Source: Oedothorax gibbosus (taxonomy: Eukaryota). Taken from it: a stretch of DNA of 64,000 bases. This document shows positions 1 to 64,000 of this stretch, piece after piece. Each line of letters opens with the position of its first letter. The first letter of the stretch is position 1. The position numbers were made by a program, and so were the translations under genes. The notes under the pieces are model-generated. The model saw nothing but the letters and a program-made list of their open reading frames with translations. It searched no databases and was not told the origin of the DNA. The stretch is from contig CM033278.1 of assembly GCA_019343175.1 (NCBI GenBank), positions 14,865,400 to 14,929,399 on the forward strand, given 5' to 3'.

Positions 1-1151
1 TTTGATGGGGTTATCAGAACTTTGTTTTTCAAGCTTTATTTATAAAGTCAATCGTCAATAAAATTGAATTCGATAACAACAGTAAAAAAAATCAGCGACG
101 AACTTTTTCTTGAAAATTAAAATGTAAAAAACACATCAACAGTGTAAATGTGCAATTAAGTTTAAATATTATTAGCTTACAAATGACGAAGCCTCTTATC
201 TTCCTTAATACCTTCTAACCCATAAAACGCTATAAATTATCTTATTGTTAAATAAGATATTTAAAACTTATCCAAACGAAATACTATAACAATAACATTT
301 TTATATGTTTCTCTAAGTATTAAAAACATAACTGTTAGTTACTTCTATTTGTTTGCGCTTTAAATGTAAACAAATACTTCGTAATACTTATAGAAACTAT
401 ACATCAATGTGTCTCAAACATTTTGCAACCCACCAAAATCATGATTTAGATTGAATGGTTGATTGAAATAGTCTGCAAAGATTTGAAACATATTAAATTT
501 AAGTTAAATGAGTGTCTATTAATTATCCATTGCTCTCCAATAATTAAACCGCTAATATGATTAACAATGAGACACTTTTTTTGAAATTATATGGATGTAT
601 GATTAACTAAGTAGAACGTATTAACTATTTCTACGCAATTCTAACAACAACGAGGTTTCCTGGAAAAATATTTTCATCAATTCCAATCATTAATTGGTTA
701 GATATGTGGAGGAAGTTTCTATTTTGTCTACAGATTACACAAAGCTACTTTATGAATTCTTTTAAAATAAAAATCGGTCGAATTTGTAAATAAAAATGAT
801 GTGAGCAATTAGTTTAATTAGATTATTTTTAAAAATTTGCAAAGTTATTTGTTAATAGTTAAACTATCAAATAGGAGTTATCATTTTTGTTAATTTTATG
901 TTAATACTAATTAAAAATCATGCAAATGTTAGCTCATTATCACTAATTCTAAATTAAATATAAGTATTTTTAGTGGTATGTACTACATCTTTATTTGTTA
1001 ACTAAATTGCGTGTAAGTATGACATTACTAATTATCAATAATATATTTGTATTGTAAATGTTAATTAAATTTTTATTATTAAAACTATTATTTATTGTTA
1101 GGAAAATGTGTTGATTTACAATAAAATATTGTTAGTCCAATGAATAAAGGA

Positions 1152-1990
1152 GTTTTACCATACAAAAGGTCCGGTATCGCTGATTTTTTTATATGTTGTG
1201 TGTGACCCCTAGGAAGTAATAAATGTGAGTTTTCGTCATCCTCGTTCTATTGCTTTTTCCGCCATCTTGAAAAAACGTTCGAAATGTCGCCCATTTTCCA
1301 GTTTTTGGCCTATAACTTTTCTCCTAAGCATTTTTAAATAGAACTTTTCGACACAAAGTTGTAGAAAACAAAATTTTCTTCAAAATCGGTATCAAAAGTG
1401 TTTTTCTACGACAAACAGTTAAAGAGCTAAGAAGCAGCAAAAAGGTGTTTCGAAATTTTTTTTACTTTTCCACGACTTTCTATTACCATAACTCACATAA
1501 GACTTCATTTTATCCATAAAATATGATTTTACAAATTGCAGGAAATTCAACTTTCTATATAATACACGTATCAAAAAAGTTACTGATAGATTCCATTAAG
1601 AAAAGTTAAATTTACAGAAACACAAAAAAGGGCTACTTTCACCCGACGATACAATGTTTTATTATTTAACCTATAGCTCTTTCCTAGTGTATTTTTTAGT
1701 GTTTTTGTGAATGCAAAACTTGTTCAAAATAATTTTTCCTATAAAAAGGTTCTTTTGTGTTTCATACGAGGAAATGTAACAGAGCTACGTAGTACGAAAA
1801 GTGGCGTAAACTCTTGAATTCCGCCAAAAGAGTTTTTTACCACTTAAAATCCCAATAATTAAAAAAAATCATTGTTTTAGCGGATCATAATTATTATGAA
1901 ACTTGTAGATATCATCATTTCTTATATTAGTAAGGTCTTAAAAGTAGTTTTAGATTCAATACCAAAGAATTTAGATACATTAAAAAAAAG
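1152..1990. repeat. left long terminal inverted repeat of element 1152-4793
   Basis: 1150-1510 and 1750-1985 reverse-complement-match 4420-4793 and 4200-4400; the left arm has ~250 bp extra (1510-1770). Confidence 0.6.
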
Positions 1991-2412
1991 ATTTGTATTT
2001 TTCATTTGAATAAATGGGCATGATTTGGTAAAAGATTTCAATTTACATGAGTCTGAAGTAAAATTTTCCTTTCAACGGAGAATTTAAATAAAAAATATAA
2101 ACTATTTTATATCCTTTTCGTTTAAGGTATCGTTTAAGTTTTTCGTTAAGGTTTCGTTTAACATCGTACCAATAGAACAATGGAAAAAATATGGGAAAAT
2201 GTGTAATAGAAAATTATCAAATTTACAATGAGTTATTTTAATGAAAAAATTTATGCTTAAAGTAATACACATATAAAAAAACGAAACAATATTCCACGTG
2301 GCATTTATCATGCCTAACAAGTTATATCAGAACTAGCTATATAGAGAATTGAAATGGTACAAATGAAACCGTACACGTATATATCTGTCAAGTGAATCAA
2401 TTACGTTATCAA

Positions 2413-3733
2413 TCAGACTCGTTTGGGTGGTATATAAAGAACTTCAACTGATTCATCTTCATAGTTTGAAATTGTGTCTAGATCAATATCATCTTCGTCG
2501 ACGATGAGTGCCCTATTGTTGCAGGACAGTCCACAGCAGTGCTTACGGAGGTAAGAGCAATACAAGCCAGATTTTCTGCAACTGCATGCATCCAAACAAC
2601 TCTTGATGCATTTACATTTAATCGTTTTCAATAAATCTTTTCGTAGGCGCAGCGTCCTTTTTTGTCATAATAGGCAACAAACCTCTGCTCCCTGTCATCC
2701 ATCCGTAATCGAACTAATTTTTTTGAATTCCTCTCCAGGCCATGACTTGATGGTAAGTCCTCAGTGAATGGAATTGTGATGCGTCGGAGGTTGGTGGCAG
2801 CGTAGCTAAATTGAGCTTTGTGGTGCTGGAAAGAAATTTTGAAAAGCGAAGAATTGTGAGAGACTGATCTTTGTCTCCACCATATAAGGAAACTAAAATT
2901 TCTTCTCCGGCCTTTGAAATTTCTGCCGCAATAGCATCAGGGTTATTGAAAACATCTGCCACATCTAACAAATATGGATTCCTTTGGAAAAGATTGTAGA
3001 ATTTGCCTTTCCCATATCCAATAACGTTGGAAGTAGTGTCACATCCGCTAATGGCATGAAGGAGTAGTAGATATTTAGTCGAACCATTCAGAAATGACGA
3101 AGAAGAGTAGACAATGTCAGGTGAATTGCTTTTCCCTGGTTTTTAAAGGTAGACATTTTTGACAACAGGAGGATCACCAGTTACTACCACCAGTAGGTCA
3201 ATATCTTCACCCACAATCAAAAAAGCTTCATATTGTGAAGCTATTGATTTGGTAGAGTTGACGATTAGAACGTCAGCATCTTAGTCTGCTTGTTTGGTAA
3301 TTATGCCTGAAGTCTCAAGTTCGTTTCTAAGTATAGTTACGAACCGTCTTTTGTTTTGTTCATTGGATAAAAATTTCTCCTGTGGGGTTGTATTTACAGT
3401 TGTTCGGTCAAATATCACATCAGCTGAGATATTCATCTTGCGCCTCCTTAATCGTTCAGCGCTCTTAGTACTCAACTGAATATCATCGGAGTAGCCATCA
3501 AATACAACTATTACCGTAGAGCCATAATGCTTGAGAATGTACTTCCGATAATCAGTGTAGATTTCAGAAAACGTCGCGTTTTGACTCCACACCACTTTGT
3601 AGAGTAGATGTACACCATCAATAACAACCATGCTTTTTGAAGGGAGTTTAAAACTATCTGTAACTGGTGTGAACGCGGAGTACATAGCAGACTTTGTTCC
3701 CTTCCGCATTCCATCTTCATTGAACAGGGACAT
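2413..3733 (-). pseudogene. frameshifted ORF: XPG/FEN1-like N domain (3733-3284), I-domain/H3TH region (~3280-2975, shifted frame), LPPT..HSLRTYHQV region (2971-2714), CXC Cys-rich domain (2631-2413)
   Basis: MVVIDGVHLLY...VIVVFDGYSDDIQLSTKSAERLRRRK matches the FEN1 pattern vAIDaS...VYVFDGKPPqLKsgElaKRseRR; downstream in another frame GEDIDLLVVVTG (EDMDcL-like) and ISGCDTTSNVIGYGKGKFYNLF (H3TH GSDY..GIG-like); the C-terminus is CKCIKSCLDACSCRKSGLYCSYLRKHCCGLSC; interrupted by stops and frameshifts. Confidence 0.55.
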
Positions 3734-4199
3734 AGAAAATGGTGCAAGTTCATATTCCAGATACTCTTTTCTCTCTCTCTGTGTAAGATATTTTACTCGC
3801 TTGAAAAAGTCTACTCTGTAAAGTTTGGAATGTAACTAGAAATATTTAATGACAATAGATGACAACGATTTCCATCATTCCACTTAAGACAAAAAAAAGG
3901 ATCTTACCTTTTCATGAACTCGATATTAGTAGTTAAAAAAAACTTGGATGGAGAGTTATATATTTCTGACGAACCATATACAAAACTCAACATATTTGAG
4001 TTCAGTTGTCTGTAGGCTATCAAATTTACTTTATCTTTCCATGGAAATCTTGATAAAAATTCCATTCCTGACCACTATTTTCTCGAAAAAAGATTTTAGT
4101 TACCATAGTTATTGTTATGGTTGCTATGGTAAATCTAACTGAAAGTATACAGATATCCATTGTGTCCTTAGCAAAACATGTAGCGGCTTCTGCTTATGT

Positions 4200-4793
4200 T
4201 TTTCAAAAAATATACCTAAATTCTTTGGTATTGAACCTAAAACTACTTTTAAGACCTTACTAATATAAGAAATGATGATATCTACAAGTTTCATAATAAT
4301 TATGATCCGCTAAAACAATGATTTTGTTTTAATTATTGGGATTTTAAGTGGTAAAAAACTCTTTTGGCGGAATTCAAAATGTTACGCCACTTTTCGTACT
4401 TATAATCATATTTTATTGCTAAAAGGAAGTCTTATGTGAGTTACGGTGATAGAAAGTCGTGGAAAAATAAAAAAAAATTCGAAACACTCGATTTTACACC
4501 CTTTATGCTGCTTCTTAGCTCTTTAACTATTTGTCGTAGAAAAACACTTTTGATACCGATTTTGAAGAAAATTTTGTTTTCTACAACTTTGTGTGGAAAA
4601 GTTTGATATAAAAATGCTTAGAAGAAAAGTTATAGGCCAAAACCTGGAAAATGGGTGAAATTTCGAACGTTTTTTCAAGATGGCGGAAAAAGCAATAGAA
4701 CGAGGATGACGAAAACTCACATTTATTACTACCTAGGGGTCACACACAACATATAAAAAAATCAGCGATACCGGACCTTTTGTATGGTAAACC
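4200..4793. repeat. right long terminal inverted repeat of element 1152-4793
   Basis: Reverse complement of the left arm; terminal tggtaaacc mirrors ggagttttacca. Confidence 0.6.
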
Positions 4794-4840
4794 CCCTTTT
4801 TGAGTCTCTATTCACTGGACTATGTTCATTTATAAAATAA

Positions 4841-6483
4841 CTAGCTGTTATACCCGACGTTGCACGGGTAGAGGTGGAAAAATAATTTAACAGTCAATTT
4901 AACTATTTTTTTTTTTCTTTCATTTTAGTTACGTAAGATATGAGGATTACCCAGTAATTTCCCATTTAATTACCCAACTTGGATATAGTAATAAATAATA
5001 TTAATTTCAAAAATACCTTTGATAAGAAGCTCAAATTAAAAAGAATACATATTTAAGTAAAAAATAATCAGTAAGAATTAAAAATGGAAAAACAGCTAAA
5101 TCTTAAAAGGGTCTCAGACATTTATTTTAACGCAATTCAAGGAAGTTCTATTATAAATTAAGTAACTTTTTTTTTGGACACTTTGTAGATATAAATACAA
5201 TATAAGCAGTACAAATTTCTACCATAATTCAATACAAATGCTGAAAAATTAAGAATTCAATGCAAATGTATACAGTATTAAATCAATGCAGATATGTACA
5301 CTAATTGAATGAAAATAAATACAATAATAATTCAAAGAAAATGAATACAATAATAATGCAATGCATATATGTACAATTTATGTATTTCTAATTTTTTAGC
5401 TGTAATTAAACTAAATATACTTAAAAATCGTTTTAAAAGAAAGGGGAAAATAAAACTAAATAAACATTTCGTGAAAACGTGCTGTTGAAGGAGCAATAAA
5501 CCTCCAAGGTCTTCAATGCATTGAATGGGAAACATAAAAACGTTCGAAAACGATAGAAGGAATGGTCTGATTCGAAAAATTCTTAGCCTATGTTTGTTCC
5601 GGACATGAGATGAATTTTTGTGCCAAATTTCGTGACGATCTGTTGCGTGGTTCTTTAGATCTCGTGTCTTAAACAAACAAACAAACGTTGCCTTTTATGT
5701 ATATAGATAAAACCTTTTAGCTCATTTGGCACGTTTTGGGAAAAAAATTGGCGAGAAAATAGATATAGCTACAAACACACCCACTATACAGCTCTAACAC
5801 AATGGCCTTCGAACAACCAACCAGCTTATAAATTATTTATAAAAAAAAATGACCATTCGGCGAGTTTTAGTTAATAATTTGGCGAGTTTGGCAACGTATT
5901 TGGCGAAAAAATAAAGACATAAAACCCTAATATGCAGCTCTAGTGCGACGGCCTTTATTAACCATCATAGTTCAGTAATAGCTTAACGATAAATTTATTG
6001 CTTAAATATGCATACATGCAGTCAACAGAAAAATCAATGAAAAAATCCTCAAATAAACCCACAATAAAATCCGGGAATGGAGACTGCCGGAATTACGTCA
6101 CTTGAAACATGTCAATTATTTTTCAAATAATGAATTTAGTTTCTGAAGTTAATGGCAACAGAATAAAATAAATATTTTCAATTTTAATTACTTTTGTTAA
6201 AAGTTTTATTTAATTTTTTCAGCCGATGGCATCAGGAAAGTAAAAAAATGATCGGATTTGAGCCAAAGTGGTGTAGTTTTTTCAGAAAAACGTTCGAAAC
6301 GATAGAAGGAATGGTCTGATTCGAAAAATTCTTAGCCTATATTTGTTCCGGAGATGAGATGAATTTTTGTGCCAAATTTCGTGACAATCTGTTGCGTGGT
6401 TCTTTAGATCTCGTGTCTTATACAAACAAACAAACAATCAAACAAGCAAACAAACAAACGGAAGTTGCCTTTTATGTATATAG
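4841..6483 (-). mobile_element. Helitron-like non-autonomous element, copy 1 (contains a second internal 5' terminus at 5706)
   Basis: The 5' end TCTATATACATAAAAGGCAAC..(TTTG)n is preceded by A and the 3' end ..CGTCGGGTATAACAGCTAG is followed by T in all three copies; a short GC palindrome ACCCG..CGGGT lies 11 nt upstream of CTAG; no TSD. Confidence 0.5.
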
Positions 6484-7371
6484 ATTGTGTTAATTTTTTT
6501 TTAAAAAAATTGCTAATTATTGATAAAACATCGCTTGTTAATTAATTGGTTTTAATTGAATGTAATAATCATTGTTTGTTAATTATGCATTCAAAATTTA
6601 AACTGCTATTCCGCGACTAGTTACTTATTGATACCTTGCTGCCTCTTTCAATCAACTGCTATATTTAAATAATAATTCTTAGTTACCCCTCCTAGCAACG
6701 ATTTGAATCAAAGCTTGGTAAAACCCCAACAAAAACCAGAGACCATATTACTTATCAGTGTTTCCCATATTTTTAAACATTCATCTCTCTCTCTTTACAC
6801 AGTAAAATAACCTTTATTAAAAATGCCTCCGGCGGTGTTCCTTTGAAGTTTCCAACGTCCACTTCCTAAACCCTTAAACGCCCTTTTCAAATAAACTTCA
6901 GACGATCGTCAAGCATGACCGCCAACTTGAGACAATGCCCTCGAAAGACACAAAAGAATTTCTCTGCTGACCAGAGGTCACTTTTCTTTGACGGATGAAG
7001 AAACTTAATCCGTCTCAATTTAAGCCAAGAAGATACAATGTTTCATCTGCCAGGAAACTCACTGATATCCCTGAGTATATTTAAAATATATTTGGCACGA
7101 ATGACGCTCAGTCGGTATTGTGGTTTCTTGCCTTCCAGGGTATGGCTTGAAAGCACACGACGACAACAACATTTGGCACAAATGATATTTTCGAGGGTAA
7201 ATGCAGGAAAATTTGCTAATTAGAAAAAAAAACTTTATTTTTATGAATTATATAATTAAAAGTCAAGCAACAGTTAGACACATAATCGTTCAAAAAACAT
7301 AAATTGTTTACAAACATTTATTCATCAGAAATTTTATAATGAAATTCATGATCAAAGTTAAAATTTATATA

Positions 7372-7647
7372 CACTGTAACACCGTGCTGCATTAAGTTTA
7401 CTCCGTAAAATCGGTGAAAGCCTAACTCCCTCCTATTTCACAGGGTAACACTGTAACATTACACCTATTTTGCGGCGTAACTTTACTCTATAAAATTAGT
7501 GTAAAGTTACCCCATGAAACTGGAGGCAGTGCTGACACCGGTTTTACGATTTTACGATGTAAACTTATTTGTGTAATATTACTCTATAAATTCGATGTAA
7601 CGTTACTCCATGATACTGGAGTAACGTTACACCAAAGTTTTACAGTG
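7372..7647. mobile_element. Tc1/mariner-type MITE (~276 bp), TA target-site duplication
   Basis: TA|CACTGTAACACC...GTTTTACAGTG|TA; inverted termini CACTGTAA; the interior is rich in short internal inverted repeats. Confidence 0.45.
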
Positions 7648-8832
7648 TAAAGTTAAAAGCACTTAACTAGATAAAAATTCCTAGTAAAATCTTTAGATTT
7701 ATGGAATATTATGTCAAAGTCATTAAGGGCACAAAACATTTTATAAATATCAAGCAAATATCGTAATAATTATTCAAATAGATATAAAAGTAACTTGCAT
7801 ATACTAATTGTAGGTTTAGCAAATAATGAAACCTTTTGCATTGACAACAAGCTATTAATATGCATAATGCCTCAGCAAACAAAAAAATATAGCCAATCGT
7901 CTTATGTACTTTTTTTTAATTTTGAAATAATAATTATATTTATGATAATGAGATAGTCTAAAAAGATGTAATAAATAGAAACGATATCAAAATTATCAGA
8001 CATACATACAATTAAACAATCCTCCATCGGCAATCGGCATCCATTTAGCAAGGCCCTGGATCTTATCAAAAGGTCACTTTCTTATCCACGGAATTTTACA
8101 TACTACATTCCTTCACATTTTTCATTTGAAACAGATCATTTGGCTTTATTTTTATATATTATAAGTGAAAAATCTGAATAAATGTTGAAACACTCATACG
8201 TTTTTCTTTAAAACTCTGAGTCATTCTTCAGCAACCATCATAAATGTAATAACAACGTTTTACCTAAAAAGAGGGTTATACAGTTCGTTTCTAGAAACGT
8301 ACACATTAAAATGGGTATGATTAAACTGGGTATAATTTTGTATAACTAGATATAATGGGTAAAATTTAAAAATCTTGAAATTTCAAAATTAATAACATTA
8401 AAATGTAAAAACACTTTCTATACTCATTAGCACATGAAACTCAGAAGCACATGAAATTAGTAAATTTATTGCAAGAAATTGTCAAACAAGTTTTCTGAAA
8501 TATTCGTGACAACTAAAAATATAAAATTGATAATCCAAAAAAAAAGAAAATAGATAAATAAATGCATGGAAAATCTGTGAAAATTGGCCATTCTTAAAAT
8601 TACGGTATTAATATAAGTCAAATTTAATATCGGTAACACTTATTTCAAATTTTATTCTACTATTTTATTCTAACTTAGTGAGGTCTTTTGTTGAATCAAA
8701 TATTTTATTAAATAAATTATACTATTTTATTCGGTATAAATACAAAAAATGCCATTTGTGTATTGAAAATACTTATAGTAAACTATTACACATACATATG
8801 GAAATTTTAAAAGATCTTATACTTCATTTTAG

Positions 8833-8876
8833 CGCAAAACTATGATCTTAACAAATGCAAGTCAATACTTCAAGAG
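8833..8876 (+). CDS. SEC14-like (CRAL-TRIO+GOLD) gene, exon a (5'-most exon found; upstream exons not located)
   Basis: Acceptor cattttag; encodes (A)QNYDLNKCKSILQE, matching the CRAL-TRIO-N motif RArsFDLqKSEAMLRK; donor GTGAGA. Confidence 0.5.
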
Positions 8877-9289
8877 GTGAGAATCCCTTTTTTAAATATT
8901 TTTAAATCGGCACCGTTTCTACACTGTCATTATTAAATTTTTGTTTTCAAATTAATGATTTTTAAAGTTAATTTGAAAAATTAAGCTATCAAAATGTATG
9001 AATAATTAGCTATAATTTAACTACAAATCTTTTATTCTTGTTCTATACCATAATAATTGTTTTTCAATGTGCAATTAATAAATAAAAAATATTTAAATAA
9101 AAATAAAGATAAAATAAAATATATATAAAATAAAAAGTTTTATGCTTCTAAATACTTATAATAAAATTAGTCTTAACAAAACTAAAAGTTCCATTATAAA
9201 TCTTTTTTTTTTGTGTTAAGCAAACTTTGATCAAACTTAAAGAATTTTTAAATGTGTTGTTTTCAATTTTTTTTATTTTTTATTTTCAG

Positions 9290-9352
9290 ACAATTTCCCT
9301 TAGAGCTGTACATGACATTGATAAGTTGGTAGAATTTTATAAAAAGCCTGAA
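9290..9352 (+). CDS. SEC14-like gene, exon b
   Basis: Acceptor tattttcag; TISLRAVHDIDKLVEFYKKPE (matches DIDNIISWQPPE); donor GTAAGA; phase 0. Confidence 0.55.
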
Positions 9353-9937
9353 GTAAGAGTTATTCTTTTTACTTAGTTATTTTAATATGTCGGAAGTAGA
9401 TTCTCTTTTGTTTCATAGTATACAATTATAACCTGTTGTAAAAATTAGATGAAAAAATTTAAGAGCAATTTGTGCTACTAACGTAAAAACTAGGAGCAAA
9501 TGTACATTATCTAGGAGCATTTTGCTAAAAATATTTACGGGGGAAAATGCCAATTTTATATAATTTATCCACAAACACTTAAGATTGCCGTTGTTGCGCA
9601 TGTATAGAATCATCAGAACTTCGGAGTTTCAAAAGAACTGGTGAAAATTTTAGAATAACAATTAGCGATCGTCGGAGTATCGCATTTTATGTATCGCCGG
9701 ATTTTTGTTATTTAAGGATCATAATAACTCATAAAGGAACTTTTGACAAATTTAAGATCGTTAAAGATTTGGAGATTTTAGGATTATTATTTTTTCGCAA
9801 GATCTTTGGAAACCACCTTAAAAAGTTGATAATGACATTAAAAAAAACTAACGCTAAAGATTGTTGTTGTTGCGCATGTATAGAATCATCGGAATTTCGA
9901 AGTTTACATAATATTTATTGTTTATTTTTCCACACAG

Positions 9938-10031
9938 GTATTAGAAAAATATGAATTCGTGTCATCGATGGGGTATGCAAAAGATGGAACGCCTATATGT
10001 TACGTTGCTTCAGGAAAAGCAGATTTTTATG
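9938..10031 (+). CDS. SEC14-like gene, exon c
   Basis: Acceptor cacacag; VLEKYEFVSSMGYAKDGTPICYVASGKADFY(G), matching [32 protein letters not shown]; donor GTTAGT. Confidence 0.65.
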
Positions 10032-10729
10032 GTTAGTTTCACACACAAAATCTCTGATTTAGCGTTCTATTTTAATATTGATAAAAAGAAACTTTTTGTA
10101 AAGCAGTATAATGAACGTGTAACAGGTCATTGATAACTCTTCAAATTATTGAAGGAAAAATTAATTATATTTAATTACATTTTATAAAGATACTAGCTTT
10201 ATAAACCCCCGGCGTTGCATGGGGGTACCCTTAATAACGGTGATTTGTTTTTAGTACAGCTTTGATGTAAGAGCAGGTCTGTTCATTGGCGACTTTTAGC
10301 AAGCTTTAACATCTTACAATTTAAATAAACGTATAGCTAAAACGCGATGGATGGATTTGAGGAGTTTGGTTGCAACATTATAAAAGTAAAAAAAACTAGA
10401 CGACTTAAGGCCCAAAGTAAGCTGTCCTAGAAGAATCTCCAACAGAAGGCCTTCGCCCACCCTAAGCTGTCCTGCTAACTATGATGATAATTCAAGAATT
10501 TCATGCATTCGTTTAAATTTGTTCATCTTCTAACAAACTATCTTGTAATTGTCGCTGGGTCTTCAAGTTAGAATCGAACTTAAACCCACTTCAGGTACGA
10601 CGTTAAGTAACAAACAAAACTTTTCTTTTAAAATTGTACAACTGTTTATTAACAGTTCATCATTGGAAAAACAAATATTTTATGGATTGTTTTATATTGA
10701 ATTTGGAAAGCAACCTTGTGATTTTCTAG

Positions 10730-10824
10730 GTTGCATTGCTTCTGTGAATGGCTTCACCCTCTGCCAATACGCCAGTCTTGTGTTAGAATTGGACTTGAGG
10801 AGGACGAGAGAACAAACGAAAAAA
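10730..10824 (+). CDS. SEC14-like gene, exon d
   Basis: Acceptor ttttctag; GCIASVNGFTLCQYASLVLELDLRRTREQTKK; donor GTAAGC; phase consistent with the flanking exons. Confidence 0.55.
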
Positions 10825-11651
10825 GTAAGCGTTTTTAAAGAACGTTATAGTTTATCAAAGGTTGAATTACGAAACCTTGCATCCAACTTCAGAAACGTAA
10901 ACAGAAACACTTTTTATATTTTTTCTAGTTACCTTTTTCTTTTAATTCAACATTTACTGGTTAACATATTCTTCAATGACTCCGCTCACCTATTTCTTTT
11001 GAATTAACAATTGATAATTCTATCCGATACTGAACTTATGACCCTTTTTGCATGCGTTGACAAAACAAATTTTAAGTTTATGGTAGCATACAAAATTCCT
11101 TTTATCTAAGATAGGGTTTGTTTTACTGATTTTCTTAGGAAAAAATCATGCGGTTTCTTGTTAACGTTTTAACCTTTAAATACGTAAAAGAAAAAAACAG
11201 CAATAAATCTTGCTCACAAACTTAATTGATGAGGTAAAACTGCATTTGAAAATGTGTCTTTAAATTTACCTGTGGTTTCTAACGATTATCATCTTCAGAG
11301 CTTATCTACTCTTATCTTGAGAGGCTGGAACTTTATATAAACCTAAAATACATAATAAATATATGATTTCATAGCTTTGGAAATATGTTAAGTTATTTAT
11401 TGGCATTTTTAAATGCTAGGTAATCCTTATTTTTTATTTGTAATCAAATTTATTATTTATCATGTTACTATACCTTTTTCAAAAATATTAAAGCGTACAT
11501 GAACGACATTTTCGTAAATTGAAGTATTCATTGTTATAATACATTGGCGCAGCATATAGGTTTAGCTTGTACTCTATTTTTATAACCTTTTTGCTGGTGA
11601 AAGAGTTAAAAATTCAATTGAACTAGTATCTCTAAATACCCTCTTTTTTAG

Positions 11652-11730
11652 ACTGGTCAGGACATAAACGAAATTACTTACATACTTGACATGGATGAAT
11701 TTTCAATAAGAACTACAGCTCGACAGTGCG
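11652..11730 (+). CDS. SEC14-like gene, exon e
   Basis: Acceptor ttttttag; TGQDINEITYILDMDEFSIRTTARQC (matches [20 protein letters not shown]); donor GTAAGT. Confidence 0.65.
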
Positions 11731-11818
11731 GTAAGTCCAACTAAATACTTTCAATATCCTATTCAATTTTAGGTTATGCATACTTTTATTATGACAGTCG
11801 TCTATTTTTATTTTTCAG

Positions 11819-11899
11819 CTATAGAAATGGCTTTTGATTTGTTTCGCATGCTGCAAGACTATTATCCAGAAATTTGGAAAAAGACTTTAATAGTTAATG
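11819..11899 (+). CDS. SEC14-like gene, exon f
   Basis: Acceptor tttttcag; AIEMAFDLFRMLQDYYPEIWKKTLIVN (matches [27 protein letters not shown]); donor GTTAGT. Confidence 0.7.
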
Positions 11900-12135
11900 G
11901 TTAGTACATTTGTAATATTTTTTTATATCAATGGACCACTTTTCAGTGGATTAGGCCTTTGCAAGCTCAGCATATTCCTCAGAACTGAAAGACATTTTTG
12001 GTTTCACCATCTAGGCGACTCTCGCTACCAATTTCGATGCACACATTACAATGAATCTGATCTCTCTGTGGCTGTTAAAGTATGCCAAATGGGTACTCAA
12101 TAAATCTTTTACCTGTCATATAATCAGACGACATA

Positions 12136-12230
12136 CGTGCCTACAATTTTCCCATTCTGAAAATCTCCTTCCTCAGCCGAGAATCGAACCCGTGACGTGG
12201 TTGGGCATGCTACTTCCGCTTGCTTCACTG
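12136..12230 (-). repeat. tRNA-derived pseudo-tRNA/SINE fragment flanked by a 10-bp direct repeat AGACGACATA
   Basis: Reverse complement contains a T-arm-like CACGGGTTCGATTCTCGG; direct repeats at 12125-12135 and 12231-12241. Confidence 0.35.
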
Positions 12231-12248
12231 AGACGACATATTTATAAT

Positions 12249-13021
12249 ATAGTACATGTAACCAATATGGACACCTTTAGGAAAATTAACTTTTTTCACC
12301 CCCTTGTACACGTCACAGGACTTTAAAAATTTGTGACCACAATTCCTGGACTGTTGACTATCATCATTAAAATTAGTGACCTTGTAATTAGTCTGGTTTA
12401 ATTAAAATAATAAAAACAAAAACAAAAAATTACAAGTGTCCATATAAGGAACCACCTGCCCCTAATATGGACATGTATGTCCATATTAGGGACAGGTGGC
12501 TTCTTAAAGAAATACTACTGGATGGAAGAGCCACTTTCTCAATGGATTTTAGAAGAGAGGGGATAAAAAAATATCTTAAAGTATTGCAGGGGAGGGGGTC
12601 AGAGTAAATATCTTCAAAACGTGCACTTTAGAAATGAGAAAGGTCATTTTCGACTGTGGCTCTTCGAAGACCTTCAAAGTGCATTAATTTCACTAATATG
12701 AACTTTAATATATTCTCAATTAGCTAAATAAAATCCCATTAAACAGATATGTTACAAATTTGTGAATATAAGAATTCATCTGCTGTACTTTCAATGGGGG
12801 TATCCATAATGGGTATCAGGCGTAGTTTTATTAAATCTTATAATAAATATACAAACAAAACATTATCAATCAATATATGCAATATCAATCGAAAAGATGT
12901 TTTATCGGCGCTTTCTAAAATACTCAACTTTTCATTTTTTAAAGTAATTGTACAATGTATCTTAAGAATATAAACTTTCCTATAATTAAGAAACTGTTAA
13001 AGATATTATGGGGTGTCCATA
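12249..13021. mobile_element. candidate MITE with GGTGTCCATATTGG inverted termini and an internal perfect 22-bp hairpin
   Basis: ACCAATATGGACACC (12249-) vs GGTGTCCATATTGGGTAC (13008-); the motif GTCCATATWRGG recurs 5 times; the hairpin is at 12442-12490. Confidence 0.3.
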
Positions 13022-13334
13022 TTGGGTACAAGTACCATATATAAGTTATTGTTATCGATGACATTTTTAAAATCAGTTGTGCAACTCATAAAAATTTGGA
13101 CAAACACATCCTAAAATTAATTTAAACACTTTGATTACATTTTATTCTAATGATGGATTTAATACAGTTATATTTGTTTGAAACTTTCATATAATGTTTT
13201 ATTGTTTATAATGCAATGCTATTTTTATAAGAGAAAAATTATTGAAAGCGTTCCTTTTTTTCGAATATATTTATTACGAACTTTACTATTTAGTGTGAAT
13301 TAAGTTTTAAAATATTATCATTTTCTTTTTTTAG

Positions 13335-13421
13335 CATCTTCCCTATTTTACAAAGCATTCAACTTCTTTAAGCCCATATTGAGAGGAAGCCTTCTTCAAA
13401 ACATTAGCGTAGCTTCAAAGG
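13335..13421 (+). CDS. SEC14-like gene, exon g
   Basis: Acceptor ttttttag; ASSLFYKAFNFFKPILRGSLLQNISVASK (matches [28 protein letters not shown]); donor GTAAGA. Confidence 0.7.
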
Positions 13422-13930
13422 GTAAGACATATACCGCATAACACATATTATACTGGAACGAAAAGGAAGAAAAATGGTTAGTGAAACAAATAACGCATCC
13501 TATCCATCCAACCAATCTATTGGTTGACTCTGGTCCCTTTTGAGGCGTAGTAATTTAATAAATATTAAGCTAATTTTTTTCTTTTAAGTAAAGTTACATA
13601 AATTTAACAAATACCATTAAAAGATTACATATTTGGAGTTGTATTCGTAAGTTCCTAATAGATCATCCGTAGGTAGCATTCATGCATGTTCGTATTTGGT
13701 TATAGCTAAGCATACACCATTATGGCCTAGATAGAAAAAGTTATAGAAATAGTTATAGATTCTCAAATTGAAAGTACTGAGAGCAATTGATTGTTATTCT
13801 TATTTACTTTGAGATATAGCATTTTATCCAACCAAACTCTTCTGTCTTGCCTATTCATTACATATTTCCAAGTGTTTCCACAAAGTCAACTATCTCTAAA
13901 TTTGTAAGCAGAATACGAGACGCCATTTTT

Positions 13931-15598
13931 AGCCTACTTTTCTTTTTTTAATTCGAAAGAATTAAAAAAAATGAAAAAGTAGGTATTGACATGCGGTCGA
14001 TGTCCGTCTGTCTGTCTGTCTGTCCGTACCCCCTTCCAAAATCGGTTCTATCCATCGGATCTTAAAAATTCTTTTTTTGTTAGAAAGCTATGACCTCAGA
14101 TACCCAACTTTCATACTTTTTGTCCGTCTGTCTGTACGTCCGGACTGACATAAATCTACTATCTGTCGGCGAATTTCCCATTGAATTAGCATTGAAATTC
14201 AATTTTGAGTCATTTAAATCCCTGTAGGTATTGAAATGCGGTTGATGTCCATCTGTCTGTCTGTTCGTATGTATGTCTGTCTTTCCGTCTGTCTGTCCGT
14301 CTGTCTGTCTGTCTGTCTGTCCGTACCCCCCTTCCAAAATCGGTTCTATCCATCGGATCTTAAATTTTTTTTTGTTAGAAAGCTATGACCTCAGATACCC
14401 AACTTTCATACTTTTTGACCGTCTGTCTGTACGTCCGGACGGACATAAATCTACTATCTGTCGGCGAATTTCCCATTGAATTAGCATTGAAATTCAATTT
14501 TGAGTCATTTAAATCACTGTAGGTATTGAAATGCGGTTGATGTCCATCTGTCTGTCTGTTCGTATGTCTGTCTGTCTTTCCGTCTGTCTGTCCGTCTGTC
14601 CGTCTGTCTGTCTCTCCGTACCCCCTCCCCCTCCAAAATCGGTTCTATCCATCGGATCTTAAAAATTCTTTTTTTGTTAGAAAGCTATGACCTCAGATAC
14701 CCAACTTTCATACTTTTTGTCCGTCTGTCTGTACGTCCGGACGGACATAAATCTACTATCTGTCGGCGAATTTCCCATTGAATTAGCATTGAAATTCAAT
14801 TTTGAGTCATTTAAATCGCTGTAGGTATTGAAATGCGGTTGATGTCCATCTGTCTGTCTGTTCGTATGTCTGTCTGTCCGTCTGTCCGTATCCCTCTTCC
14901 AAAATCTGTTCTATCCCTCAGATCTTAAAAATTCTTTTTTTGATAGAAAGCTATGACCTCAGATACCCAACTTTCATACTTTTTGTCCGTCTGTCTGTAC
15001 GTCCGGACGGACATAAATCTACTATCTTTGGGCGAATTTCCCATTGAATTAGCATTGAAATTCAATTTTGAGTCATTTAAATCACTGTTGCCAGATCAAC
15101 AATGGCATGAGAAACTTTATTTATTTAAACATATTTGAAGCAAAATAATATTTTCATGAATCAGTTTGGAATGACGTCATAAAATGTAGCACAATTCGAT
15201 TCTTTGATTATTCATTATTTATCTACCAAGAAAGCGGCAAGGCATACTTTTGCATGCAATTATGCTTAGTTTTAATTTACATTTCTTATTTTTTAATGCA
15301 GTTCAGAGTAGTTTTATTACTTTTGTTATTAATAAATATTTAATTATTCTTCGAACTACAAATAAATCACGAGCAGATGATAAATAATATTTAATTAATT
15401 TGCGAAAGAATATTAAGGAAAATAGTTGATTTTGGCTTTTAGAAGTTTAAATTATAGCTGGGTGCTGTGTTTCGATTTTTTTTCTAATGTGTATAAATCT
15501 AGTGTAGAAACGGCTGTTGATGATATTTACTTTAGGAACCTAGTTTTTTTTTCCCGATTAGAACTTCAGTAAGTATTTAAGTAACAGGAAAGTAGGCT
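13931..15598. repeat. non-autonomous element or segmental duplicate containing a 4-unit tandem array; paralogous to 47345-48147
   Basis: Termini AGCCTACTTTTC ... GAAAGTAGGCT; flanks and ends are collinear with 47345-48147 in the same orientation. Confidence 0.5.
13975..15090. repeat. tandem array, 4 units of ~245-300 bp, each with a (GTCT/GTCC)n microsatellite core
   Basis: Unit starts AGGTATTGA at 13981, 14226, 14521, 14823; the microsatellite length varies between units. Confidence 0.8.
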
Positions 15599-15709
15599 AT
15601 TTTAGTTCTTTATGAACTTCTTGTTTTTAATGTAGGAATTATAAGGTACGAATCACACTCAATAAATCCTCAGTAATTATTATTATTTAAGAACACTATC
15701 CTTTTTCAG

Positions 15710-15816
15710 AAACTACTCCGGAGCTGCTATTGAAATATATCGATGCAGACGTCCTTCCTGTATTTCTAGGAGGCAAGCGAGTCGACTCCAAAGGAGATCC
15801 TAAGTGCAGAGAATTC
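15710..15816 (+). CDS. SEC14-like gene, exon h (end of CRAL-TRIO domain)
   Basis: Acceptor ctttttcag; ETTPELLLKYIDADVLPVFLGGKRVDSKGDPKCREF (matches [29 protein letters not shown]); donor GTGAGT. Confidence 0.75.
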
Positions 15817-16265
15817 GTGAGTGTTAAGAAAGAATATTTACATTCCAGTCGAACTCTTGGGAAATTTATCCCATACAAATTAAATTTATTAAATTATACA
15901 TTCCTTGAATATATTCCTATCGGTTACGTGCAGTATTTACTTCTGAAAAATGGGGTTGACAGCAATGCAATGTTTTGTGTTCGCTTGGTCAATATCAGAA
16001 AAGCTTCCATTTCCCAGAATTTTTATTACTCAACAAAAGGATTTTTTTAAACTAAATATTAACTACAATTTGTTTGAATACAATTGTAACTTTATATGTT
16101 TAAAAGCTTTAGTTTATTTTTAAGGCGTCTAGCGGTTTTTTATTATTTTCCTAATATTTTAACGAGTGGATAATATGACTTTTGCCATTGACCCCTCAAT
16201 TACGATCCTAACAATTTTCACTGCATACATCAAGATAAACTTACGCATAAAATTCTCTTTTCCAG

Positions 16266-16489
16266 CTCAAATTCGGGGGAGTGGTCCCCGAAGAGAGCTA
16301 CGCCGCGCGACGGCCCCTCCTCGTTCCCACAGATCCGGGCATGTGCAGCATCCTGGTGAGGCCTAGGTCCTGTTACAACTACCCTCTGGTGGTGAAAGAA
16401 GCAAACTCACGTCTGCTGGTGGACATGAGGACAGAAGGGGGGTCCATAGCCACCACAATACTCTTCCGAGAGTTCGGATCGGATCCCAA
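16266..16489 (+). CDS. SEC14-like gene, exon i (GOLD domain, GC-rich)
   Basis: Acceptor ctctttTCCAG; LKFGGVVPEESYAARRPLLVPTDPGMCSILVRPRSCYNYPLVV...TTILFREFGSDP (matches INYGGDIPRKYY...ISRGSSHQVEYEI...GFGIFLKTKMGE); donor GTGAGT. Confidence 0.7.
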
Positions 16490-16589
16490 GTGAGTTTTAA
16501 GAAGTCTTTTTTACTTTCAATTGCTTACTATGCCTAACTATAATGTAATGTAATGTACTCGTTTCCGGCTGCCTATTTCTAGCCTCCTT

Positions 16590-16730
16590 TAGGAGCTTTA
16601 ACACAGCCAATTACGCCTCGTAATTTAGAACCCTGGTCAAGTGACGAGGTCGATACCTGAGCGGGCACCCAACGGAACTTCGATCGACATCGTACGCTAA
16701 AGCCGTCGGGACTTTCGTTTCGACTCCACA
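16590..16730 (-). repeat. partial copy of SINE family S1 (core region)
   Basis: Matches the core GTAATTTAGAACC..GGCACCCAAC..CGTCGGGACTTT of the copies at 28951 and 31264. Confidence 0.4.
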
Positions 16731-18002
16731 GATCTAACAGCTATTACTTAATATAAGGTACTGAAAGTATTGTGATGGAGTCGAAAATCCGAAATGGAAA
16801 TTTTGTGTTTTCATGTTTTGGAAGATGCTGATTCTAAAAAAGTTTTTTTCGAACATTAGTCCGTTTGTCCGTCTGAAACCACTCTACAGCTCGAACTAAA
16901 AGTGCTACGGACTTAAAATTTGGTACACGAGTTCCTAGTAAATGCCGGACGTCAGAATAATGTTTTCGATAAAATTACGCAGAATGCGCAAGGGGTAGCT
17001 GCCATAGAACTTTCTGGGTTTCAAAGTTATTTAAATTACCTTATAAGGTATATAATTACCTGTAAATGTGTGCATTGATTTATTGAGCGGTAATTGAAAG
17101 TCACGTAATGTTACACGCCTCTTGTTTTAATCTGGAATGGAGTTCGTCTGGAAGATTTAGGCAATTCTTTGAAAAGTTAATTGATAGTAATGTTTTAGGA
17201 ATAATCTAAAATTATATAATTTGGGGGATGTATCGGTGCCATAGATTCCTCAGCACATTGTTAAAAACAAACGTTACAGTACTCAGTTACAGGGTTATAG
17301 ATATTGGTAAAATGAGAGTTTTAAAGGTGAAATAGACAAGTATATTCCGAGGGAATATCTTATAAAAGAAATATATGGCATAACAATTGCAAACGCCTGT
17401 CTCTTCTAGAGAACCAATCTTATATTCAACCTTTCTTTTGTATTTACTCGTACAAGCCAGATAAAAATAACATAAAATCGGTTCAAAGAAGGAACTACGA
17501 CAACACTTTTGTTTTATTAATGTAATTCTAAAGTTGAAGGATATTATAAAATGGAGAATTAGTCTGTGACAAGTAGACAAGTATAGAAAATGTAAAAGAC
17601 AAAAAAAACGAACTACTCTAAGGGTCGCACCTTGACAGAGAATCTGACAAGTAATTATGTAATTTTGTGGTAAGAATATTGTATATTGAAAGAATAGAGT
17701 TAGCATGAACAGACAAGACAATGAAAAAAATTAGCTTAGGAAATTATATTGACGACTAAACAACTTGTGAAATATTGTGACAATGTATAAGTGGGCTAAC
17801 CGAAGGAAATTAGGATTACTGTCGCGAGTTTAAAAAAAATCTGGATCTGTGTATCAGCGGAGATGACGTAATGGTGGGTCGTCACCACTCGGTCGATTCC
17901 CGAACACACCTGCCAATATGTCTCGTTTTTGTGCTGATGTGAGTGTTCGAGAAAATAAACTGAATTACGTTTGAAAGCTCATCGTCTTTCGTCCTTCTTT
18001 AA

Positions 18003-18224
18003 CCCTTTCAGTCCCAGTGATGCCATTTGGCATCATCATGTTTCCGATCATAATTTAAAAAAATAATCGGGCTGACATCTATTGGGATTAATAAAAAATA
18101 TTTTCTAATGGAAAAAGTTTGAAGAATCCAGTATGATGTGCTTTTTGACATCATAAATGGCTATAGACGATCAGAAAAAAATTTCTAAAATGATTATGCC
18201 AAATTGTCATTGGGACTGAAAGGG
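18003..18224. mobile_element. piggyBac-like MITE (222 bp) with TTAA target-site duplication
   Basis: TTAA|CCCTTTCAGTCCCAGTG...CATTGGGACTGAAAGGG|TTAA; TTAA at 17999-18002 and 18225-18228. Confidence 0.6.
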
Positions 18225-18283
18225 TTAAAAAGTTAGCTACAAGTATCTTACTCCTGCATGCCCATTGACCAGTTAGGTAGGTA

Positions 18284-18462
18284 GGTTGGTACATGTATTT
18301 CCCGGTTTGTGTGCTTGATCAAAAACCCGCTTATAAACCTTCGTTAAGACAGACACAGGCAGAATTTTTACTGACACAGAGAGAAAGTACTCCCAGGTCG
18401 AAGGCGGGAGACTGTTCGAATGGGCTGCGATCAAACCCACTAGGCCACTCGGGCTCCTATTC
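18284..18462 (-). repeat. SINE family S2 copy (tRNA-like head at the high-coordinate side)
   Basis: GGTTGGTACATGTATTTC..GTGTGCTTGATCA..CCGCTTATAAACCTTCG shared with 52414-52606 and 34853-34927. Confidence 0.5.
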
Positions 18463-18481
18463 AATTGTTTTTCTATTTCAG

Positions 18482-18627
18482 TATTCCAGATCTTCCACCA
18501 AGCGACGCGTACTTGAACGAAAACGACGAGCGATGCAATGTCCGTCTGGTCAGCCCTTGCGTCAAGCTGCAACTGCACCTCGCTCAAGCAGAGGGCGTCT
18601 ACTGTGGAGCACCTTGGCCAGGCATAT
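18482..18627 (+). CDS. SEC14-like gene, exon j (GOLD domain)
   Basis: Acceptor ctatttcag; the only frame compatible with the phase from exon i gives NIPDLPPSDAYLNENDERCNVRLVSPCVKLQLHLAQAEGVYCGAPWPGI; GC-rich; donor GTGAGT. Confidence 0.5.
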
Positions 18628-19305
18628 GTGAGTCTTACATTTCCAAAAGGGCACAATTTAATGGCGATATTACCACAAGCAATGCAACGCGCGCCAAACT
18701 CAGTCGCCAATGGCGCTAGAGCTAGACAGTCCAACGCAATAGCTACCTCTTTAAAACATTTATACGTGCTTTCACCATATAATGGTTCCTAGCAGCTGCA
18801 AAAGCAGTGTGGTAAAATGTTTCATCATATTTTCGGTATTCAGTTGAACTATTTTTCAGCATTTGGAAACAAAAACCTGAGAAATGGTTCAACCGAATAC
18901 CGAAAATGTGGTGAAAACATTTCACCACCCAGCCGTTGCAGCTACTAGGAAACTTATTTTAGTGAAATTTTCGGGTACTTTTACCGGATCAACCACTGGC
19001 GTCATTAGTGACTGAGTTTCGCGCACGTTAATGCTGGTTGTTATATCACAATTACGCCCTTTTGACAGACTCATGTAAGCTCGGACCTTAACTATAGAAT
19101 CATTTAACAACACAATTATGGCATAAATTATCAGGTTCACAAAGCAATTCCACATTTAGTCTTTATAATATCGGCTTTAGCTATCTCATTTACAAAAACA
19201 AAAGAAAAACGAACTAAAGCAGAAGACTTATTTCTGAATGGACAGTTTTCTTGCTAATGGTCTTTAATAACGAGTTAAATACATTTTGAATTATATATTT
19301 TTCAG

Positions 19306-19397
19306 TACTAAACCACGTTCTTTCCTTACCACACAAAAAGAAGCTGTTTTCTGTCCTGTTGGCAGACAAGAATGTTTTGAGAGCAAGGAAGGACTGA
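19306..19397 (+). CDS. SEC14-like gene, last coding exon (stop TGA 19395-19397)
   Basis: Acceptor atttttcag; LLNHVLSLPHKKKLFSVLLADKNVLRARKD* (matches FIHAKKVNFTVEVLLPDKAS at the SEC14L C-terminus). Confidence 0.55.
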
Positions 19398-19557
19398 GAA
19401 GGGAGATTTTGTTTCATTCAAAATCTATTTCGTCTGGAGGGATGGACTCTCACTCTCTTACCTACTTCTCGATCTCCCGCTATTCCCAACCTTCCATCCT
19501 CACTTGTAGCAGAAGACAGTATCCTCCTGACAGCACAGAGAGTGTTGTCTTTTGAAA

Positions 19558-19563
19558 AATAAA
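19558..19563 (+). promoter_or_regulatory. AATAAA polyadenylation signal for the SEC14-like gene
   Basis: AATAAA ~160 nt downstream of the stop codon. Confidence 0.4.
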
Positions 19564-20082
19564 CGCATTCAAAATTTAACTCGCTCTGTAGTCTCATTCA
19601 ATCTCGCACTGAAGCTTAAAATCACAATAGTTTGAAGTGCACTTCCTTTTAGTTGACATAGAAAAAATAGTTTGATTTTAAAATATAAATTCATCTAAAC
19701 AAAATTAACGTGAAACATGCCCATTGGCATTTACAATAATTTCACAATGAAATTTAAACATTTTAATAATTATAATTTAAGTGTCATTGAAAATAATTCT
19801 TTATTGTCTTGTTTTTTGCAGACATTTTTAGGTTCGACAACACTGGAAACTGGATTAACGGAAGGAGGCTTATATACCGTTTGCAAGTTATTCCACCTAA
19901 ATCTTGATGATAACTTTTAGAATATGGGAAACAGCTTCCTAACATTCTAATTAATATTTTGCCAAATACTTATGTTCCATATCTTGAATGAGAAATTTAT
20001 GATATAACCAATAATAAAGTTGAATAGTTTGTTACCTTAGTTTCGTTTCATGTATTTATTAAAAGAGATTAAAAACTACATA

Positions 20083-20654
20083 CAGTAGAAACTCGATTAT
20101 CCTATCTAATTGGGACCGGAAGTAGAGCGGATAATCAAAAATTCCGGATAATAGAGACTTAATTAATTAGTAAAACTTATAGTACTATAGAGCGTCGAAA
20201 GACCTCAAATTCGCCAACGTCCGAAATCTGTGCTGGTTTTGGAGTTGTAAACATTGAGTTTTAGAGTTAAGTTATCTATTAAACTGAGGCTGCCTGACAA
20301 AAATAAAGCTCTAAAATATTACTCTTAATTTCTATTGTTTTTTTTTTTAATATCTGAACGGAGTTCTAGGAAAAGTGCGATTTCATTGAAGCCGGAATTT
20401 CCCGATTTCAAACTCACTGGAGAATTCCGATTTCATAATTGACGGAGATTCCAGATTTTTGAATCGCGGAAATTTGCCCGATTTCAATATAGCCGGAGAT
20501 TCCCCACTTTAGAATCGCTGTAGATTTTTGAGACTGGTTTCTTTTGTGAACAACCAAGAATAACCTTGTTGGAGAATTTTTTTATGTGGACTTAGGGATG
20601 GTCGGTTACCAGAGAGTTCCAGATAAAAACGGGTGGATAATCGAGGTTCTACTG
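20083..20654. mobile_element. Tc1/mariner-type MITE (572 bp) with TA target-site duplication and internal ~36-bp tandem repeats
   Basis: TA|CAGTAGAAACTCGATTATCC ... GGATAATCGAGGTTCTACTG|TA; internal CGGAGATTCC..GATTT units at 20380-20530. Confidence 0.6.
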
Positions 20655-21897
20655 TATATGAAAGATATTCAACAGTGTATTTTTAGCTTCCACACTACGT
20701 TTATAACGTAAAAAGTGAAAGGTATTATAATCGTTCAGTCCGTCTGTCTGTCCGTCCGTCACCCACTTTCATAGCCCAAACTACAAATGCTACGGACAAG
20801 TGTGATGCGTCAAAAATTTCAGCGCATCGAAATTATAATACATTGAAAATTTCAGAAAAGAATTCGAATTTGAAGAACTTTAATTAATTAAAAACCTGCA
20901 AAATTTAATGCTCATTTAAAATGCATAGGAAGCCATTTTTATTGGAATTAAATCACCATTGCCATTCGCAACAATCGCTCGATAAACTTTAATTGTTTAG
21001 ACAATAAATTAAAATAAATTTATTTTTGAGACATCGATCAGTTTGAAATGACGTCCAATATATTTCACTACGAGATTCTTTGTACGTTGATATGAAATAT
21101 TTTTATTATGTTTAAAGGCGAGGAATATTACATATTTATTCTTTGAAATATAAATTAATTTTTGCAAACAATAGGTAATAATTATTTAATTTTCGAAATA
21201 AAATAAATGAAACTAGCCAAATTTAGCATGTAAATGTTTAATATAGAATTAATTCTGTGTTTGGCGCCTTGTTACCTGTTAAACAGAAACTGTTGTGTGG
21301 AAGCGGGTTAAGTGACAGATTCTGTTACAAACCTACTTGTTTTGAGGATGAGAGTTTTTTCTTCTTCTGAATCGAATGAGTTTGTTGAAAAAGAATGTAG
21401 GATATACGATGGTACTTCTAAAATATATATAAATATATTCACATGATTAGTTTTTTTCGTTTAGGTAAGTTACCTTACCAACACTCTACGCCACCGTATC
21501 TGAGGTGTATACAATTTACAATTTTTATTTAACTTTCACAAATATCTTACTTTTAGCTCATTATAATTCTTTCTTCGAAATATAAATAAATTTAGTATAC
21601 GATAATGAATAATTATTGAATTTTCCAAAGAAAATAAATTTAACTAGCCAAATTTAGCGTGAAATGTTTAATGTACTTTTTCCTGCTGAGCACAATCACA
21701 AATGTTGTGTGGAAGCGATGTAAGTAACAGATCTGTTGCAAACCTGCTTGTTATGTATTGCTTTGTCAAATCTAAACTCGATTAGTAAGCGTTAGCGTCC
21801 TAATGAGAGTAGTAGGGCCAAACTACCAGCTGAAGGACCACAAAGCGGTCAAAAAGAAATTGCGCAGCTATTCCAGGGCAGTGGCGGATCTAGCCAT

Positions 21898-21898
<1 letters not shown>

Positions 21899-21928
<30 letters not shown>
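21899..21928. repeat. poly(C) homopolymer (~29 nt) preceded by a CAGTGGCGGATCTAGCCATGGGG motif
   Basis: A C-run read directly from the sequence; in an AT-rich context. Confidence 0.9.
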
Positions 21929-22109
21929 TCAAGTTCTGTTGACCTTCTTTTTTTATTTTTGAAAACAAAATTAAGACAAAAATTTTAATTTATCTTCTTT
22001 TTCAACCAAATTTTTTGATAAAGCGTTAGAGCAGATAACTATTTTTACAGTTTATAGAAAAGTATTCAACTTTTGTTTTTTGCATTTGTTTGTCGGGTTT
22101 TTTTTATGA

Positions 22110-22400
22110 GTTCACAAATGAAGAGCTGAGTGGAAGAACGTGCTGACATTTTTGAAAAAATTGAGATTTTTGTGTCAATGATCATGTTATTACCTGCTTT
22201 AAACATAACAGCTTTCAATTTTTTAGAAAACATTCGATTTCGTATATTTTTCGCATACGAAGTTGGTAGGTGCACGGGTTTTCATCACTTTTTCAATGGA
22301 AGAACGTGCTAAGGATCCTTGGCATGTTCTTCCACCGAAATCGCCCGATTCCGGAACGATCGTTTATTAGTGGAAGAACGTGCTAAGTGACACGTTTGCG
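22110..22400 (+). repeat. ~300-bp segment with 4 copies of the subterminal motif GTGGAAGAACGTGCTAAGTGACA; inverted homologue of 30020-30310
   Basis: Motif copies at 22127, 22296, 22322 (reverse complement) and 22367; the start GAAGAGCTGAGTGGAAGAACGTGCTGACATTTTTG matches the reverse complement of the 30310 end. Confidence 0.45.
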
Positions 22401-23774
22401 GAAAATTTTCAGACTTTCGCTTGCATTAATAGCAAAACAAATGGTTCTTTTGTATTTTTAATCAAAAAGAATTCAACAAAATGTAATTAATGTTTCCTAA
22501 TTAACTTTAATTATTAAATATAATCAATGAAATTAAATTTATATTGCGTAAAACTTTGTTTTCAGTTCATTTAGCAAAATAGGGGAAAAAATGCATTTTG
22601 ATTTTAAATTTAAACAGAGTTAAAGGTTTTAACATTTTATAAAATGTCGTCTGATTTTTATTGTAATAAACATAGATAATTTAGCAGCGAACAGATGGTA
22701 TAATTAAAACAAAGTTGCACCTGCTCTATGGAGATGGCAGTTCGCAGTTCGCGTTAAAACAACATTGCACCGAACATTCAAAGCATCTGGTTTGTTTAAA
22801 AAAAATGAATTATGGGTACAAAAATCGTTTTAAAGCCATTTTACGTTTGATCCCTAAGGCTATCGAACGCATTTTGTGCAATGTCCTAAACTCCTAAAAT
22901 TATTAAAATGGAATTAAGAAGTAAGCGGAAAGCTGAATTTTTGCTTGAAAGTGTGAATAAAAGCTTATACGGTAAGTACAAATTTAATCAAGATATTGCT
23001 TTGTTATGTAAAACTAAAATATTTTTATAATAATTGGTGTAAAAATAAAGTGACAAAGTATAAAACGTTATAAGTTCTTAATATTTATTTTAAAATATCG
23101 ATGACTTTAAAAAAGTACTATGCATCACGATTGTAAAAATAAATTGTTTAAACTTTAAACGATCATGTTCTACTGTTGTAGAAATGCTGTAAATTAGAGT
23201 AGCTTTCTTAAAATTGATTAAACCCTTAATTGAAAAGGAGAAAGAAAAACGTAAATAACCTTAGGGTCTATATCTTGCCATACAAGTTATTTTTTCTTTT
23301 TTTTAATATCAAAGTTTGTTTTTAAATTCGACTATTCTTATCTAAAAACTATTTTAAAATTTATTTTGCAAAAACTTACATCTCGTATTATTATCTTTTT
23401 TATAAGTCTTTTAAATTTAATATTTATTTTATTCACATGCATTTGTGTTTCTTTTACTATCTTTTTGTATACTTTTTATTAAGTTGATTTCTCTTATTAT
23501 TCTTCAAAGTATTTAGTTTATAATTTCAGTGATAATGGTATTTTTTAAAAAATATTTTCAATTAAAAACTTACTCATCTAACATTAAGCAAGAAGTTCTA
23601 AAATAACTTATATAATCTACTTTCTTTTAACTTAAATACTCAAAGAAATCCTTATAGTAGGGACAGACGGACGAACAAAAAGTACAAGATAGGTGACTGA
23701 TATCTTAAAAAAACTAGGGATGTGTAACACTATATATCAATACGCTCATTTTAAGATATATACCTTATAAAGTA

Positions 23775-24100
23775 TTTTCAATAACTTTCAAACCTAAAAA
23801 GTTATATGGCAGCTACTCCTTGCACATGCACAATATTGTAGAAAACTTTATTTTGACGTCCGACTAGTACAGGGAACACGTGTATCAAATTAGAAGTCTG
23901 TATCTATTTTCGTTGTTCAGCAATACCTTTAAAACCCAAAAAAGTTTATAGCAGCCCCTACTTGCACATGCGCAATTTTCTAGAAAACCTTATTATGACG
24001 TCCAACAGGAACTAGAAACCCGTGTACTAAATTTGAAGTCCGTAGCTCTTTTATTTTAAACTGTAAAGTAGTTTCAGACAGACAGACGGATCAATGTAAA
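23775..24100. repeat. two tandem ~165-bp units of a dispersed repeat (also at 16850-17030 reverse-complemented and 20720-20830)
   Basis: Shared core GGCAGCTACTCCTTGCACATGCACAAT; the units are ~80% identical. Confidence 0.4.
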
Positions 24101-24639
24101 AAAAAACAATTTTTTAGAATGAGCACCCTCCAAAACGTGTAGAAAGCACAAAATCTTCATTTTGGATTATTGACCCCTACCGCAATAATTTTATTACCTT
24201 ATATTTTATATTAGGTAATTGAAAGTAATAACTTTAAAAATTGGACGGGTACAAATTAAGTTGGGGGGGGGGGGGGGTAGTAGGACGTACGGACAGAAAC
24301 AAAAAAGCAGACGTACAGGCAGGTGGCCAAACACTATACATTGTAGTCATCTAGTTTTTTACTTTCGAACCAAAAAAAAAAGAATTTTTAAAATCAGGAA
24401 CTTTTGGATCGGGAATTGAAAGGGATATGGACGGACGGACAAAATGATGGACGGACAGGCAAACGATTAATAAGTATAAAAGAGATCTGTGAAGTTCTAT
24501 CTTCCAAACAGAAAAAGAACTTTGAAAATAGGAAGGTTAGTACAGAAATTATGAAACGTTTATGGATCAAATTTACCTAAAAAATGTCACTTGACCAAGG
24601 GCGGATCCAGGGTGACAATTTGGGGGGGGGGGGAACTTA

Positions 24640-25747
24640 TCTATATACATAAAAGGCAACTTCCGTTTGTTTGTTTGTTTGTATAAGACACGAGATGTAA
24701 AGAACCACGCAACAGATCGTCACGAAATTTGGCACAAAAATTCATCTCATCTCCGGAACAAACATAGGCTAAGAATTTATCGTATCAAACTATTCCTTCT
24801 ATCGTTTTTGAACGTTTTTATTCGAATTTTCTGAAAAAAACTACACCACTTTGGCTCAAATCCGATCTTTTTTTACTTTCCTGATGCCATCGGCTGAAAA
24901 AATTAAATAAAACTTTTAACGAAAACATTTAAAATTGAAAATGTTTATTTTATTCTATTGTCATTACCTTCAGAAACTAATTTCATTATTTGAAAAATAA
25001 TTGACATGTTTCAAGTGACGTAATTCAGCCAGTCTCCATTCCCGGATTTTATTGTGGGTTTATTTGATGATTTTTTCATTGATTTTTCTGTTGACTGCAT
25101 GTATGCATATATTTAAGCAATAAATGTATAGTTAAGCTATTACTGAACTATGATGGTTAATAAAGGCCATCGCACTAGAGCTGCAGATTAGTGCTTTATG
25201 TATTTATTTTTTCGCCAAATACGTTGCCAAACTCGCCAAATTATAAACTAAAACTCGCCAAATGGGCAATTTCTTTTATAAATAATTTATAAGCTGGTCG
25301 GTTGTACGAAGGTCATTGTGTTAGAGCTGTATAATGGGTGTGTTTATAGCTATATCTATTTTCTCGCCAAATTATTTCCCAAAACGCGCCAAATGAGCTA
25401 AAAGGTTTTATGTATTTATGAGGGAATTGTGATGACATTTATGAGTGAATTTTTTAAAATAAATGTTTGAGACTATTTAAAGATTTATATGTTTTTCCAT
25501 TTTTAATTCTTACTGATTATTTTTTACTTAAATGTGTATTATTTTTAATTTGAGCTTCTTATCAAAGGTATTTTTGAAATTAATATAATCATTACTATAT
25601 CCAAGTTGGGTAATTAAATGGAAAATTACTGGGTAATCTTCATATCTTATGTAACTAAAATGAAAGAAAAAAAATAGTTCAATTGACTGTTAAATTATTT
25701 TTCAACCTCTACCTGTACAACGTCGGGTATAACAGCTAGTAATAAAT
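24640..25747 (+). mobile_element. Helitron-like non-autonomous element, copy 2 (internal ~300 bp deletion)
   Basis: Same termini as copy 1: A|TCTATATACAT...CAGCTAG|T; collinear with 5690-6483 and 4841-5120 reverse-complemented. Confidence 0.5.
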
Positions 25748-25780
25748 AAATAAAAATAATTTTTAGCTAAAATTATTTTT

Positions 25781-25865
25781 AATTACAATTATTTTTAATT
25801 ACAATTATTTTTAATTACAATTATTTTTAATTACAATTATGTTTAATTACAATTATTTTTAATTA
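25781..25865. repeat. 16-bp tandem repeat (TTACAATTATTTTTAA)x5
   Basis: Read directly from the sequence. Confidence 0.85.
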
Positions 25866-26500
25866 ACATTGTTTTAAATAAAATTAATTTTGAATTTATT
25901 TTTCCATTGTAAATGCAGTTTTTTACTATTAATTTAGTATGTATTACTAATTACTTTTTATAAACATTAATTAGTTTGTATTTTACATAACTCATATTTG
26001 TATTACTTAATAGATAATTAATGTCTTATTTTTTGAATAAAAATGGGGTTGTGTGTGTGTGTGTTTCACGGAGGATCTGGCAATAGCTCTGCGGTTTTGT
26101 TTTCATGTCTCTCGAATTACTGTTGTTTTGGTATTCGGGAGTAAATTTCCGAAGAGAATGTTTTAGTTGTTAATTTTTTTAAATTCCAACTTCTTTCAAT
26201 GCAAGATTTCCTTGACAAACGATTAAAACAACCAACAGTACAGCAAGAAGTTGTAATTTAAAAAAAAAATAACAAAACTTAGAAATCTCAATTTCGAATA
26301 GCAACAAAAGTAATTTGAGAGACACGAAAACAAAACCGCAGAGCTATTGCCAGATCCTCCGTGAAACAACCCCATTAAGGGTAACAATTAAGAAAAATTT
26401 AATTATAGAATGTTTTTATTTAAAATTTAACTACTTATATAATTTAAATCACCTGATTTGTTGTACAGAAATTAAACGACAAGCTTCTTCTAATATTAAA

Positions 26501-27879
26501 TCTATATACATAAAAGGCAATTTCCGTTTGTTTGTATAAGACACGAGATCTAAAGAACCACGCAACAGATCGTTACGAAATTTGGCACAAAAATTCATCT
26601 CATCTCCGGAACAAACATAGGCTAAGAATTTTTTGAATCAGAACATTCCTTCTATCATTTTCGAACGTTTTTATGCGAATTTTCTGAAAAAACTACACCA
26701 CTTTGGCTCAAATCCGATCTTTTTTTACTTTCCTGATGCCATCGGCTGAAAAAATTAAATAAAACTTTTAACGAAAACATTTAAAATTGAAAATGTTTAT
26801 TTTATTCTGTTGCCATTACCTTCAGAAACTAATTTCATTATTTGAAAAATAATTGACATGTTTCAAGTGACGTAATTCCGCCAGTCTCCATTCCCGGATT
26901 TTATTGTGGGTTTATTTGATGTGATTTTTTCATTGATTTTTCTGTTGACTGCATGTATGCATATTTAAGCAATAAATGTATAGTTAAGCTATTACTGAAC
27001 TATGATGGTTAATAAAGGCCATTGCACTAGAGCTACATATTAGTGTTTTATGTATTTATTTTTTCGCCAAATACGTTGCCAAACTCGCCAAATTATTAAC
27101 TAAAACTCGCCAAATGGGCAATTTCTTTTATAAATAATTTATAATCTGGTCGGTTGTTCGAAGGTCATTGTGTTAGAGCTGTATAATGGGTGTGTTTGTA
27201 GCTATATATATTTTCTTGCCAAATTATTTCCCAATACGCGCCAAAGGAGCTAAATGGTTTTATGTATTTATGAGGGAATTGTGATGACATTTATGAGTGC
27301 ATTTTATAGCGTATTTTTCATTTTGGAATTTTAAGGCAATGAAACGGGATTTTATACTTTATAAAGAGCGGGAACAATAACATAAGTTTATGATCCTATA
27401 ACAGGTTATATGGTACACATATTTGGAACGATTTGATAATTTTTAATCCATGCGAAGAACTGGTATAAATTTCTTAACTTTTCAGCATTTGTTTTGAATT
27501 ATGGTAGAAATTTGTACTGCTTATATTGTATTTATATCTATAAAGTGTCCAAAAAAAGTTACTTAATTTGTTATAGAACTCCCTTGATTTGCGTTAAAAT
27601 AAATGTTTGAGACCCTTTAAAGATTTAGCTGTTTTTCCATTTTTAATTCTTACTGATTATTTTTTACTTAAATATGTATTCTTTTTAATTTGAGCTTCTT
27701 ATCAAAGGTATTTTTGAAATTAATATTAATCATTACTATATCCAAGTTGGGTTATTAAATGGAAAATTACTGGGTAATCTTCATATCTTATGTAACTAAA
27801 ATGAAAGAAAAAAATAGTTAAATTGACTGTTAAATTATTTTTCCACCTCTACCCGTGCAACGTCGGGTATAACAGCTAG
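26501..27879 (+). mobile_element. Helitron-like non-autonomous element, copy 3
   Basis: A|TCTATATACATAAAAGGCAA...ACCCGTGCAACGTCGGGTATAACAGCTAG|T; most complete copy. Confidence 0.5.
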
Positions 27880-28950
27880 TTTAATTATAAAATGATTTGT
27901 GTATAAATAATTTTAACATTTATTTAGTTTATAAAAACAGTAGTATATTTAACATATTTCAAAACTTAATTATTTAACTATACTGGTAGTTAATGAACAC
28001 ATTTAATTAAATAGTAATTATTAAAATATTAATCAATATTCTATCTAAATAAAAAAAAAACCTTCTTGATTTGCATAAGAAGTTTTTATGTATCCATTTT
28101 AAATAACTACAACTATGGCAACCAGTCGCCAATAGCCCTCCTATAGCTCTAGTGCGACGATAATTCAACATAACCCTCATCATTTATGTCGTTAAAATAT
28201 ATAAAAATAGTAGCTAGTTTTTATAAAACATGTACTAAAATTTTAAACAGCAATTAAAATGTAATGAAAACAGAAAGCTTATTATAAATATTAAATACAT
28301 AATACATCTCAATGAAATAAATGTTAATCGTGCAACAAATTGCAGTTTTGATGCATTATCATTAATCTCGTTAATCATTTTAATATCATTGAGTACAGGA
28401 AATATCAGAAAATGTTAAAAATTGGAACTTACTCATTGATTAGATGAAAAAACCTAAAAACTATTCTTCTTATTCTTACTCGTATGACATCTATTTTGAT
28501 CCTATAAATGTAATTGAGACATACGAGACAAAAAGGCGCGAAAAACTCCGATTGAAGCATTGAGTCACCTGCTTAGACGCCACATTTATTCCAAAAGAAA
28601 AAAAAACCACCCGTAATATGGTCACTTTGGTTATCAGTTTAAAAAATCCAAGTAAAAAAATCAAAATCTTGTTCGCACGAAACAAGCAACTCATAAAAAA
28701 ACAGTACAAATGAAAAAAAAAATCGACGCCACACGATATTTTTTCAGACTTGCCGTTTTCTTTTTGTAACCGATTCGAGGCGTTTTTCCGTTTTCTTCAA
28801 AAATAAAAGTGTTATACAAAAGCCGTAAGATTTATTACGCCAGCTGCAAATGTTTAGACATTTTTTTAGAACGATTTTTAAATGAAATTCATAATATTGG
28901 TCACGTTGGCTCCACCGTTCGTCATCGGTAGTTTGCTTTTTAAGTATACT

Positions 28951-29262
28951 ATAGTTTAGTTTGAAATATCGTCGCACTAGAGCCACACGAGCGCTATTGG
29001 CGACCGGCGTCATAATTTAGAACCACAGTAAGGTGACGGAGCCGACATCTGAGTAGGCACCCAACGCAACCGATAAGGTAGACATTGTACGCAGCGTCGG
29101 GACTTTGGAGCAGATTTAACGTGTACTTCCGCTACACGGGGTATTATTCATCATACATTTTTGGCTGCACGGGCCGTTTATAGGTCGGCAGTTATTTTGG
29201 CGATGTCCGAACCTGGGACCTTCTGCATACAAGGCGAACGCCTTAACCGACTGGGCTCCCCA
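28951..29262 (-). repeat. tRNA-derived SINE family S1, full-length copy
   Basis: Reverse complement starts GGGGAGCCCAGTCGGTTAAGGCGTTCGCCTTGTATGCAGAAGGTCCCAGGTTCG (tRNA-like); tail ...CGCACTAGAGC + CTAAACTAAAC. Confidence 0.55.
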
Positions 29263-30019
29263 GCCTCTTAAGTATGCAATAGCTTTAAGGTTTCGGTTAA
29301 CCGTCTTTATACCTTTATGGTCAAAACATATATTATTAATATTAGGGCTCTTTGGAAAAATTTTATTGTTGACAAAATTTTAAATTGACTACATTAATTT
29401 GTGTCTGACGCGTAACAATAAACATACTCATATTCATACTCGCTACAGATACTTTACAGTAGAAATTGAGATAGAAAAAAGCGCGAAAAACTCCTAACTT
29501 ATAGTATACTTATTTCACTTGTATTAAGCAAAATGAAAACCCTAAAAATGAAATTAAAAAAATAGTCATAGTGGAATTTCTTTGATTTATTAACGAACAA
29601 ATTGCACTATTATACTTGAAAACGAATTCAAATATATATGTCAATATTTTATTTCTATGGGTTTTTTTTTATACTTCCTTCCTATTCGAGAGGATAGCCG
29701 TCGCCATAAAAAATGTATCTAAAATCTTATTCCCGCCAAAATTGCGATTGGCTAAAAAATAAATCCGAAGGGGGGGGGGGGTATTTCTTTTTTTAACATT
29801 GCGTAATAACCTGTTCCCCCAAAGCGCCCGAGCCGTAATATTTTTTTTCTATGTTCTAGTTCTAAGTTGAGAATGCAAGGAGTTGTAGTACAAATATAAA
29901 TATTTGTAAAAAATAAAAACATTTCTTTACAAGTCGATTTTATCTAGTATGAATTTTAAGATTTTGGGGGGGGGGGGGAATTTCCCCCTTTTCCTCCCGT
30001 GGATCCGCTACTGCACTTG

Positions 30020-30310
30020 ACACGTTCTTCAACAAAGCGGCTGGCTAAAATCTGAAGCACTTCGGAGGAAGAACGTGCCAAGTGCATGAGGTGTCAAGCG
30101 CGTTTTGTAAATGACGCGTTATGACGTAAATTACGGCTAAGCCAAAAGCCACCAAGCATTTTGAAGAACCAAACTAAAATATCATGCAAAAAAAACTGTG
30201 ATTTTGTGAATGACAGAAAAGTTGCAAACTAAAAACTTTGAAGCTCATTATCTCGTTTTCACATTTTTGTCACTTAGCACGTTCTTCCACTAAGCTCTTC
30301 AAATCTTTGA
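30020..30310 (-). repeat. inverted homologue of 22110-22400 with the same subterminal motif
   Basis: A perfect 25-bp TAGTGGAAGAACGTGCTAAGTGACA at 30278-30302 is the reverse complement of 22367-22391; further motif copies at 30020 and 30062. Confidence 0.45.
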
Positions 30311-31263
30311 AAGTCACAATAAAATGAAGAAAAGGAATAACGAAAACTAGCCAATCACAAAATTCCGCGTGAATAAGATTTGGGAAATATTTTTTATTTT
30401 TATTTATTTGGGGGTTATTGGCGCCGATTATATTCCACACGTGCTATCTAACGATGAATATTTTGTGAACGTTTAAGGGTTTTAGTTTGTTTACATTATC
30501 CAAGTAAAAATAAGTGTACTTCAATTCGGGAGTTTTCGAGCTTTTTCTCTACTATCAAATATCATAAGAGCAAGATTGGAAAATAAGAGTAAGTTATAAG
30601 CTTCTATATTTAACCAATAAGTTCTTTTTTTTGCAATTTCCTCAATGATACAAAATAATATATGTTAAAATTTTTGAAGTTGCTGACTTATAATATTTGT
30701 GAAGGTGGCATTTTAAAGACTATTATGTGGATTAGGTTAGTTTGAATTATCGTCGCACTAAAGCTGGGGGTCCCGCTTTAGGTTGACCACCTAACCGGGA
30801 CATATGCCTAGCACCCCAGAGCCCTTGGTCACGAAAGCTGAATTGGGCACGGCAGGCCTTGGCCCACTAATGGGCTGTTGCGCTGAGGAGTTTAGTTTTT
30901 TAGTTTAGTTTAATTAATTAGTTAGTTTCTAACAAATTACTACGTGATTTTCAAGATATTCAGTCATTGTTTGCCTTGTTAATAAGTTAGCAACTTCGCA
31001 TCTTCAAAACAAAAAAAAATTGAATTAACTTTTTATTTATTATTTTCATGAAATACTTCTCTAATACCTGTTTCAAACCTGTTGTTGTATACACTAATTT
31101 CTTAAAAACTAATTTTTCTGTAATTAGTTTTGTATTTAGTATACTAAGTAGTTAAATTTTCAATAAAAACATGCTATAACAAATTGATTTTTCTTATTTA
31201 TTTTACTTAATTTTTATTTAAAAAAGCATTATTTATCTATCTAACAATACAAACATTGTTATG

Positions 31264-31535
31264 TTAGGTTAGATTAGTTTCAATTATTGTCGCACTAGAG
31301 TTAACCGAGGGCTTGGCGGCGGGTGTCGTAATTTAGAACCACAATCAAATGACAAGCCGACACCTGAGTAGGCACCCAACAAAACCGTTAAGGGTGACAT
31401 CGTACGCAGCTTCGGGACTTTGGAGCATATTTGACGTGTACTCCCTCTACACGGGGTATTATTCGTCGGACATTTTTGGCTGCACGGCCGTTTTATAGGT
31501 CGGAGTTATTTTGGCGATGCCCGGACCCAGGGCCG
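31264..31535 (-). repeat. SINE family S1 copy (tRNA-like head truncated); tail TTAGGTTAG
   Basis: Collinear with 28951-29262; further partial copies at 30725-30770, 36225-36300 and 49937-49995. Confidence 0.5.
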
Positions 31536-31588
31536 GATTTCTAAATAGTTAATAGGCTAAGTAGGCTGCAGCCTAGAGCGGAAAATGG

Positions 31589-31936
31589 TACAGATTTACT
31601 GTACGGTCCCCCTTGGCGAACTTTCCAAAATCGCGCAAAAAGTCCGTATTTTGGCGACATTATTTTAAAAACCACGATTGAAAGAAAATATCGTATGGGA
31701 ATATTTCTTATGAAAACTCAACCAACGGTCCGATAGGGTTGCCGGAAAAAGCATCGGTGCGAAGCAGGGCCGTCTCGAACTTGTCGAGACGGCCCTGTGC
31801 GAAGTCGAATTCGTTACGTTAAGACAGGTTAGACAGGTTAGAAGAGTTGCCAGAAAGTTAGACAGGTTGCCAGAAACATTATTTATCGCCAAATCCGCAA
31901 ACATCGTGCCAAGGGGGACCGTACAGTAAATCTGAT
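31589..31936. mobile_element. MITE (~350 bp) with a ~27-bp TIR CAGATTTACTGTACGGTCCCCCTTGGC, an internal perfect 14-bp hairpin and a short GACAGGTTA tandem repeat
   Basis: Left 31591-31617 vs reverse complement of 31908-31934; hairpin CAGGGCCGTCTCGAACTTGTCGAGACGGCCCTG at ~31770. Confidence 0.5.
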
Positions 31937-32267
31937 CCGCGGCAAATTATTTGGGGCGGCGAATTTTATGAACAATTAAAGCGGCATTCGGCATAAAAAA
32001 AATATTATAAGGATATTAATATTTTTAAGAAAAAAACAAATAATTTACATTAATGTGCAAATCGTAAACGTTATATATAGTAGTAATATTTAGTAGTAAA
32101 CATAGTAGCTGCGAGGGCAATTGCACTCCCTCCTCTTGATTTGGAAGTTGAAAGACAAATAGTAGATAGAACAGTTTAAAAAATTCACCTAATATTTAAA
32201 GTGTACATTGATGATTCTAATATGTAGAAAGAAAAAAAATAGTCAAGAAAACTATATCTGGCGGCAA

Positions 32268-33445
32268 ATCGATCTAGTCCAGGCAACGAAGAGTTATGGA
32301 GGGAAAGTTTTGGAACACAATTTTTGACTTTGTAACTTTGTTTGGACTAGTTAGGAGATGAACATATCAAAAATCCCCGCCCCTAGCCCCTGAGCCGAAG
32401 GGAGGAGAGGGGGTTAAATGTCCCATTTTTCGATTTTTTGCTTATATCTCGAAAACTATGCGTCCTACCGATTTAATTGTAATACACAAAATGAAAGCTG
32501 ATTAAATTTGCTACAAGTTTCACCCCTCAAGTGTTATAATATCTTGTATAGTTTTCGAGATATCCGCTCTTGAAAGTCTGTAATTTTGGAGAAAACATTT
32601 TTTCCCCCACATTTTTCCTCTTTTTTGACCAAATAACTCTTCAATAATGCACCGAAACACTAAATATTGACCCTAGAGTGGTAGAGAATTTAATTCTTTT
32701 CAATAATATATTTTACTTTACTATTTTATCTATTTTAATTCAAATTTTAAAGCAGTTTCAGTATTGAGCGAAGAGGGATTGTCAGTCCCATAGAGCTAAT
32801 ACATTAGTTTTGAAATCACAACTTTTGCAAAAAAATTACTTTGTCATGTTATCAAATTTTTACCAGGTATGGGAATCATCATAATATCAATTTAAAACAA
32901 AATTGCAAAGAAAATAACATCCGGTTATTTAATTATTAATTGTTAAAGTTTTAAAAATAGTGTCGCCATCTGCTGTATATTTTTGGAATTATAAAATTTC
33001 AAAAATATATAATTAAATAACTAGATAACATTTTCGTTTCAAATTTGTTTCATTTCGATGTTATGTTGTTTCCCGTACCTGGGGAAAAAGGGCTGTCATG
33101 GCAAAGCAATACATCTGCGGAAGTTGTGATTCCAAAACTAATGCAATAGCTCTATGGAACTGACAATCCCTCTTATGTACACTTATTCTATACTGAATGT
33201 TTAAACAAAATCCAGATACTCATTTTGTAGGCACGCTGTTACTTTAATATTTTATCTATTTTTATATTCTATTGTTATCTATTTCATTTCATTCGTCGGA
33301 CCCCAGTAAGAAAACAGTCAGATGATCATCCTGTTCTTCTTTATCTTCCTAGTCAACTTGAGAGACCCCATTGAGGCAAGTCCCCTGGCAATTTTGGAAT
33401 GCTGAGGAACATTTGAGACTTACTTTTTTACAGCTACACTTTGAG
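32268..33445. repeat. left arm of the large palindrome (inverted duplication)
   Basis: Reverse complement matches 34178-36207 except for an 812-bp insertion and a homopolymer expansion in the right arm. Confidence 0.7.
32772..33174. mobile_element. foldback-type element (palindromic MITE), copy a
   Basis: AAGAGGGATTGTCAGTCCCATAGAGC...GCTCTATGGAACTGACAATCCCTCTT; its internal halves are mutually inverted. Confidence 0.5.
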
Positions 33446-34020
33446 CTGGAACAGTGTTTCATGCATCTGCAGAAAATTATTTTCAAAATATCGTCATGCG
33501 TTGCTGCTAACTCACTGTGCACTGGGACCAGGCAGTTGTTCTCAATCTTCCACTCATACATCTCAGGAGGCAGGTCATTTTCCAGCCACAGCTGAACTTG
33601 GTGGAATGTTCGGAGGGAATGCTGTTTTACTGTTCCCTCGGTGGGAGGTAAACAAGAGATATCAGTCTTGATGGTGGCCACTGATCTTAAGAATCACTTA
33701 TATCTGTAGGCATTGAGGGAGGCCTCTTTCGTTAGAGCCCCATACCACCTCAAAGCGCAGGTTTCGTCTGCCTTTTGAACCTGATCAGTGGTTGAGGAAA
33801 GGTCCGAAAAGCTGCTGCTTTCTGGACCTATGGCGACTTCAGATAAAGCTTCGCAAATGCGACCTTGCTTTTTCGAAATGCGGAAGATGTAGTGTCGCAT
33901 CCAGTAAATGCGTGCAAAAATAGCACGTCCTTTAAACCCAGTTGCTGAAGCTCTTAGGACGAGAAGAAAGAATCCTGTGTCTTCCCACGTGCAGGCTTTA
34001 AGTAATGCCCTTACGCGCAT
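33349..34020 (-). pseudogene. C-terminal fragment of the same FEN1/XPG-CXC ORF family as 2413-3733, at the palindrome centre
   Basis: ..FSDLSSTTDQVQKAD.. / LPPTEGTVKQHSLRTFHQVQLW...CRCMKHCSSSKCSCKKVSLKCSSAFQNCQGTCLNG parallels FSKFLSSTTKLN / LPPTSDASQFHSLRTYHQVMAW + CKCIKSCLDACSCRK.. of the first copy. Confidence 0.5.
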
Positions 34021-34466
34021 CAGCTTTAGCCATCAAGATTCAAGAGGACTATAAGGTCGACATCTTCATTCTTCACCTACAATGCCGACAGCTTGTGTTT
34101 TCGACATTTCCACAGCTGTATCCAAGTTGATCCAATTGTTCTCAAGCTTCACCTTAAGTATGTTGATGATGATGTATGTTGATGAGACTGTGCCAGCTTA
34201 AAGTGTAGCTGCAAAAAAGCAAGTCTCAAATGTTCTTCAGCATGCCGAAATTGCCAGGGGACTTGCCTCAATGGGGTCTCTCAAGTTGACTTCGAAGATA
34301 AAGAAGAACAGGAGGATCATCTGACAGTTTTCCTACTGGGGTCCAAAGAATGAAATGAAATAGATAACATAGAATATGAAAATAGATAAAATATTAAAGT
34401 AACAGCGTGCCTACAAAATGAGTATCTGGGTTTTATTTAGACATTCAGTATAGAATAAGTGTACAT

Positions 34467-35698
34467 AAGAGGGATTGTCAGTTCTATAGAGCTAATGCAT
34501 TAGTTTTGGAATCATAACTTCCACAGATGCATTGCTTTGCCATGTTAGCCCTTTTCCCCCAGGTACGGGAATCAACATAACATCGAAACAGTAGCGCCGG
34601 AACTTATTATTTAGAGGTATGGCAAGAAATTCCTCAATCTACCCCCTCCTCCCACTCTAGATGTTTTAAATATATAGTATTATATTATTTAACAAATAAG
34701 TATTTTTCAATAAAATTAAAAAATTCCTAATAGAATACGCACAGTGATTTTTCAAAGCCAGAATACAGACGTGACTTTTGGGACACCCTGTACTATATTA
34801 TAAAAAACATTTCAATGTTACCGACTAGAAAAAGATGTGATTTAAATAAATTAGTTGGTTGGTTGGTTGGTAGACATATATATTCAGGTTTGTGTGCTTG
34901 GTCAGCGACCCGCTTATAAACCTTATAAATTAATTTATTTCTCAATGTCTGAAATTAAACAGCTATTTGGAAATATAAAATGCAGAAAGCAAACAAACTC
35001 TTTTATCTATATAGAAAATGTTAGTTAACATAAAAAGTTAATATTTAAAACAAAAAAATATGTATATATAATGATACATCATTAATTATGCCTAAAGGTT
35101 GATTTCTTTTATTTGTTTTAGAAACAAACGCTTCAATTATATTCTCAATGTTTATATTTGACAAAAGCCCATTACTACAGATCCCCAGTAGGGGAATGTG
35201 TATACGTGTTATCTTTCTCGGTGTGGTGTGGTTGTGAGGTAGGATATGTGACAAAAATATTTGCAAGTTTAATTGGTTTTGTTGGATTTTTTTCACATGG
35301 TCACTTTTGGGTTTGATTTTGTAAAATGGAAAAAAACGCATAACATATAATCTGTGCAAAAGCTAGTAAGGCAACTGCCATACCGGTTCCGGCGCCACTG
35401 CATCGAAATGAAACAAATTTGAAACGAAAATGTGATCTAGTTATTTAATTATATATTTTTGAAATTTTATAATTCCAAAAATATACAGCAGATGGCGACA
35501 CTATTTTTAAAACTTTAACAATTTATAATTAAATAACCGGATGTTATTTTTGTTTCAATTTAGTTTTAAATTGATATTATGATGATTCCCATACCTGGTA
35601 AAAATTTGATAACATGACAAAGTAATTTTTTTGCAAAAGTTGTGATTTCAAAACTAATGTATTAGCTCTATGGGACTGACAATCCCTATTCGCTCAAT
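34467..35698. mobile_element. foldback-type element, copy b (in the right palindrome arm, interrupted by the hAT-like MITE)
   Basis: Same termini as copy a, reverse orientation. Confidence 0.5.
34589..35400. mobile_element. hAT-like MITE (812 bp) with 8-bp target-site duplication CATCGAAA
   Basis: CATCGAAA|CAGTAGCGCCGGAAC...GTTCCGGCGCCACTG|CATCGAAA; the uninterrupted left arm (33050-33060) shows a single copy of the target. Confidence 0.7.
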
Positions 35699-36716
35699 AC
35701 TGAAACAGTTTTAAAATTTGAAGGAAAATAGATAAAATAGTAAAGTAAAATATATTATTGAAAAGAATTAAATTCTCTACCACTCTTGGGTCAATATTGA
35801 GTGTTTCGGTGCATTATTGAAGAGTTATCCGGTCAAAAAAGAGAGAAAATGTGGGGGGGAAATGTTTTCTCCAAAATTACAGACTTTTAAGAGCGGATAT
35901 CTCGAAAACTATACAAGATATTAAAACACATGAGGTGTGAAACTTGTAGAAAATTTAATCAGCTTTCATTTTGTGTATTACAATTATATAGGTAGGATGC
36001 ATAGTTTTCGAGATATAAGCAAAAAACCGAAAAATGGGACATTCAACCCCCCCCCCCTCCCCCCTTCGGCTCAGGGGCTAGGGACGGGGACTTTTGATAT
36101 GTTCACCTCCTAACTAGTCCAAACAAAGTTACAAAGTCAAAAATTGTGTTCCAAAACTTTCCCTCTATACCCTTTTTTCAGCCTTCGTTGCCTGGACTAA
36201 TCGTAGCCTACAAGCGGCAAATCTTTAAATCCGGCCCTGCCCGGACCCGAACCTGGGACCTTCCTCGTGCAAGGCGAACGCCTTGTTATTATGCTGGCAT
36301 TATGAAAAGAACCCCAGTTTTTTTTTTTTTTAAATAAATTCTAAATATTTAAAAATATAGGATAAAAGTTGATTTTTTATCAGTTTTTCCAAATTTATAT
36401 CATAATTAATCAATTTTAAATATTTTTTATATTTTGTTCATTGAATATATATAGAGTGGTGATGAAGTAACTTAACATAAAGAACAAAACCTTCAGCATG
36501 GTTATTAAAAAAATTGCATTGATGAGGATTCGTTGATAAGCACTTGAGAATGACGTACAGAAATTTGAAAGTTAAAAATAGTTGTTTTAAAAATTGCTAA
36601 AATATGCCTGAGATTGATTATCAAAATTCTAAACGCATTAGAAGTTTTGAAATAACGGGATAGTTTCTATATCTGCTAAAAGAAAAAAAATACCTTGATT
36701 AGACTAATATTGTTTA

Positions 36717-37125
36717 AGAGGGACTGTCAGTCCCATAGAGCAAATGCATTAGTTTTAAAATCACAACTTTTGCAAAAGAATAACTTTGTCCCATGTTATC
36801 CCATTTTCACCAGGTATGGGAATCATCATAACATCAATTTATAACAAAATTGAAAAGAAAATAACATCTGGTCATTTGATTAATAATTGATAAAATTTTA
36901 AAATAGTGTCGCCATCTGCTAGTGCTGTATAGTTTTGGCATTTTAAAACTTCAAAAATATATAATTAAACAACTACATGACATTTTCGTTTCAAATTTGT
37001 TTCATTTTGATGTTATGTTGATTCCCATACCTGGGGAAAAGGGCTAGCATGGCAAAGCAATACTTCTGCAGAAGTTGTGATTCCAAAACTAATTCATTAG
37101 CTCTATGGGACTGACAATCCCTCTT
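36717..37125. mobile_element. foldback-type element, copy c (outside the palindrome)
   Basis: AAGAGGGACTGTCAGTCCCATAGAGC...GCTCTATGGGACTGACAATCCCTCTTA. Confidence 0.5.
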
Positions 37126-37304
37126 AATCACCCCCACATATGTATAAGCGACCTTAAATTCCAATTTCCTCTCAAGTGGCACTTTCTATTTTGTCCTTCT
37201 ACGTTTATTTCCTTTTAATTTTAAAAATATGACAATAAATAAAACTAATAAACTGTTCCCAAAGAATGAAGGGTTTTTTTTAAGTCTCTTTTAGAAAAAG
37301 ATTC

Positions 37305-37420
37305 TGTCAGAAGTGGGATTCGAACCCACGCCCACATTCGTGGACCAGAACACTCAAACTCTGCTTCAGAGTAAGGAAGATCCTTGAGTCTGGCGCCTTA
37401 GACCGCTCGGCCATCCTGAC
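37305..37420 (-). tRNA. tRNA-Leu (anticodon CAA) with a 32-nt intron after position 37
   Basis: Reverse complement reads GTCAGGATGGCCGAGCGGTCTAAGGCGCCAGACTCAAG[gatcttccttactctgaagcagagtttgagtg]TTCTGGTCCACGAATGTGGGCGTGGGTTCGAATCCCACTTCTGACA; a T-run lies downstream on the minus strand. Confidence 0.85.
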
Positions 37421-38007
37421 ATGCCGACTTAAGAGTTAATAAGTTATATAAACAAAATATTTCAATTAAATACATAAAAAATTAAAGTAATATTTTTTAA
37501 GTGTTTTTTTCCTCATTTTAATTAATATTTGTTCTCTTTAGAGCAGCTAAAGTACCTTTAACATTTTATTTTAAAATAAATTAATGAAACTTGTGCTGCC
37601 ATCTATATAGTAAATATCGCTTTAAATAGTTTAACGTATATATTTTTAAAAAAATATTAATTTCACACTATTTCAGAGCAGTTTAAAAAATTACAAAATT
37701 TAAATTTAATGGAATTCAATTTTTTGTTTTGATTATTAGTGTTTATATCTTCGTGTGATTCCCCCATAGACTCCCCAAAGATACTGCATAATCGTTAATA
37801 TTTTATACTAGCAGTTTAGCAGTTAAAACACAACTAAACGTTCATGAGTACTTCAAAGTGTTTGTTTACATTTGAATTTGAGTTTTCTCCTGGTTTTCTC
37901 AAATCTCAGTCTGTTTCTATTTAAGTTTTTTTAAGAGGGAGTTTGATAATCGTCTCTAGAATTAATCGTATTCCGTAAGTATAGAAAACTTTATAAAGCT
38001 CTTTTTA

Positions 38008-38803
38008 TATTAGTACAGCCAGTGGCGGCTCGTGGCATACAGCAAGTACAGCCAGGCTGTACCTAAATTTTCAGTTTAAAACAAAATCCCAAATCCGATC
38101 ATATATTTTTTATCCATTATTATATTTTGCCAAAGGAGCGCATTTTTTTAATGTAACGCTTTCAGCCAAAAATGAAAATTCCGCTCAAATAGTGGGATTG
38201 GTAAAAGGTACCTGTTTGGGTATCAAATGAGTCTCATGCTTATAATCCAATCCTACTGCCTTCAGCCAGTGAAGAGTAATGAGAGAAGGGCTGCAAGATG
38301 CGAGCCTGGTTGCAATGACGACGAAGAATATGCATTGCTTAATCCACATACAATTAAATGGATTTAGGCGCTGAGTGCTGCCCAGAACGATATTATACTT
38401 TTCGGCTGCAGTTGGAATTCGCTGATATGATTGGTGGTTGCCTAACACGTGTTAGGCCATGTGTGATGATGGGGGAATCAAGAATTTGAACTCTTCATCG
38501 CTTCAGCGTTCAAATGATTATTATTTTTCGGCGTTAACGGAATGCTTTTGTTTCTCAGTTTTAATATTTTATTTGTTCTTTATTAAAAAATGAAACCCTG
38601 GTATGATAAAACATACTTAAACTACTTAAAGTAATACACTATGTGGGGTTTTTTAAAATAAGTTCTTCTATTTTCTATAATTTTATGTACTTTTTTAATT
38701 ATATGCTTCTCAATTTATGCTCAGCTAACTAAAGTTTGTGTGTGGGGGGGGGGGGTAGAGTTTCCTCGGCTGCACCAACATTTTTGATCACGGGCCGCCA
38801 CTG
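38008..38803. mobile_element. candidate hAT-like MITE (~800 bp) with CAGTGGCGGC(T/C)CGTG inverted termini
   Basis: CAGTGGCGGCTCGTG at 38008-38022 vs CACGGGCCGCCACTG at 38789-38803; no clear TSD; a G12 tract lies at 38747-38760 inside. Confidence 0.4.
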
Positions 38804-40578
38804 TAGAACACCATACAAAATTTCGGAAAACTTATTAAAGGGATAGAAGGAAATCATATTGATATTAATTTGCATCTCTAACAATTTAAAATTGTTTCAA
38901 GAAAAATGAAATCTTTACATTTATAAGCATATCTTTAATAAGCAACCAACACTTGTTGTCTGTCGATTGAGAGTTTTAATGGTTGGATTATCTAAAAGCT
39001 TGATCAGATAACTGTTGATATGGCAAAACAAGTTATTATAAATTAATAGATTCTTTGTGTCAAAACTAGTAGGTGACATTAGCTAGTTTTAAATAAGTAA
39101 ATATGTTTTGGCTAGTGTATATTTATTATAAAATATCATTTTATTTTATACCCTTTTAATAGTTTGTTAGATAAAAAAAAGTTTGTTTAAAATATACTAG
39201 TCACAATAATCCTAGAATTACCTACCTCAACTGACCTTACTTCAATAGTAATTCATTTGTGTGTTTTTTATCCAGCAAAGTCCAAACGAAAAAATTATAT
39301 TTTCGTATTTGGCGAATATAATTAACCTTGAACTGGATGTACTTTTCTTTAAAAAAAATCACACACAAAATTGCGTTTTGGGTAATTTCTTTTAAGCAGA
39401 CACCACTGACTTAAAAATCGCCAAATAAGTGATATAAGGTCCCACTTATTTCAACTTGGTCATTTAAAAGAGCAAAGTATTAATAAATCATCTTATATAC
39501 TCCTGAGATCTAACATCCAATTTAAAGACATGTTTTGATTTACTTCCCTTCAACTACACAATTTATTTTTACTTTATGCACTGAAATGGTTTGATGGGAG
39601 AAGATCTAAAAATCCCTTTCAGGCTTTGATCAGTGGTATCGGTTTCAGTAGTTTATGTCTATGAAAAAAAATGAAGTTGTACAATGGTCCACACAATTTC
39701 AAAGTTCTTGCGGTTTTTTCAACAGCTACTTTCAAAGGTATTTTTCATTAAAAGCAGTGTTGTTAATTACAAACTGAATATTCTACTTGAACTTTTGACT
39801 ATTAATTACGAAAACACTGGTTTTAGCATTCATAGCACACATAAAAGTGTATTTTTAAGATTTCAAATGAAATTGATGTGCCCCTCAGTACGTATTACAC
39901 ATTAGTTTTTTCAAAAAAATTTGTTAACCTGCTTTTTAATCATTATATTTGTTTGAAAAATGTCTTTATGATGTTATATGTGTAGGATTTTACTGGGGTC
40001 TCAAGGAGTATATTATTGCAACCCTGATACTACATGATTTCCCACTTTGACTTTATTCATGGATTACAAAATCTGCAAAAAACATTTTCATTTTTGTTTA
40101 TTATTTACCTTTTTTTATAATATTTTATAAGGGGAGGAGTCAGGGATGTTTTTAAAAGTAAACAAAACATTGAATTTTTCTAATTCAAAATGCCTTAAAA
40201 CTGTATTTTGTGGCTTCGGATTTTTTTTAAGGTAAATAAAGTTTTGAGTTACCCTATTTCTAAAAATTATGCCTAAAACTTGATTATGGGGTCATGAAAA
40301 TGATTAGGTAAAAAGTTCTTTTTCTAACTCTAGCTTCAATTTTGGCTACAGTGGTTGGAGACTTTTATGGATTGGGGTTTAACGGAAAAATATCAAATTT
40401 TGTTTACATCTTCTTTCTTTTTTAACAATGAATATCATTTACTTTTCTATTTGAAATTATTAAATGTTTCATTTGGTTTCAGAAAGTCCAGATTTTCGAA
40501 TACATGTCCAAATCAAAGGCTTGCTGGTGATTGAGATTTTATTTAAAAAAAATCTTTCAAAATAACTTAGTTTTAAGC

Positions 40579-41757
40579 ATGAATGACGACACAAGGAAGC
40601 CTAGTGTGGATGCTCCGGTTGAACTTGAAAGTCAGTTTATTCTACGCTTACCTTCCACACCTGCTGCTTCTTTAAGAGCAGCAGTGAAGTCTGGTGTGGC
40701 CAACTTGGAAGACAGGCTTGCTATTCAGTTAGAGGCAGATATGAGGCATGCCACGGTTCAGTTTGATAAATGGACATTACCAGCAAAACTTTATGACCTT
40801 CCCACCATAATTGAGTCCTGCAAGACATTAGACAAGAAGATTTTCTACAAGACGGCCGACCTATGCCAAATAATGATAGCTCACGAGGGTGATGCTGCCA
40901 AAAGTGATGAAGAAGTTTCTCCCAAGAAAAAAGACAAAGATGCCAAGGACAAGCGATACATGCTTCCACATGGGATAACAGCACCTTTGAAAAATGTGAG
41001 GAAAAGACGGTTCCGTAAGACCCTAAAGAAGAAATATGTTGATTTACCTGACGTAGAGAAAGAGGTCAAGCGCTTACTCCGAACTGACACAGAAGCTATC
41101 AGTGTTCGATATGAAGTAGTAAACGCTGAAGACGAAAAAGCTGATGGGAAGAACAACGAAAGAGAATTTGGTGCAGATGGCTTGGAAGAAAGAGAACTGA
41201 GCAACTCCCAAGCAGCAGATGTTGCAGAATACGACCTCTTTGGTGAAGTCCTCAGCAGCTCGGAAGAAAGTGGAGACGAGGAAGATGTAAATGTGGTTGA
41301 TTTGGGACAAGCTGCCCGCAAGTTGGAAAGCATCATTGAAGAACAGGACAAGGCAGATGAAGGTTCCTCCAAGGTCACCAAGGACACGGATGACCTGGCC
41401 AAGAGCATGCAGATGAGCCCGGATCCGTCAGACCAATTCCAAGACTATGGCAACGAGAACGACAGCATGGCGGTCTCTCAACTGGAATCGGCGACGGCTG
41501 GAGAAAACCTTGGACAGCTGCTCAAAGAACAGAAGACGGAAGAAGAAAGGATGGCTTTGATGGAAAAAATGGTCGAGTTGGAGCATGCAATATCAAACTT
41601 GCAGGCTTCAAGAAGGGCTCAGGAGGCTAAGGTTATTAACATTGAAAATGTTGCCCTCAGGCAACGATTCCAAACCACCATTGAGCAACTCAAGCAAGAG
41701 GAGTATGAGAAACAGATGGAGTATAATGAAATTGTGAGTATACTTCAAGAGGGCTAA
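40579..41757 (+). CDS. TAF7: TAF7 (TFIID subunit 7), intronless, 392 aa
   Basis: MNDDTRKPSVDAPVELESQFILRLP...WTLPAKLYDLPTIIESCKTLDKKIFYKTADLCQIM...YMLPHGITAPLKNVRKRRFRKTLKKKYVDLPDVEKEVKRLLRTD...acidic region...C-terminal coiled coil; matches the human TAF7 motifs ESQFILRLP and HGITLPLKNVRKRRFRKT. Confidence 0.85.
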   Translation: MNDDTRKPSVDAPVELESQFILRLPSTPAASLRAAVKSGVANLEDRLAIQLEADMRHATVQFDKWTLPAKLYDLPTIIESCKTLDKKIFYKTADLCQIMIAHEGDAAKSDEEVSPKKKDKDAKDKRYMLPHGITAPLKNVRKRRFRKTLKKKYVDLPDVEKEVKRLLRTDTEAISVRYEVVNAEDEKADGKNNEREFGADGLEERELSNSQAADVAEYDLFGEVLSSSEESGDEEDVNVVDLGQAARKLESIIEEQDKADEGSSKVTKDTDDLAKSMQMSPDPSDQFQDYGNENDSMAVSQLESATAGENLGQLLKEQKTEEERMALMEKMVELEHAISNLQASRRAQEAKVINIENVALRQRFQTTIEQLKQEEYEKQMEYNEIVSILQEG

Positions 41758-43343
41758 ATTTCAGAGATTCGTGAACAATTGAACAAGTCCTTGCTAGAGC
41801 AAAATATTTTACTGCCACTATGTGAAAAAAATGAAGAATAGGTATTGTGTTTCAGAATTTCTTTATGTAAAATAATAGTTTTATTAAGAAAATATTTAGA
41901 AATGCAGTTGGTGTATATATTGATCGCAATACTTTTTGTTCCTGACTTATGATAGCATATCTTCCACTCTCTAAGTGACTAAACATAAAATATGAACTAT
42001 TAACACAAAATTAAGATTAATCATAACTATATTATATGACTTATACCATTACTAAAAATAGCTATTACGATAGTATCTCAACAAATATAGGTCGTGTCTT
42101 GCTTATATAAAAAAGGCTTTCTATTATACACTTTAAGACATGTGGTTATAAACATTATAAAATAAAACCAATTATTTTTATATTTTCAATTGATTTGAAA
42201 TTGATGTTTAAACTATGATGTCTGCATAATTTCAACAAATATCCAATCATTTTATGTAACACTATTACATCTAAACTTACTTTAATTTTAGAAATAAACT
42301 TAGTTTTTATCTCTTTGAAACACATTTTTATATTTTGTGGCTTAATTTATCCAGAATTAGTATTTTATATCTAACTCTAACTATCAATTAAAATGTATAT
42401 ATTTTTTAATAATTATAGAAAATATAGAATGACAATTTTCTCTGTAATTTATTAATGATATACAATTCAGTTCATATTGTGTTTTTAATGTTTATGCCAA
42501 TTTTTAAAAATACTTATACACTTAGTTGGCAGGTCATAATTTTTGCAAAACTGAAAAGATAAGTGATTTCGCGAATTCAATATGAACAGACCCAAGCTGA
42601 ACTATTTAGGATGTTAATGAACAAGTGTGGAACACTTTCTATAAACTACTAAGCAAACAGGTAATTGCTGACGACTTGAAAAGATGAAATAAATTCACCT
42701 CATCTCCTTACTGTTATGAGCGATACTCCGAGAACGCCTTTTCCTAATTCTCTTAGTTTAGTATAAGTATATATTAAGATTTTTAGCACTAGGAGAGCTG
42801 CATTCTATTGGTTTTGCTATTGTTTAATATTTAAGGAAATAGTTGTGTAGTACTGAAGGAATAGTTGATGAAGAGAAAGTTGTGAAGGCGGGAGGCAAAT
42901 ATATTTCGAGAGGCTTATATTTTCTTGATTACTACAGGCTCAAAAAAAAAGGTGTATTTACGGGTAGTTAGATATTTTTATACAAATAACATAAAGCCAC
43001 CTTATGCCCTAGCAACAGTGATGGAAAAGAAGATAAACCAACCATATCTTTTTTTTTTTTACTTGGGATATTATTTGTCACATATTATTTAACTTCAAAG
43101 ACATTTGTTCATGATTTGTTCATGAATTCAGTTAAATGACTCATTCATTCACAATTGTGTATCTAAAGTTGAATACGCTACAGAAATAGATTGGAAGAAT
43201 TCAATTCAAAATGTACTTTAGTAACAAAAAATTCATGTCGAGGAGCAGCAGTAGACTACAGAACAATTTTTTATGGAACACTTAGGCTAAAGTTATTCCA
43301 ATGAATGAGAACTAACATGATCCATATCAATTAATTTAATAAT

Positions 43344-43700
43344 GGTAGCGTCTCAGTGGCTGAGGGATAATACATGTCCACCTTATAAGCCCAAGTTTGC
43401 AGGTTGGAGCCAAGGCTGAGTCGTCAGACTTTCTGGATGGGAAATACTTGGGCACACATGTCCTATGATTATGTGGCATGTAAAAGATCCCTTGAGTACC
43501 CATCTGTCTTGGTTCTCTCGGAAAAATTAAATCTCAGTATATTTTAACATCCACAGAGAGCTCAAATTCATTGTAATCTGAGCATCAAAATTTGGTAGTG
43601 AGAGTCGCCTAGATGATGCCGCAAAAAATGGTTCTCAGTTCTGGGGAATATGCCAAGTCTGCAAAAGCTTAGCCGCCAATAACGCAGCCCCGTTGTAAAA
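43344..43700 (+). repeat. possible tRNA-derived SINE
   Basis: Starts GGTAGCGTCTCAGTGGCTGAGGGATAATAC...GGTTGGAGCC (tRNA-like); no long ORF. Confidence 0.3.
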
Positions 43701-45385
43701 AAAATGTAATGTTACTTAAATTTAACTTTTAAAAGTGTTTGTGTGCTATGGAAACTGACGAAATAGTTATGGGAAAATATTTATTAGACATTACATAAAG
43801 AATTTTATGTTATATTATCATTAATTAAATACAATCCTTTAAAAAAAATTTAACTTTAAAGTTAATTGGAAATAAAATGCAACATAGGTGATGGCTTTAC
43901 ACAATTGAAAAGTCGATATAAATTAAATTTACACAAGTCCTTTAACGCATTGACCAAGTACAGACAAGCTTTGAATATTTCAAGTGGGGTAAGTGTGATG
44001 GGGGGTAAGTGTGATAAACAGCTCTTGTAACTTTGGGAATCATTCTAAAAATCTGAAAGTTTGCAATATATAACATTAGACCACTTATACTTAAACTAAA
44101 AAGAAATATTGACTTTAAATAATAGTTTAAAGATAGTTTTGATCTTTTGAATTTAAGTGCAACTGTCTGGTTTTTTTTCAAATTCGAAAGGTTTTCTTCC
44201 AAATTCCATAAGTGTCATATTTTTATAAAAACCCTGTTGTTTTTTCTTTCTCTGTTAGTTAAAAGAATAAAGGTAAAGATATAAAACTGTTTTGGTTTAT
44301 AATTTCACATGTTGTGAAGTATGGAAGTACAATCACAGTTACCCCTCAAAATATCAGTTGTGGGTAACTGTGATAAGTGCCATGGGGGTAAGTGTGATAA
44401 TCCAAAACACCCCATTTACCTTGTGCAAAACATACATAAATATAAAAAAAATTATTATATTATTAAATTATAAATTATTATTAAAAAAATGAATAAAAGG
44501 AAATGGCATTTCATTTCATAATATGCCAGAGGATTTTGAATTAGAAATACCAAAAACTGACCTTTCTACTGGATGCTATATTCTTGTTGCCTTTTTTTTG
44601 AAAAAAAACCATGGTAAAGCACTTTTTGGGACAATTTCAGTCTGAAAATGAGGTGAATCGAGAAGGGATTACTGTAAAATTTCTTAAATATGGCCAAATA
44701 TATAGATGACGTGTGTATAATTGATGAGGACGATATTGTTTAGAACCTCCCATGTCCAAATATGGACCGAAGAGAACGTCTGTATTTTTCGTAAGATTTT
44801 GAAAATTACAATCTGTAAAAAAAGCAGTCTAACTAATAATAAAAATTGAATAGCACCATAGGTATTTTGACTTTAAAATTGTTTGTTTCTTTTACATCCT
44901 GACTTAAGTTTATTATATCACAACATGAACCAAAAACGAAAATTCTCAATATTTTTTATTTTTCTTATCCGCATATTTCTAATAAGATGTAAAATGCTAA
45001 TAAATTTATGTTTATATTAAATTGTTAAGAAAAATGTATGCTAGGTAATTTATATGGCTTGAAAACACTTATTGCAACTGAAATCACACTTACCCACATC
45101 AAAATCACACTTACCCCTATGTGGGGTAAGTGTGATAAAACAGCAATGGATTTTGAAATGCAAATTTTATTCACTTAAATTTGGAATTCAAACAAATTTT
45201 TTCCTACATAGGTATGTTTCTTATAATAATTCACTACCAATTTTAGGATTTGGAATTTACTTGAAGCAGAGAACTAATTTTTTTAAGGAAAAATGCAGAA
45301 ACCCTATCACACTTACCCCACTTGACCCTAAACATTTTATTTTAGATTACAACTTTATTATAAAAATACATTCAATTATTCTATT

Positions 45386-45568
45386 TTATTCTATACATAA
45401 TAAACTATCTGGAATATCTTCTCTGTTTGGAAAACTGAATTGTGTTCCCTTTTTCAGCACGCTCATTGTTGCAATTTCACACGACTTCTCAATTGTTGTT
45501 TTCAGACTCAGATTCGGATGATGAGCAAGGAAATAAACTAAACTTCCCATAAAGGCATCACCGGCACC
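45386..45568 (-). CDS. ribokinase exon 8 (stop TAA at 45386-45388)
   Basis: Acceptor ttgtttaag; GAGDAFMGSLVYFLAHHPNLSLKTTIEKSCEIATMSVLKKGTQFSFPNREDIPDSLLCIE* (GAGD anion-hole motif). Confidence 0.8.
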   Translation of the reverse strand, partial: GAGDAFMGSLVYFLAHHPNLSLKTTIEKSCEIATMSVLKKGTQFSFPNREDIPDSLLCIE

Positions 45569-46026
45569 CTTAAACAACAGTTACATATATATTCATTCTG
45601 CAATTTTGTTAATGATTACGCCAAAGTGAAACATTTTTATAAATACTAATCTTAAAACTCTCCAATAAACATTTTAAAATTTAATCAAAAAAATTTACTT
45701 GAGTATTAATTTTTCTTTTAAATGTCCAGCTTTAAATAATGTATTGTTTCTTTCAAATTAAGTACCTTATATTTGCAAGGAACTTGTGAAATTCCCTCAT
45801 TTCGTAGAATTAAGGGGCAGAAATTATTGGTTTAAAAACAAAAATTATACAAATTTCTGCCAAGTAATGGGTATTTAAATAATATATAGCATGATAGTGT
45901 ATGTATTATGAAGTTCTTGCATGTAAAAATTATCAATGGTTCCATAGTACTTAAATACTTGATAATAAAATGAATGTTCAAGCAAAAAATATGTAAAATT
46001 GGTCAAAGCTAATATAAATAACTTAC

Positions 46027-46215
46027 CGTACAATCGACAGCTTTAACAGACTTAGTCTGTACATGACCATACTTTTCATCAGTTTTTGTCTGAAAAACTG
46101 CACCTTTAGCACCTAATGTGAGAATAACAGTCGAACAACCTTTTTCTTGGAGTTTCTTTATTATTGCTTCAGCATTTGCAAGATCTTTTGCAGGTAAATT
46201 AGTCGCATCTTCGGC
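46027..46215 (-). CDS. ribokinase exon 7
   Basis: Acceptor ttactag; AEDATNLPAKDLANAEAIIKKLQEKGCSTVILTLGAKGAVFQTKTDEKYGHVQTKSVKAVDCT; donor GTAAGT. Confidence 0.75.
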
Positions 46216-47344
46216 CTAGTAAACAAATATTAAAAATAGATTGTAACAAGAAGCTTTCTTAAAATCAAAGATAAGATTTTATTAGATACAATAAAAAACA
46301 AAACTATAATTTATATTTTTGCAAATTATACACTGCTCAAAACAATTAGGGGAGCACTTTTCATACCTTTGTTAACCCTTTCATTTCCAACTTTTTCTTT
46401 TTATTCTAAACATCTATAATTTTGTGAAATAGATTCATTATGCATTTAGAATGAAATGATAAAAAGCAAGGAAAAAAATCTTAATTTTTTAACTAAAATT
46501 CAAGGGGGAGGGGGGAATTGGAATCATAACTTTTGAATAAATTATAACGCTAATTTTTTCAAAACTTTATTTGTTAAAAAAAAAGTTAAAAATCAATTTC
46601 TAAACATCTAAGAATGCAAGCGTGAAGTTGGGGTCAATTTATTTTATAATTTTTTTTGGGAGTGAATTTTCTTTTACCATGTTTTTCATATTTTCATTTA
46701 ATTAAAACAAACATTATTTAATTCTTCAAAAGACATGATTCTTCCATAAATAAGTTCGAGCTCAACTTGAGAAGTGAGAAAAAAAATCGCAAGCTGATAA
46801 TCTCAAATGGAAACATTGGGAATGAAATGGTTTAAACCATGCATTCCCCTAATTCTTTTGAGCAGTGTATTTTCTTGGTTGCCTGGACCACACATACTTT
46901 TTTTCAAATACAAATGATAAATGGCATGTTTTTTTAAATTTCAATAATGTGATAATCAGACTATGATACATTTTAAAATGCTTTCGGCTAATTCCATGTA
47001 ACTGTAGTGTAAGTCACGATTTAAGAGGATATTAAAAGCTTTAAATTTAAAAAATAAATCAAATTAAATAAAGTACATTACATTATTTAGTTATAATACG
47101 TGTAGATCAACTATTCCACGATTTTTTTTTCATTTAATGTTAAAAGTTGTAGTGATAATCACTTTTTACAAACGTGACTTACACTACAGACGTTACACTA
47201 CAGACAGGATAATTTTGCATGGAATTACCCTTTCTCATTTATTAAGTCTAGGTCAAAAGTTGATATAAGATGAGCTTGTGTATATGTTCATCATAAAAAA
47301 TACTAACCAGTATGATTTTTATATAATTTAAACAATTTCTTTAG

Positions 47345-48147
47345 TTTATTTTTGGCCTACTTTTCTTTTTTTTAATTCAAAAGAATTAAAAAAATGAAAA
47401 AGTAGGTATTGACATGTGGTCGATGTCCGTCTGTCTGTCCGTCCGTACCCCCCTTCCAAAATCGGTTCTATCAATCGGATCTTAAAAATTCTTTATTTGT
47501 TAGAAAGCTATGACCTCAGAGACCCAACTTTCATACTTTTTGTCCGCCTGTCTGTACGTCCGGACGGACATAAATCTACTATCTGTCGGTGAATTTCCCA
47601 TTGAATTAGCATTGAAATTAAATTTTGAGTCATTTAAATCACTGTTGCCAAATTAACAATGGCATGAGAAACTATTTAAAAATATTTGAAGCAAAATAAT
47701 TTTTGCATGAATCAGTTTCAAATGACGTCATAAAATGTAGCACAATGTGATTCTTTGATTGTTCATTAATTGTTTACAAGAAAGCGGAAGGCATATTTTT
47801 TGCATACAATTATGCTTAGTTTTAATTTACATTTTTTATTTTTTTAATGTAGTTTGGAGTAGTTTCATTACTTTTGTTATTAATAAATATTGAATTATTC
47901 TTTGAACTACAAATAAATCGTGCAGACGATAAATTATATTAAGTTAATTTGAGAAAGAATATTAGGGAAAATAGTTGATTTTGGCTTTAGAAGTTTAAAA
48001 TTATAGCTGGATGTTGTGTTTAGCGATTTTTTTTCGAATGTGTATAAATCTAGTGTAGAAACGGTTGTTGATGATATTTACTGTTAGGAACTTAGTTGTT
48101 TTCCTATTAGAATTTCAGTAAGTATTTAAGTAACAGGAAAGTAGGCT
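47345..48147. repeat. single-unit paralogue of element 13931-15598, lying in a ribokinase intron
   Basis: Collinear with 13931-14000 + one tandem unit + 15060-15598. Confidence 0.55.
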
Positions 48148-48351
48148 ATTTTAGTTCTTTAAGAACTTGTTTTTTCTCCAAAGTGGAATACAGTACAAAT
48201 GATTTGACAATATAGAGAAAGACTGTCATATAATATTTAAGTTTTTAACTAGTAATTGTTTTTAAAAAAACTTATAAACTATGCTCATTATAATTGCAAT
48301 TTTAACATTTAAAATTTTACAAATAAAATTAAGAAGGAATTAAGGAAATAC

Positions 48352-48443
48352 TTCTATTTCATTCATGCAAATAATATCGGTGAGAGGATATAACTTTTCG
48401 TATGTTGCATCTACAGATGGAGCAGCATTCAGCACAGTCTTCA
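48352..48443 (-). CDS. ribokinase exon 6
   Basis: Acceptor tttttttgcag; VKTVLNAAPSVDATYEKLYPLTDIICMNEIE (NxxE motif); donor GTATTT. Confidence 0.7.
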
Positions 48444-49202
48444 CTGCAAAAAAAAATAGATAAAACTAATATTAACTTCTTCATTCTAATGAAGCAAACT
48501 TAATACTTTAAATACATATTTTAGGCAGATTTTTTTAATAAGCGATTAGAGCCAATTTTAAAAATACAGTGACTTAAATATTAACATTGTTTATAAAAAT
48601 GACTTAAAAATTTTGAACAACTTCGATAAATTAGACAAAATATTCTTCAGATAGTTGAATTTTTTTTCATCTTATTTACATGATACTTATAGTGATGCTT
48701 ATAATTTATAGCATTTATATCATAAAACATGATGCATTGCATAAACTTGGACAAATACACATGATTTACACATAAGAAACTATTTTTAATAAATAAATTT
48801 TCTCCTATATCAAAAATTCAAAATAATAAATTTTACTGCTTGAACCAAACTATTACCCAAAGGCTTCTCTCTGTTTTAATCGAATAGGAAAAATCAGTTT
48901 CAATTTTACAAGTGAATCATTTTTACAAGTGAGAAATCAAATCATGGCCAATCATTTTTACAAGTTAGTTTTTTCGATATGATGAATTAGATGTAGCTTA
49001 CTTAGAAACTTTTGATTAGGAAAGCTAAAGCCAACTTCATATCTCATTGCCCTTTAAGAAATTTTCATTTAGACTACCTCATTTTTTTATTTAATTTTCA
49101 ACATAAATCAATGAAAATTTGTTTTTTACATACATAATCAAAAAAAAACATTTCCTCACTAAAAATTCAAAATATTTAAATTGTATGTTTGGTAAAACAA
49201 AC

Positions 49203-49367
49203 CTTTATATTTTCTAGCTAATGTAAAAGCAGCAAGTAATGTGGTCAGAGGACACTCATAAGTGGCAAGAAGAACTTGGGACTGTTTGATTACATTCTCT
49301 GCTGCAAATATATCCTCAGGAGTTAATTCATTGATTGCTCCTGGCACAAAAACAATGCAATTCTCTC
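49203..49367 (-). CDS. ribokinase exon 5
   Basis: Acceptor ttgtttcag; GENCIVFVPGAINELTPEDIFAAENVIKQSQVLLATYECPLTTLLAAFTLARKYK; donor GTTTGT. Confidence 0.75.
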
Positions 49368-50349
49368 CTGAAACAATTTTTTTTAACAATGATTGGTACT
49401 GCTTTTTTTAACAACGCACTGGTTTATTACATTCTCAGCTAAAAATATATCTTTTGGATGCAATTGAATTCATTGAATTGCTCCTGGCACAAAAACAATG
49501 AATTCTCACCTGAAACAATGGAGGTTTTTTAACAATGATTAAAATAAAAATATTTAGCTGCAATAAATAAGGGCTGTATTTCAACATAAAATAATTTTCT
49601 GTTATTTTCCCACGTGCTGATTACCCAAACTTCTAAGCAGTAAATAAATAATGTTTAAATATCTATAATTATTTCAACAATGATTAAAATAAAAATATTC
49701 AGCTGCAATAAAGTTTAAATATCTATGATGTAAAAAGATTTGGGGCACTCTCATTCAGACTAATGCACATCAAAACATTTATTTCCACAGAATTTTAAGC
49801 TTGTGTGATAAAACTACAATTTCGACTCAACTATGACAGGCTTTGTGTTATCCTAAAATAAACAAAAATGCAATTATTTTATAATATAAAATATTAAAAT
49901 AAAAAAGACATATTAGTTAAATTAAACAAATTTTAACAAATAGGTTAGGTTAGTTTGAATTATCGTCGCACTAGAGCTACACGAGGGCTATTTTTAACAA
50001 ATAGGAAGCAAGCCTTGACTAAGTTATATTTAACTCTGAAAAAGTCGTGATATTTTCTCTTTAAAGTCTAATGAAAAAAAATAGAACCTTCCCTGATTAA
50101 AAGAAAAGTACCTTTATATGGCTTTTTTTTAGAACCTTTGAAACAATTACATAAAAAATTAAGTATTTTTTTAAGTTTCAATTTGCAACAAATCAATGCA
50201 ACTGCAATGCATAATAACAATTTGTAAAATTGACACATTGGCATTGTAATTAAAATAAATGTCTGCATGAAATTTGGTTTTTAATGCAAGAGAATAGTAA
50301 AAAATTAAGTTAAAATTGTAAAAAAATTTAAGAAGGGTCTGTCATATAC

Positions 50350-50412
50350 CGTCATCAGTCACTAAAATGGAAGCTGTACTTGTATTTGATGTTTTGGAAA
50401 TGGTTACGAATT
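50350..50412 (-). CDS. ribokinase exon 4
   Basis: Acceptor ccttctag; EFVTISKTSNTSTASILVTDD; donor GTATAT. Confidence 0.7.
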
Positions 50413-50499
50413 CTAGAAGGGAAAAAAATAATCAGAAAAGTGTGACAATACAGCGAGTTGAATAAAGGTAACATAGATATTTTTACTTATAAATGTTAC

Positions 50500-50563
50500 C
50501 TGAATGAACATTTAGTTTCCTAAAATTTTCTAAATGTTCCTGTCCAAAGCTATCATCTCCAAC
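50500..50563 (-). CDS. ribokinase exon 3
   Basis: Acceptor ttttttcag; VGDDSFGQEHLENFRKLNVHS; donor GTAACA. Confidence 0.7.
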
Positions 50564-51634
50564 CTGAAAAAATATCAGGAATTTGTGTTTAAAGTTACAA
50601 TTAATAATGAATAAATAATAATCATAATTTTTCCATCATTTTCACAATTTCAAAAGATTTAGTCATTTTAAAACTTTAATTCGGTTCTCTCGTTCTTTGA
50701 ATGGGATTTCACTATTTAATGCCGCCACTGAAATTGGAGGATAAGAATTTTAAGAAGTTGTACCAGAATGAAAATTTTCTGTCTGACATAAGCGATTAAG
50801 AGTAGACTGCTGTGGCCAGGTACACTACAGTAACTAGCCTAATGACTTAGACCATTGTTGTAAAAACTCAATTACTGTAGTCTATAGTAAAACATTGGAA
50901 AATACTAATTATTTAAAAGCAAAAATGGTCTAATCCATTGTTGTGGTTACTGCAGTTTACCCGCCAACGGCAGTAGATATCAAGGTCACATTTTTTCACT
51001 TTGGCTGTAGGCATATCCAAACTTAACATGTTAGAGGAAAGCAGATAATCTTAAAAGCCAACATTTTCTAGAAATTGACTGTATTAGTAAGCAAAATGAT
51101 TTGCATAAGCAGTATATGATTAATCGTATTTTTTTTAATGGGTTAATTTGATAGAATAATCGTGTTTCAACACAACTTAAAATGTTTTTATCTTAGAAGG
51201 CCTGATGAAAAACCATGTTGTGCTAATCAATGTTATGTAAAAGAGGTTACTGCATAGCATTTAGTTTTCTTATCCACTTTCTAGTCAAACTTCCAGAGGG
51301 GCACTGTCAGGTGATAGCAAATAATAGGTAAAGAAACGAACTTAAAATCAACATTTAGGGTAAATTTGTAGATCGAAGTACTAAAAACAAAATATTTATT
51401 AATCCAAATACAGAGTTTGTTTTCCAAAAACGAAATAATTTTTATAATCTACTTTAATTGTACATTAAAATAGACGTCCATGATTAATTCTACAATATTA
51501 TGCCCCTTCTTTAATATTGTTAGAAGATTTGGGTCTTACTTCTCATTTTCAAATACTGAACATCATTTGAAGTGAATTAATAGAATAAATACCAAAAAAA
51601 AATGCATTTGCTGTGAAATGGAAGTTTAAATTAC

Positions 51635-51767
51635 TTTGGCTATCATAGCTGTTGGTGCGCCTAATTTCTGGGCCATTACACACTGATTTGCTGCTTTTCC
51701 CCCACATCCCTTTAAAAAGTTATGTCCAGCAAAAGTTTCACCAGGTCTTGGAAATCTGCTTACATAA
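51635..51767 (-). CDS. ribokinase exon 2
   Basis: Acceptor ttatttttag; YVSRFPRPGETFAGHNFLKGCGGKAANQCVMAQKLGAPTAMIAK (GG motif); donor GTAATT. Confidence 0.75.
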
Positions 51768-51858
51768 CTAAAAATAAGAGTAAGAATTATTTTTAAGATG
51801 AAAGAGAGGAAGAATGGAATAAAAAATATATTTTTTAAAAAAATTAAAAAAGCAAAAC

Positions 51859-51905
51859 CTTATTAAATCCGAAATGCAACCACCAACTACTACAATTGAA
51901 GACAT
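51859..51905 (-). CDS. ribokinase exon 1 (ATG at 51903-51905)
   Basis: MSSIVVVGGCISDLI(S), matching human RBKS MSSIVVVGSCMTDLVS; donor GTTTTG. Confidence 0.7.
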
Positions 51906-52413
51906 TTTTAAAAAATAATAATTCTTATAATTGAGATAAAATCAAAACTGCTATCTTCTCTTTCAACAATCGACACTTGAGTTATCAGCAGATTGTTTTA
52001 ATTTTGCTGTGTGTGTGATATCTTTTTATACTTATGTTTTTTAATTCCTTTTAGACTAAGTCGTTCATTATAAAGATTATTCATATTTTAAATTACTAAT
52101 CTTAAATAACATATTCAAAGATATTCTTTAATCTTTAGTTCTGTTTTATGGTAATTATTGTAAATGCCCTTGGTTTCCTTGTGTTCAACGATTTTAACTG
52201 TCTATTTCTAAGTCCATCAAGAGCAAGCAAACTGGAAACCTACAAACGCTTTGTAACTTAAATAGTGTTTTGGTTTAGTTACTTAGCATCCAAATGTAAT
52301 TTAGGTTACTGACGATAGATCTAAAAATGTTTAGCGAGGGACGATAAGAAATAGTAATTTATTATTACTAGGATTGGTTTTAACAACAATCGTATTGGTG
52401 TTAACAATGTGTG

Positions 52414-52606
52414 TTGGTTGGTACATGTATTTCAGGCTTGTGTGCTTGATCAGAGACCCGCTTATAAACCTTCGTCAAGTAAGACAGACACAGACAGAAT
52501 TTTTACTGAGACAGAAAAATTACACGAAGGCGGGAAGGGAATCGAACCCACACCCGGTGCAGTGAGCACTGAGCAGACTGTTAGCGTAATGGTCAGCGAA
52601 GAGCCC
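52414..52606 (-). repeat. SINE family S2 copy with a tRNA-like head (reverse complement shows a GGGTTCGATTCCC T-arm)
   Basis: Shared 5' ~130 bp with 18284-18462. Confidence 0.5.
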
Positions 52607-55600
52607 TCCATCCCTCTGTGTAAAGAGATGCGACAATGGAGCCCAAAATTGTCCAAGCCGGGTTGCCAATGAGAAACCGCCAGGGAGAAACTGGTCAGGC
52701 TTGTTTGAGCTTGGCGGTTTAACGCTTATCGTACATGTCTTGTACTAATCCTGCCCGGGAAGAGTATTTAGTTTCGCTTTAACTTCTGCAACTACTGATT
52801 TTCGAAATTTAATGCAGGAGTTAAATGTTTAAAATGAAGTGACACGATACTTTGTTTTTAGATTTCAGCAGACGAGTTTGTTAATTGTTTACAAAAAAGA
52901 ATCTTCGCCAAGAGACGCCAACAAGTAGCCAACTAGAAAAGCACGCGAATCAATGTTTATACACGTATTTCAAGAAAATACGAAGATTCTTTGAATAAAT
53001 AAAGGTGGAAAGATTTCTACACACATAAAGTGAATAAATACTGTTTTTTTAAAACGAAATGAAGCAATATTTTATGCATAATATGTTTTAATAGCCATCA
53101 TAAATACATTCAGAAAGCGTACTGTTACAGGAAAACTGTCTTTTTTTTAACTACTAAAGTATTTTTGAAGAAAATTATAGTTTTATAATATTCTTTACAC
53201 ATTTAGGAAACCATAAATAAACATTAAAAAAGTTGTACTTTCCCTAAATGTTATGGATTGTTGACGATTGCAAAGGCTACTTTTTTTCCTATGCTAACTC
53301 TATGAGGGACAAAACTATTCCGCCTCAGGGGGACAATTTTGGTCCTCGTCCAATCAGGAGCGGCTGGCAATATGTCGCATCTCTTTCACACAGTAGGGAT
53401 GTAGGGCTCTAGCCTACGTAGGTTAAATTATTTAAAAAAAATCAAACCATGCTGACATGCCTTCTATACAACTATGGTGACTTTGTAAATTTTACGACAT
53501 CGCCACGAAGTCTTGACATTGGATTGGTTTCTTGAACAAACGTTGTACTAGAGCTACGCTACGTTGTACTAGGCGAAGGCACCATTTGCCAATATTTTAT
53601 TATTAGTTAATTTTTTTATAACGGGGTTCATCTCCTCAATTAAGTCATTTTACGGTGGTTTAAAATTACGAGGTCCACCGTAAATAGCCCTTGTCTGTCC
53701 TCGAATAGTTATGCAGCTGATACGACACGCTAATTCAATAAAAGTCTGATCTCCCAGGATAATTCAATTATTCGAAGAAACTCCCAGGCTAACTTTAATT
53801 ACTCTAAGAAACTTTAAGGATAATTTTTCTTTAAAGCTAGCGCATTTTAAAACCCGAGCTACATATAAACCCTAGCTCTTTTTATAACCCTTTACCTACT
53901 GACGGTACTTAAGTACCACTTAAAAAGCTGCTGTTTCACTTTTCATTGTTCAATTTGAAGAAAACGGGGAAAGATGGAACTTTTTGATTAACATGTTTGG
54001 TTTCAGCACATTAAAGTCTATAAAGATAAAGTAAATTCTTCCAACTTATTGTGATGCACTGACAGCACTTGTAAGTACCACTTAAAAAACCGTTGTTTTA
54101 CTTTTCATTGTTCGTTTGAGGGAAAATAGATGATAGTAGGCTTTCAATAATGCAATACGCGGTTTCAACACATTAAAGAATAAAAAGGAAAAACATAAGC
54201 ATATAACAAAATGTCATTGTTAGTCAGTGTAATTTAGTAAATATAAGTAGAATGGAGGGAAAAATGAAATAAATTGGGGACATAAAGTGCATTTTATATC
54301 TTATCTATTTTTACCCTTTTATATTCTAATTAATTGCAATAGGTATCATTAAAATATTTTAAGACAAATAATTAAAATTAAAACTTATTTCGGTGCATAA
54401 AGGGTCAAGGAACACAGGAATCGCACATTAACATAAAACAATAGATACATTTTTAGAATATGAATAATAAACATTCTTTATACGTAGGTACAGATGCAAA
54501 ATCGAACAATAAATATTAACCATTTATTTTCACAATAAAACTACAGAATAATTTCATTTGAACGTATTAATCGCTGTCCTCTTGTGAGTAAATAAGTTCA
54601 TCTGATGCTGAATCAGATGAAGTACTACTTGTTTCCGTTTCCTTCTTAGTCCTGAATGGAATTAACCATCCCACGGGTGAATTTCCCAGTGACATGCTTT
54701 TAATAGAGGTATGCAGATATCTTGTGATGATCATGATGGCAACCTAAAATAAATTAACTTAACGACTCTCATTTAAAAGATATTTCATGATTATAATTTA
54801 CCTACAAAAAACTTAAGTTTGAATACTGTATTTGTCACTCCCTCATGCTGCCCTTGCATGTTTTTCAAACTTTGTACATCATAAAATAGAATGTTTTAAA
54901 TAAATAATTTTTTAAGGTATTAACTCTAATCATTCTCAACGTATTTATACTATAATTATAGGGTTGTCCAGCGAGTGGCAACTGCCTCATAGCAACCATC
55001 ATAGCAACCATCTCTAAGGATAAACAAACCACATGTTGGCCATTTGTTACTGTGCTAATCTTTTCTTTTGATCAGAATTTCGAGCGTTTTTCAGATATAA
55101 TTTCGCAATGGAGCTTAGAGCACTTGAGTAAGGATGAGAAAGAGAGATATAACATGAAAATTAGTTATCTTCTGTCTGGTTCATTAAGCAGTTTCCAATT
55201 GATTGCATATTTTAATATACTCATTTCGTTGACAACAAGAATGTTCCGCGGCGAAAGTGCTCTATCAATCTTTAATAGACAAAAATTAAATTTTTTCAAG
55301 GTAGTATTAGAATTTTAATAATTTGTAAGCTTAAATTTATTTAAAAAAATCAAAGTAATACAAAGTAATTTTAAAATTTAGTCATTTAAAATTTAGTTCT
55401 AAATTAAGTCTTAATAAATGTAAGGTAATAAGTGTAGTGTGGGGTTGTTTCATGTCGTGGATGGCAATAGCCCCAACTCCAACAGTTTGTTGCCTGGAAT
55501 TACTTATGTTTTGGTATTCGAAAATAAGTTTTCTAAGAATATTTTTCTTAATAAATTTTTAAATGCCAATTTCTTGCTGTGCTGTTGGTTGATCAAGACA

Positions 55601-55759
55601 TGTGTTAAGAAAGCTTGCATAGAAAGAAACAATTATTTTCATCTAAATCGGTCATTTTGAGAGTGAAACCGAAGCAACCGAGGAAATCCAGTACGCATAC
55701 AAATAAAAAAAAAGCGTTACATCATCTGAAACATTCCCATTCATTTAATTAGTAATTAA

Positions 55760-55880
55760 TAATAATTGAACTAGTAATTATTTATTAGTTAATAATTAAC
55801 TAGTAATTATTTATTAGTTAATAATTAACTAGTAATTATTTAATTATTTATTAGTCAAAAATTAACTATTAATTATTTAT
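55760..55880. repeat. ~30-bp AT-rich tandem repeat (TTAGTTAATAATTAACTAGTAATTATTTAT)x4
   Basis: Read directly from the sequence. Confidence 0.8.
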
Positions 55881-55998
55881 TAGTTAATAATTATAGTTGT
55901 ATAAGATAAATAAATGTTATAATCGATTTTATTTTTAAAAAATTTATTCGCATTAAGCAATTGATATTTGATTGGATAAGTAAAAACCACATGAGTTA

Positions 55999-56018
55999 AC
56001 TAGGGGGGGGGGGGGGGG
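55999..56018. repeat. poly(G) tract (~17 nt), paired with a C6TC5 tract at 56094-56110 and a GCGTATCCAGG motif at 56113-56135
   Basis: Read directly from the sequence. Confidence 0.85.
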
Positions 56019-56579
56019 GTTCAAAGGATAATTCCCTAAAGAAGGGGCTCATCCAATCCAAAATTAAGAAAATAGGGGCCCCTAATGTTGCCTGCCCCCC
56101 TCCCCCTTAAATCAGATCCTGGATACGCCCTTGGCATCGCTAGCTGTCGAAAAAATACTCAACTTTCTTCTTTTGAAAAAAGATGTCTAATTAAATGTGG
56201 AGATTTCAAAATTCAATTCCGAAAATAATGAAAATCAAATAAGCACGACACAAACAGTTAAAAATTATAACAGTTAAGTCTGTTTATCCTTAGGATTCCG
56301 TCAGGTGACGTCAGAGTGGACAGGGCTATAGGGGAGTGTGATTAATTTGTGCTAGCTTCTACAATTGTGAGCATTATAATGTAAATTAACATACAGATTT
56401 CAAACCCTAATTATAAATTTTGGGAATGATTTTAAAGTAAAATTCATAAAAACCACCTTAGAGATTGAAGAATTAATTTCGCTGAAAGATAATAAAATAG
56501 TTTAAGTTAATAATATCGAATCTTAACAACATGATATGTTAACCAGTTTTTAAAAATGCGTGTTACATATATTGGGAGT

Positions 56580-56829
56580 TCATAATCTTACCCAAAGAAT
56601 TAAGCATAAAAAAGCAAAGAGTCCAACTCCCAACATAATGGTGTGGCCCAGGAAATTTGTCAACGCATCACGGCATCCAATGGTGTTCAAAGTCAAATCT
56701 ATTGGATAATTATACATGGAATGGTATGTGATGTCTTCTATCCTTGTATCCACGCACGGTCGATTTGTATCTCTGTTGCAACAACTGAAAGGCACATCTT
56801 TTCCGTAGTATTTGTTTCCTTTCAACGAA
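56580..56829 (-). CDS. tetraspanin exon 2: rest of the large extracellular loop (PFSCC, further Cys), TM4, stop TGA at 56580-56582
   Basis: Acceptor ttttttcag; (S)SLKGNKYYGKDVPFSCCNRDTNRPCVDTRIEDITYHSMYNYPIDLTLNTIGCRDALTNFLGHTIMLGVGLFAFLCLILWVRL*. Confidence 0.6.
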
Positions 56830-57373
56830 CTGAAAAAAACCATTGATATAAATATGAGTTTAACATTTGAATACTTACGCAGCACAGCACTCCATGGCTT
56901 AATTTCTGCAATACAATGAAATATAGCCGTACGAAAAACCTATAAATACTATAGACTTTTTTAAAACTCTCTCTCTCTCTCTATAAGCGGTTTATCACAA
57001 TCCACCTAATTTCATTTTCATTTAATTCCTCTTTTATATTTAGTTATTAGTTTAAAGAAACTAAAATAACTTAGTTACCAAGGAGGGGAAATCTAAAATT
57101 GATACAGATCTCCTAAACGGTAAATCATTATAAATGTGAACCTTAGTGTAAAATTAGTTTTAAAAATAATAGATAACGGTAATTGCAAATTAATAATTTA
57201 AATTATTTCTGACTACAGACCATTTAATGAAACTAATAGTTTTAGAGACACTTTAAGTCAAGTTAGGTTTTACCTTCAAATAGTCATCTAAATTTCAAAA
57301 CATGCTCGTGTATTTTGAAATACATAGTTAATTATGAAAACAACAAAAGAGTTAAGAGCTTGCTTTTACTTAC

Positions 57374-58029
57374 CTAGATATTACTGAATCATATTTATCG
57401 AGATATTTCACGTCTACCCAAGATACATGATACCAATCTTTGTATCCTTCCACTCCGCAACAGCTGTAATTAATCTGCAATAGATCTATCTTCTCCTTCA
57501 CGTTTTTATCCCTACTGTACCTTTCCATGCTGTCTTTCAGACCTTTGCCAAGAGCGCCCCTTAATACACGGATATCCCCAAAAAGGGTGAAAGTCGCCAC
57601 AGCAACAAGCAATACAACTGCTCCAGACGCCACGAGGTATATGAAAAGGTAAAAGGCTGCCGATTTTGCTTCATCGAGATCTTCGATTCGGCGACTGCCA
57701 ACTGCAGCTTTCACACCAAGAAGACTCGCCAAGACTATGGCAATACCTGACACGAGAAGTATGGCGGGAACAGATTGCAGCTGGTAGTAGTCTTGAAGAA
57801 AAGTTATCTGTTTTGTTTGGGAATTTCGGACATACCAGCTCAATATAATGAAAATAACACCACAGTTTATAGATATGAAATTTGCGACTATTAGAAAGAG
57901 GCTGATTATCTGCCTTAAGTTTTCCGATACATGGCATGAAAATATGTAGTTGCGGTTACTATTAAAATCGGTAGGCAGAAGATCGGTTGAAGATTCTTCA
58001 GAAAAGTCTTTATCTTCGTCTGAACTCAT
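57374..58029 (-). CDS. tetraspanin exon 1 (ATG at 58027-58029): N-terminus, TM1-TM3, start of the large extracellular loop with the CCG motif
   Basis: ...IISLFLIVANFISINCGVIFIILSWYV...AILLVSGIAIVLASLLGV...AFYLFIYLVASGAVVLLVAVATFTLF...INYSCCGVEGYKDWY...; donor GTAAGT after ATATCTAG. Confidence 0.7.
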
Positions 58030-60836
58030 AGAAATGACTGGTAACGGTTTAAAATTATGAGCATATACTTTAAAAAGATTTATAAATCAAACAGGTAATT
58101 GTTATTTTAAGCTGTGTATATGAGATAAGTTACTTATTTCGAAAGAGATTAAATTGATAATTCTATTTTCATATGATTAATATAAATTCTCAACAATGCA
58201 AGGTGATCCCAACAAAGAAAATTAATGATGAAAATTTGCCTAACTTGCAAGTTATATTTTACAACAATAAAATACTTCTTTAATAGTTTAAGTTTGCAAA
58301 ACTGAATTTTCTTTAAAAATTATTGTTCGTTTGATAGTAGTATTTGATTTTTATCAAATGAAATTATTTTCATCAACATAAAAAATCATTAAAATGACCA
58401 ATATTATGTAACAATTGTAACTAAATAAAATGCAAAAAAAATCAAATTAAATTTGTAATCTTTCTTACCAACAGTGAAAACTTTATCTTTTAATATTCAT
58501 ATAAAAATTATGCTTATTTTTTAAATGCATATTTATTTTAAGTTAGAAAAATGTTATGTTAAAAAAATAACTTACTTAATTAATAGACAGCATGAATATT
58601 TTAAAGTTATTTTCTAACACATAAAATATTCCAAAATTCTAATTAGTAAATTATTTGTATAACCAAAAACAAAAATAATAAGTGTTCAAATGTAAGCTAC
58701 ATAGACTACGGAATGTTAGTAATTACAGACCCGATTAATAAAAATCAATCAGATTTTATTTTTATGAATAAAATAAAATAAAGTACAGAGCAAATATTGG
58801 AAAACACTTTTGAGATTTTTTTTAGAGTTAAAATTCAATGAGCAATAAAAAAAATGGATCAAAATAATAAAATTTGTAAAAGGAGAAGACAAAACAAGTA
58901 AATAAAATCTAAGAAAAAACATGCTATAAACATACAAATAATTATACACAAAATAGTAACACAACATTCTGCAATGTATTTAAGGAATAATAAAAGATAA
59001 AATTTAATTTTACAATCTATTAAAACTATCTTCACTGGGAGATAAAATAAAAATAAACAAAACATTAAACACAGCATGTAAGTTTTACACAAAGTCACAA
59101 AACTTTGTACTTTTTTTACATGTCTCTAAACATATGAAAATAAATAACATAAGTATGATACCAACAAATGATTTGTCTATATAAGTAGACTGCGGAATTA
59201 TTATAATACAAACAATTTTTCCCTTATTAGGACGTTTATAAAAATGACTTTTTAAGAAATCTTGACTTAAAAATTTAAAATATTCTTACAATAGAGCACA
59301 TGAAAAACAGTCTGATACATACACTTTTAAAATAAGTAAGTATATAAATAATGTGTGTTAATAACAACTTTAACATTGTTATTTATTGGTTTATAAAGAA
59401 TTTTATAACATTCAAGTAAATTTTAAAAAAAAATTAACATGCAAAACTACATTGAATCAGTTTATAATTTAAAATTTTTTTACTGAACTTATCACAACAT
59501 TGTTTTAAAAAAACGTTAGGTTAATTTATATATTAAACAAATGTTTTTTTAATGATAATGTCGATATGATATAAACTAATAACAAAATATGCTGCTAAAT
59601 ATTCATCTTAAAATTCTATGAATATCAATCACATATCACTCCAAATAATAAGTTAGATAAAGAAAAAAGCTTTTTAAGTATGGAATGGCAAATATTTAAA
59701 TTTTTTCATGATGTATATTTACATGGTTTTTGAAATTAAAATTTATATATAATTTTATCTCAAAATCTACTTTTCCACATGCAAACATAAAACAATATAC
59801 AATTAACCATTGCGAAATCGTAGAAATTTCAAAACTGAATGCAGCAATGCATATGCTTAGTAAAATGTTCTAAAATCTCTCACTGTATATTTACAAAACA
59901 TCTTAAATGTACACAGTTAAAAACACTATACAAATTCAATTGATACCATTTTGTAAATATGTAGAGGGATTCTACGATGAGGGCAATTCGTTTTAGTAAA
60001 TTAACTTCTTGTTTTAACTGTATCAAAATCAAAATTTGGGTATGAAAAGCAATTTTTTTCCCTTTGCACAGAAGATCAGGAACCAATAACTAATCTGATA
60101 ATTTATATTCTTGTATCAAGTACTAATTATTAAGAAAATCATTTTTGAAAAACGGTGTTGAAAGTACACTTTTTATATATTCAATACAATTTCCAAAATT
60201 TTATTTTAACTGTAAATTTTTCTTTTTCATTTAATTACAAAAAGCTAACATCTAGTTATCCATTAGGTTTTCCACTATCGACAGAGTTAAGAAAAAGATG
60301 AAGATGCTTGGCAGGTAAAGTCGTCAAGCAACCCTAGTAAGCCTAAACAAACTGCTCACTCAACATTATTTCGCACTAAAACACATAATTTTATTCTTTA
60401 AAAGATGTTAATTAAAAATCAATCTGTTTGTGCCGTTGTAGACTCTAGCATGATATCTGAATTTACAAAAGTAGTAATTCCCTTCACAGGTTAGAAAATT
60501 TATGTTGAAATTATAGTCAGAAAGTCGCCAAGTCGATGGAAGTAAGCCATACAAACTCCACTTTAGAATAGCGCCAAATAGTTTACCAAGAATGTTTATT
60601 TAGGCTTACTACAAAGCGTTTGGTGGCTTCATTTGGAAAACCGGTTTTTGAATTGGTTTTTCCCTAGCAGCATCCCCATCTTCTTCCCAACTCTATGACT
60701 ACTGACATAAGAAAAAAAAATTGGCTGAAATTCAAATTGCCATTTATGAGCTTTATACAGTTAAAAAAATAAAGGTACTTAACTGAAAAATGTTCTTACG
60801 ATATAGAATTGCCCAATGTAGTTAAAAATGCCACAT

Positions 60837-61136
60837 TTAGACTGAGGTGAAAGTCTGAGTAGTTGTCCCAGCCTCAGCAGACGCTAAGGTCTGCAGAGCC
60901 TCAAGCGTAACACTCTGGTTACTAGGCACTTGTAAAGTTCCATTAGGGTTCTGCAAGATAATGAGGTTACCAGGTAAAAAGTTCTGTATCAGCTGATTTC
61001 TGGCAGATTTTTCTGTGTTCTCTACTGGAGTCCAAACTGCAATTACCCGACCATCAGGCAGCATCAGATGCTTCAAGACTTGAGGGGGTTCTGCATTTGA
61101 TTTTGCAGTGTCAGGAGCTAGTTCATTGTGCGTTAG
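60837..61136 (-). CDS. unidentified nuclear-protein gene, terminal coding exon (stop TAA at 60837-60839)
   Basis: Acceptor ctattttag; LTHNELAPDTAKSNAEPPQVLKHLMLPDGRVIAVWTPVENTEKSARNQLIQNFLPGNLIILQNPNGTLQVPSNQSVTLEALQTLASAEAGTTTQTFTSV*. Confidence 0.45.
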   Translation of the reverse strand, partial: LTHNELAPDTAKSNAEPPQVLKHLMLPDGRVIAVWTPVENTEKSARNQLIQNFLPGNLIILQNPNGTLQVPSNQSVTLEALQTLASAEAGTTTQTFTSV

Positions 61137-62267
61137 CTAAAATAGAATTTAAAAACAGATGTTAAAGGGATTCTACAGTCTTGGAAACACAAATTTTGCT
61201 CATACAGGAAGATCTAATAAATAATTTCATTTAAAAACTTATATAAAGTGATGTACTGTTAGAGGTGTTTTTTTGTAGGAAAATAGCTTTATATGTAAAC
61301 ACAAAGTACATACAAAATAATTATTTTAAAAAGTATTTTATCATTAAATAATTTCTAAGTTAAAGAAACTCTTATTCAACTGCTAGCAAATAAATACCCG
61401 TTCTTCGCACGGACTAAAAGAATATCAAATAGATCCAAGTATATGTGTCATTTAATTTTCTATAGGATAATAAGCTTTGCCTTTGTTCCTGTTCATTATA
61501 AAGAATAAAATCCCGTTACTTATATTGCTTTAAAATTCCAAAATAAAAATACATCACTATAAAATGCACATCCTCATATCACAAAAATCTTCCTCAATAT
61601 GAACTTACCGTCATCGCAATTTTCCTGGTAAATTCAAAATAAACCATAATTGTATAACAATGTTATTTCATGTCAAAACCTCCATTCTGGGTTTAAAAAA
61701 AAAACATTTAACTCATTAGCACGTTCAATTATTTTTCAAATCATTAATTTAGTTTCTGAAGGTAATGGCAAGAAAATAAAAGCAATTTCAATTTAAATTA
61801 AATTTTGTGTTCATTTTAATTTCTCCTGTCGAATGGCAACACGAAAGGGAAAAAATGATCGGATTTGAGCGAAAGTGGTGTATTTTTTTCAGAAAATAAG
61901 AATTTTCTCTTAAAATGGAACAAAAATGAAAAAACTAAGCCTCAGGCGCACACGTTGGTATTAAAGAGAATCTATCTTAAAAATTTCGAATTTCTGAGGG
62001 CAGTATAAGTAGGTCTTTTATGATCCAAAGACATACAGACACACAGACAGGCTCTTTCTTTCATTATTATACATTCATTGAGTCTACCTTGATAGAAAAA
62101 AAGGTTCTAGCACTAATTGTCGCAGGTACAACACATTAGACCAACAACTTGTCTTTTTTAATAATAATTTATTAAATGCAGAAATTTTTTTAAACAGAAA
62201 CTATTTTCCAACTTAACTAATCTTTAAATTAACCATCTAGTATCAGATAAAGTGTTAGTTTACTTAC

Positions 62268-63251
62268 TTCCAATTCTCTGTTTGCATCAAATGAAGTTCT
62301 ATTTGGATTCCCACCAGATGGTAGGCATACTTGGGTTTCATCCTCATTAACTATAACACTTGAATTTTGAGTAACCATGTCTGTAATGGGCAAACAACTG
62401 GCTTGGTTAGTTAAAATGTCAGCTGGAGAGGCATTTTGTCCATTAATTATCAAATCTCCATTATGAATACTATGGGTATTACTTATAGGTGATACATTTA
62501 CTAGTGTTTGTAGGAGAGATGAATTACTGCATAAATTCATAGTTTGGGGAATATCTTGACAAGAGTTTAAAATGCCCATATCGTGTCCAAGATTCAACGA
62601 TTCATAGCTCTTTTGGTTTACAATTGCACTATTCCCATCAATTCGTTCCTGATTGCCAGCTAATTCCTTGCTGATGGCAAGTTCACTTAAAGCAAAATCC
62701 GAATACTGGTTCGAATCTATGTTCCTCAACTGTTGCTGTTGAGTCGAGTCCGAATCAAGTAATTGCACTTTTCTGACTTGTATGTTCTGCAACAAATGAG
62801 CCCTGTCGGTTGAAAAAAACATGCTAGGTTTCGAAGTATCCACAGCACTCAGGCATCCAGAAGAGAGCGAAGAAGGTGTGACAGTGGTTGCATTTCTCAA
62901 ACCAAATAGAGATCCCCTGGAGACATCATTGTGATTTTCCACATTGGTCAGTGTAGCTATTAAAGGATCTTGCTGGTGAAATTCAGAGTTAACGGTGGAA
63001 AATGCCTCTTCATGTGCATCACTCAAAATCTGTTCCGGCAACCTTGTGCTTATGTCCTCGACGTTCATTGTTGAGATCTTTTGATGGTCTATTCGCTTGC
63101 GTTTGATGTGGGGATGCACGAGGTCAGCATTTGATGGTGATCTGTAGGGGTTTGAGGGAGGTGCTGCAGTGGGAAAAATATTTGATGCATCTTTAACAAA
63201 ATAAGCTCCTGTTTGTAGTGATAGTGCATCAGCGATTTGTGTGCTAGAAAT
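62268..63251 (-). CDS. unidentified nuclear-protein gene, large exon (328 codons; KRKR basic cluster; Ser/Asn/Gln-rich)
   Basis: Acceptor tatttttag; ISSTQIADALSLQTGAYFVKDASNIFPTAAPPSNPYRSPSNADLVHPHIKRKRIDHQK...FDANRELE; donor GTAAGT; phase 0 at both ends. Confidence 0.5.
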
Positions 63252-63796
63252 CTAAAAATAAATATCAAAATTTAAACATTGAAACTGATTGATTCACTGT
63301 AACAGCTAATTGAATATTTATGTAGTGTGTCTAGGCGAAATAATTTATTTTGTTACTTATGCCCAAAATCAAACTTATATACTTTTAAATTTAAATTGTT
63401 GATGCTTAATACAATAAATGCAACTCATCCATAATGATACACTTTAAAACTTAGTAACTTTTTAAAACACATTGACAAAAATATTACACAAAAATTCACT
63501 TTAGTTCATTATTATAAGTAAAAAATTGTTTTAATTTGTAATTTACTATGTAATATTAATAATGTTAAGATTGTTAATATAATATTCACTATAGATTGAT
63601 AATGAGAGAATTTTTTCCAGTCATGCGGAGGATGTGTATTCTTTGCTATTTAAATAAATAAAAACACCTTATTTTAACCTAGCCTGCACATTTTAAAGTA
63701 GAAGACATGTGAAAAGAATGGGTTTTATTTATAACTTCTTCCCCAAACTGAAATGAGCGGGACATACTGAAAACACAAACTGAAACTAATACTTAC

Positions 63797-64000
63797 ATTT
63801 ATGATCGTTTTCCCTTGGTCATCTTCTGATGCAGCAGGGGACAGATATTGGTGAGAAACCCTTTGCATTTCGATAAGAAACTTTTCAAACTCCTTCAACA
63901 TTTCAAATATCCTTAAACTGTCTGATTTCATATCACATTTCTTTTGGAAGAAATCCCAAAAGGGAACTACTTGAGCAATTTTAGGTAAAGCAGCTTCAAC
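63797..64000 (-). CDS. unidentified nuclear-protein gene, upstream exon (runs to the window edge, partial)
   Basis: Open frame ..VEAALPKIAQVVPFWDFFQKKCDMKSDSLRIFEMLKEFEKFLIEMQRVSHQYLSPAASEDDQGKTIIN; donor GTAAGT at 63796-63791. Confidence 0.45.

Follow-up and report, generated by a model that had tools for sequence, protein, structure and literature searches.

Background

[quoted passage not shown] The full-length AcademX protein measures ~1,450-1,500 aa and comprises an N-terminal region, the DDE domain (residues ~430-850), the FEN/XPG nuclease and a C-terminal CXC-like cluster of cysteines (Cys8-9).

We analysed 64,000 nt of the dwarf spider Oedothorax gibbosus (GCA_019343175.1, CM033278.1:14,865,400-14,929,399, forward strand), hereafter the window, which holds two elements with terminal inverted repeats (TIRs). 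A tRNA scan of the window returned no match. The first, element 1 (1133-4822), is in our assessment an AcademX DNA transposon copy that is non-autonomous, has suffered an internal deletion and is now dead through mutation, a reading to which we assign a probability of roughly 95 %. Both the Academ superfamily and the nuclease-fused architecture are already known, and element 1 is an ordinary representative rather than a new kind of mobile element.

Termini and target site duplications

The boundaries of element 1 and its repeats are as follows.

1133..4822, minus strand (ORF orientation): element 1, a decayed AcademX derivative of 3,690 bp, delimited by its termini and by ORF collinearity
1130..1132, no strand: left copy of the TSD, TGT, flanking element 1
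4823..4825, no strand: right copy of the TSD, TGT, flanking element 1
1133..1981, plus strand: left TIR arm, the 3' end in ORF orientation, from inverted-repeat comparison
4209..4822, minus strand: right TIR arm, the 5' end in ORF orientation, from inverted-repeat comparison

An earlier note, made from the sequence alone, had described a long-TIR element at 1152-4793. The element is real and its long TIRs were borne out, but its outer ends lie slightly outside that interval, at 1133 and 4822 (TAGTCCAATGAATAAAG / TAGTCCAGTGAATAGAG). The TIRs are 600-850 bp long and pair as 1146-1531/4401-4799 (91-96 % identity) and 1791-1981/4209-4400 (96 % identity), a divergence of 4-9 %. The left arm is longer by a 259-bp segment (1532-1790) absent from the right arm, either through insertion on the left or through loss on the right; the segment occurs nowhere else in the window and shows no clear TSD. 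Both ends of the element read TAGTCCA(A/G)TGAATA(A/G)AG (TAGTCCAGT..., TAGTCCAGTGAATAG), and the TSD, which the note had left to be defined, is TGT on both sides.

These features were shared well beyond the spider. A 3-bp TSD was perfect in 7/7 elements examined, reading TGT/TGT in element 1, ATC/ATC in element 2 and TTA, TTA, CTT, CTA and ATT in relatives. Written as TSD followed by terminus, element 1 gives TGT-TAGTCCA(A/G)TGAATA, the Mytilus element TTA-TAGTCCAGTCATTCTA and the Araneus element TTA-TAGTCCAGTCATTAGG; the published Academ-6_ADi, TTA-TAGTCCAGTCATTT (TTA-TAGTCCAGTCATTTTATGG, TAGTCCAGTCATTTT), resembles the terminus of element 1. Element 2 gives ATC-TAGTCCAGGCAACG, and its terminus matches that of the published Academ-7_ADi, AAA-TAGTCCAGGCAATTT, over 12 nt without a mismatch. 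The termini and 3-bp TSDs of the window elements match those of characterised AcademX families, and the terminal motif is kept across phyla. Only one copy of the exact element 1 was present within the 64-kb window, as might be expected if a decayed host gene had simply been flanked by a one-off inverted duplication, with no transposon involved. Such an origin is refuted by the TSD and terminus evidence, namely the cross-phylum motif and the seven perfect duplications, and is further opposed by the size of the encoded protein family, for which a profile search of the nuclease-CXC protein yielded 36,274 cluster representatives; we regard it as almost certainly wrong.

Coding content of element 1

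Three coding features were delimited between the TIRs.

2413..3808, minus strand: pseudogenised C-terminal third of the Academ polyprotein, from alignments and 355 homologs
2950..3650, minus strand: FEN/XPG-superfamily 5' nuclease domain, bounds approximate, from profile, model and conserved residues
2515..2616, minus strand: CXC-like cluster, the AcademX 'Cys8 zinc finger', CxCx3Cx3CxCx6Cx3Cx2Cx4CxN, from invariant Cys columns

The earlier note had proposed a single broken minus-strand ORF encoding a FEN/XPG-type nuclease with a CXC-like cysteine cluster at its C-terminus, and each of these proposals was supported, the nuclease at superfamily level. The ORF runs from 3808 to 2413 and is continuous apart from three in-frame stops (3281-3283, 3143-3145 and 2714-2716) and a single frameshift between 2621 and 2655. 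All the nuclease and CXC motif blocks that the note had quoted are present in it (VVFDG, STKSAERLRRRK, EDIDLL, ISGCD, LPPT..HSLRTYHQV..W and CxCxxxC...).

Single-sequence Pfam and PDB matches of the conceptual protein (CAT, E=6.6e-4; XPG_N, E=0.035; a designed repeat protein) were at noise level, and profile and structure methods were therefore required. A 49-homolog profile searched against PDB sequences gave human EXO1 as its sole match (E=7.5e-4), extending across the VFDG, (E/D)AD, EDxDLL and SGCD blocks. The closest homolog, P0001, shares 58 % identity with the window ORF. Its AlphaFold model had a pLDDT of 89.5 and a pTM of 0.86; in a Foldseek search of the PDB its best 50 matches were all T5 FEN, FEN1, EXO1, XPG/Rad2, Xrn1/2, T4 RNase H or ExoIX, with a probability of 1.0 and E=1.2e-6 for T5 FEN. 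The conceptual protein of element 1 also keeps D39, D79, D152, D154, D177, D179 and D232; across 49 sequences D152, D177, D179 and D232 were invariant, and D39, D79 and D154 were at least 90 % conserved. These acidic residues align with EXO1 D78, E150, D152, D171, D173 and D225, with the exception of D39, which the EXO1 alignment (residues 55-253) does not reach and which corresponds to EXO1 D30 by analogy only. The ORF is thus predicted to encode a FEN/XPG-superfamily nuclease with a PIN-like alpha/beta core and a helix-3-turn-helix, an assignment that holds at the superfamily level.

The Pfam comparison put forward in the earlier note did not yield significant matches. The window protein scored 15 bits against XPG_N (PF00752), where the cutoff is 22 (E=0.035), and among the 49 homologs XPG_N was matched by 1/49 at best (E=0.0045) and XPG_I (PF00867) by 0/49. 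Scattered NYN/XPG_N matches over the same homologs fit a PIN-like fold and are not diagnostic. Pfam CXC (PF03638 and related models) did not match the window or Araneus C-termini, and the C-terminus of the mussel homolog matched preSET_CXC (E=0.013) and TCR (E=0.82), both below the Pfam cutoffs. The names XPG and CXC are accordingly used here as superfamily-level labels. The CXC-like cluster itself has six invariant cysteines and three more that are at least 90 % conserved, with CXC-like spacing and a lower model confidence (pLDDT ~70-77); some homologs are named 'Tesmin/TSO1-like CXC domain-containing' by their source databases.

Full-length relatives and the missing transposase

Intact relatives from the spider Araneus and from mussel are ~6.3-kb TIR elements encoding a single protein of ~1,475 aa. 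In the Araneus copy (L002), ORFs 2992-5238 and 5239-7419 share a frame with one stop between them, giving 1,475 aa between 350-bp TIRs, and the mussel copy (L001) is divided into two parts in the same way. Pfam gave no match for the upstream or downstream Araneus ORF because the Academ transposase has no Pfam model. Academ membership was tested against published transposase-domain sequences (Kojima 2020, Data S3). The Academ-1_AP transposase domain aligned to Araneus residues 428-841 with 43.7 % identity over 426 aa (E=4e-109), and Academ-3_SP to the Mytilus protein with 52.8 % over 265 aa (E=7e-91) and 58.6 % over 145 aa (E=2e-52), the DDE domain of the full-length relatives being about 40-59 % identical to the published references overall. 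Moreover, a DDE domain lies directly upstream of the nuclease-CXC part in 41/41 family members of at least 1,270 aa.

The earlier note had rightly taken TIR transposases to be DDE enzymes, and that of Academ is one too. It had found the element impossible to place in a known superfamily and had considered a new nuclease-bearing element family; neither view stands, given the DDE domain in all 41 long members and an architecture, termini and TSDs that place the element in Academ, within the AcademX lineage.

The window ORF aligns solely to Araneus residues 997-1456 of 1,475 (E=3e-93), which indicates that the transposase part has been deleted. What remains of element 1 is the pair of TIRs, the 3-bp TSD and the final ~460 codons, which cover the nuclease and CXC; ~1,000 N-terminal codons, the DDE domain included, are gone. 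Queries with the reference Academ DDE domains and with residues 1-996 of the Araneus protein revealed no DDE similarity within the 64-kb window, and no N-terminal or DDE remnants were found in 3809-4208 or the rest of the window. An intact DDE transposase of its own, the mark of an autonomous AcademX element, is absent from element 1. With no DDE domain, three stops and a frameshift, element 1 is non-autonomous and dead. Its superfamily assignment is unaffected by the missing domain, since non-autonomous derivatives are placed by termini, TSD and residual homology.

The lack of a transposase domain in an ORF between long TIRs could also be taken to mean that an unrelated TIR element captured a host nuclease-CXC gene by transduplication, in the style of Pack-MULEs. 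However, the C-terminus of Academ polyproteins in spider, mussel and 41 other clusters is collinear with this intron-free ORF, whose nuclease shows only 12-16 % identity to cellular FEN1/EXO1/XPG; the element also has Academ-type ends and an Academ-type TSD. We rejected gene capture and host-gene origins on these grounds, and consider capture highly improbable. The view of the earlier note that this is a repetitive, mobile TIR element and not a host FEN1/EXO1 gene is supported.

Many database homologs are 420-550 aa long and, as in element 1, encode the nuclease and CXC parts only. A 3.4-kb aphid family carries just this ORF, intact at 530 aa, in copies that are 99.9 % identical at no fewer than three loci with 3-bp TSDs that differ by locus; such identity indicates recent movement, and nuclease-only Academ derivatives have thus been mobile in other hosts as well, in line with the AcademX reading of element 1. 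These short forms might suggest a new transposon family in which the FEN/XPG-like nuclease is itself the transposase and acts without a DDE enzyme. That reading is largely refuted by the Academ DDE domain fused upstream in 41/41 long homologs and by termini and TSDs of the published AcademX type. Intact partial ORFs are, moreover, expected in young non-autonomous copies without selection, and the window ORF is itself broken, so a nuclease acting as transposase appears very unlikely. It is also doubtful that the short nuclease-CXC-only Academ derivatives, exemplified by element 1, the aphid family and the many short database homologs, form a recurrent and possibly selected class rather than random deletion products. 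Were this the case, a retained nuclease-CXC protein might aid or interfere with full-length Academ transposition, in what would be a two-component or parasite-regulator system with a FEN-fold nuclease at its core.

Element 2 and the origin of the short form

The second element in the window was delimited as follows.

32275..36199, minus strand: element 2, a different non-autonomous AcademX derivative of 3,925 bp, with termini TAGTCCAGGCAACGAAG (TAGTCCAGGCAA, as in Academ-7_ADi)
32272-32274 and 36200-36202, no strand: TSD of element 2, ATC, on both flanks
33355..34067, minus strand: nuclease-CXC coding remnant of element 2, aligning to Araneus residues 1199-1405

The earlier note had reported a second fragment of the element 1 ORF; the fragment exists, at 33355-34067, but belongs to this different, complete TIR element. 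The remnant shows 33-41 % aa identity. In element 2 the TIR arms (32275-33455 and 34187-36199) take in the CXC-coding 3' end, a mirrored CXC piece of which lies at 34201-34299 on the plus strand, and ~810 bp (34589-35400) interrupts the right arm.

Element 2 clearly has a fold-back structure, and a fold-back origin could be proposed for element 1: an AcademX derivative in which a fold-back or template switch replaced the 5' half with the inverted 3' end, leaving the long TIRs secondary. In favour of this, no recognisable coding similarity exists in element 1 over the 400 bp (3809-4208) that separate its ORF remnant from its right arm. Related elements, full-length and short, nonetheless have long TIRs of their own (~350 bp in Araneus, ~430 bp in aphid), and the TIR of element 1 ends ~430 bp before the ORF stop codon, such that no coding sequence is mirrored. 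We consider a fold-back origin of element 1 unlikely, though it deserves some weight.

How the short form arose, whether by simple internal deletion or by 5'-end replacement, and its mobilisation in trans are points that we infer. Under the AcademX reading, element 1 would have arrived by cut-and-paste transposition, catalysed by the DDE enzyme with a staggered cut of 3 bp in the target. Once shortened, it would have been mobile only if a full-length Academ supplied transposase in trans, and that transposase would need to recognise the TAGTCCAG... termini of element 1. The three stops, the frameshift and the 4-9 % TIR divergence would have accumulated afterwards, and together they make element 1 a fossil today.

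The FEN-like domain is, in this architecture, an accessory C-terminal domain of the DDE transposase. We speculate that in intact elements the fused nuclease may process intermediates of transposition through a structure-specific 5' nuclease activity. Its substrates might be flaps or the non-transferred 5' strand, at gaps in the donor or the target, in loose analogy with TnsA, the partner of the DDE protein TnsB in Tn7. Across animal phyla the acidic metal-binding residues do not vary, an argument for catalytic activity of the nuclease in intact AcademX copies.

For annotation, the intervals 1133-4822 and 32275-36199 are best masked as repeats derived from AcademX; they should count neither as nuclease genes nor as a new element class. 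The number of cluster representatives and the DDE domain in all long family members further suggest that tens of thousands of animal 'Tesmin/TSO1-like CXC', 'Asteroid domain' and '5'-3' exonuclease' predictions are probably fragments of Academ transposases.

Comparison with known systems

The window elements have their termini, 3-bp TSD and nuclease with a Cys8-type finger in common with AcademX (Academ-1_AP, Academ-3_SP, Academ-6_ADi, Academ-7_ADi; Kojima 2020, Mob DNA 11:15). They differ in that the window copies are without the DDE part and pseudogenised, and in that their TIRs span 0.6-1.2 kb, whereas those of coral or mussel families are tens of bp. AcademH has a DDE transposase of the same superfamily, but with a separate RecQ-like helicase, two oppositely oriented genes and 9-10-bp TSDs, and neither an XPG nuclease nor a Cys8 finger; the 3-bp TSDs and the nuclease-CXC module therefore identify the window elements as AcademX and not AcademH.

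Cellular FEN1, EXO1, XPG (Rad2) and GEN1 and phage T5 FEN share with the Academ nuclease the fold and the VFDG, (E/D)AD, EDxDLL and SGCD motifs. The Academ nuclease differs from them in sequence, with only 12-16 % identity, and stays below the Pfam XPG_N/XPG_I thresholds; it is joined to a transposase and a CXC cluster, occurs in tens of thousands of copies and does not belong to a host repair gene. Tn7 TnsA/TnsB offers a possible functional analogy only, in that a DDE enzyme works with a second, unrelated nuclease, TnsA, which cuts the 5' strand; unlike the Academ nuclease, TnsA has a restriction-enzyme fold and is a separate polypeptide.

Structure of element 1

Repeat finding in the 3690 bp element (element 1) identified inverted-repeat arms at 1146–1445 and 4500–4799 that were 96 % complementary, with further collinear inverted blocks at 1445–1531/4401–4487 and 1791–1981/4209–4400. 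BLASTN joined these arms (91.5 % between 1146–1531 and 4401–4799; 96.4 % between 1791–1981 and 4209–4400), bearing out the long inverted repeats claimed in the earlier note. Reading the ends by eye extended the repeat outward across a small indel to the following termini, with TGT on either flank:

1133, + strand: left terminus, TAGTCCAATGAATAAAG
4822, opposite strand: right terminus, TAGTCCAGTGAATAGAG

A 259 bp segment (1532–1790) was present in the left terminal inverted repeat (TIR) arm only. It had no second copy within the window and no clear target-site duplication (TSD), and represents either an insertion in the left arm or a deletion in the right. The TIRs enclosed a single minus-strand frame running from approximately 3808 to 2413, in which every protein motif quoted in the earlier note was found. 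Signs of decay comprised three in-frame stops, one frameshift near 2621–2655, TIR divergence of 4–9 % and a G41 to V substitution at a nearly invariant site.

Relationship to AcademX transposons

Full-length relatives were examined for the origin of this frame. In Araneus ventricosus, two ORFs shared a frame with one stop between them, summing to a 1475 aa protein enclosed by 350 bp TIRs:

2992–5238: 748 aa ORF
5239–7419: 726 aa ORF

In Mytilus edulis, a 709 aa ORF lay directly upstream of a 754 aa nuclease-CXC ORF within a 6.25 kb TIR element. When compared with the Academ transposase-domain alignment (Data S3 of Kojima 2020, PMC7165386), residues 428–841 of the Araneus protein matched Academ-1_AP (426 aa, 43.7 % identity, E=4e-109), whilst the upstream and downstream Mytilus ORFs both matched Academ-3_SP (265 aa, 52.8 %, E=7e-91; and 145 aa, 58.6 %, E=2e-52). 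By this similarity, the upstream half of the Araneus and Mytilus proteins is the Academ transposase. At a cutoff of E<=1e-3 an exhaustive profile search returned 36 274 cluster representatives, of which 4205 passed E<=1e-30. The 150 best representatives included 41 proteins of at least 1270 aa, in which the nuclease-CXC part lay at approximately residues 830–1470; all 41 had the reference Academ DDE domain upstream (E<=1e-10), compared with 3 of the 61 proteins under 700 aa.

Perfect 3 bp TSDs were present in all seven elements examined, including three aphid copies.

TSDs and termini of window elements, relatives and published Academ families
Element; TSD; terminus
Window element 1; TGT; TAGTCCA(A/G)TGAATA
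Window element 2; ATC; TAGTCCAGGCAACG (motif also given as TAGTCCAGGCAACGAAG)
Mytilus element; TTA; TAGTCCAGTCATTCTA
Araneus element; TTA; TAGTCCAGTCATTAGG
Published Academ-6_ADi; TTA; TAGTCCAGTCATTTTATGG
Published Academ-7_ADi; AAA; TAGTCCAGGCAATTT
Three aphid copies; CTT, CTA, ATT

The earlier note was right that this is a mobile TIR element. Its placement outside known superfamilies was mistaken, as the Academ DDE match in relatives, together with the termini and TSDs, assigns it to AcademX. Because the window ORF matched only residues 997–1456 of the Araneus protein (E=3e-93), and searches of the 64 kb window with the reference DDE domains and with the Araneus N-terminal 996 residues gave no match, element 1 is a non-autonomous derivative shortened by internal deletion (3.69 kb versus approximately 6.3 kb full-length).

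Nuclease domain and cysteine cluster

A word-index search recovered 355 homologs of the window protein across animals, with hosts including ants, spiders, aphids, whitefly, mussels, mantis shrimp and hagfish. The domain did not reach the Pfam XPG_N or XPG_I thresholds, XPG_N scoring E=0.035 in a single-sequence scan of the window protein, under the gathering score. The sole PDB-sequence match of a 49-homolog profile was human EXO1 (E=7.5e-4), in an alignment spanning the metal-binding carboxylate motifs VFDG, (E/D)AD, EDxDLL and SGCD, whose Asp residues were invariant or nearly so across the family. For P0001, the homolog nearest to the window ORF (58 % identity), a confident AlphaFold model (pLDDT 89.5, pTM 0.86) drew all of its top 50 Foldseek PDB matches from the 5'-nuclease superfamily, namely T5 FEN, FEN1, EXO1, XPG/Rad2, Xrn1/2, T4 RNase H and ExoIX (E as low as 1.2e-6, identity 12–16 %). 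Given the EXO1 match, the near-invariant Asp residues and the modelled fold, the domain is a divergent FEN/XPG-superfamily nuclease, so that the FEN-like call in the earlier note holds at superfamily level. The invariant acidic residues argue that the nuclease is active in intact copies.

Nine Cys residues, six of them invariant and the other three nearly so, made up the C-terminal cluster, with the CXC-like spacing originally described. Pfam CXC models remained sub-threshold (for a mussel homolog, preSET_CXC at E=0.013 and TCR at E=0.82; no match in the window sequence).

In protein databases, fragments of the Academ polyprotein are widely named 'Tesmin/TSO1-like CXC domain-containing protein', 'Asteroid domain-containing protein' or '5'-3' exonuclease', and also 'Chromosome-associated kinesin KIF4' and 'Constitutive coactivator of PPAR-gamma-like'. 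Such names are likely misleading.

A second element and short derivatives in an aphid

The 'second fragment' of the earlier note exists, not as a stray piece but within a complete element, at whose ends (32275 and 36199) the terminal motif recurs, facing inward:

32275–36199: element 2, 3925 bp, approximately 1.2 kb TIRs taking in the CXC-coding 3' end (mirrored at 34201–34299)

Since its protein remnant shares only 33–41 % amino acid identity with element 1 and the Araneus protein (33–35 % with element 1), element 2 belongs to a different AcademX family. Its right TIR arm is broken by approximately 810 bp (34589–35400) that the left arm lacks, possibly through nested insertion or rearrangement.

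In Rhopalosiphum maidis, a 3.4 kb Academ derivative with 430 bp TIRs and terminus TAGCCCAGTCAAATTAG codes only for an intact 530 aa nuclease-CXC protein. Copies (6268–9664 of retrieved loci; chromosomes CM014281.1 and CM014282.1) were 99.9 % identical, and the 3 bp TSD differed at each of the three or more loci they occupied, so that they moved recently. Short nuclease-only derivatives are thus mobile outside Oedothorax gibbosus. These copies underlie an unlikely reading of short derivatives as a maintained class; the pattern is that expected of young non-autonomous copies, and by itself is no sign of selection.

Other features of the window

40531–41757, + strand: intronless TAF7 (TFIID subunit 7) ORF, TAFII55_N E=1.9e-52, 100 % identical to O. 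gibbosus protein JTE90_000122, which identifies the window as DNA of this dwarf spider
57370–58029, − strand: tetraspanin-domain ORF (PF00335, E=2.8e-18), likely one exon of a tetraspanin gene of the host
62229–63119, − strand: Ser/Asn/Gln-rich ORF, 296 aa, no Pfam match
5548–5708 and 6297–6485: direct repeats of approximately 140–190 bp, 92–97 % identical, spaced approximately 750–780 bp, with an (AAAC)n tract at the end; a short SINE-like or other small repeat is the probable source

Several spiders had two TAF7 paralogs among the matches listed.

Mechanism and comparison with described Academ elements

The TIRs, TSDs, Academ-polyprotein homology and missing DDE part of element 1 are direct observations. 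From established transposon biology, insertion would have proceeded by DDE cut-and-paste with a staggered 3 bp target cut, and mobility after the deletion would have depended on transposase supplied in trans. More speculatively, the fused FEN-fold nuclease may act on transposition intermediates, processing their 5' strands or flaps. Coupling of the Academ nuclease to DNA repair has been raised as speculation only, and the XPG nuclease is mutually exclusive with the AcademH helicase (Kojima 2020, PMC7165386). Element 1 is a fossil non-autonomous AcademX transposon, of a kind already described.

Follow-up and report, generated by a model that had tools for sequence, protein, structure and literature searches.

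Background

Transposases of the hAT superfamily combine an RNase-H-like DDE core with a C-terminal hAT dimerisation domain. The elements themselves are characterized by target site duplications (TSDs) of 8 bp, short terminal inverted repeats (TIRs, 10-25 bp) starting with CAG or TAG, and discrete insertion, seen as filled versus empty sites. Tip100, an autonomous hAT transposon of Ipomoea purpurea, is the type element of the 'Tip' group (PMC12511174, PMC3942097), which is defined by transposase phylogeny with Tip100 (PMC3942097). The TIR of Tip100 is CAGGGGCGGAG (PMC12511174). Its right end is composed of CAGGGGCGGAGCCAGG-ATTAACCATGC-GGGGGCC (PMC12511174, main text, primer table and Fig. S1), where everything past the first 19 nt, confirmed by a primer, is machine-read figure text. 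Ends of 100 bp suffice in cis for transposition, and the TSDs generated are 8 bp long (PMC12511174, PMC3942097).

Two shorter elements are also of interest here. BmMITE-13, a 'Pegasus-like' MITE of Bombyx mori, has the TIR CAAGGGCGGATCCAG and an 8-bp TSD (PMC2997013). MPF is a 220-bp non-autonomous hAT element located beside Arabidopsis FLC (PMC2289841).

The window analysed here is a stretch of 64,000 nucleotides of DNA from the dwarf spider Oedothorax gibbosus, with GC content of 31.5%. A preliminary description reported a recurrent motif accompanied by long G or C homopolymers at four loci, and all four were found again with minor corrections. Our results leave us highly confident that the motif is the TIR of non-autonomous hAT-superfamily transposons with Tip100-type ends, and that the runs are subterminal tracts expanded by slippage.

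Results

Distribution of the motif and of long G/C runs

Eight G/C runs of at least 11 nt are present in the window, against 1.6e-4 expected, which bears out the earlier remark that such homopolymers are surprising at low GC. Five of the eight lie no more than 131 nt inside a verified terminus of the CAGTGGCGG/CAAGGGCGG type; such zones cover 1.6% of the window (binomial P = 6e-8). Matches to the 12-mer and 16-mer motifs number 5-6, with 0.6-0.9 expected, and none of 100 shuffles reached the observed number. Chance is no explanation for the occurrence of motif and run. The features of the window are these:

21879-21928, plus strand: solo B-end, consisting of TIR CAGTGGCGGATCTAGC (21879-21894), CCAT, GGGG and C27 (21902-21928)
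24588-24595, no strand: left TSD copy, CACTTGAC, 8 bp
24596-30013, minus strand: complete non-autonomous Tip100-like hAT element, 5,418 bp, with TSD and TIRs
24596-24633, plus strand: A-end, consisting of TIR CAAGGGCGGATCCAGG (24596-24611), a 10-nt spacer and G12 from +27 (24622-24633)
24637-25739, plus strand: nested Helitron-like insertion, foreign to the hAT element, 5 nt past the A-end G12
26500-27881, plus strand: second nested Helitron-like insertion, a copy of that at 24637-25739
29770-29781, plus strand: internal G12, 233 nt inside the B-end terminus
29966-30013, minus strand: B-end, consisting of TIR CAGTAGCGGATCCACG (30013-29998), then GGGGGAAATT, then C13 (plus-strand G13, 29966-29978)
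30014-30021, no strand: right TSD copy, CACTTGAC, 8 bp
34589-35400, no strand: hAT-like MITE, 812 bp, TIRs CAGTAGCGCCGGAAC and CAGTGGCGCCGGAAC, perfect TSD and empty site
38020-38803, no strand: hAT-like MITE, 784 bp, TIRs CAGTGGCGGCTCGTG and CAGTGGCGGCCCGTG, degenerate TSD
55494-56133, minus strand: shortened second copy of the family of the 24596 element, A-end only

The remaining three long runs, G15 at 24263, C11 at 36047 and G12 at 29770, are situated away from the termini. C11 belongs to another, unrelated repeat. G15 (24263-24277), previously placed 350 bp upstream of the motif at 24596, lies 333 bp upstream; it is outside the hAT element, in a separate repeat family, and goes back to the C6 tract of a satellite-like repeat unrelated to that element.

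A complete element at 24596-30013

A search for TSDs around paired sites, proposed in the preliminary description, revealed the identical 8-mer CACTTGAC on both flanks of 24596-30013 (P ~4e-5 at fixed positions). The TIRs of this element are imperfect (CAAGGGCGGATCCAGGG versus CAGTAGCGGATCCACGGG); in the elements of the window, TIRs are 13-15 nt long and start with CAGT or CAAG. The terminus at 24596, followed by G12 exactly as first described, is the A-end, the counterpart of the 3' end of Tip100, and that at 30013 is the B-end; the transposase sense would thus be the minus strand. The reverse-strand motif had been put at 30020 with C15 and C12. Its locus is confirmed with the terminus at 30013, as is C12 (29781-29770), while the supposed C15 is C13 (29978-29966). 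GGGGGAAATTCCCCC in this B-end forms a palindrome. Second subterminal G runs, such as the internal G12, also occur in one metagenome family (L065, L087, L110).

Six-frame translation and tblastn found no coding capacity in the element. It carries nested foreign insertions and measures ~2.9 kb once the two Helitron-like inserts are subtracted. With 5.4 kb including nested inserts, it is not short in the sense of the MITE label (under ~800 bp) and is better called a non-autonomous hAT element. A single 8.1-kb element spanning 21879-30013, suggested by mutual best TIR match, was also considered; this pairing was dropped because its flanks are unlike (TTCCAGGG versus CACTTGAC), whereas 24596 and 30013 share the exact 8-mer.

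Solo ends

Two of the original four loci are solo ends without partner. Partners for 21879 and 56133 were sought in the window by local alignment, by TSD and by a 16-mer allowing at most 3 mismatches, and none was found for either. The first, formerly given as 21882 with C29, holds as a locus but begins at 21879, and its run is C27; palindromes CCATGG and GGGGCCCC are present in this end. The second was described as a reverse-strand motif at 56113-56140 with C6TC5 and G17, and both tracts were located. Its A-end consists of TIR CAAGGGCGTATCCAGG (56133-56118), an 11-nt spacer and G5AG6 from +28 (plus-strand C6TC5, 56095-56106). Further inside are GGGGCCCC at 56075-56082 and C17 from +115 (plus-strand G17, 56003-56019), and deeper in, AT-rich repeats and a palindromic module run collinear with the 24596 element.

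Two MITEs and an empty site

Two nearby hAT-like MITEs were suspected relatives of the motif, a kinship that TSDs, an empty site and matching ends now bear out. Of the starts given for them, 34589 is right and 38008 has to be moved to 38020. Both begin with CAGTRGCG and fit the description of a MITE (short, under ~800 bp, non-coding, with TIRs and TSD). The first is flanked by a perfect 8-bp TSD, CATCGAAA, at 34581-34588 and 35401-35408. Its empty paralogous site, with a single uninterrupted CATCGAAA, lies in the opposite arm of a large inverted repeat, at 33060-33053. The second has a degenerate TSD (TAGTACAG versus TAGAACAC, 6/8, with a 1-nt shift) and C12 from +49 of its right terminus (plus-strand G12, 38744-38755). 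The ...CTCTA-C12 of this 38803 end is resembled by the first MITE, where ...ATCTA precedes an interrupted C tract, CCCCCTCCTCCC, at +54 (34642-34653).

These insertions bear directly on the proposal that motif and homopolymer form a host functional element (an origin, a G-quadruplex regulatory site or a piRNA-cluster landmark) operating without transposition. Runs of at least 15 G could in principle fold into G-quadruplexes, and the region is TE-dense, like piRNA clusters. Against this, TSDs and the empty site demonstrate insertion, each motif copy marks the boundary of an element or, in the same register, a solo end, with runs at element-defined offsets, and the four loci share no conserved spacing or orientation relative to one another. 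The proposal is thus unsupported, and we consider it extremely improbable. The element reading, by which the motif is a transposon TIR, explains the same loci as termini. The suggestion that they are the terminus of an element family is upheld by TSDs, the empty site and matching ends elsewhere; the family was hardly 'unrecognised', its TIR being of Tip100 type and already published for BmMITE-13.

Comparison with described elements

The ends of the spider elements resemble Tip100 in sequence and in layout. The Tip100 TIR CAGGGGCGGAG agrees with CAGTGGCGGAT and CAAGGGCGGAT at 9/11 positions, the spider having T at position 11 where Tip100 has G. The Tip100 right end, CAGGGGCGGAGCCAGG-11 nt-GGGGG, has the architecture and register of the spider A-ends, with the G tract from +27/28, and the 8-bp TSD is common to both. 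The tract itself differs, with G5 in Tip100 against G12 or G5AG6 in the spider. The left end of Tip100 starts with CAGGGGCGGAGGCACATA..., and the comparison rests on its right end versus the A-end. The hosts are a plant and an arachnid, and Tip100 encodes an 808-aa transposase, whereas the spider elements encode none.

BmMITE-13, compared by TIR, TSD and length, matches positions 24596-24610 with all 15 nt of its TIR CAAGGGCGGATCCAG. Like the spider element it is non-coding and has an 8-bp TSD of any sequence, but it is only 263 bp long, versus 5.4 kb (~2.9 kb minus the Helitron-like inserts). For MPF, a plant element unlike those of the spider, the accessible part of the source allows comparison by probe sequence: the probe for siRNAs mapping to one MPF end contains CAGTGGCGGATCC. 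The 8-bp TSD is shared as well. Longer versions of the motif returned primers only in string searches of the literature.

A deletion-derivative hAT family of ~790 bp in GCA_012263305.1 (L096, L160-L167) shares with the spider elements the TIR 16-mer and the asymmetry of A-end and B-end, and each of its ends carries homopolymers of 8-17 nt. It differs in its 5-bp TSDs (8/8 copies), in place of 8-bp ones, and in an A-end G tract starting from +25. A hAT dimerisation domain (PF05699, 35.7 bits) is located between B-end and A-end in this family.

All three hAT traits are found in the window: 8-bp TSDs at 24596-30013 and 34589-35400, short TIRs with the expected start, and discrete insertion at 34589-35400. 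Neither a transposase gene nor a remnant of one was found in the window (the Tip100 C-terminus has no tblastn match there, and six-frame translations are stop-rich), and the elements are therefore non-autonomous. For the same reason their placement in the Tip group rests on Tip100-type termini (CAGGGGCGGAG..., with the right-end 16-mer, 11 nt and G tract), which amounts to resemblance of the ends and not to proof of membership.

End architecture in metagenome contigs

Metagenome contigs stood in for a genome-wide motif scan of O. gibbosus. The sample was defined by exact 16-mer matches and contains, among the matches listed, ~94 eukaryote-like low-GC contigs, dominated by few host-associated projects; these 94 fall into 49 sequence clusters. 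G/C runs of at least 5 nt are found inside the end in 63 of the 94 matches listed and outside it in 6. For runs of at least 7 nt the corresponding numbers are 21 and 0, and for those of at least 10 nt they are 7 and 0. The first tract of four or more G starts at +27 to +30 in 35/94 of the matches listed, or abuts the TIR (offset 15-17). Seven cases among the matches listed are complete short elements, each bounded by one A-end and one B-end and flanked by perfect 8-bp TSDs. The 35 prokaryotic-virus matches to the 16-mer, which served as negative control, contain no run of at least 7 nt. The scan of viral contigs yielded only chance matches in high-GC prokaryotic sequence.

An ungapped alignment of A-ends (spider, Tip100 and 10 from metagenomes) has invariant G28, G30 and G31 and a G29 conserved in at least 90%; positions 18-27 vary. 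The spacing of the tract, fixed from plant to spider, suggests that the G tract at +27/28 may belong to what the transposase recognises.

The same contigs speak to another concern, that the homopolymers are artefacts of sequencing or assembly, such as two-colour poly-G or polishing errors. Exact run lengths are indeed unreliable in PacBio CLR assemblies polished with short reads, and two Argiope assemblies conflict at one locus (G9 versus G11). The assembly used here was, however, built by wtdbg2 from PacBio Sequel reads (bioRxiv 10.1101/2021.02.09.430505). Two-colour poly-G would be expected as G only, in short-read data and confined to the ends of reads or contigs. The runs here lie internally, include C as well as G, and keep conserved offsets within transposon ends. 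Independent metagenome assemblies from Illumina data show the same architecture, as does the Tip100 sequence published with a medaka study (PMC12511174 Fig. S1). We give the artefact explanation, raised as a caution in the preliminary description, practically no credence.

Discussion

Origin and growth of the runs

Mononucleotide tracts are prone to replication slippage. In the mechanism that we propose, the elements would be moved by cut-and-paste through a hAT transposase whose gene lies at another place in the genome, leaving 8-bp TSDs. The A-end begins with a TIR of ~16 nt, continues with ~11 nt of variable, A/T-rich spacer and then has its G tract from +27/28; in the B-end the TIR passes into a G run, after which come a short GC-rich palindrome and a C run. 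The short G/C tracts are inherited components of these ends, and slippage in the AT-rich spider genome has in all likelihood grown them to 12-27 nt. The association of motif and homopolymer would then reflect common descent and slippage, with no separate host signal.

Differences in length between related tracts are found at several levels. Among eight copies of the GCA_012263305.1 element that are 96-99% identical, run lengths differ, at G8-15, C10-17 and G10-14. Of two homologous A-ends in the window, one has G12 (24596) where the other has G5AG6 (56133), and in two arms of one repeat C5TCTCCTC3 (32413-32400) matches C11TC6 (36047-36064). The Argiope locus with G9 in one assembly has G11 in the other.

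Such growth might also affect any short G/C tract in spiders, with no special link to transposon ends. G15 at 24263, from its satellite-like repeat, and C11 at 36047, in another repeat, agree with this. The TAF7 loci of three further spiders, orthologous to the one in the window, contain no Tip100-like 16-mer, and G/C runs occur there in other contexts: runs of 9-21 nt, 1-4 per 21 kb, are present in loci of Argiope, Parasteatoda and Uloborus without the 16-mer. The three runs away from termini and these motif-free spider runs mean that genome-wide expansion of G/C tracts contributes. As a full account, leaving the association to coincidence, it is nevertheless quite unlikely. Coincidence is contradicted by the concentration of 5/8 runs in 1.6% of the window (P = 6e-8), by +27/28 offsets matching both Tip100 and the mode of the 94 matches listed, and by the inside/outside asymmetry (63 versus 6) among the matches listed. 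Expansion is general; the seeds at these ends are element-borne. The long G/C runs by the motif are ordinary mobile-element anatomy and no new genomic signal.

Significance

The four puzzling motif-homopolymer sites resolve into a complete element with nested insertions, a pair of MITEs and two solo ends. The main value of this is annotation, for a spider whose genomic repeats have mostly not been classified, with the artefact and regulatory-signal readings removed. The A-end G-tract register, kept from plant Tip100 to spider and invertebrate ends while the spacer varies, also provides a testable prediction on which parts of an end are read by the transposase. Transposon ends also seem to act as seeds for long G/C homopolymers where the genome is AT-rich, a point relevant to assembly, polishing and microsatellite studies.

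More tentatively, and with the balance of our judgement rather against it, the +27/28 G tract and the module of G run, palindrome and C run could be conserved cis-elements for Tip100-type end recognition, for example as a second protein contact or as structured DNA, kept from plants to arachnids and marine invertebrates. If so, such ends might supply a large part of the G/C mononucleotide microsatellites found in AT-rich animal genomes, because their tracts are slippage-prone.

Other repeats of the window

A SINE origin was examined by tRNA scan, which found no tRNA. The Helitron-like insertion at 24637-25739 has 5'-TC...CTAG-3' ends and a 3' hairpin and is inserted between A and T. A further Helitron-like copy is located on the minus strand at 6485-4839.

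Terminal motif and G/C runs

A conserved motif of about 17 nt, placed beside long G or C homopolymers at four loci in a preliminary description, is found at all four of them in the window, and only the run lengths need small corrections. The C homopolymer at 21879 is indeed long, measuring 27 and not 29 nt; at 30013 the C12 run is present as described and the first C run counts 13 instead of 15 nt. Offsets (+N) run inward from the terminus.

21879, + strand: motif CAGTGGCGGATCTAGC, then CCAT, GGGG, C27
24596, + strand: motif CAAGGGCGGATCCAGG, then 10 nt and G12
30013, - strand: motif CAGTAGCGGATCCACG, ...GGGGGAAATT, then C13; another C12 lies 185 nt deeper
56133, - strand: motif CAAGGGCGTATCCAGG, 11 nt, G5AG6, then GGGGCCCC and C17 from +115
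34589-35400: MITE bounded by terminal inverted repeats (TIRs) CAGTAGCGCCGGAAC and CAGTGGCGCCGGAAC; CATCGAAA (8 bp) is duplicated perfectly on its flanks
38020-38803: MITE of 784 bp; its TIRs are 15 nt long and its duplication is degenerate

The window (GC content 31.5%) contains 5-6 motif matches against 0.6-0.9 expected, a count reached by none of the shuffles, and eight G/C runs of at least 11 nt against 1.6e-4 expected from composition. Of the eight long runs, five fall in the stretches that reach from a verified terminus to 131 nt inward, which together make up 1.6% of the window (P = 6e-8).

Insertions of hAT-type elements

Three lines of evidence within the window identify the motif as the terminus of a transposon. 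Its suggested relation to the nearby hAT-like MITEs is borne out by TIRs, 8-bp duplications and an empty site, and readings of the motif as an origin, a G-quadruplex regulatory site or a piRNA landmark are without support. A large inverted repeat carries the MITE at 34589-35400 in one of its arms; in the opposite arm the MITE's flanking sequence continues unbroken through a single CATCGAAA, an empty site. The arms of this inverted repeat (32295-33455 / 34187-36169) measure about 1.1-1.2 kb and are 90-96% complementary, and the MITE breaks the right one.

The proposed check for target-site duplications (TSDs) around paired motif sites revealed an identical 8-mer, CACTTGAC, preceding 24596 and following 30013 (chance of a match at these fixed positions about 4e-5). 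Because both flanks agree, the 'CAAGGG' and 'CAGTAG' variants pair up as the imperfect TIRs of a single element 5,418 bp long. Pairing of 21879 with 30013 was rejected, as their flanks differ, and a search within the window found no partner ends for 21879 and 56133. Internal modules of the 56133 element are collinear with those that the complete element has on its 24596 side, which makes it a truncated second copy of the same family. The window elements are insertions of non-autonomous hAT-type elements.

End architecture and known relatives

The two termini of these Tip100-like elements differ in their architecture. A-ends (24596, 56133) are composed of the TIR, an A/T-rich spacer of 10-11 nt and a G tract from +27 or +28. 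B-ends (21879, 30013) consist of the TIR, a run of 4-5 G and a C run, with a short palindrome between the two runs (GGGGCCCC or GGGGGAAATTCCCCC); the C run has grown to 27 and 13 nt, respectively.

In a silkworm MITE survey, BmMITE-13 (TIR CAAGGGCGGATCCAG, with an 8-bp TSD of arbitrary sequence) and BmMITE-14 and -16 (TIR CAGTGGCGGATT) are all named 'Pegasus-like' (PMC2997013). Tip100 of Ipomoea purpurea, an autonomous and experimentally active plant hAT element, has TIR CAGGGGCGGAG, and its right end reads, as reverse complement, CAGGGGCGGAGCCAGG-ATTAACCATGC-GGGGG-CC (PMC12511174; taken from the primer table and machine-read text of Fig. S1). It displays the A-end architecture of the spider elements in identical register. 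Tip100 can transpose with ends of only 100 bp, and it duplicates 8 bp on insertion. It serves as type element for 'Tip', the third major hAT group (PMC3942097). PMC2289841 describes a 220-bp Arabidopsis hAT element with 8-bp TSD, where siRNAs at one end were detected by a probe with CAGTGGCGGATCC.

Ends in metagenome contigs

Public metagenome contigs were scanned with the 16-mer TIR query CARKGGCGGATCCAGG, with viral contigs as control. The sample comprises 94 matches among those listed, on eukaryote-like contigs of low GC content that extend 60 nt or more to either side of the match, and 60 nt inside each end were compared with 60 nt outside.

Longest G/C run in 94 metagenome matches among those listed
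Run length; inside; outside
at least 5 nt; 63; 6
at least 7 nt; 21; 0
at least 10 nt; 7; 0

The 35 viral matches, on mostly high-GC contigs, had no run of at least 7 nt. The 94 listed ends group into 49 clusters (70% identity). In 35 of these ends the first G4+ tract begins between +27 and +30; the alternative is a tract abutting the TIR (offset 15-17). When the two spider A-ends, Tip100 and ten metagenome families are aligned without gaps, all rows have G28, G30 and G31, conservation of G29 is 90% or higher, and positions 18-27 are variable, identity of the metagenome rows at positions 1-16 being by construction. Aligned B-ends keep the order TIR, G run, palindrome, C run. Complete short elements among the listed contigs carry one A-end and one B-end each; among these matches, TSDs are perfect 8-bp repeats in seven and match at 7/8 positions in five more.

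A link to transposase is provided by contig L096, where a hAT dimerisation domain lies 355 nt downstream of a B-end (G10...C10; tblastn to Tip100 E = 1.8e-5; PF05699 35.7 bits, cut-off 21.4). Protein search and locus fetch retrieved eight copies of this element of about 790 bp from one assembly (GCA_012263305.1). In every copy the remnant of the hAT domain follows the B-end and precedes the A-end, which makes the A-end the 3' end, as it is in Tip100. The flanking duplications measure 5 bp instead of 8 bp and are perfect in all eight. Such TSDs accompany the CAGGGGCGGATCCAGG TIR in these copies (L160-L167, 8/8 of one family) and in several other families (also L030, L053, L097, L104, L090, L019, L051); elements of this sort are named hAT5 in Repbase. 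As 5-bp and 8-bp TSDs occur under one TIR, this TIR type is common to hAT lineages of differing staggered-cut length.

Instability of run length

The G/C tracts are inherited components of the element ends, with unstable length. The eight GCA_012263305.1 copies are 96-99% identical after collapsing runs, and their B-end runs span G8-15 and C10-17, their A-end runs G10-14. Homologous A-ends in the window carry G12 (24596) against G5AG6 (56133), and MITE ends carry C12 after ...CTCTA (38803 end) against CCCCCTCCTCCC after ...ATCTA (34589 end). The O. gibbosus assembly was built from PacBio Sequel reads with wtdbg2 and polished with PacBio and Illumina data (bioRxiv 10.1101/2021.02.09.430505).

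Long runs also occur in contexts without the motif, and G/C-tract expansion is therefore general in spider genomes, transposon ends being conveniently placed seeds for it. The arms of the large inverted repeat have C5TCTCCTC3 against C11TC6; they also differ as G5A6 against G7A3. C11 at 36047 is within the inverted-repeat element, G12 at 29770 lies 233 nt inside the B-end, and G15 at 24263, outside the hAT element, is the counterpart of a C6 tract in a satellite-like repeat with a (GTCY)n microsatellite and other copies near 14300 and 47440. In the TAF7 loci of Argiope, Parasteatoda and Uloborus, G/C runs of 9-21 nt number 1-4 per 21 kb, and the Tip100-like 16-mer was not found there; one Argiope locus reads G9 or G11 depending on the assembly.

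Proposed mobilization

Judging from known hAT behaviour, a Tip100-like transposase encoded elsewhere would mobilize the elements in trans, excision and integration would involve an 8-bp staggered cut, and replication slippage would lengthen the runs. More speculatively, the transposase may recognize the G tract at +28 and the palindrome of the B-end; the role of such a subterminal G tract, conserved in Tip100-type ends, is a testable idea.

Neighbouring repeats and genes

Two Helitron-like insertions (24637-25739 and 26500-27881) are nested inside the 24596-30013 element, the first beginning 5 nt past the A-end G12. Both are delimited by 5'-TC...CTAG-3', sit between A and T and bear a hairpin at the 3' end. 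The family (about 1.1-1.6 kb) also includes 4839-6485 (-) and, near 5533-5710, an additional incomplete 5' copy; copies start with TCTATATACATAAAAGG after host A and finish ...CCCGTGCAACGTCGGGTATAACAGCTAG before host T, with a short hairpin immediately upstream of CTAG.

At 26062-26368 and 55494-55628 there is a MITE-like palindromic module, about 310 bp in length, whose arms read GGGGTTGTTTCACGGAGGATCTGGCAATAGCTCTGCGG. Because it lies at similar distance inside both A-ends, it may be integral to the hAT family and not a nested insertion. AT-rich repeats arranged in tandem, among them (AATTACAATTATTTTT)n (unit of 16 bp), are found just inside the A-ends of both copies (25733-25908, 55743-55893). 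An inverted-repeat element with ends ...GTCGCCAATAGC(C/G)CTC...CTCTAGTGCGACGA is nested in the 24596-30013 element at 28130-28999, with related pieces at 31255-31527, 49931-49992 and 18708.

The satellite-like repeat (unit about 295 bp) occupies 14005-15193, 47348-47750, 20738-20771 and 24310-24465 (-), with a 4-unit tandem array at 14 kb. Its unit contains a (GTCY)n microsatellite with GTCCGTACCCCCCTTCC at its end, and the copy at 24263 has a 15-nt run in place of the C tract.

TAF7 is encoded by a 408-aa ORF at 40531-41757 (Pfam TAFII55_N), whose 392-aa core is 100% identical to an Oedothorax gibbosus (dwarf spider) protein. The gene (40579-41757, +) is without introns, and a tetraspanin exon lies 16 kb off (57370-58029, -). 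Argiope bruennichi has a tandem pair of TAF7 paralogues 4.7 kb apart (locus L156, 10001-11182 and 15898-17073). A 150-aa ORF at 3281-3733 (-) with weak XPG_N/PIN-like similarity is enclosed by 300-nt inverted repeats (1146-1445 / 4500-4799, 96% complementary) and may be part of another mobile element.

Follow-up and report, generated by a model that had tools for sequence, protein, structure and literature searches.

A 3.9-kb palindrome in the Oedothorax gibbosus genome is very probably one old AcademX-type transposon copy with lengthened inverted ends

Introduction

Academ, a superfamily of DNA transposons in eukaryotes, was reportedly described by Kapitonov and Jurka in 2010, in Repbase Reports. 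Among other DNA transposons, maize Ds is said to derive from Ac, and internally deleted derivatives of this kind are said to form via abortive gap repair, a view credited to Rubin and Levy and dated to 1997. In chromosomes, replication template-exchange models describe fold-back inversions and template switching mediated by inverted repeats. AcademX elements combine a transposase with an XPG nuclease and a Cys8 finger and make 3-bp target-site duplications (TSDs) in animals (Kojima 2020, Mob DNA 11:15; PMC7165386). Our literature search for Academ elements with long terminal inverted repeats (TIRs) gave nothing beyond that paper, which describes no long TIRs.

Here, we analyse a 64,000-nt stretch of the spider Oedothorax gibbosus (GenBank assembly GCA_019343175.1, contig CM033278.1, positions 14,865,400 to 14,929,399 of the forward strand; hereafter the window), in which an earlier, sequence-only reading had noticed a large palindrome. 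We propose that positions 32275-36199 of the window are one old non-autonomous AcademX copy, E2, whose inverted ends were lengthened by a single copying error, a reading that we hold to be very probable. The features of E2, and of a second copy in the same window, E1, are collected in Table 1.

Table 1. Positions of E1, E2 and nested elements in the window
Feature	Position	Strand	Details
E1, DDE-less AcademX-type derivative, more complete than E2	1133..4822	minus	
E1 TSD	1130-32 and 4823-25		TGT
E1 termini			TAGTCCAATG... and ...CACTGGACTA; TAGTCCA type
E1 inverted ends	1133-1981 (extra 259 bp at 1532-1790) and 4209-4822		~600-bp inverted repeats
E1 XPG-Cys8 ORF	~2440-3808		3 stops, 1 frameshift
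E2 left TSD	32272..32274		ATC; read directly from the sequence; equals 36200-36202
Ancestral TIR of E2, 3' side of gene	32275..32711	plus	terminus TAGTCCAGGCAACGAAG; homologous to L007 and L005 ends
Foldback MITE, left arm	32771..33175		~405 bp; 186-nt arms, 77% complementary
Decayed AcademX-type nuclease and Cys8 ORF, 3' part	33349..34171	minus	76% identical to P0121
Unique centre of palindrome	33458..34184		about 727-731 bp; ORF sequence only
Single novel junction	34158..34186	minus	from comparison with L005
Right arm	34185..36199	minus	inverted copy of 32275-33457, hAT-like MITE inside, end ...CTTCGTTGCCTGGACTA
Mirror foldback MITE, right arm	34466-35690		interrupted
hAT-like MITE	34589..35400		812 bp; non-coding; inserted after duplication
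E2 right TSD	36200..36202		ATC; read directly from the sequence
Third foldback MITE copy	36716-37126		
E2 target site, predicted without insertion			...GGCAAATCG-ATC-GTAGCCTAC..., also written ...CTGGCGGCAAATCG-ATC-GTAGCCTACAAGCGG...

Results

The inverted repeat reported earlier is real and lies essentially where it had been placed, with its limits now refined to 32275-33457 for the left arm and 34185-36199 for the right (34185-34588 plus 35401-36199 once the nested insertion is taken out). "Near-perfect", as it had been called, is an overstatement: across 1179 aligned positions the arms share 94.6% identity, with 64 substitutions, and they also have indels of 10, 4 and 1 nt. The length of a G/C tract (the C tract of the earlier description) differs between them by a measured 4 nt. 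Identity stays at 94-96% evenly from end to end, transitions about equal transversions, and the repeat is far beyond chance (BLAST E = 0). As had also been claimed, this is an inverted duplication around a fragment of a nuclease-CXC element, and the end of the ORF falls within both arms, by 35 codons in the present frame (stop 33349) or ~55 in the ancestral one. At the DNA level the unique centre has no second copy in the window, and neither an RNA family nor an intact ORF was found in E2. TRF found no tandem arrays in 32200-36300; hence arms built of subrepeats, as in Foldback (FB) elements, are not what is seen here.

The outer ends of E2 are transposon termini, TAGTCCAGGCAACG...CGTTGCCTGGACTA; the inverted homology stops at 32275 and 36199, and the unique DNA beyond has no mirror copy. 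Perfect 3-bp TSDs stand beside TAGNCCAG termini in all eight family copies examined, and an accidental 3-bp match at E2 alone has a chance of 1/64. With transposon termini of its own and a 3-bp TSD at its outer limits, E2 is not a free-standing genomic palindrome; its arms are the TIRs of one transposon. A 10-bp direct repeat, GCGGCAAATC (32261-70 and 36214-23), was considered as a TSD and rejected, as its copies do not abut the termini and TSDs in this family are 3 bp long. The terminal heptamer has an inverted subterminal copy at 32343-32349. In the flank, a palindromic ATCGAT shares bases with the ATC of E2, so that 4 nt could instead be counted as inverted repeat, lengthened across a 1-nt indel.

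How much of each arm is ancestral can be read from the relatives. A metagenome contig (L005, 84% DNA identity) and a Phaedon cochleariae (beetle) copy of the E2 subfamily (L007, 78-81%; TSD AAG) are colinear with E2 from the ORF through the 3'UTR to the terminus. The outermost segment of E2 has homologous sequence in each of the two Phaedon TIRs and at the 3' end of the contig, and the Phaedon TIRs cease to match each other near the position equivalent to ~32711. TIRs in E2-subfamily relatives are thus only ~440 bp long and lack the foldback MITE, while each E2 arm consists of ~440 bp of ancestral TIR and ~740 bp of added sequence (MITE, 3'UTR and last ORF codons). This inverted ~740-bp copy took the place of the 5' part of the gene. 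The TIR part and the extension are 94.0% and 94.9% identical, respectively, between arms. In a 5-way alignment that included outgroups, the differences between the arms proved to be private mutations of one arm or the other, with no subfamily signal; for the 10-bp terminal indel the pattern is ambiguous. Neither comparison speaks for or against the right arm's outer 440 bp being the original 5' TIR, the point on which template switching between TIRs and fold-back of a one-ended intermediate differ.

Each arm carries a foldback MITE, as previously noted, the one on the right being interrupted. No TSD was found around the left-arm copy, and the MITE is missing from both L005 and L007, where the site is occupied by ~91 bp of different sequence. 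The insertion that interrupts the right arm had been called hAT-like with an intact 8-bp TSD, and this stands: it has 15-bp TIRs with one mismatch (CAGTAGCGCCGGAAC and CAGTGGCGCCGGAAC) and a perfect TSD, CATCGAAA, at 34581-34588 and 35401-35408, and may be classed as a hAT-type MITE on the length of its TSD. The left arm keeps the single unduplicated target, so the duplication is older than this insertion, again in agreement with the earlier claim.

The left boundary of the E2 centre is colinear with L005, and novelty is confined to 34158-34186. Here a 12-mer (TCATCAACATAC, minus strand) that occurs once in L005 occurs twice, at 34174-34185 and 34158-34169, with a 4-nt spacer, a templated duplication of 16 nt. 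The junction has a microhomology of exactly 2 nt (CT, 34185-34186) or of 5/6 nt (CAGTCT vs CAGGCT). Microhomology together with a templated duplication at one junction points to template switching or fold-back repair. An exact scan of JGI metagenome contigs for the 24-nt novel junction gave no match; a protein-guided scan of these contigs yielded one more partial contig, without ends.

The E2 ORF, colinear with L005 992-1902, begins with the helix preceding the ExDADxLIV/GEDxDL motifs and continues to the stop, with internal stops and a frameshift on the way; of the nuclease domain it retains the C-terminal half only. Its Cys8 finger reads FCRCMKHCSSSKCSCKKVSLKCSSAFQNCQGTC, with one cysteine mutated; across 14 homologs, the finger has nine invariant cysteine columns. 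By sequence the nuclease is weakly recognisable (Pfam XPG_N, E = 0.004; PDB EXO1 profile, E = 0.058), and Pfam at curated thresholds does not recognise it. The AF2 model of an intact homolog (P0001; pLDDT 80.5) matches only FEN-superfamily nucleases, with T5 FEN at the top (1.2e-6) and then FEN1, EXO1, Rad2/XPG and GEN1. Structure prediction and fold search thus settle the predicted fold of this module as FEN/XPG-type.

Long inverted ends are a trait of the transposon family to which E2 belongs, since four of six relatives examined have them, as does E1. In the aphid Rhopalosiphum maidis, four 3384-bp copies are 99.9-100% identical and have 466-bp TIRs, TAGCCCAG termini, TSDs CTT, CTA, ATT and TAT, and an intact 530-aa ORF without a DDE domain. 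The element of the ant Temnothorax (L009) is 8.07 kb long, with 852-bp TIRs, TAGGCCAG termini and TSD CTA. Around the homologs of Bemisia (L008) and Oratosquilla (L011), no long TIRs were found. Whether other copies of the element come with inverted duplications had been raised earlier, and E1 is one: it is bracketed by inverted repeats and has the same architecture as E2.

In longer homologs, the nuclease module is directly preceded by the C-terminal motif of the Academ transposase, as identified by comparison with Data S3 of PMC7165386. The DDE domain of Academ-1_AP matches the Temnothorax element in a stretch that immediately precedes the nuclease gene in the same orientation (43% identity, E = 2.5e-97), and also matches the Bemisia and Oratosquilla loci. 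In a tblastn search with this domain, no Academ-type DDE transposase was found in the window, E1 and E2 included. Both are therefore filed as non-autonomous derivatives rather than autonomous members, and it is by their nuclease/zinc-finger module, termini and TSD that they are assigned to AcademX. Of the features expected of AcademX, E2 has a 3-bp TSD, TIRs, an XPG/FEN-type nuclease and a Cys8 finger. The "FEN1/XPG-CXC element" of the earlier reading is therefore AcademX, a known superfamily branch.

Discussion

How might E2 have acquired its arms? The starting point would be a normal element of the subfamily, with ~440-bp TIRs starting TAGTCCAGGCAACG and 3-bp TSDs. It would have lost its whole 5' part, with the N-terminal half of the nuclease domain and whatever preceded it (a DDE transposase, for instance), and received in its place an inverted copy of its 3' part, from the subterminal DNA through the nested foldback MITE and 3'UTR to the final ~35-55 codons. 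The inverted ends would thereby have reached ~1.18 kb (about 1.2 kb). The cause was presumably one DNA-synthesis error during gap repair, replication or transposition. The nascent strand may have jumped between the inverted TIRs and later returned to the ORF; alternatively, a one-ended intermediate left by a break may have folded onto itself and been filled in up to the terminus. A single junction with microhomology and a 16-nt templated duplication would result from either variant. We infer such a template-switch or fold-back step from the junction, and the rearrangement may have happened at the present locus or before insertion there. Later decay would account for the 5.4% divergence of the arms, the stops and frameshift of the ORF, and the hAT-like MITE in the right arm. 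"Aberrant transposition or hairpin resolution", the origin suggested earlier, comes close to this likeliest course insofar as there is a single junction with microhomology and templated filler; what it missed is that the arms are the TIRs of the element.

Palindromic artefacts are known in long-read assemblies, and a fold-back chimeric read or an inverted haplotype mis-join would be the simplest dismissal of the locus. Mirrors of that sort are essentially identical and lack a unique spacer, however, whereas E2 has 64 substitutions and several indels between its arms, an insertion of 812 bp, flanked by an 8-bp TSD, in one arm only, and arm ends that coincide with transposon termini and a TSD in unmirrored flanking DNA; the 731-bp spacer and the templated-filler junction are themselves biological signatures. 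An artefact is thus extremely unlikely, and the earlier remark that this is not a trivial assembly mirror was correct. We give as little credence to a palindrome of the host chromosome, produced when a double-strand break led to a fold-back inversion, possibly functional and maybe a fragile site; the fragility and recombinogenicity named earlier draw no specific support from the locus. The size of the inverted repeat and its short spacer would fit, and the microhomology resembles that of fold-back inversion junctions, but copying would then run into the flank, and the homology stops precisely where the TAGTCCAG termini and TSD lie. In addition, the content is only transposon and MITE, under neutral decay (stops in the ORF, transitions about equal to transversions), with no RNA family or intact ORF to suggest a function.

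Somewhat less remote, yet still improbable, is that two MITE-bearing insertions of the subfamily lay tail to tail and later lost both 5' parts by a deletion end-joined at 34158-34186. DNA transposons often reinsert locally, an end-joined deletion would likewise give one junction with microhomology and filler, and part of the 5.4% arm divergence could then predate insertion, having arisen between two copies. Separate insertions should not share a TSD, though, and ATC is present on both flanks (a 1/64 chance). The scheme also needs three events instead of one (multiplication of a MITE-bearing copy, two nearby insertions in opposite orientation, and the deletion), and the arm differences, private to single arms against the outgroups, carry no subfamily signal. 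A single element with a single copying error hence remains the reading that we prefer.

E2 is a decayed non-autonomous transposon derivative, ordinary junk DNA. For annotation, this means that the 3.9-kb palindrome of O. gibbosus is a genuine, ordinary transposon relic and neither a mis-assembly nor a special chromosomal structure. It also means that "FEN1/XPG-CXC" repeats, which are common in arthropod and mollusc genomes, can now be named AcademX, a group whose elements can have conserved TAGNCCAG termini and TIRs of 0.4-0.85 kb. DDE-less copies with only the nuclease and zinc finger have been mobile recently in the aphid. E2 itself would preserve a clean case of TIR lengthening by one template-switch or fold-back event. 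We consider it unlikely that DDE-less, long-TIR elements with only nuclease and Cys8 finger form a maintained lineage whose FEN-type nuclease aids mobilisation and of which palindromes like E2 are hairpin by-products. If they did, E1 and the four identical R. maidis copies would be the candidates for that lineage, and the nuclease might process flap or hairpin intermediates of the long inverted ends.

Comparison with known systems

E2 and E1 resemble AcademX in their XPG/FEN-type nuclease module with a Cys8 (CXC-like) finger after it, their 3-bp TSDs and their TIRs, and the full-length Temnothorax element has an Academ DDE domain fused upstream of this module. They differ in lacking the DDE transposase, E2 also lacking the N-terminal half of the nuclease, and in TIR length, which is 0.44-0.85 kb in the relatives and 1.18 kb in E2, long TIRs not being described in PMC7165386. 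Some coral AcademH families have termini that start with TAGTC or TAGCC, as here. E2 is like FB elements and long-TIR MULEs (for example, PMC3310237) in that its inverted ends are very long for the size of the element, and unlike them in that FB arms are made of tandem subrepeats, which E2 lacks, and in that its TSD length and protein differ from those of Mutator and FB. With Ds-type derivatives, E2 shares an internal deletion, a junction with microhomology and templated filler, and the keeping of termini and TSD; the lost segment was replaced by the other end in inverted orientation, however, which yields longer TIRs instead of a simple deletion. As in chromosomal fold-back and template switching, E2 has an inverted duplication with a spacer, one microhomology junction, and a second junction hidden in pre-existing inverted repeats. 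Unlike those cases, the event took place inside a 4-kb mobile element and left the copy number and orientation of host DNA unchanged.

Structure of the inverted repeat

The element under study, E2, contains a genuine inverted repeat: repeat finding and BLAST within the window match 32270-33455, in inverted orientation, to 34187-34588 plus 35401-36203. The sequence-only reading had called this a near-perfect palindrome, which is an overstatement, since global alignment of the arms (with an 812-bp insertion taken out) gives 94.6% identity over 1179 positions, with 36 transitions, 28 transversions and indels of 10, 4 and 1 nt. Identity is approximately uniform along the arms (outer 437 bp, 94.0%; MITE, 96.0%; 3'UTR, 96.5%; ORF end, 91.6%). 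The minus strand of the centre and inner arm carries the 3' portion of a nuclease and cysteine-rich ORF, now decayed, with stop codons and a single frameshift in it; E2 lacks the 5' part of this gene, and at its left edge the unique centre is plain colinear ORF sequence. Tandem subrepeats and Rfam families were sought within E2 and none were found.

The outer ends of the arms are exactly TAGTCCAGGCAACGAAG (from 32275) and CTTCGTTGCCTGGACTA (to 36199), with ATC directly outside both. Of the six occurrences of the heptamer TAGTCCA/TGGACTA in 64 kb, four are the termini of E2 and of E1, the second copy in the window, and two are subterminal, within the E2 arms. A 10-bp direct repeat, GCGGCAAATC, at 32261-32270 and 36214-36223, was rejected as the target-site duplication (TSD) because it is near but not at the ends; its copies would lie 22 bp apart in the reconstructed empty site.

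As had been claimed from the sequence, a foldback MITE is found in each arm, and the right arm carries a hAT-like MITE with an intact TSD. The left arm has the single unduplicated target. The foldback MITE has the ends AAGAGGGATTGTCAG...CTGACAATCCCTCTT, with no recognisable TSD at its copies in the window; the third copy, 89% identical, is 0.5 kb to the right of E2. An internal 63-73-nt piece of the hAT-like MITE (34862-34924) is repeated at 52413-52472 and 18271-18341 (82-89% identity), whereas its terminal inverted repeats (TIRs) do not recur in the window. A 38-nt repeat with tRNA-like T-arm sequence (CCGAACCTGGGACCTTC...CAAGGCGAACGCCTT; 36247-36284, just right of E2, and 29207-29244; 89% identical) is possibly a tRNA-derived SINE or pseudogene.

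Features of the window (window coordinates)
Feature	Position	Strand	Remarks
E1	1133-4822		3.69 kb; DDE-less AcademX derivative; ~600-bp inverted ends, TSD TGT
Foldback MITE, ~405 bp	32771-33175; 34466-35690; 36716-37126		Third copy outside E2
hAT-like MITE, 812 bp	34589-35400		15-bp TIRs CAGTAGCGCCGGAAC / CAGTGGCGCCGGAAC; perfect 8-bp TSD CATCGAAA
tRNA match, 116 nt	37305-37420	-	Rfam, 48.2 bits, E = 4e-8; probably an intron-containing tRNA gene; ARAGORN, zero tRNAs across the whole window
TAF7 gene, intronless	40576-41757	+	100% identical to Oedothorax gibbosus JTE90_000122, which identifies this spider as the source of the window
Tetraspanin exon	57370-58029	-

Family assignment and relatives

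E1 is flanked by TGT/TGT, with termini TAGTCCAATG... and ...CACTGGACTA. Its inverted ends (1133-1981, with an extra 259 bp at 1532-1790, and 4209-4822; 91-96% identical) bracket an XPG-Cys8 ORF (~2440-3808, minus strand) that is more complete than in E2, with three stops and one frameshift. The reconstructed E1 protein, used as a query, returned 353 relatives from ants, aphids, whiteflies, spiders, beetles, mussels, a mantis shrimp and a hagfish, and their annotation is mostly “uncharacterized” or “Tesmin/TSO1-like CXC domain-containing”.

In longer homologs the nuclease module is immediately preceded by the motif FI(K/R)AERTGxW...MLPYF.A.GH.NY.KS..LYLQ.M...W.G.WSD..IEQ, which corresponds to the C-terminal portion of the alignment of Academ transposases (Data S3; Kojima 2020, PMC7165386). 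Querying by tblastn with the Academ-1_AP DDE domain of this alignment gave a match in the Temnothorax element (8346-9582; 43% identity, E = 2.5e-97), which lies inside the long TIRs, shares the strand of the nuclease gene and comes shortly before it; Bemisia and Oratosquilla loci also matched, and there was no match in the window, the Rhopalosiphum maidis copies, the metagenome contig L005 or the Phaedon cochleariae locus L007. The nuclease is detected weakly by Pfam and PDB sequence profiles, and the AlphaFold2 model of one homolog, P0001 (pLDDT 80.5), matches FEN-superfamily nucleases only (T5 flap endonuclease, FEN1, EXO1, Rad2/XPG, GEN1). Because of the upstream motif, the Temnothorax DDE match and this FEN-type fold, the “FEN1/XPG-CXC element” of the sequence-only reading is AcademX, and E1 and E2 are non-autonomous, DDE-less derivatives.

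In the aphid R. maidis, a 530-aa homolog (P0027) lies within four 3384-bp copies (L001-L004, 5270-8652) that are 99.9-100% identical, with 466-bp TIRs, TAGCCCAGTCAAATTAG termini and perfect 3-bp TSDs (CTT, CTA, ATT, TAT). A 174-bp TIR piece occurs a third time in these copies, internally (7886-8059). Their nuclease and zinc-finger ORF is intact and the DDE domain absent, and four such near-identical copies imply that a nuclease-only element was recently mobilised. The element around the homolog of the ant Temnothorax nylanderi is 8.07 kb long, with TIRs of 852 bp (94.6%), TAGGCCAGTCA termini and TSD CTA, and the beetle Phaedon has a 2.78-kb copy (L007 9015-11792, OU896709.1; ~440-bp TIRs, TSD AAG) of the E2 subfamily, 78-81% identical to E2 in DNA. 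Perfect 3-bp TSDs stand beside TAGNCCAG termini in all eight copies examined; around the Bemisia and Oratosquilla homologs, a search for long TIRs found none. Within the E2 subfamily, DNA identity between spider, leaf beetle (L007) and metagenome contigs (L005, L010) is 78-85%, non-coding TIRs included, which is far above expectation for such old lineages and suggests that this AcademX family was transferred horizontally. The best relatives of E1 and of E2 come from one shared JGI sample, 3300079305.

Origin of the arms

How might E2 have arisen? L005, 84% identical to E2 in DNA, matches it colinearly from ORF through 3'UTR to terminus, stopping 2 nt past TGGACTA, and L007 has the same order. 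The L007 TIRs cease to match each other at the equivalent of ~32711, beyond which the E2 right arm still tracks the 3' side, and in both relatives ~91 bp of different sequence stand in place of the foldback MITE. By these comparisons, the E2 arms consist of an ancestral TIR of ~437 bp and an added inverted duplication of ~745 bp (60 bp of subterminal DNA, MITE, 3'UTR and ORF end). The sole novel junction is 34158-34186, where, on the minus strand, the arm end ...GCACAGTCT is joined to CATCAACATAC... (L005 position ~980), with microhomology of 2 nt exact (CT) or 5 of 6 nt (CAGTCT vs CAGGCT); the 12-mer TCATCAACATAC occurs twice there, 16 nt apart, and once in L005. An exact 24-nt scan of JGI metagenome contigs for this junction gave no match, and a protein-guided scan of them for further copies added one partial contig lacking ends. 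The pattern in E2, in which one junction shows microhomology and templated filler while the other is masked or supplanted by the TIR, speaks for one error of DNA synthesis, the mechanism of which we infer. A nascent strand on one TIR may have jumped to the inverted TIR, continued inward across the MITE and ORF end, and then returned to the ORF. Alternatively, an element broken inside the ORF, its 3' terminus free, could have doubled back on itself 727 nt from the break, with fill-in to the terminus giving two identical ends and integration with a 3-bp TSD.

Two nearby tail-to-tail insertions followed by a deletion would also give inverted arms, yet this is unlikely, as it requires three events and does not predict that both flanks read ATC (a 1/64 chance). 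It is very improbable that an assembly mirror or haplotype mis-join produced the arms, and the earlier view that this is no trivial mirror is borne out: the arms differ by substitutions and indels, one has an insertion with its own TSD, a spacer is present and the flanks are un-mirrored. That E2 is a host-level palindrome, whether functional or fragile, is scarcely credible given that its content is transposon sequence in neutral decay; a chromosomal fold-back would be expected to extend beyond the terminus into flanking DNA, and no such extension is seen.

The element acquired the foldback MITE before the inverted duplication arose, and decay followed, with insertion of the hAT-like MITE, 5.4% divergence between the arms and degeneration of the ORF. 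Both the strand-switch and the broken-element route fit the comparison of the arms: identity does not differ between TIR part and extension, and outgroup comparison finds private mutations only (14 in the left arm, seven in the right), the 10-bp terminal indel having an ambiguous distribution. The claim that the duplication is older than a transposition event holds, with the hAT-like MITE and its own TSD in one arm only.

Comparison with known elements

It is improbable, in our judgement, that nuclease-only, long-TIR AcademX derivatives are being maintained as a lineage, with the FEN-type nuclease aiding mobilisation and palindromic copies arising as by-products. E2 is a decayed, rearranged, non-autonomous AcademX copy, and thus a known kind of element. 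As in this family, some termini of coral AcademH begin TAGTC or TAGCC (PMC7165386 supplement).
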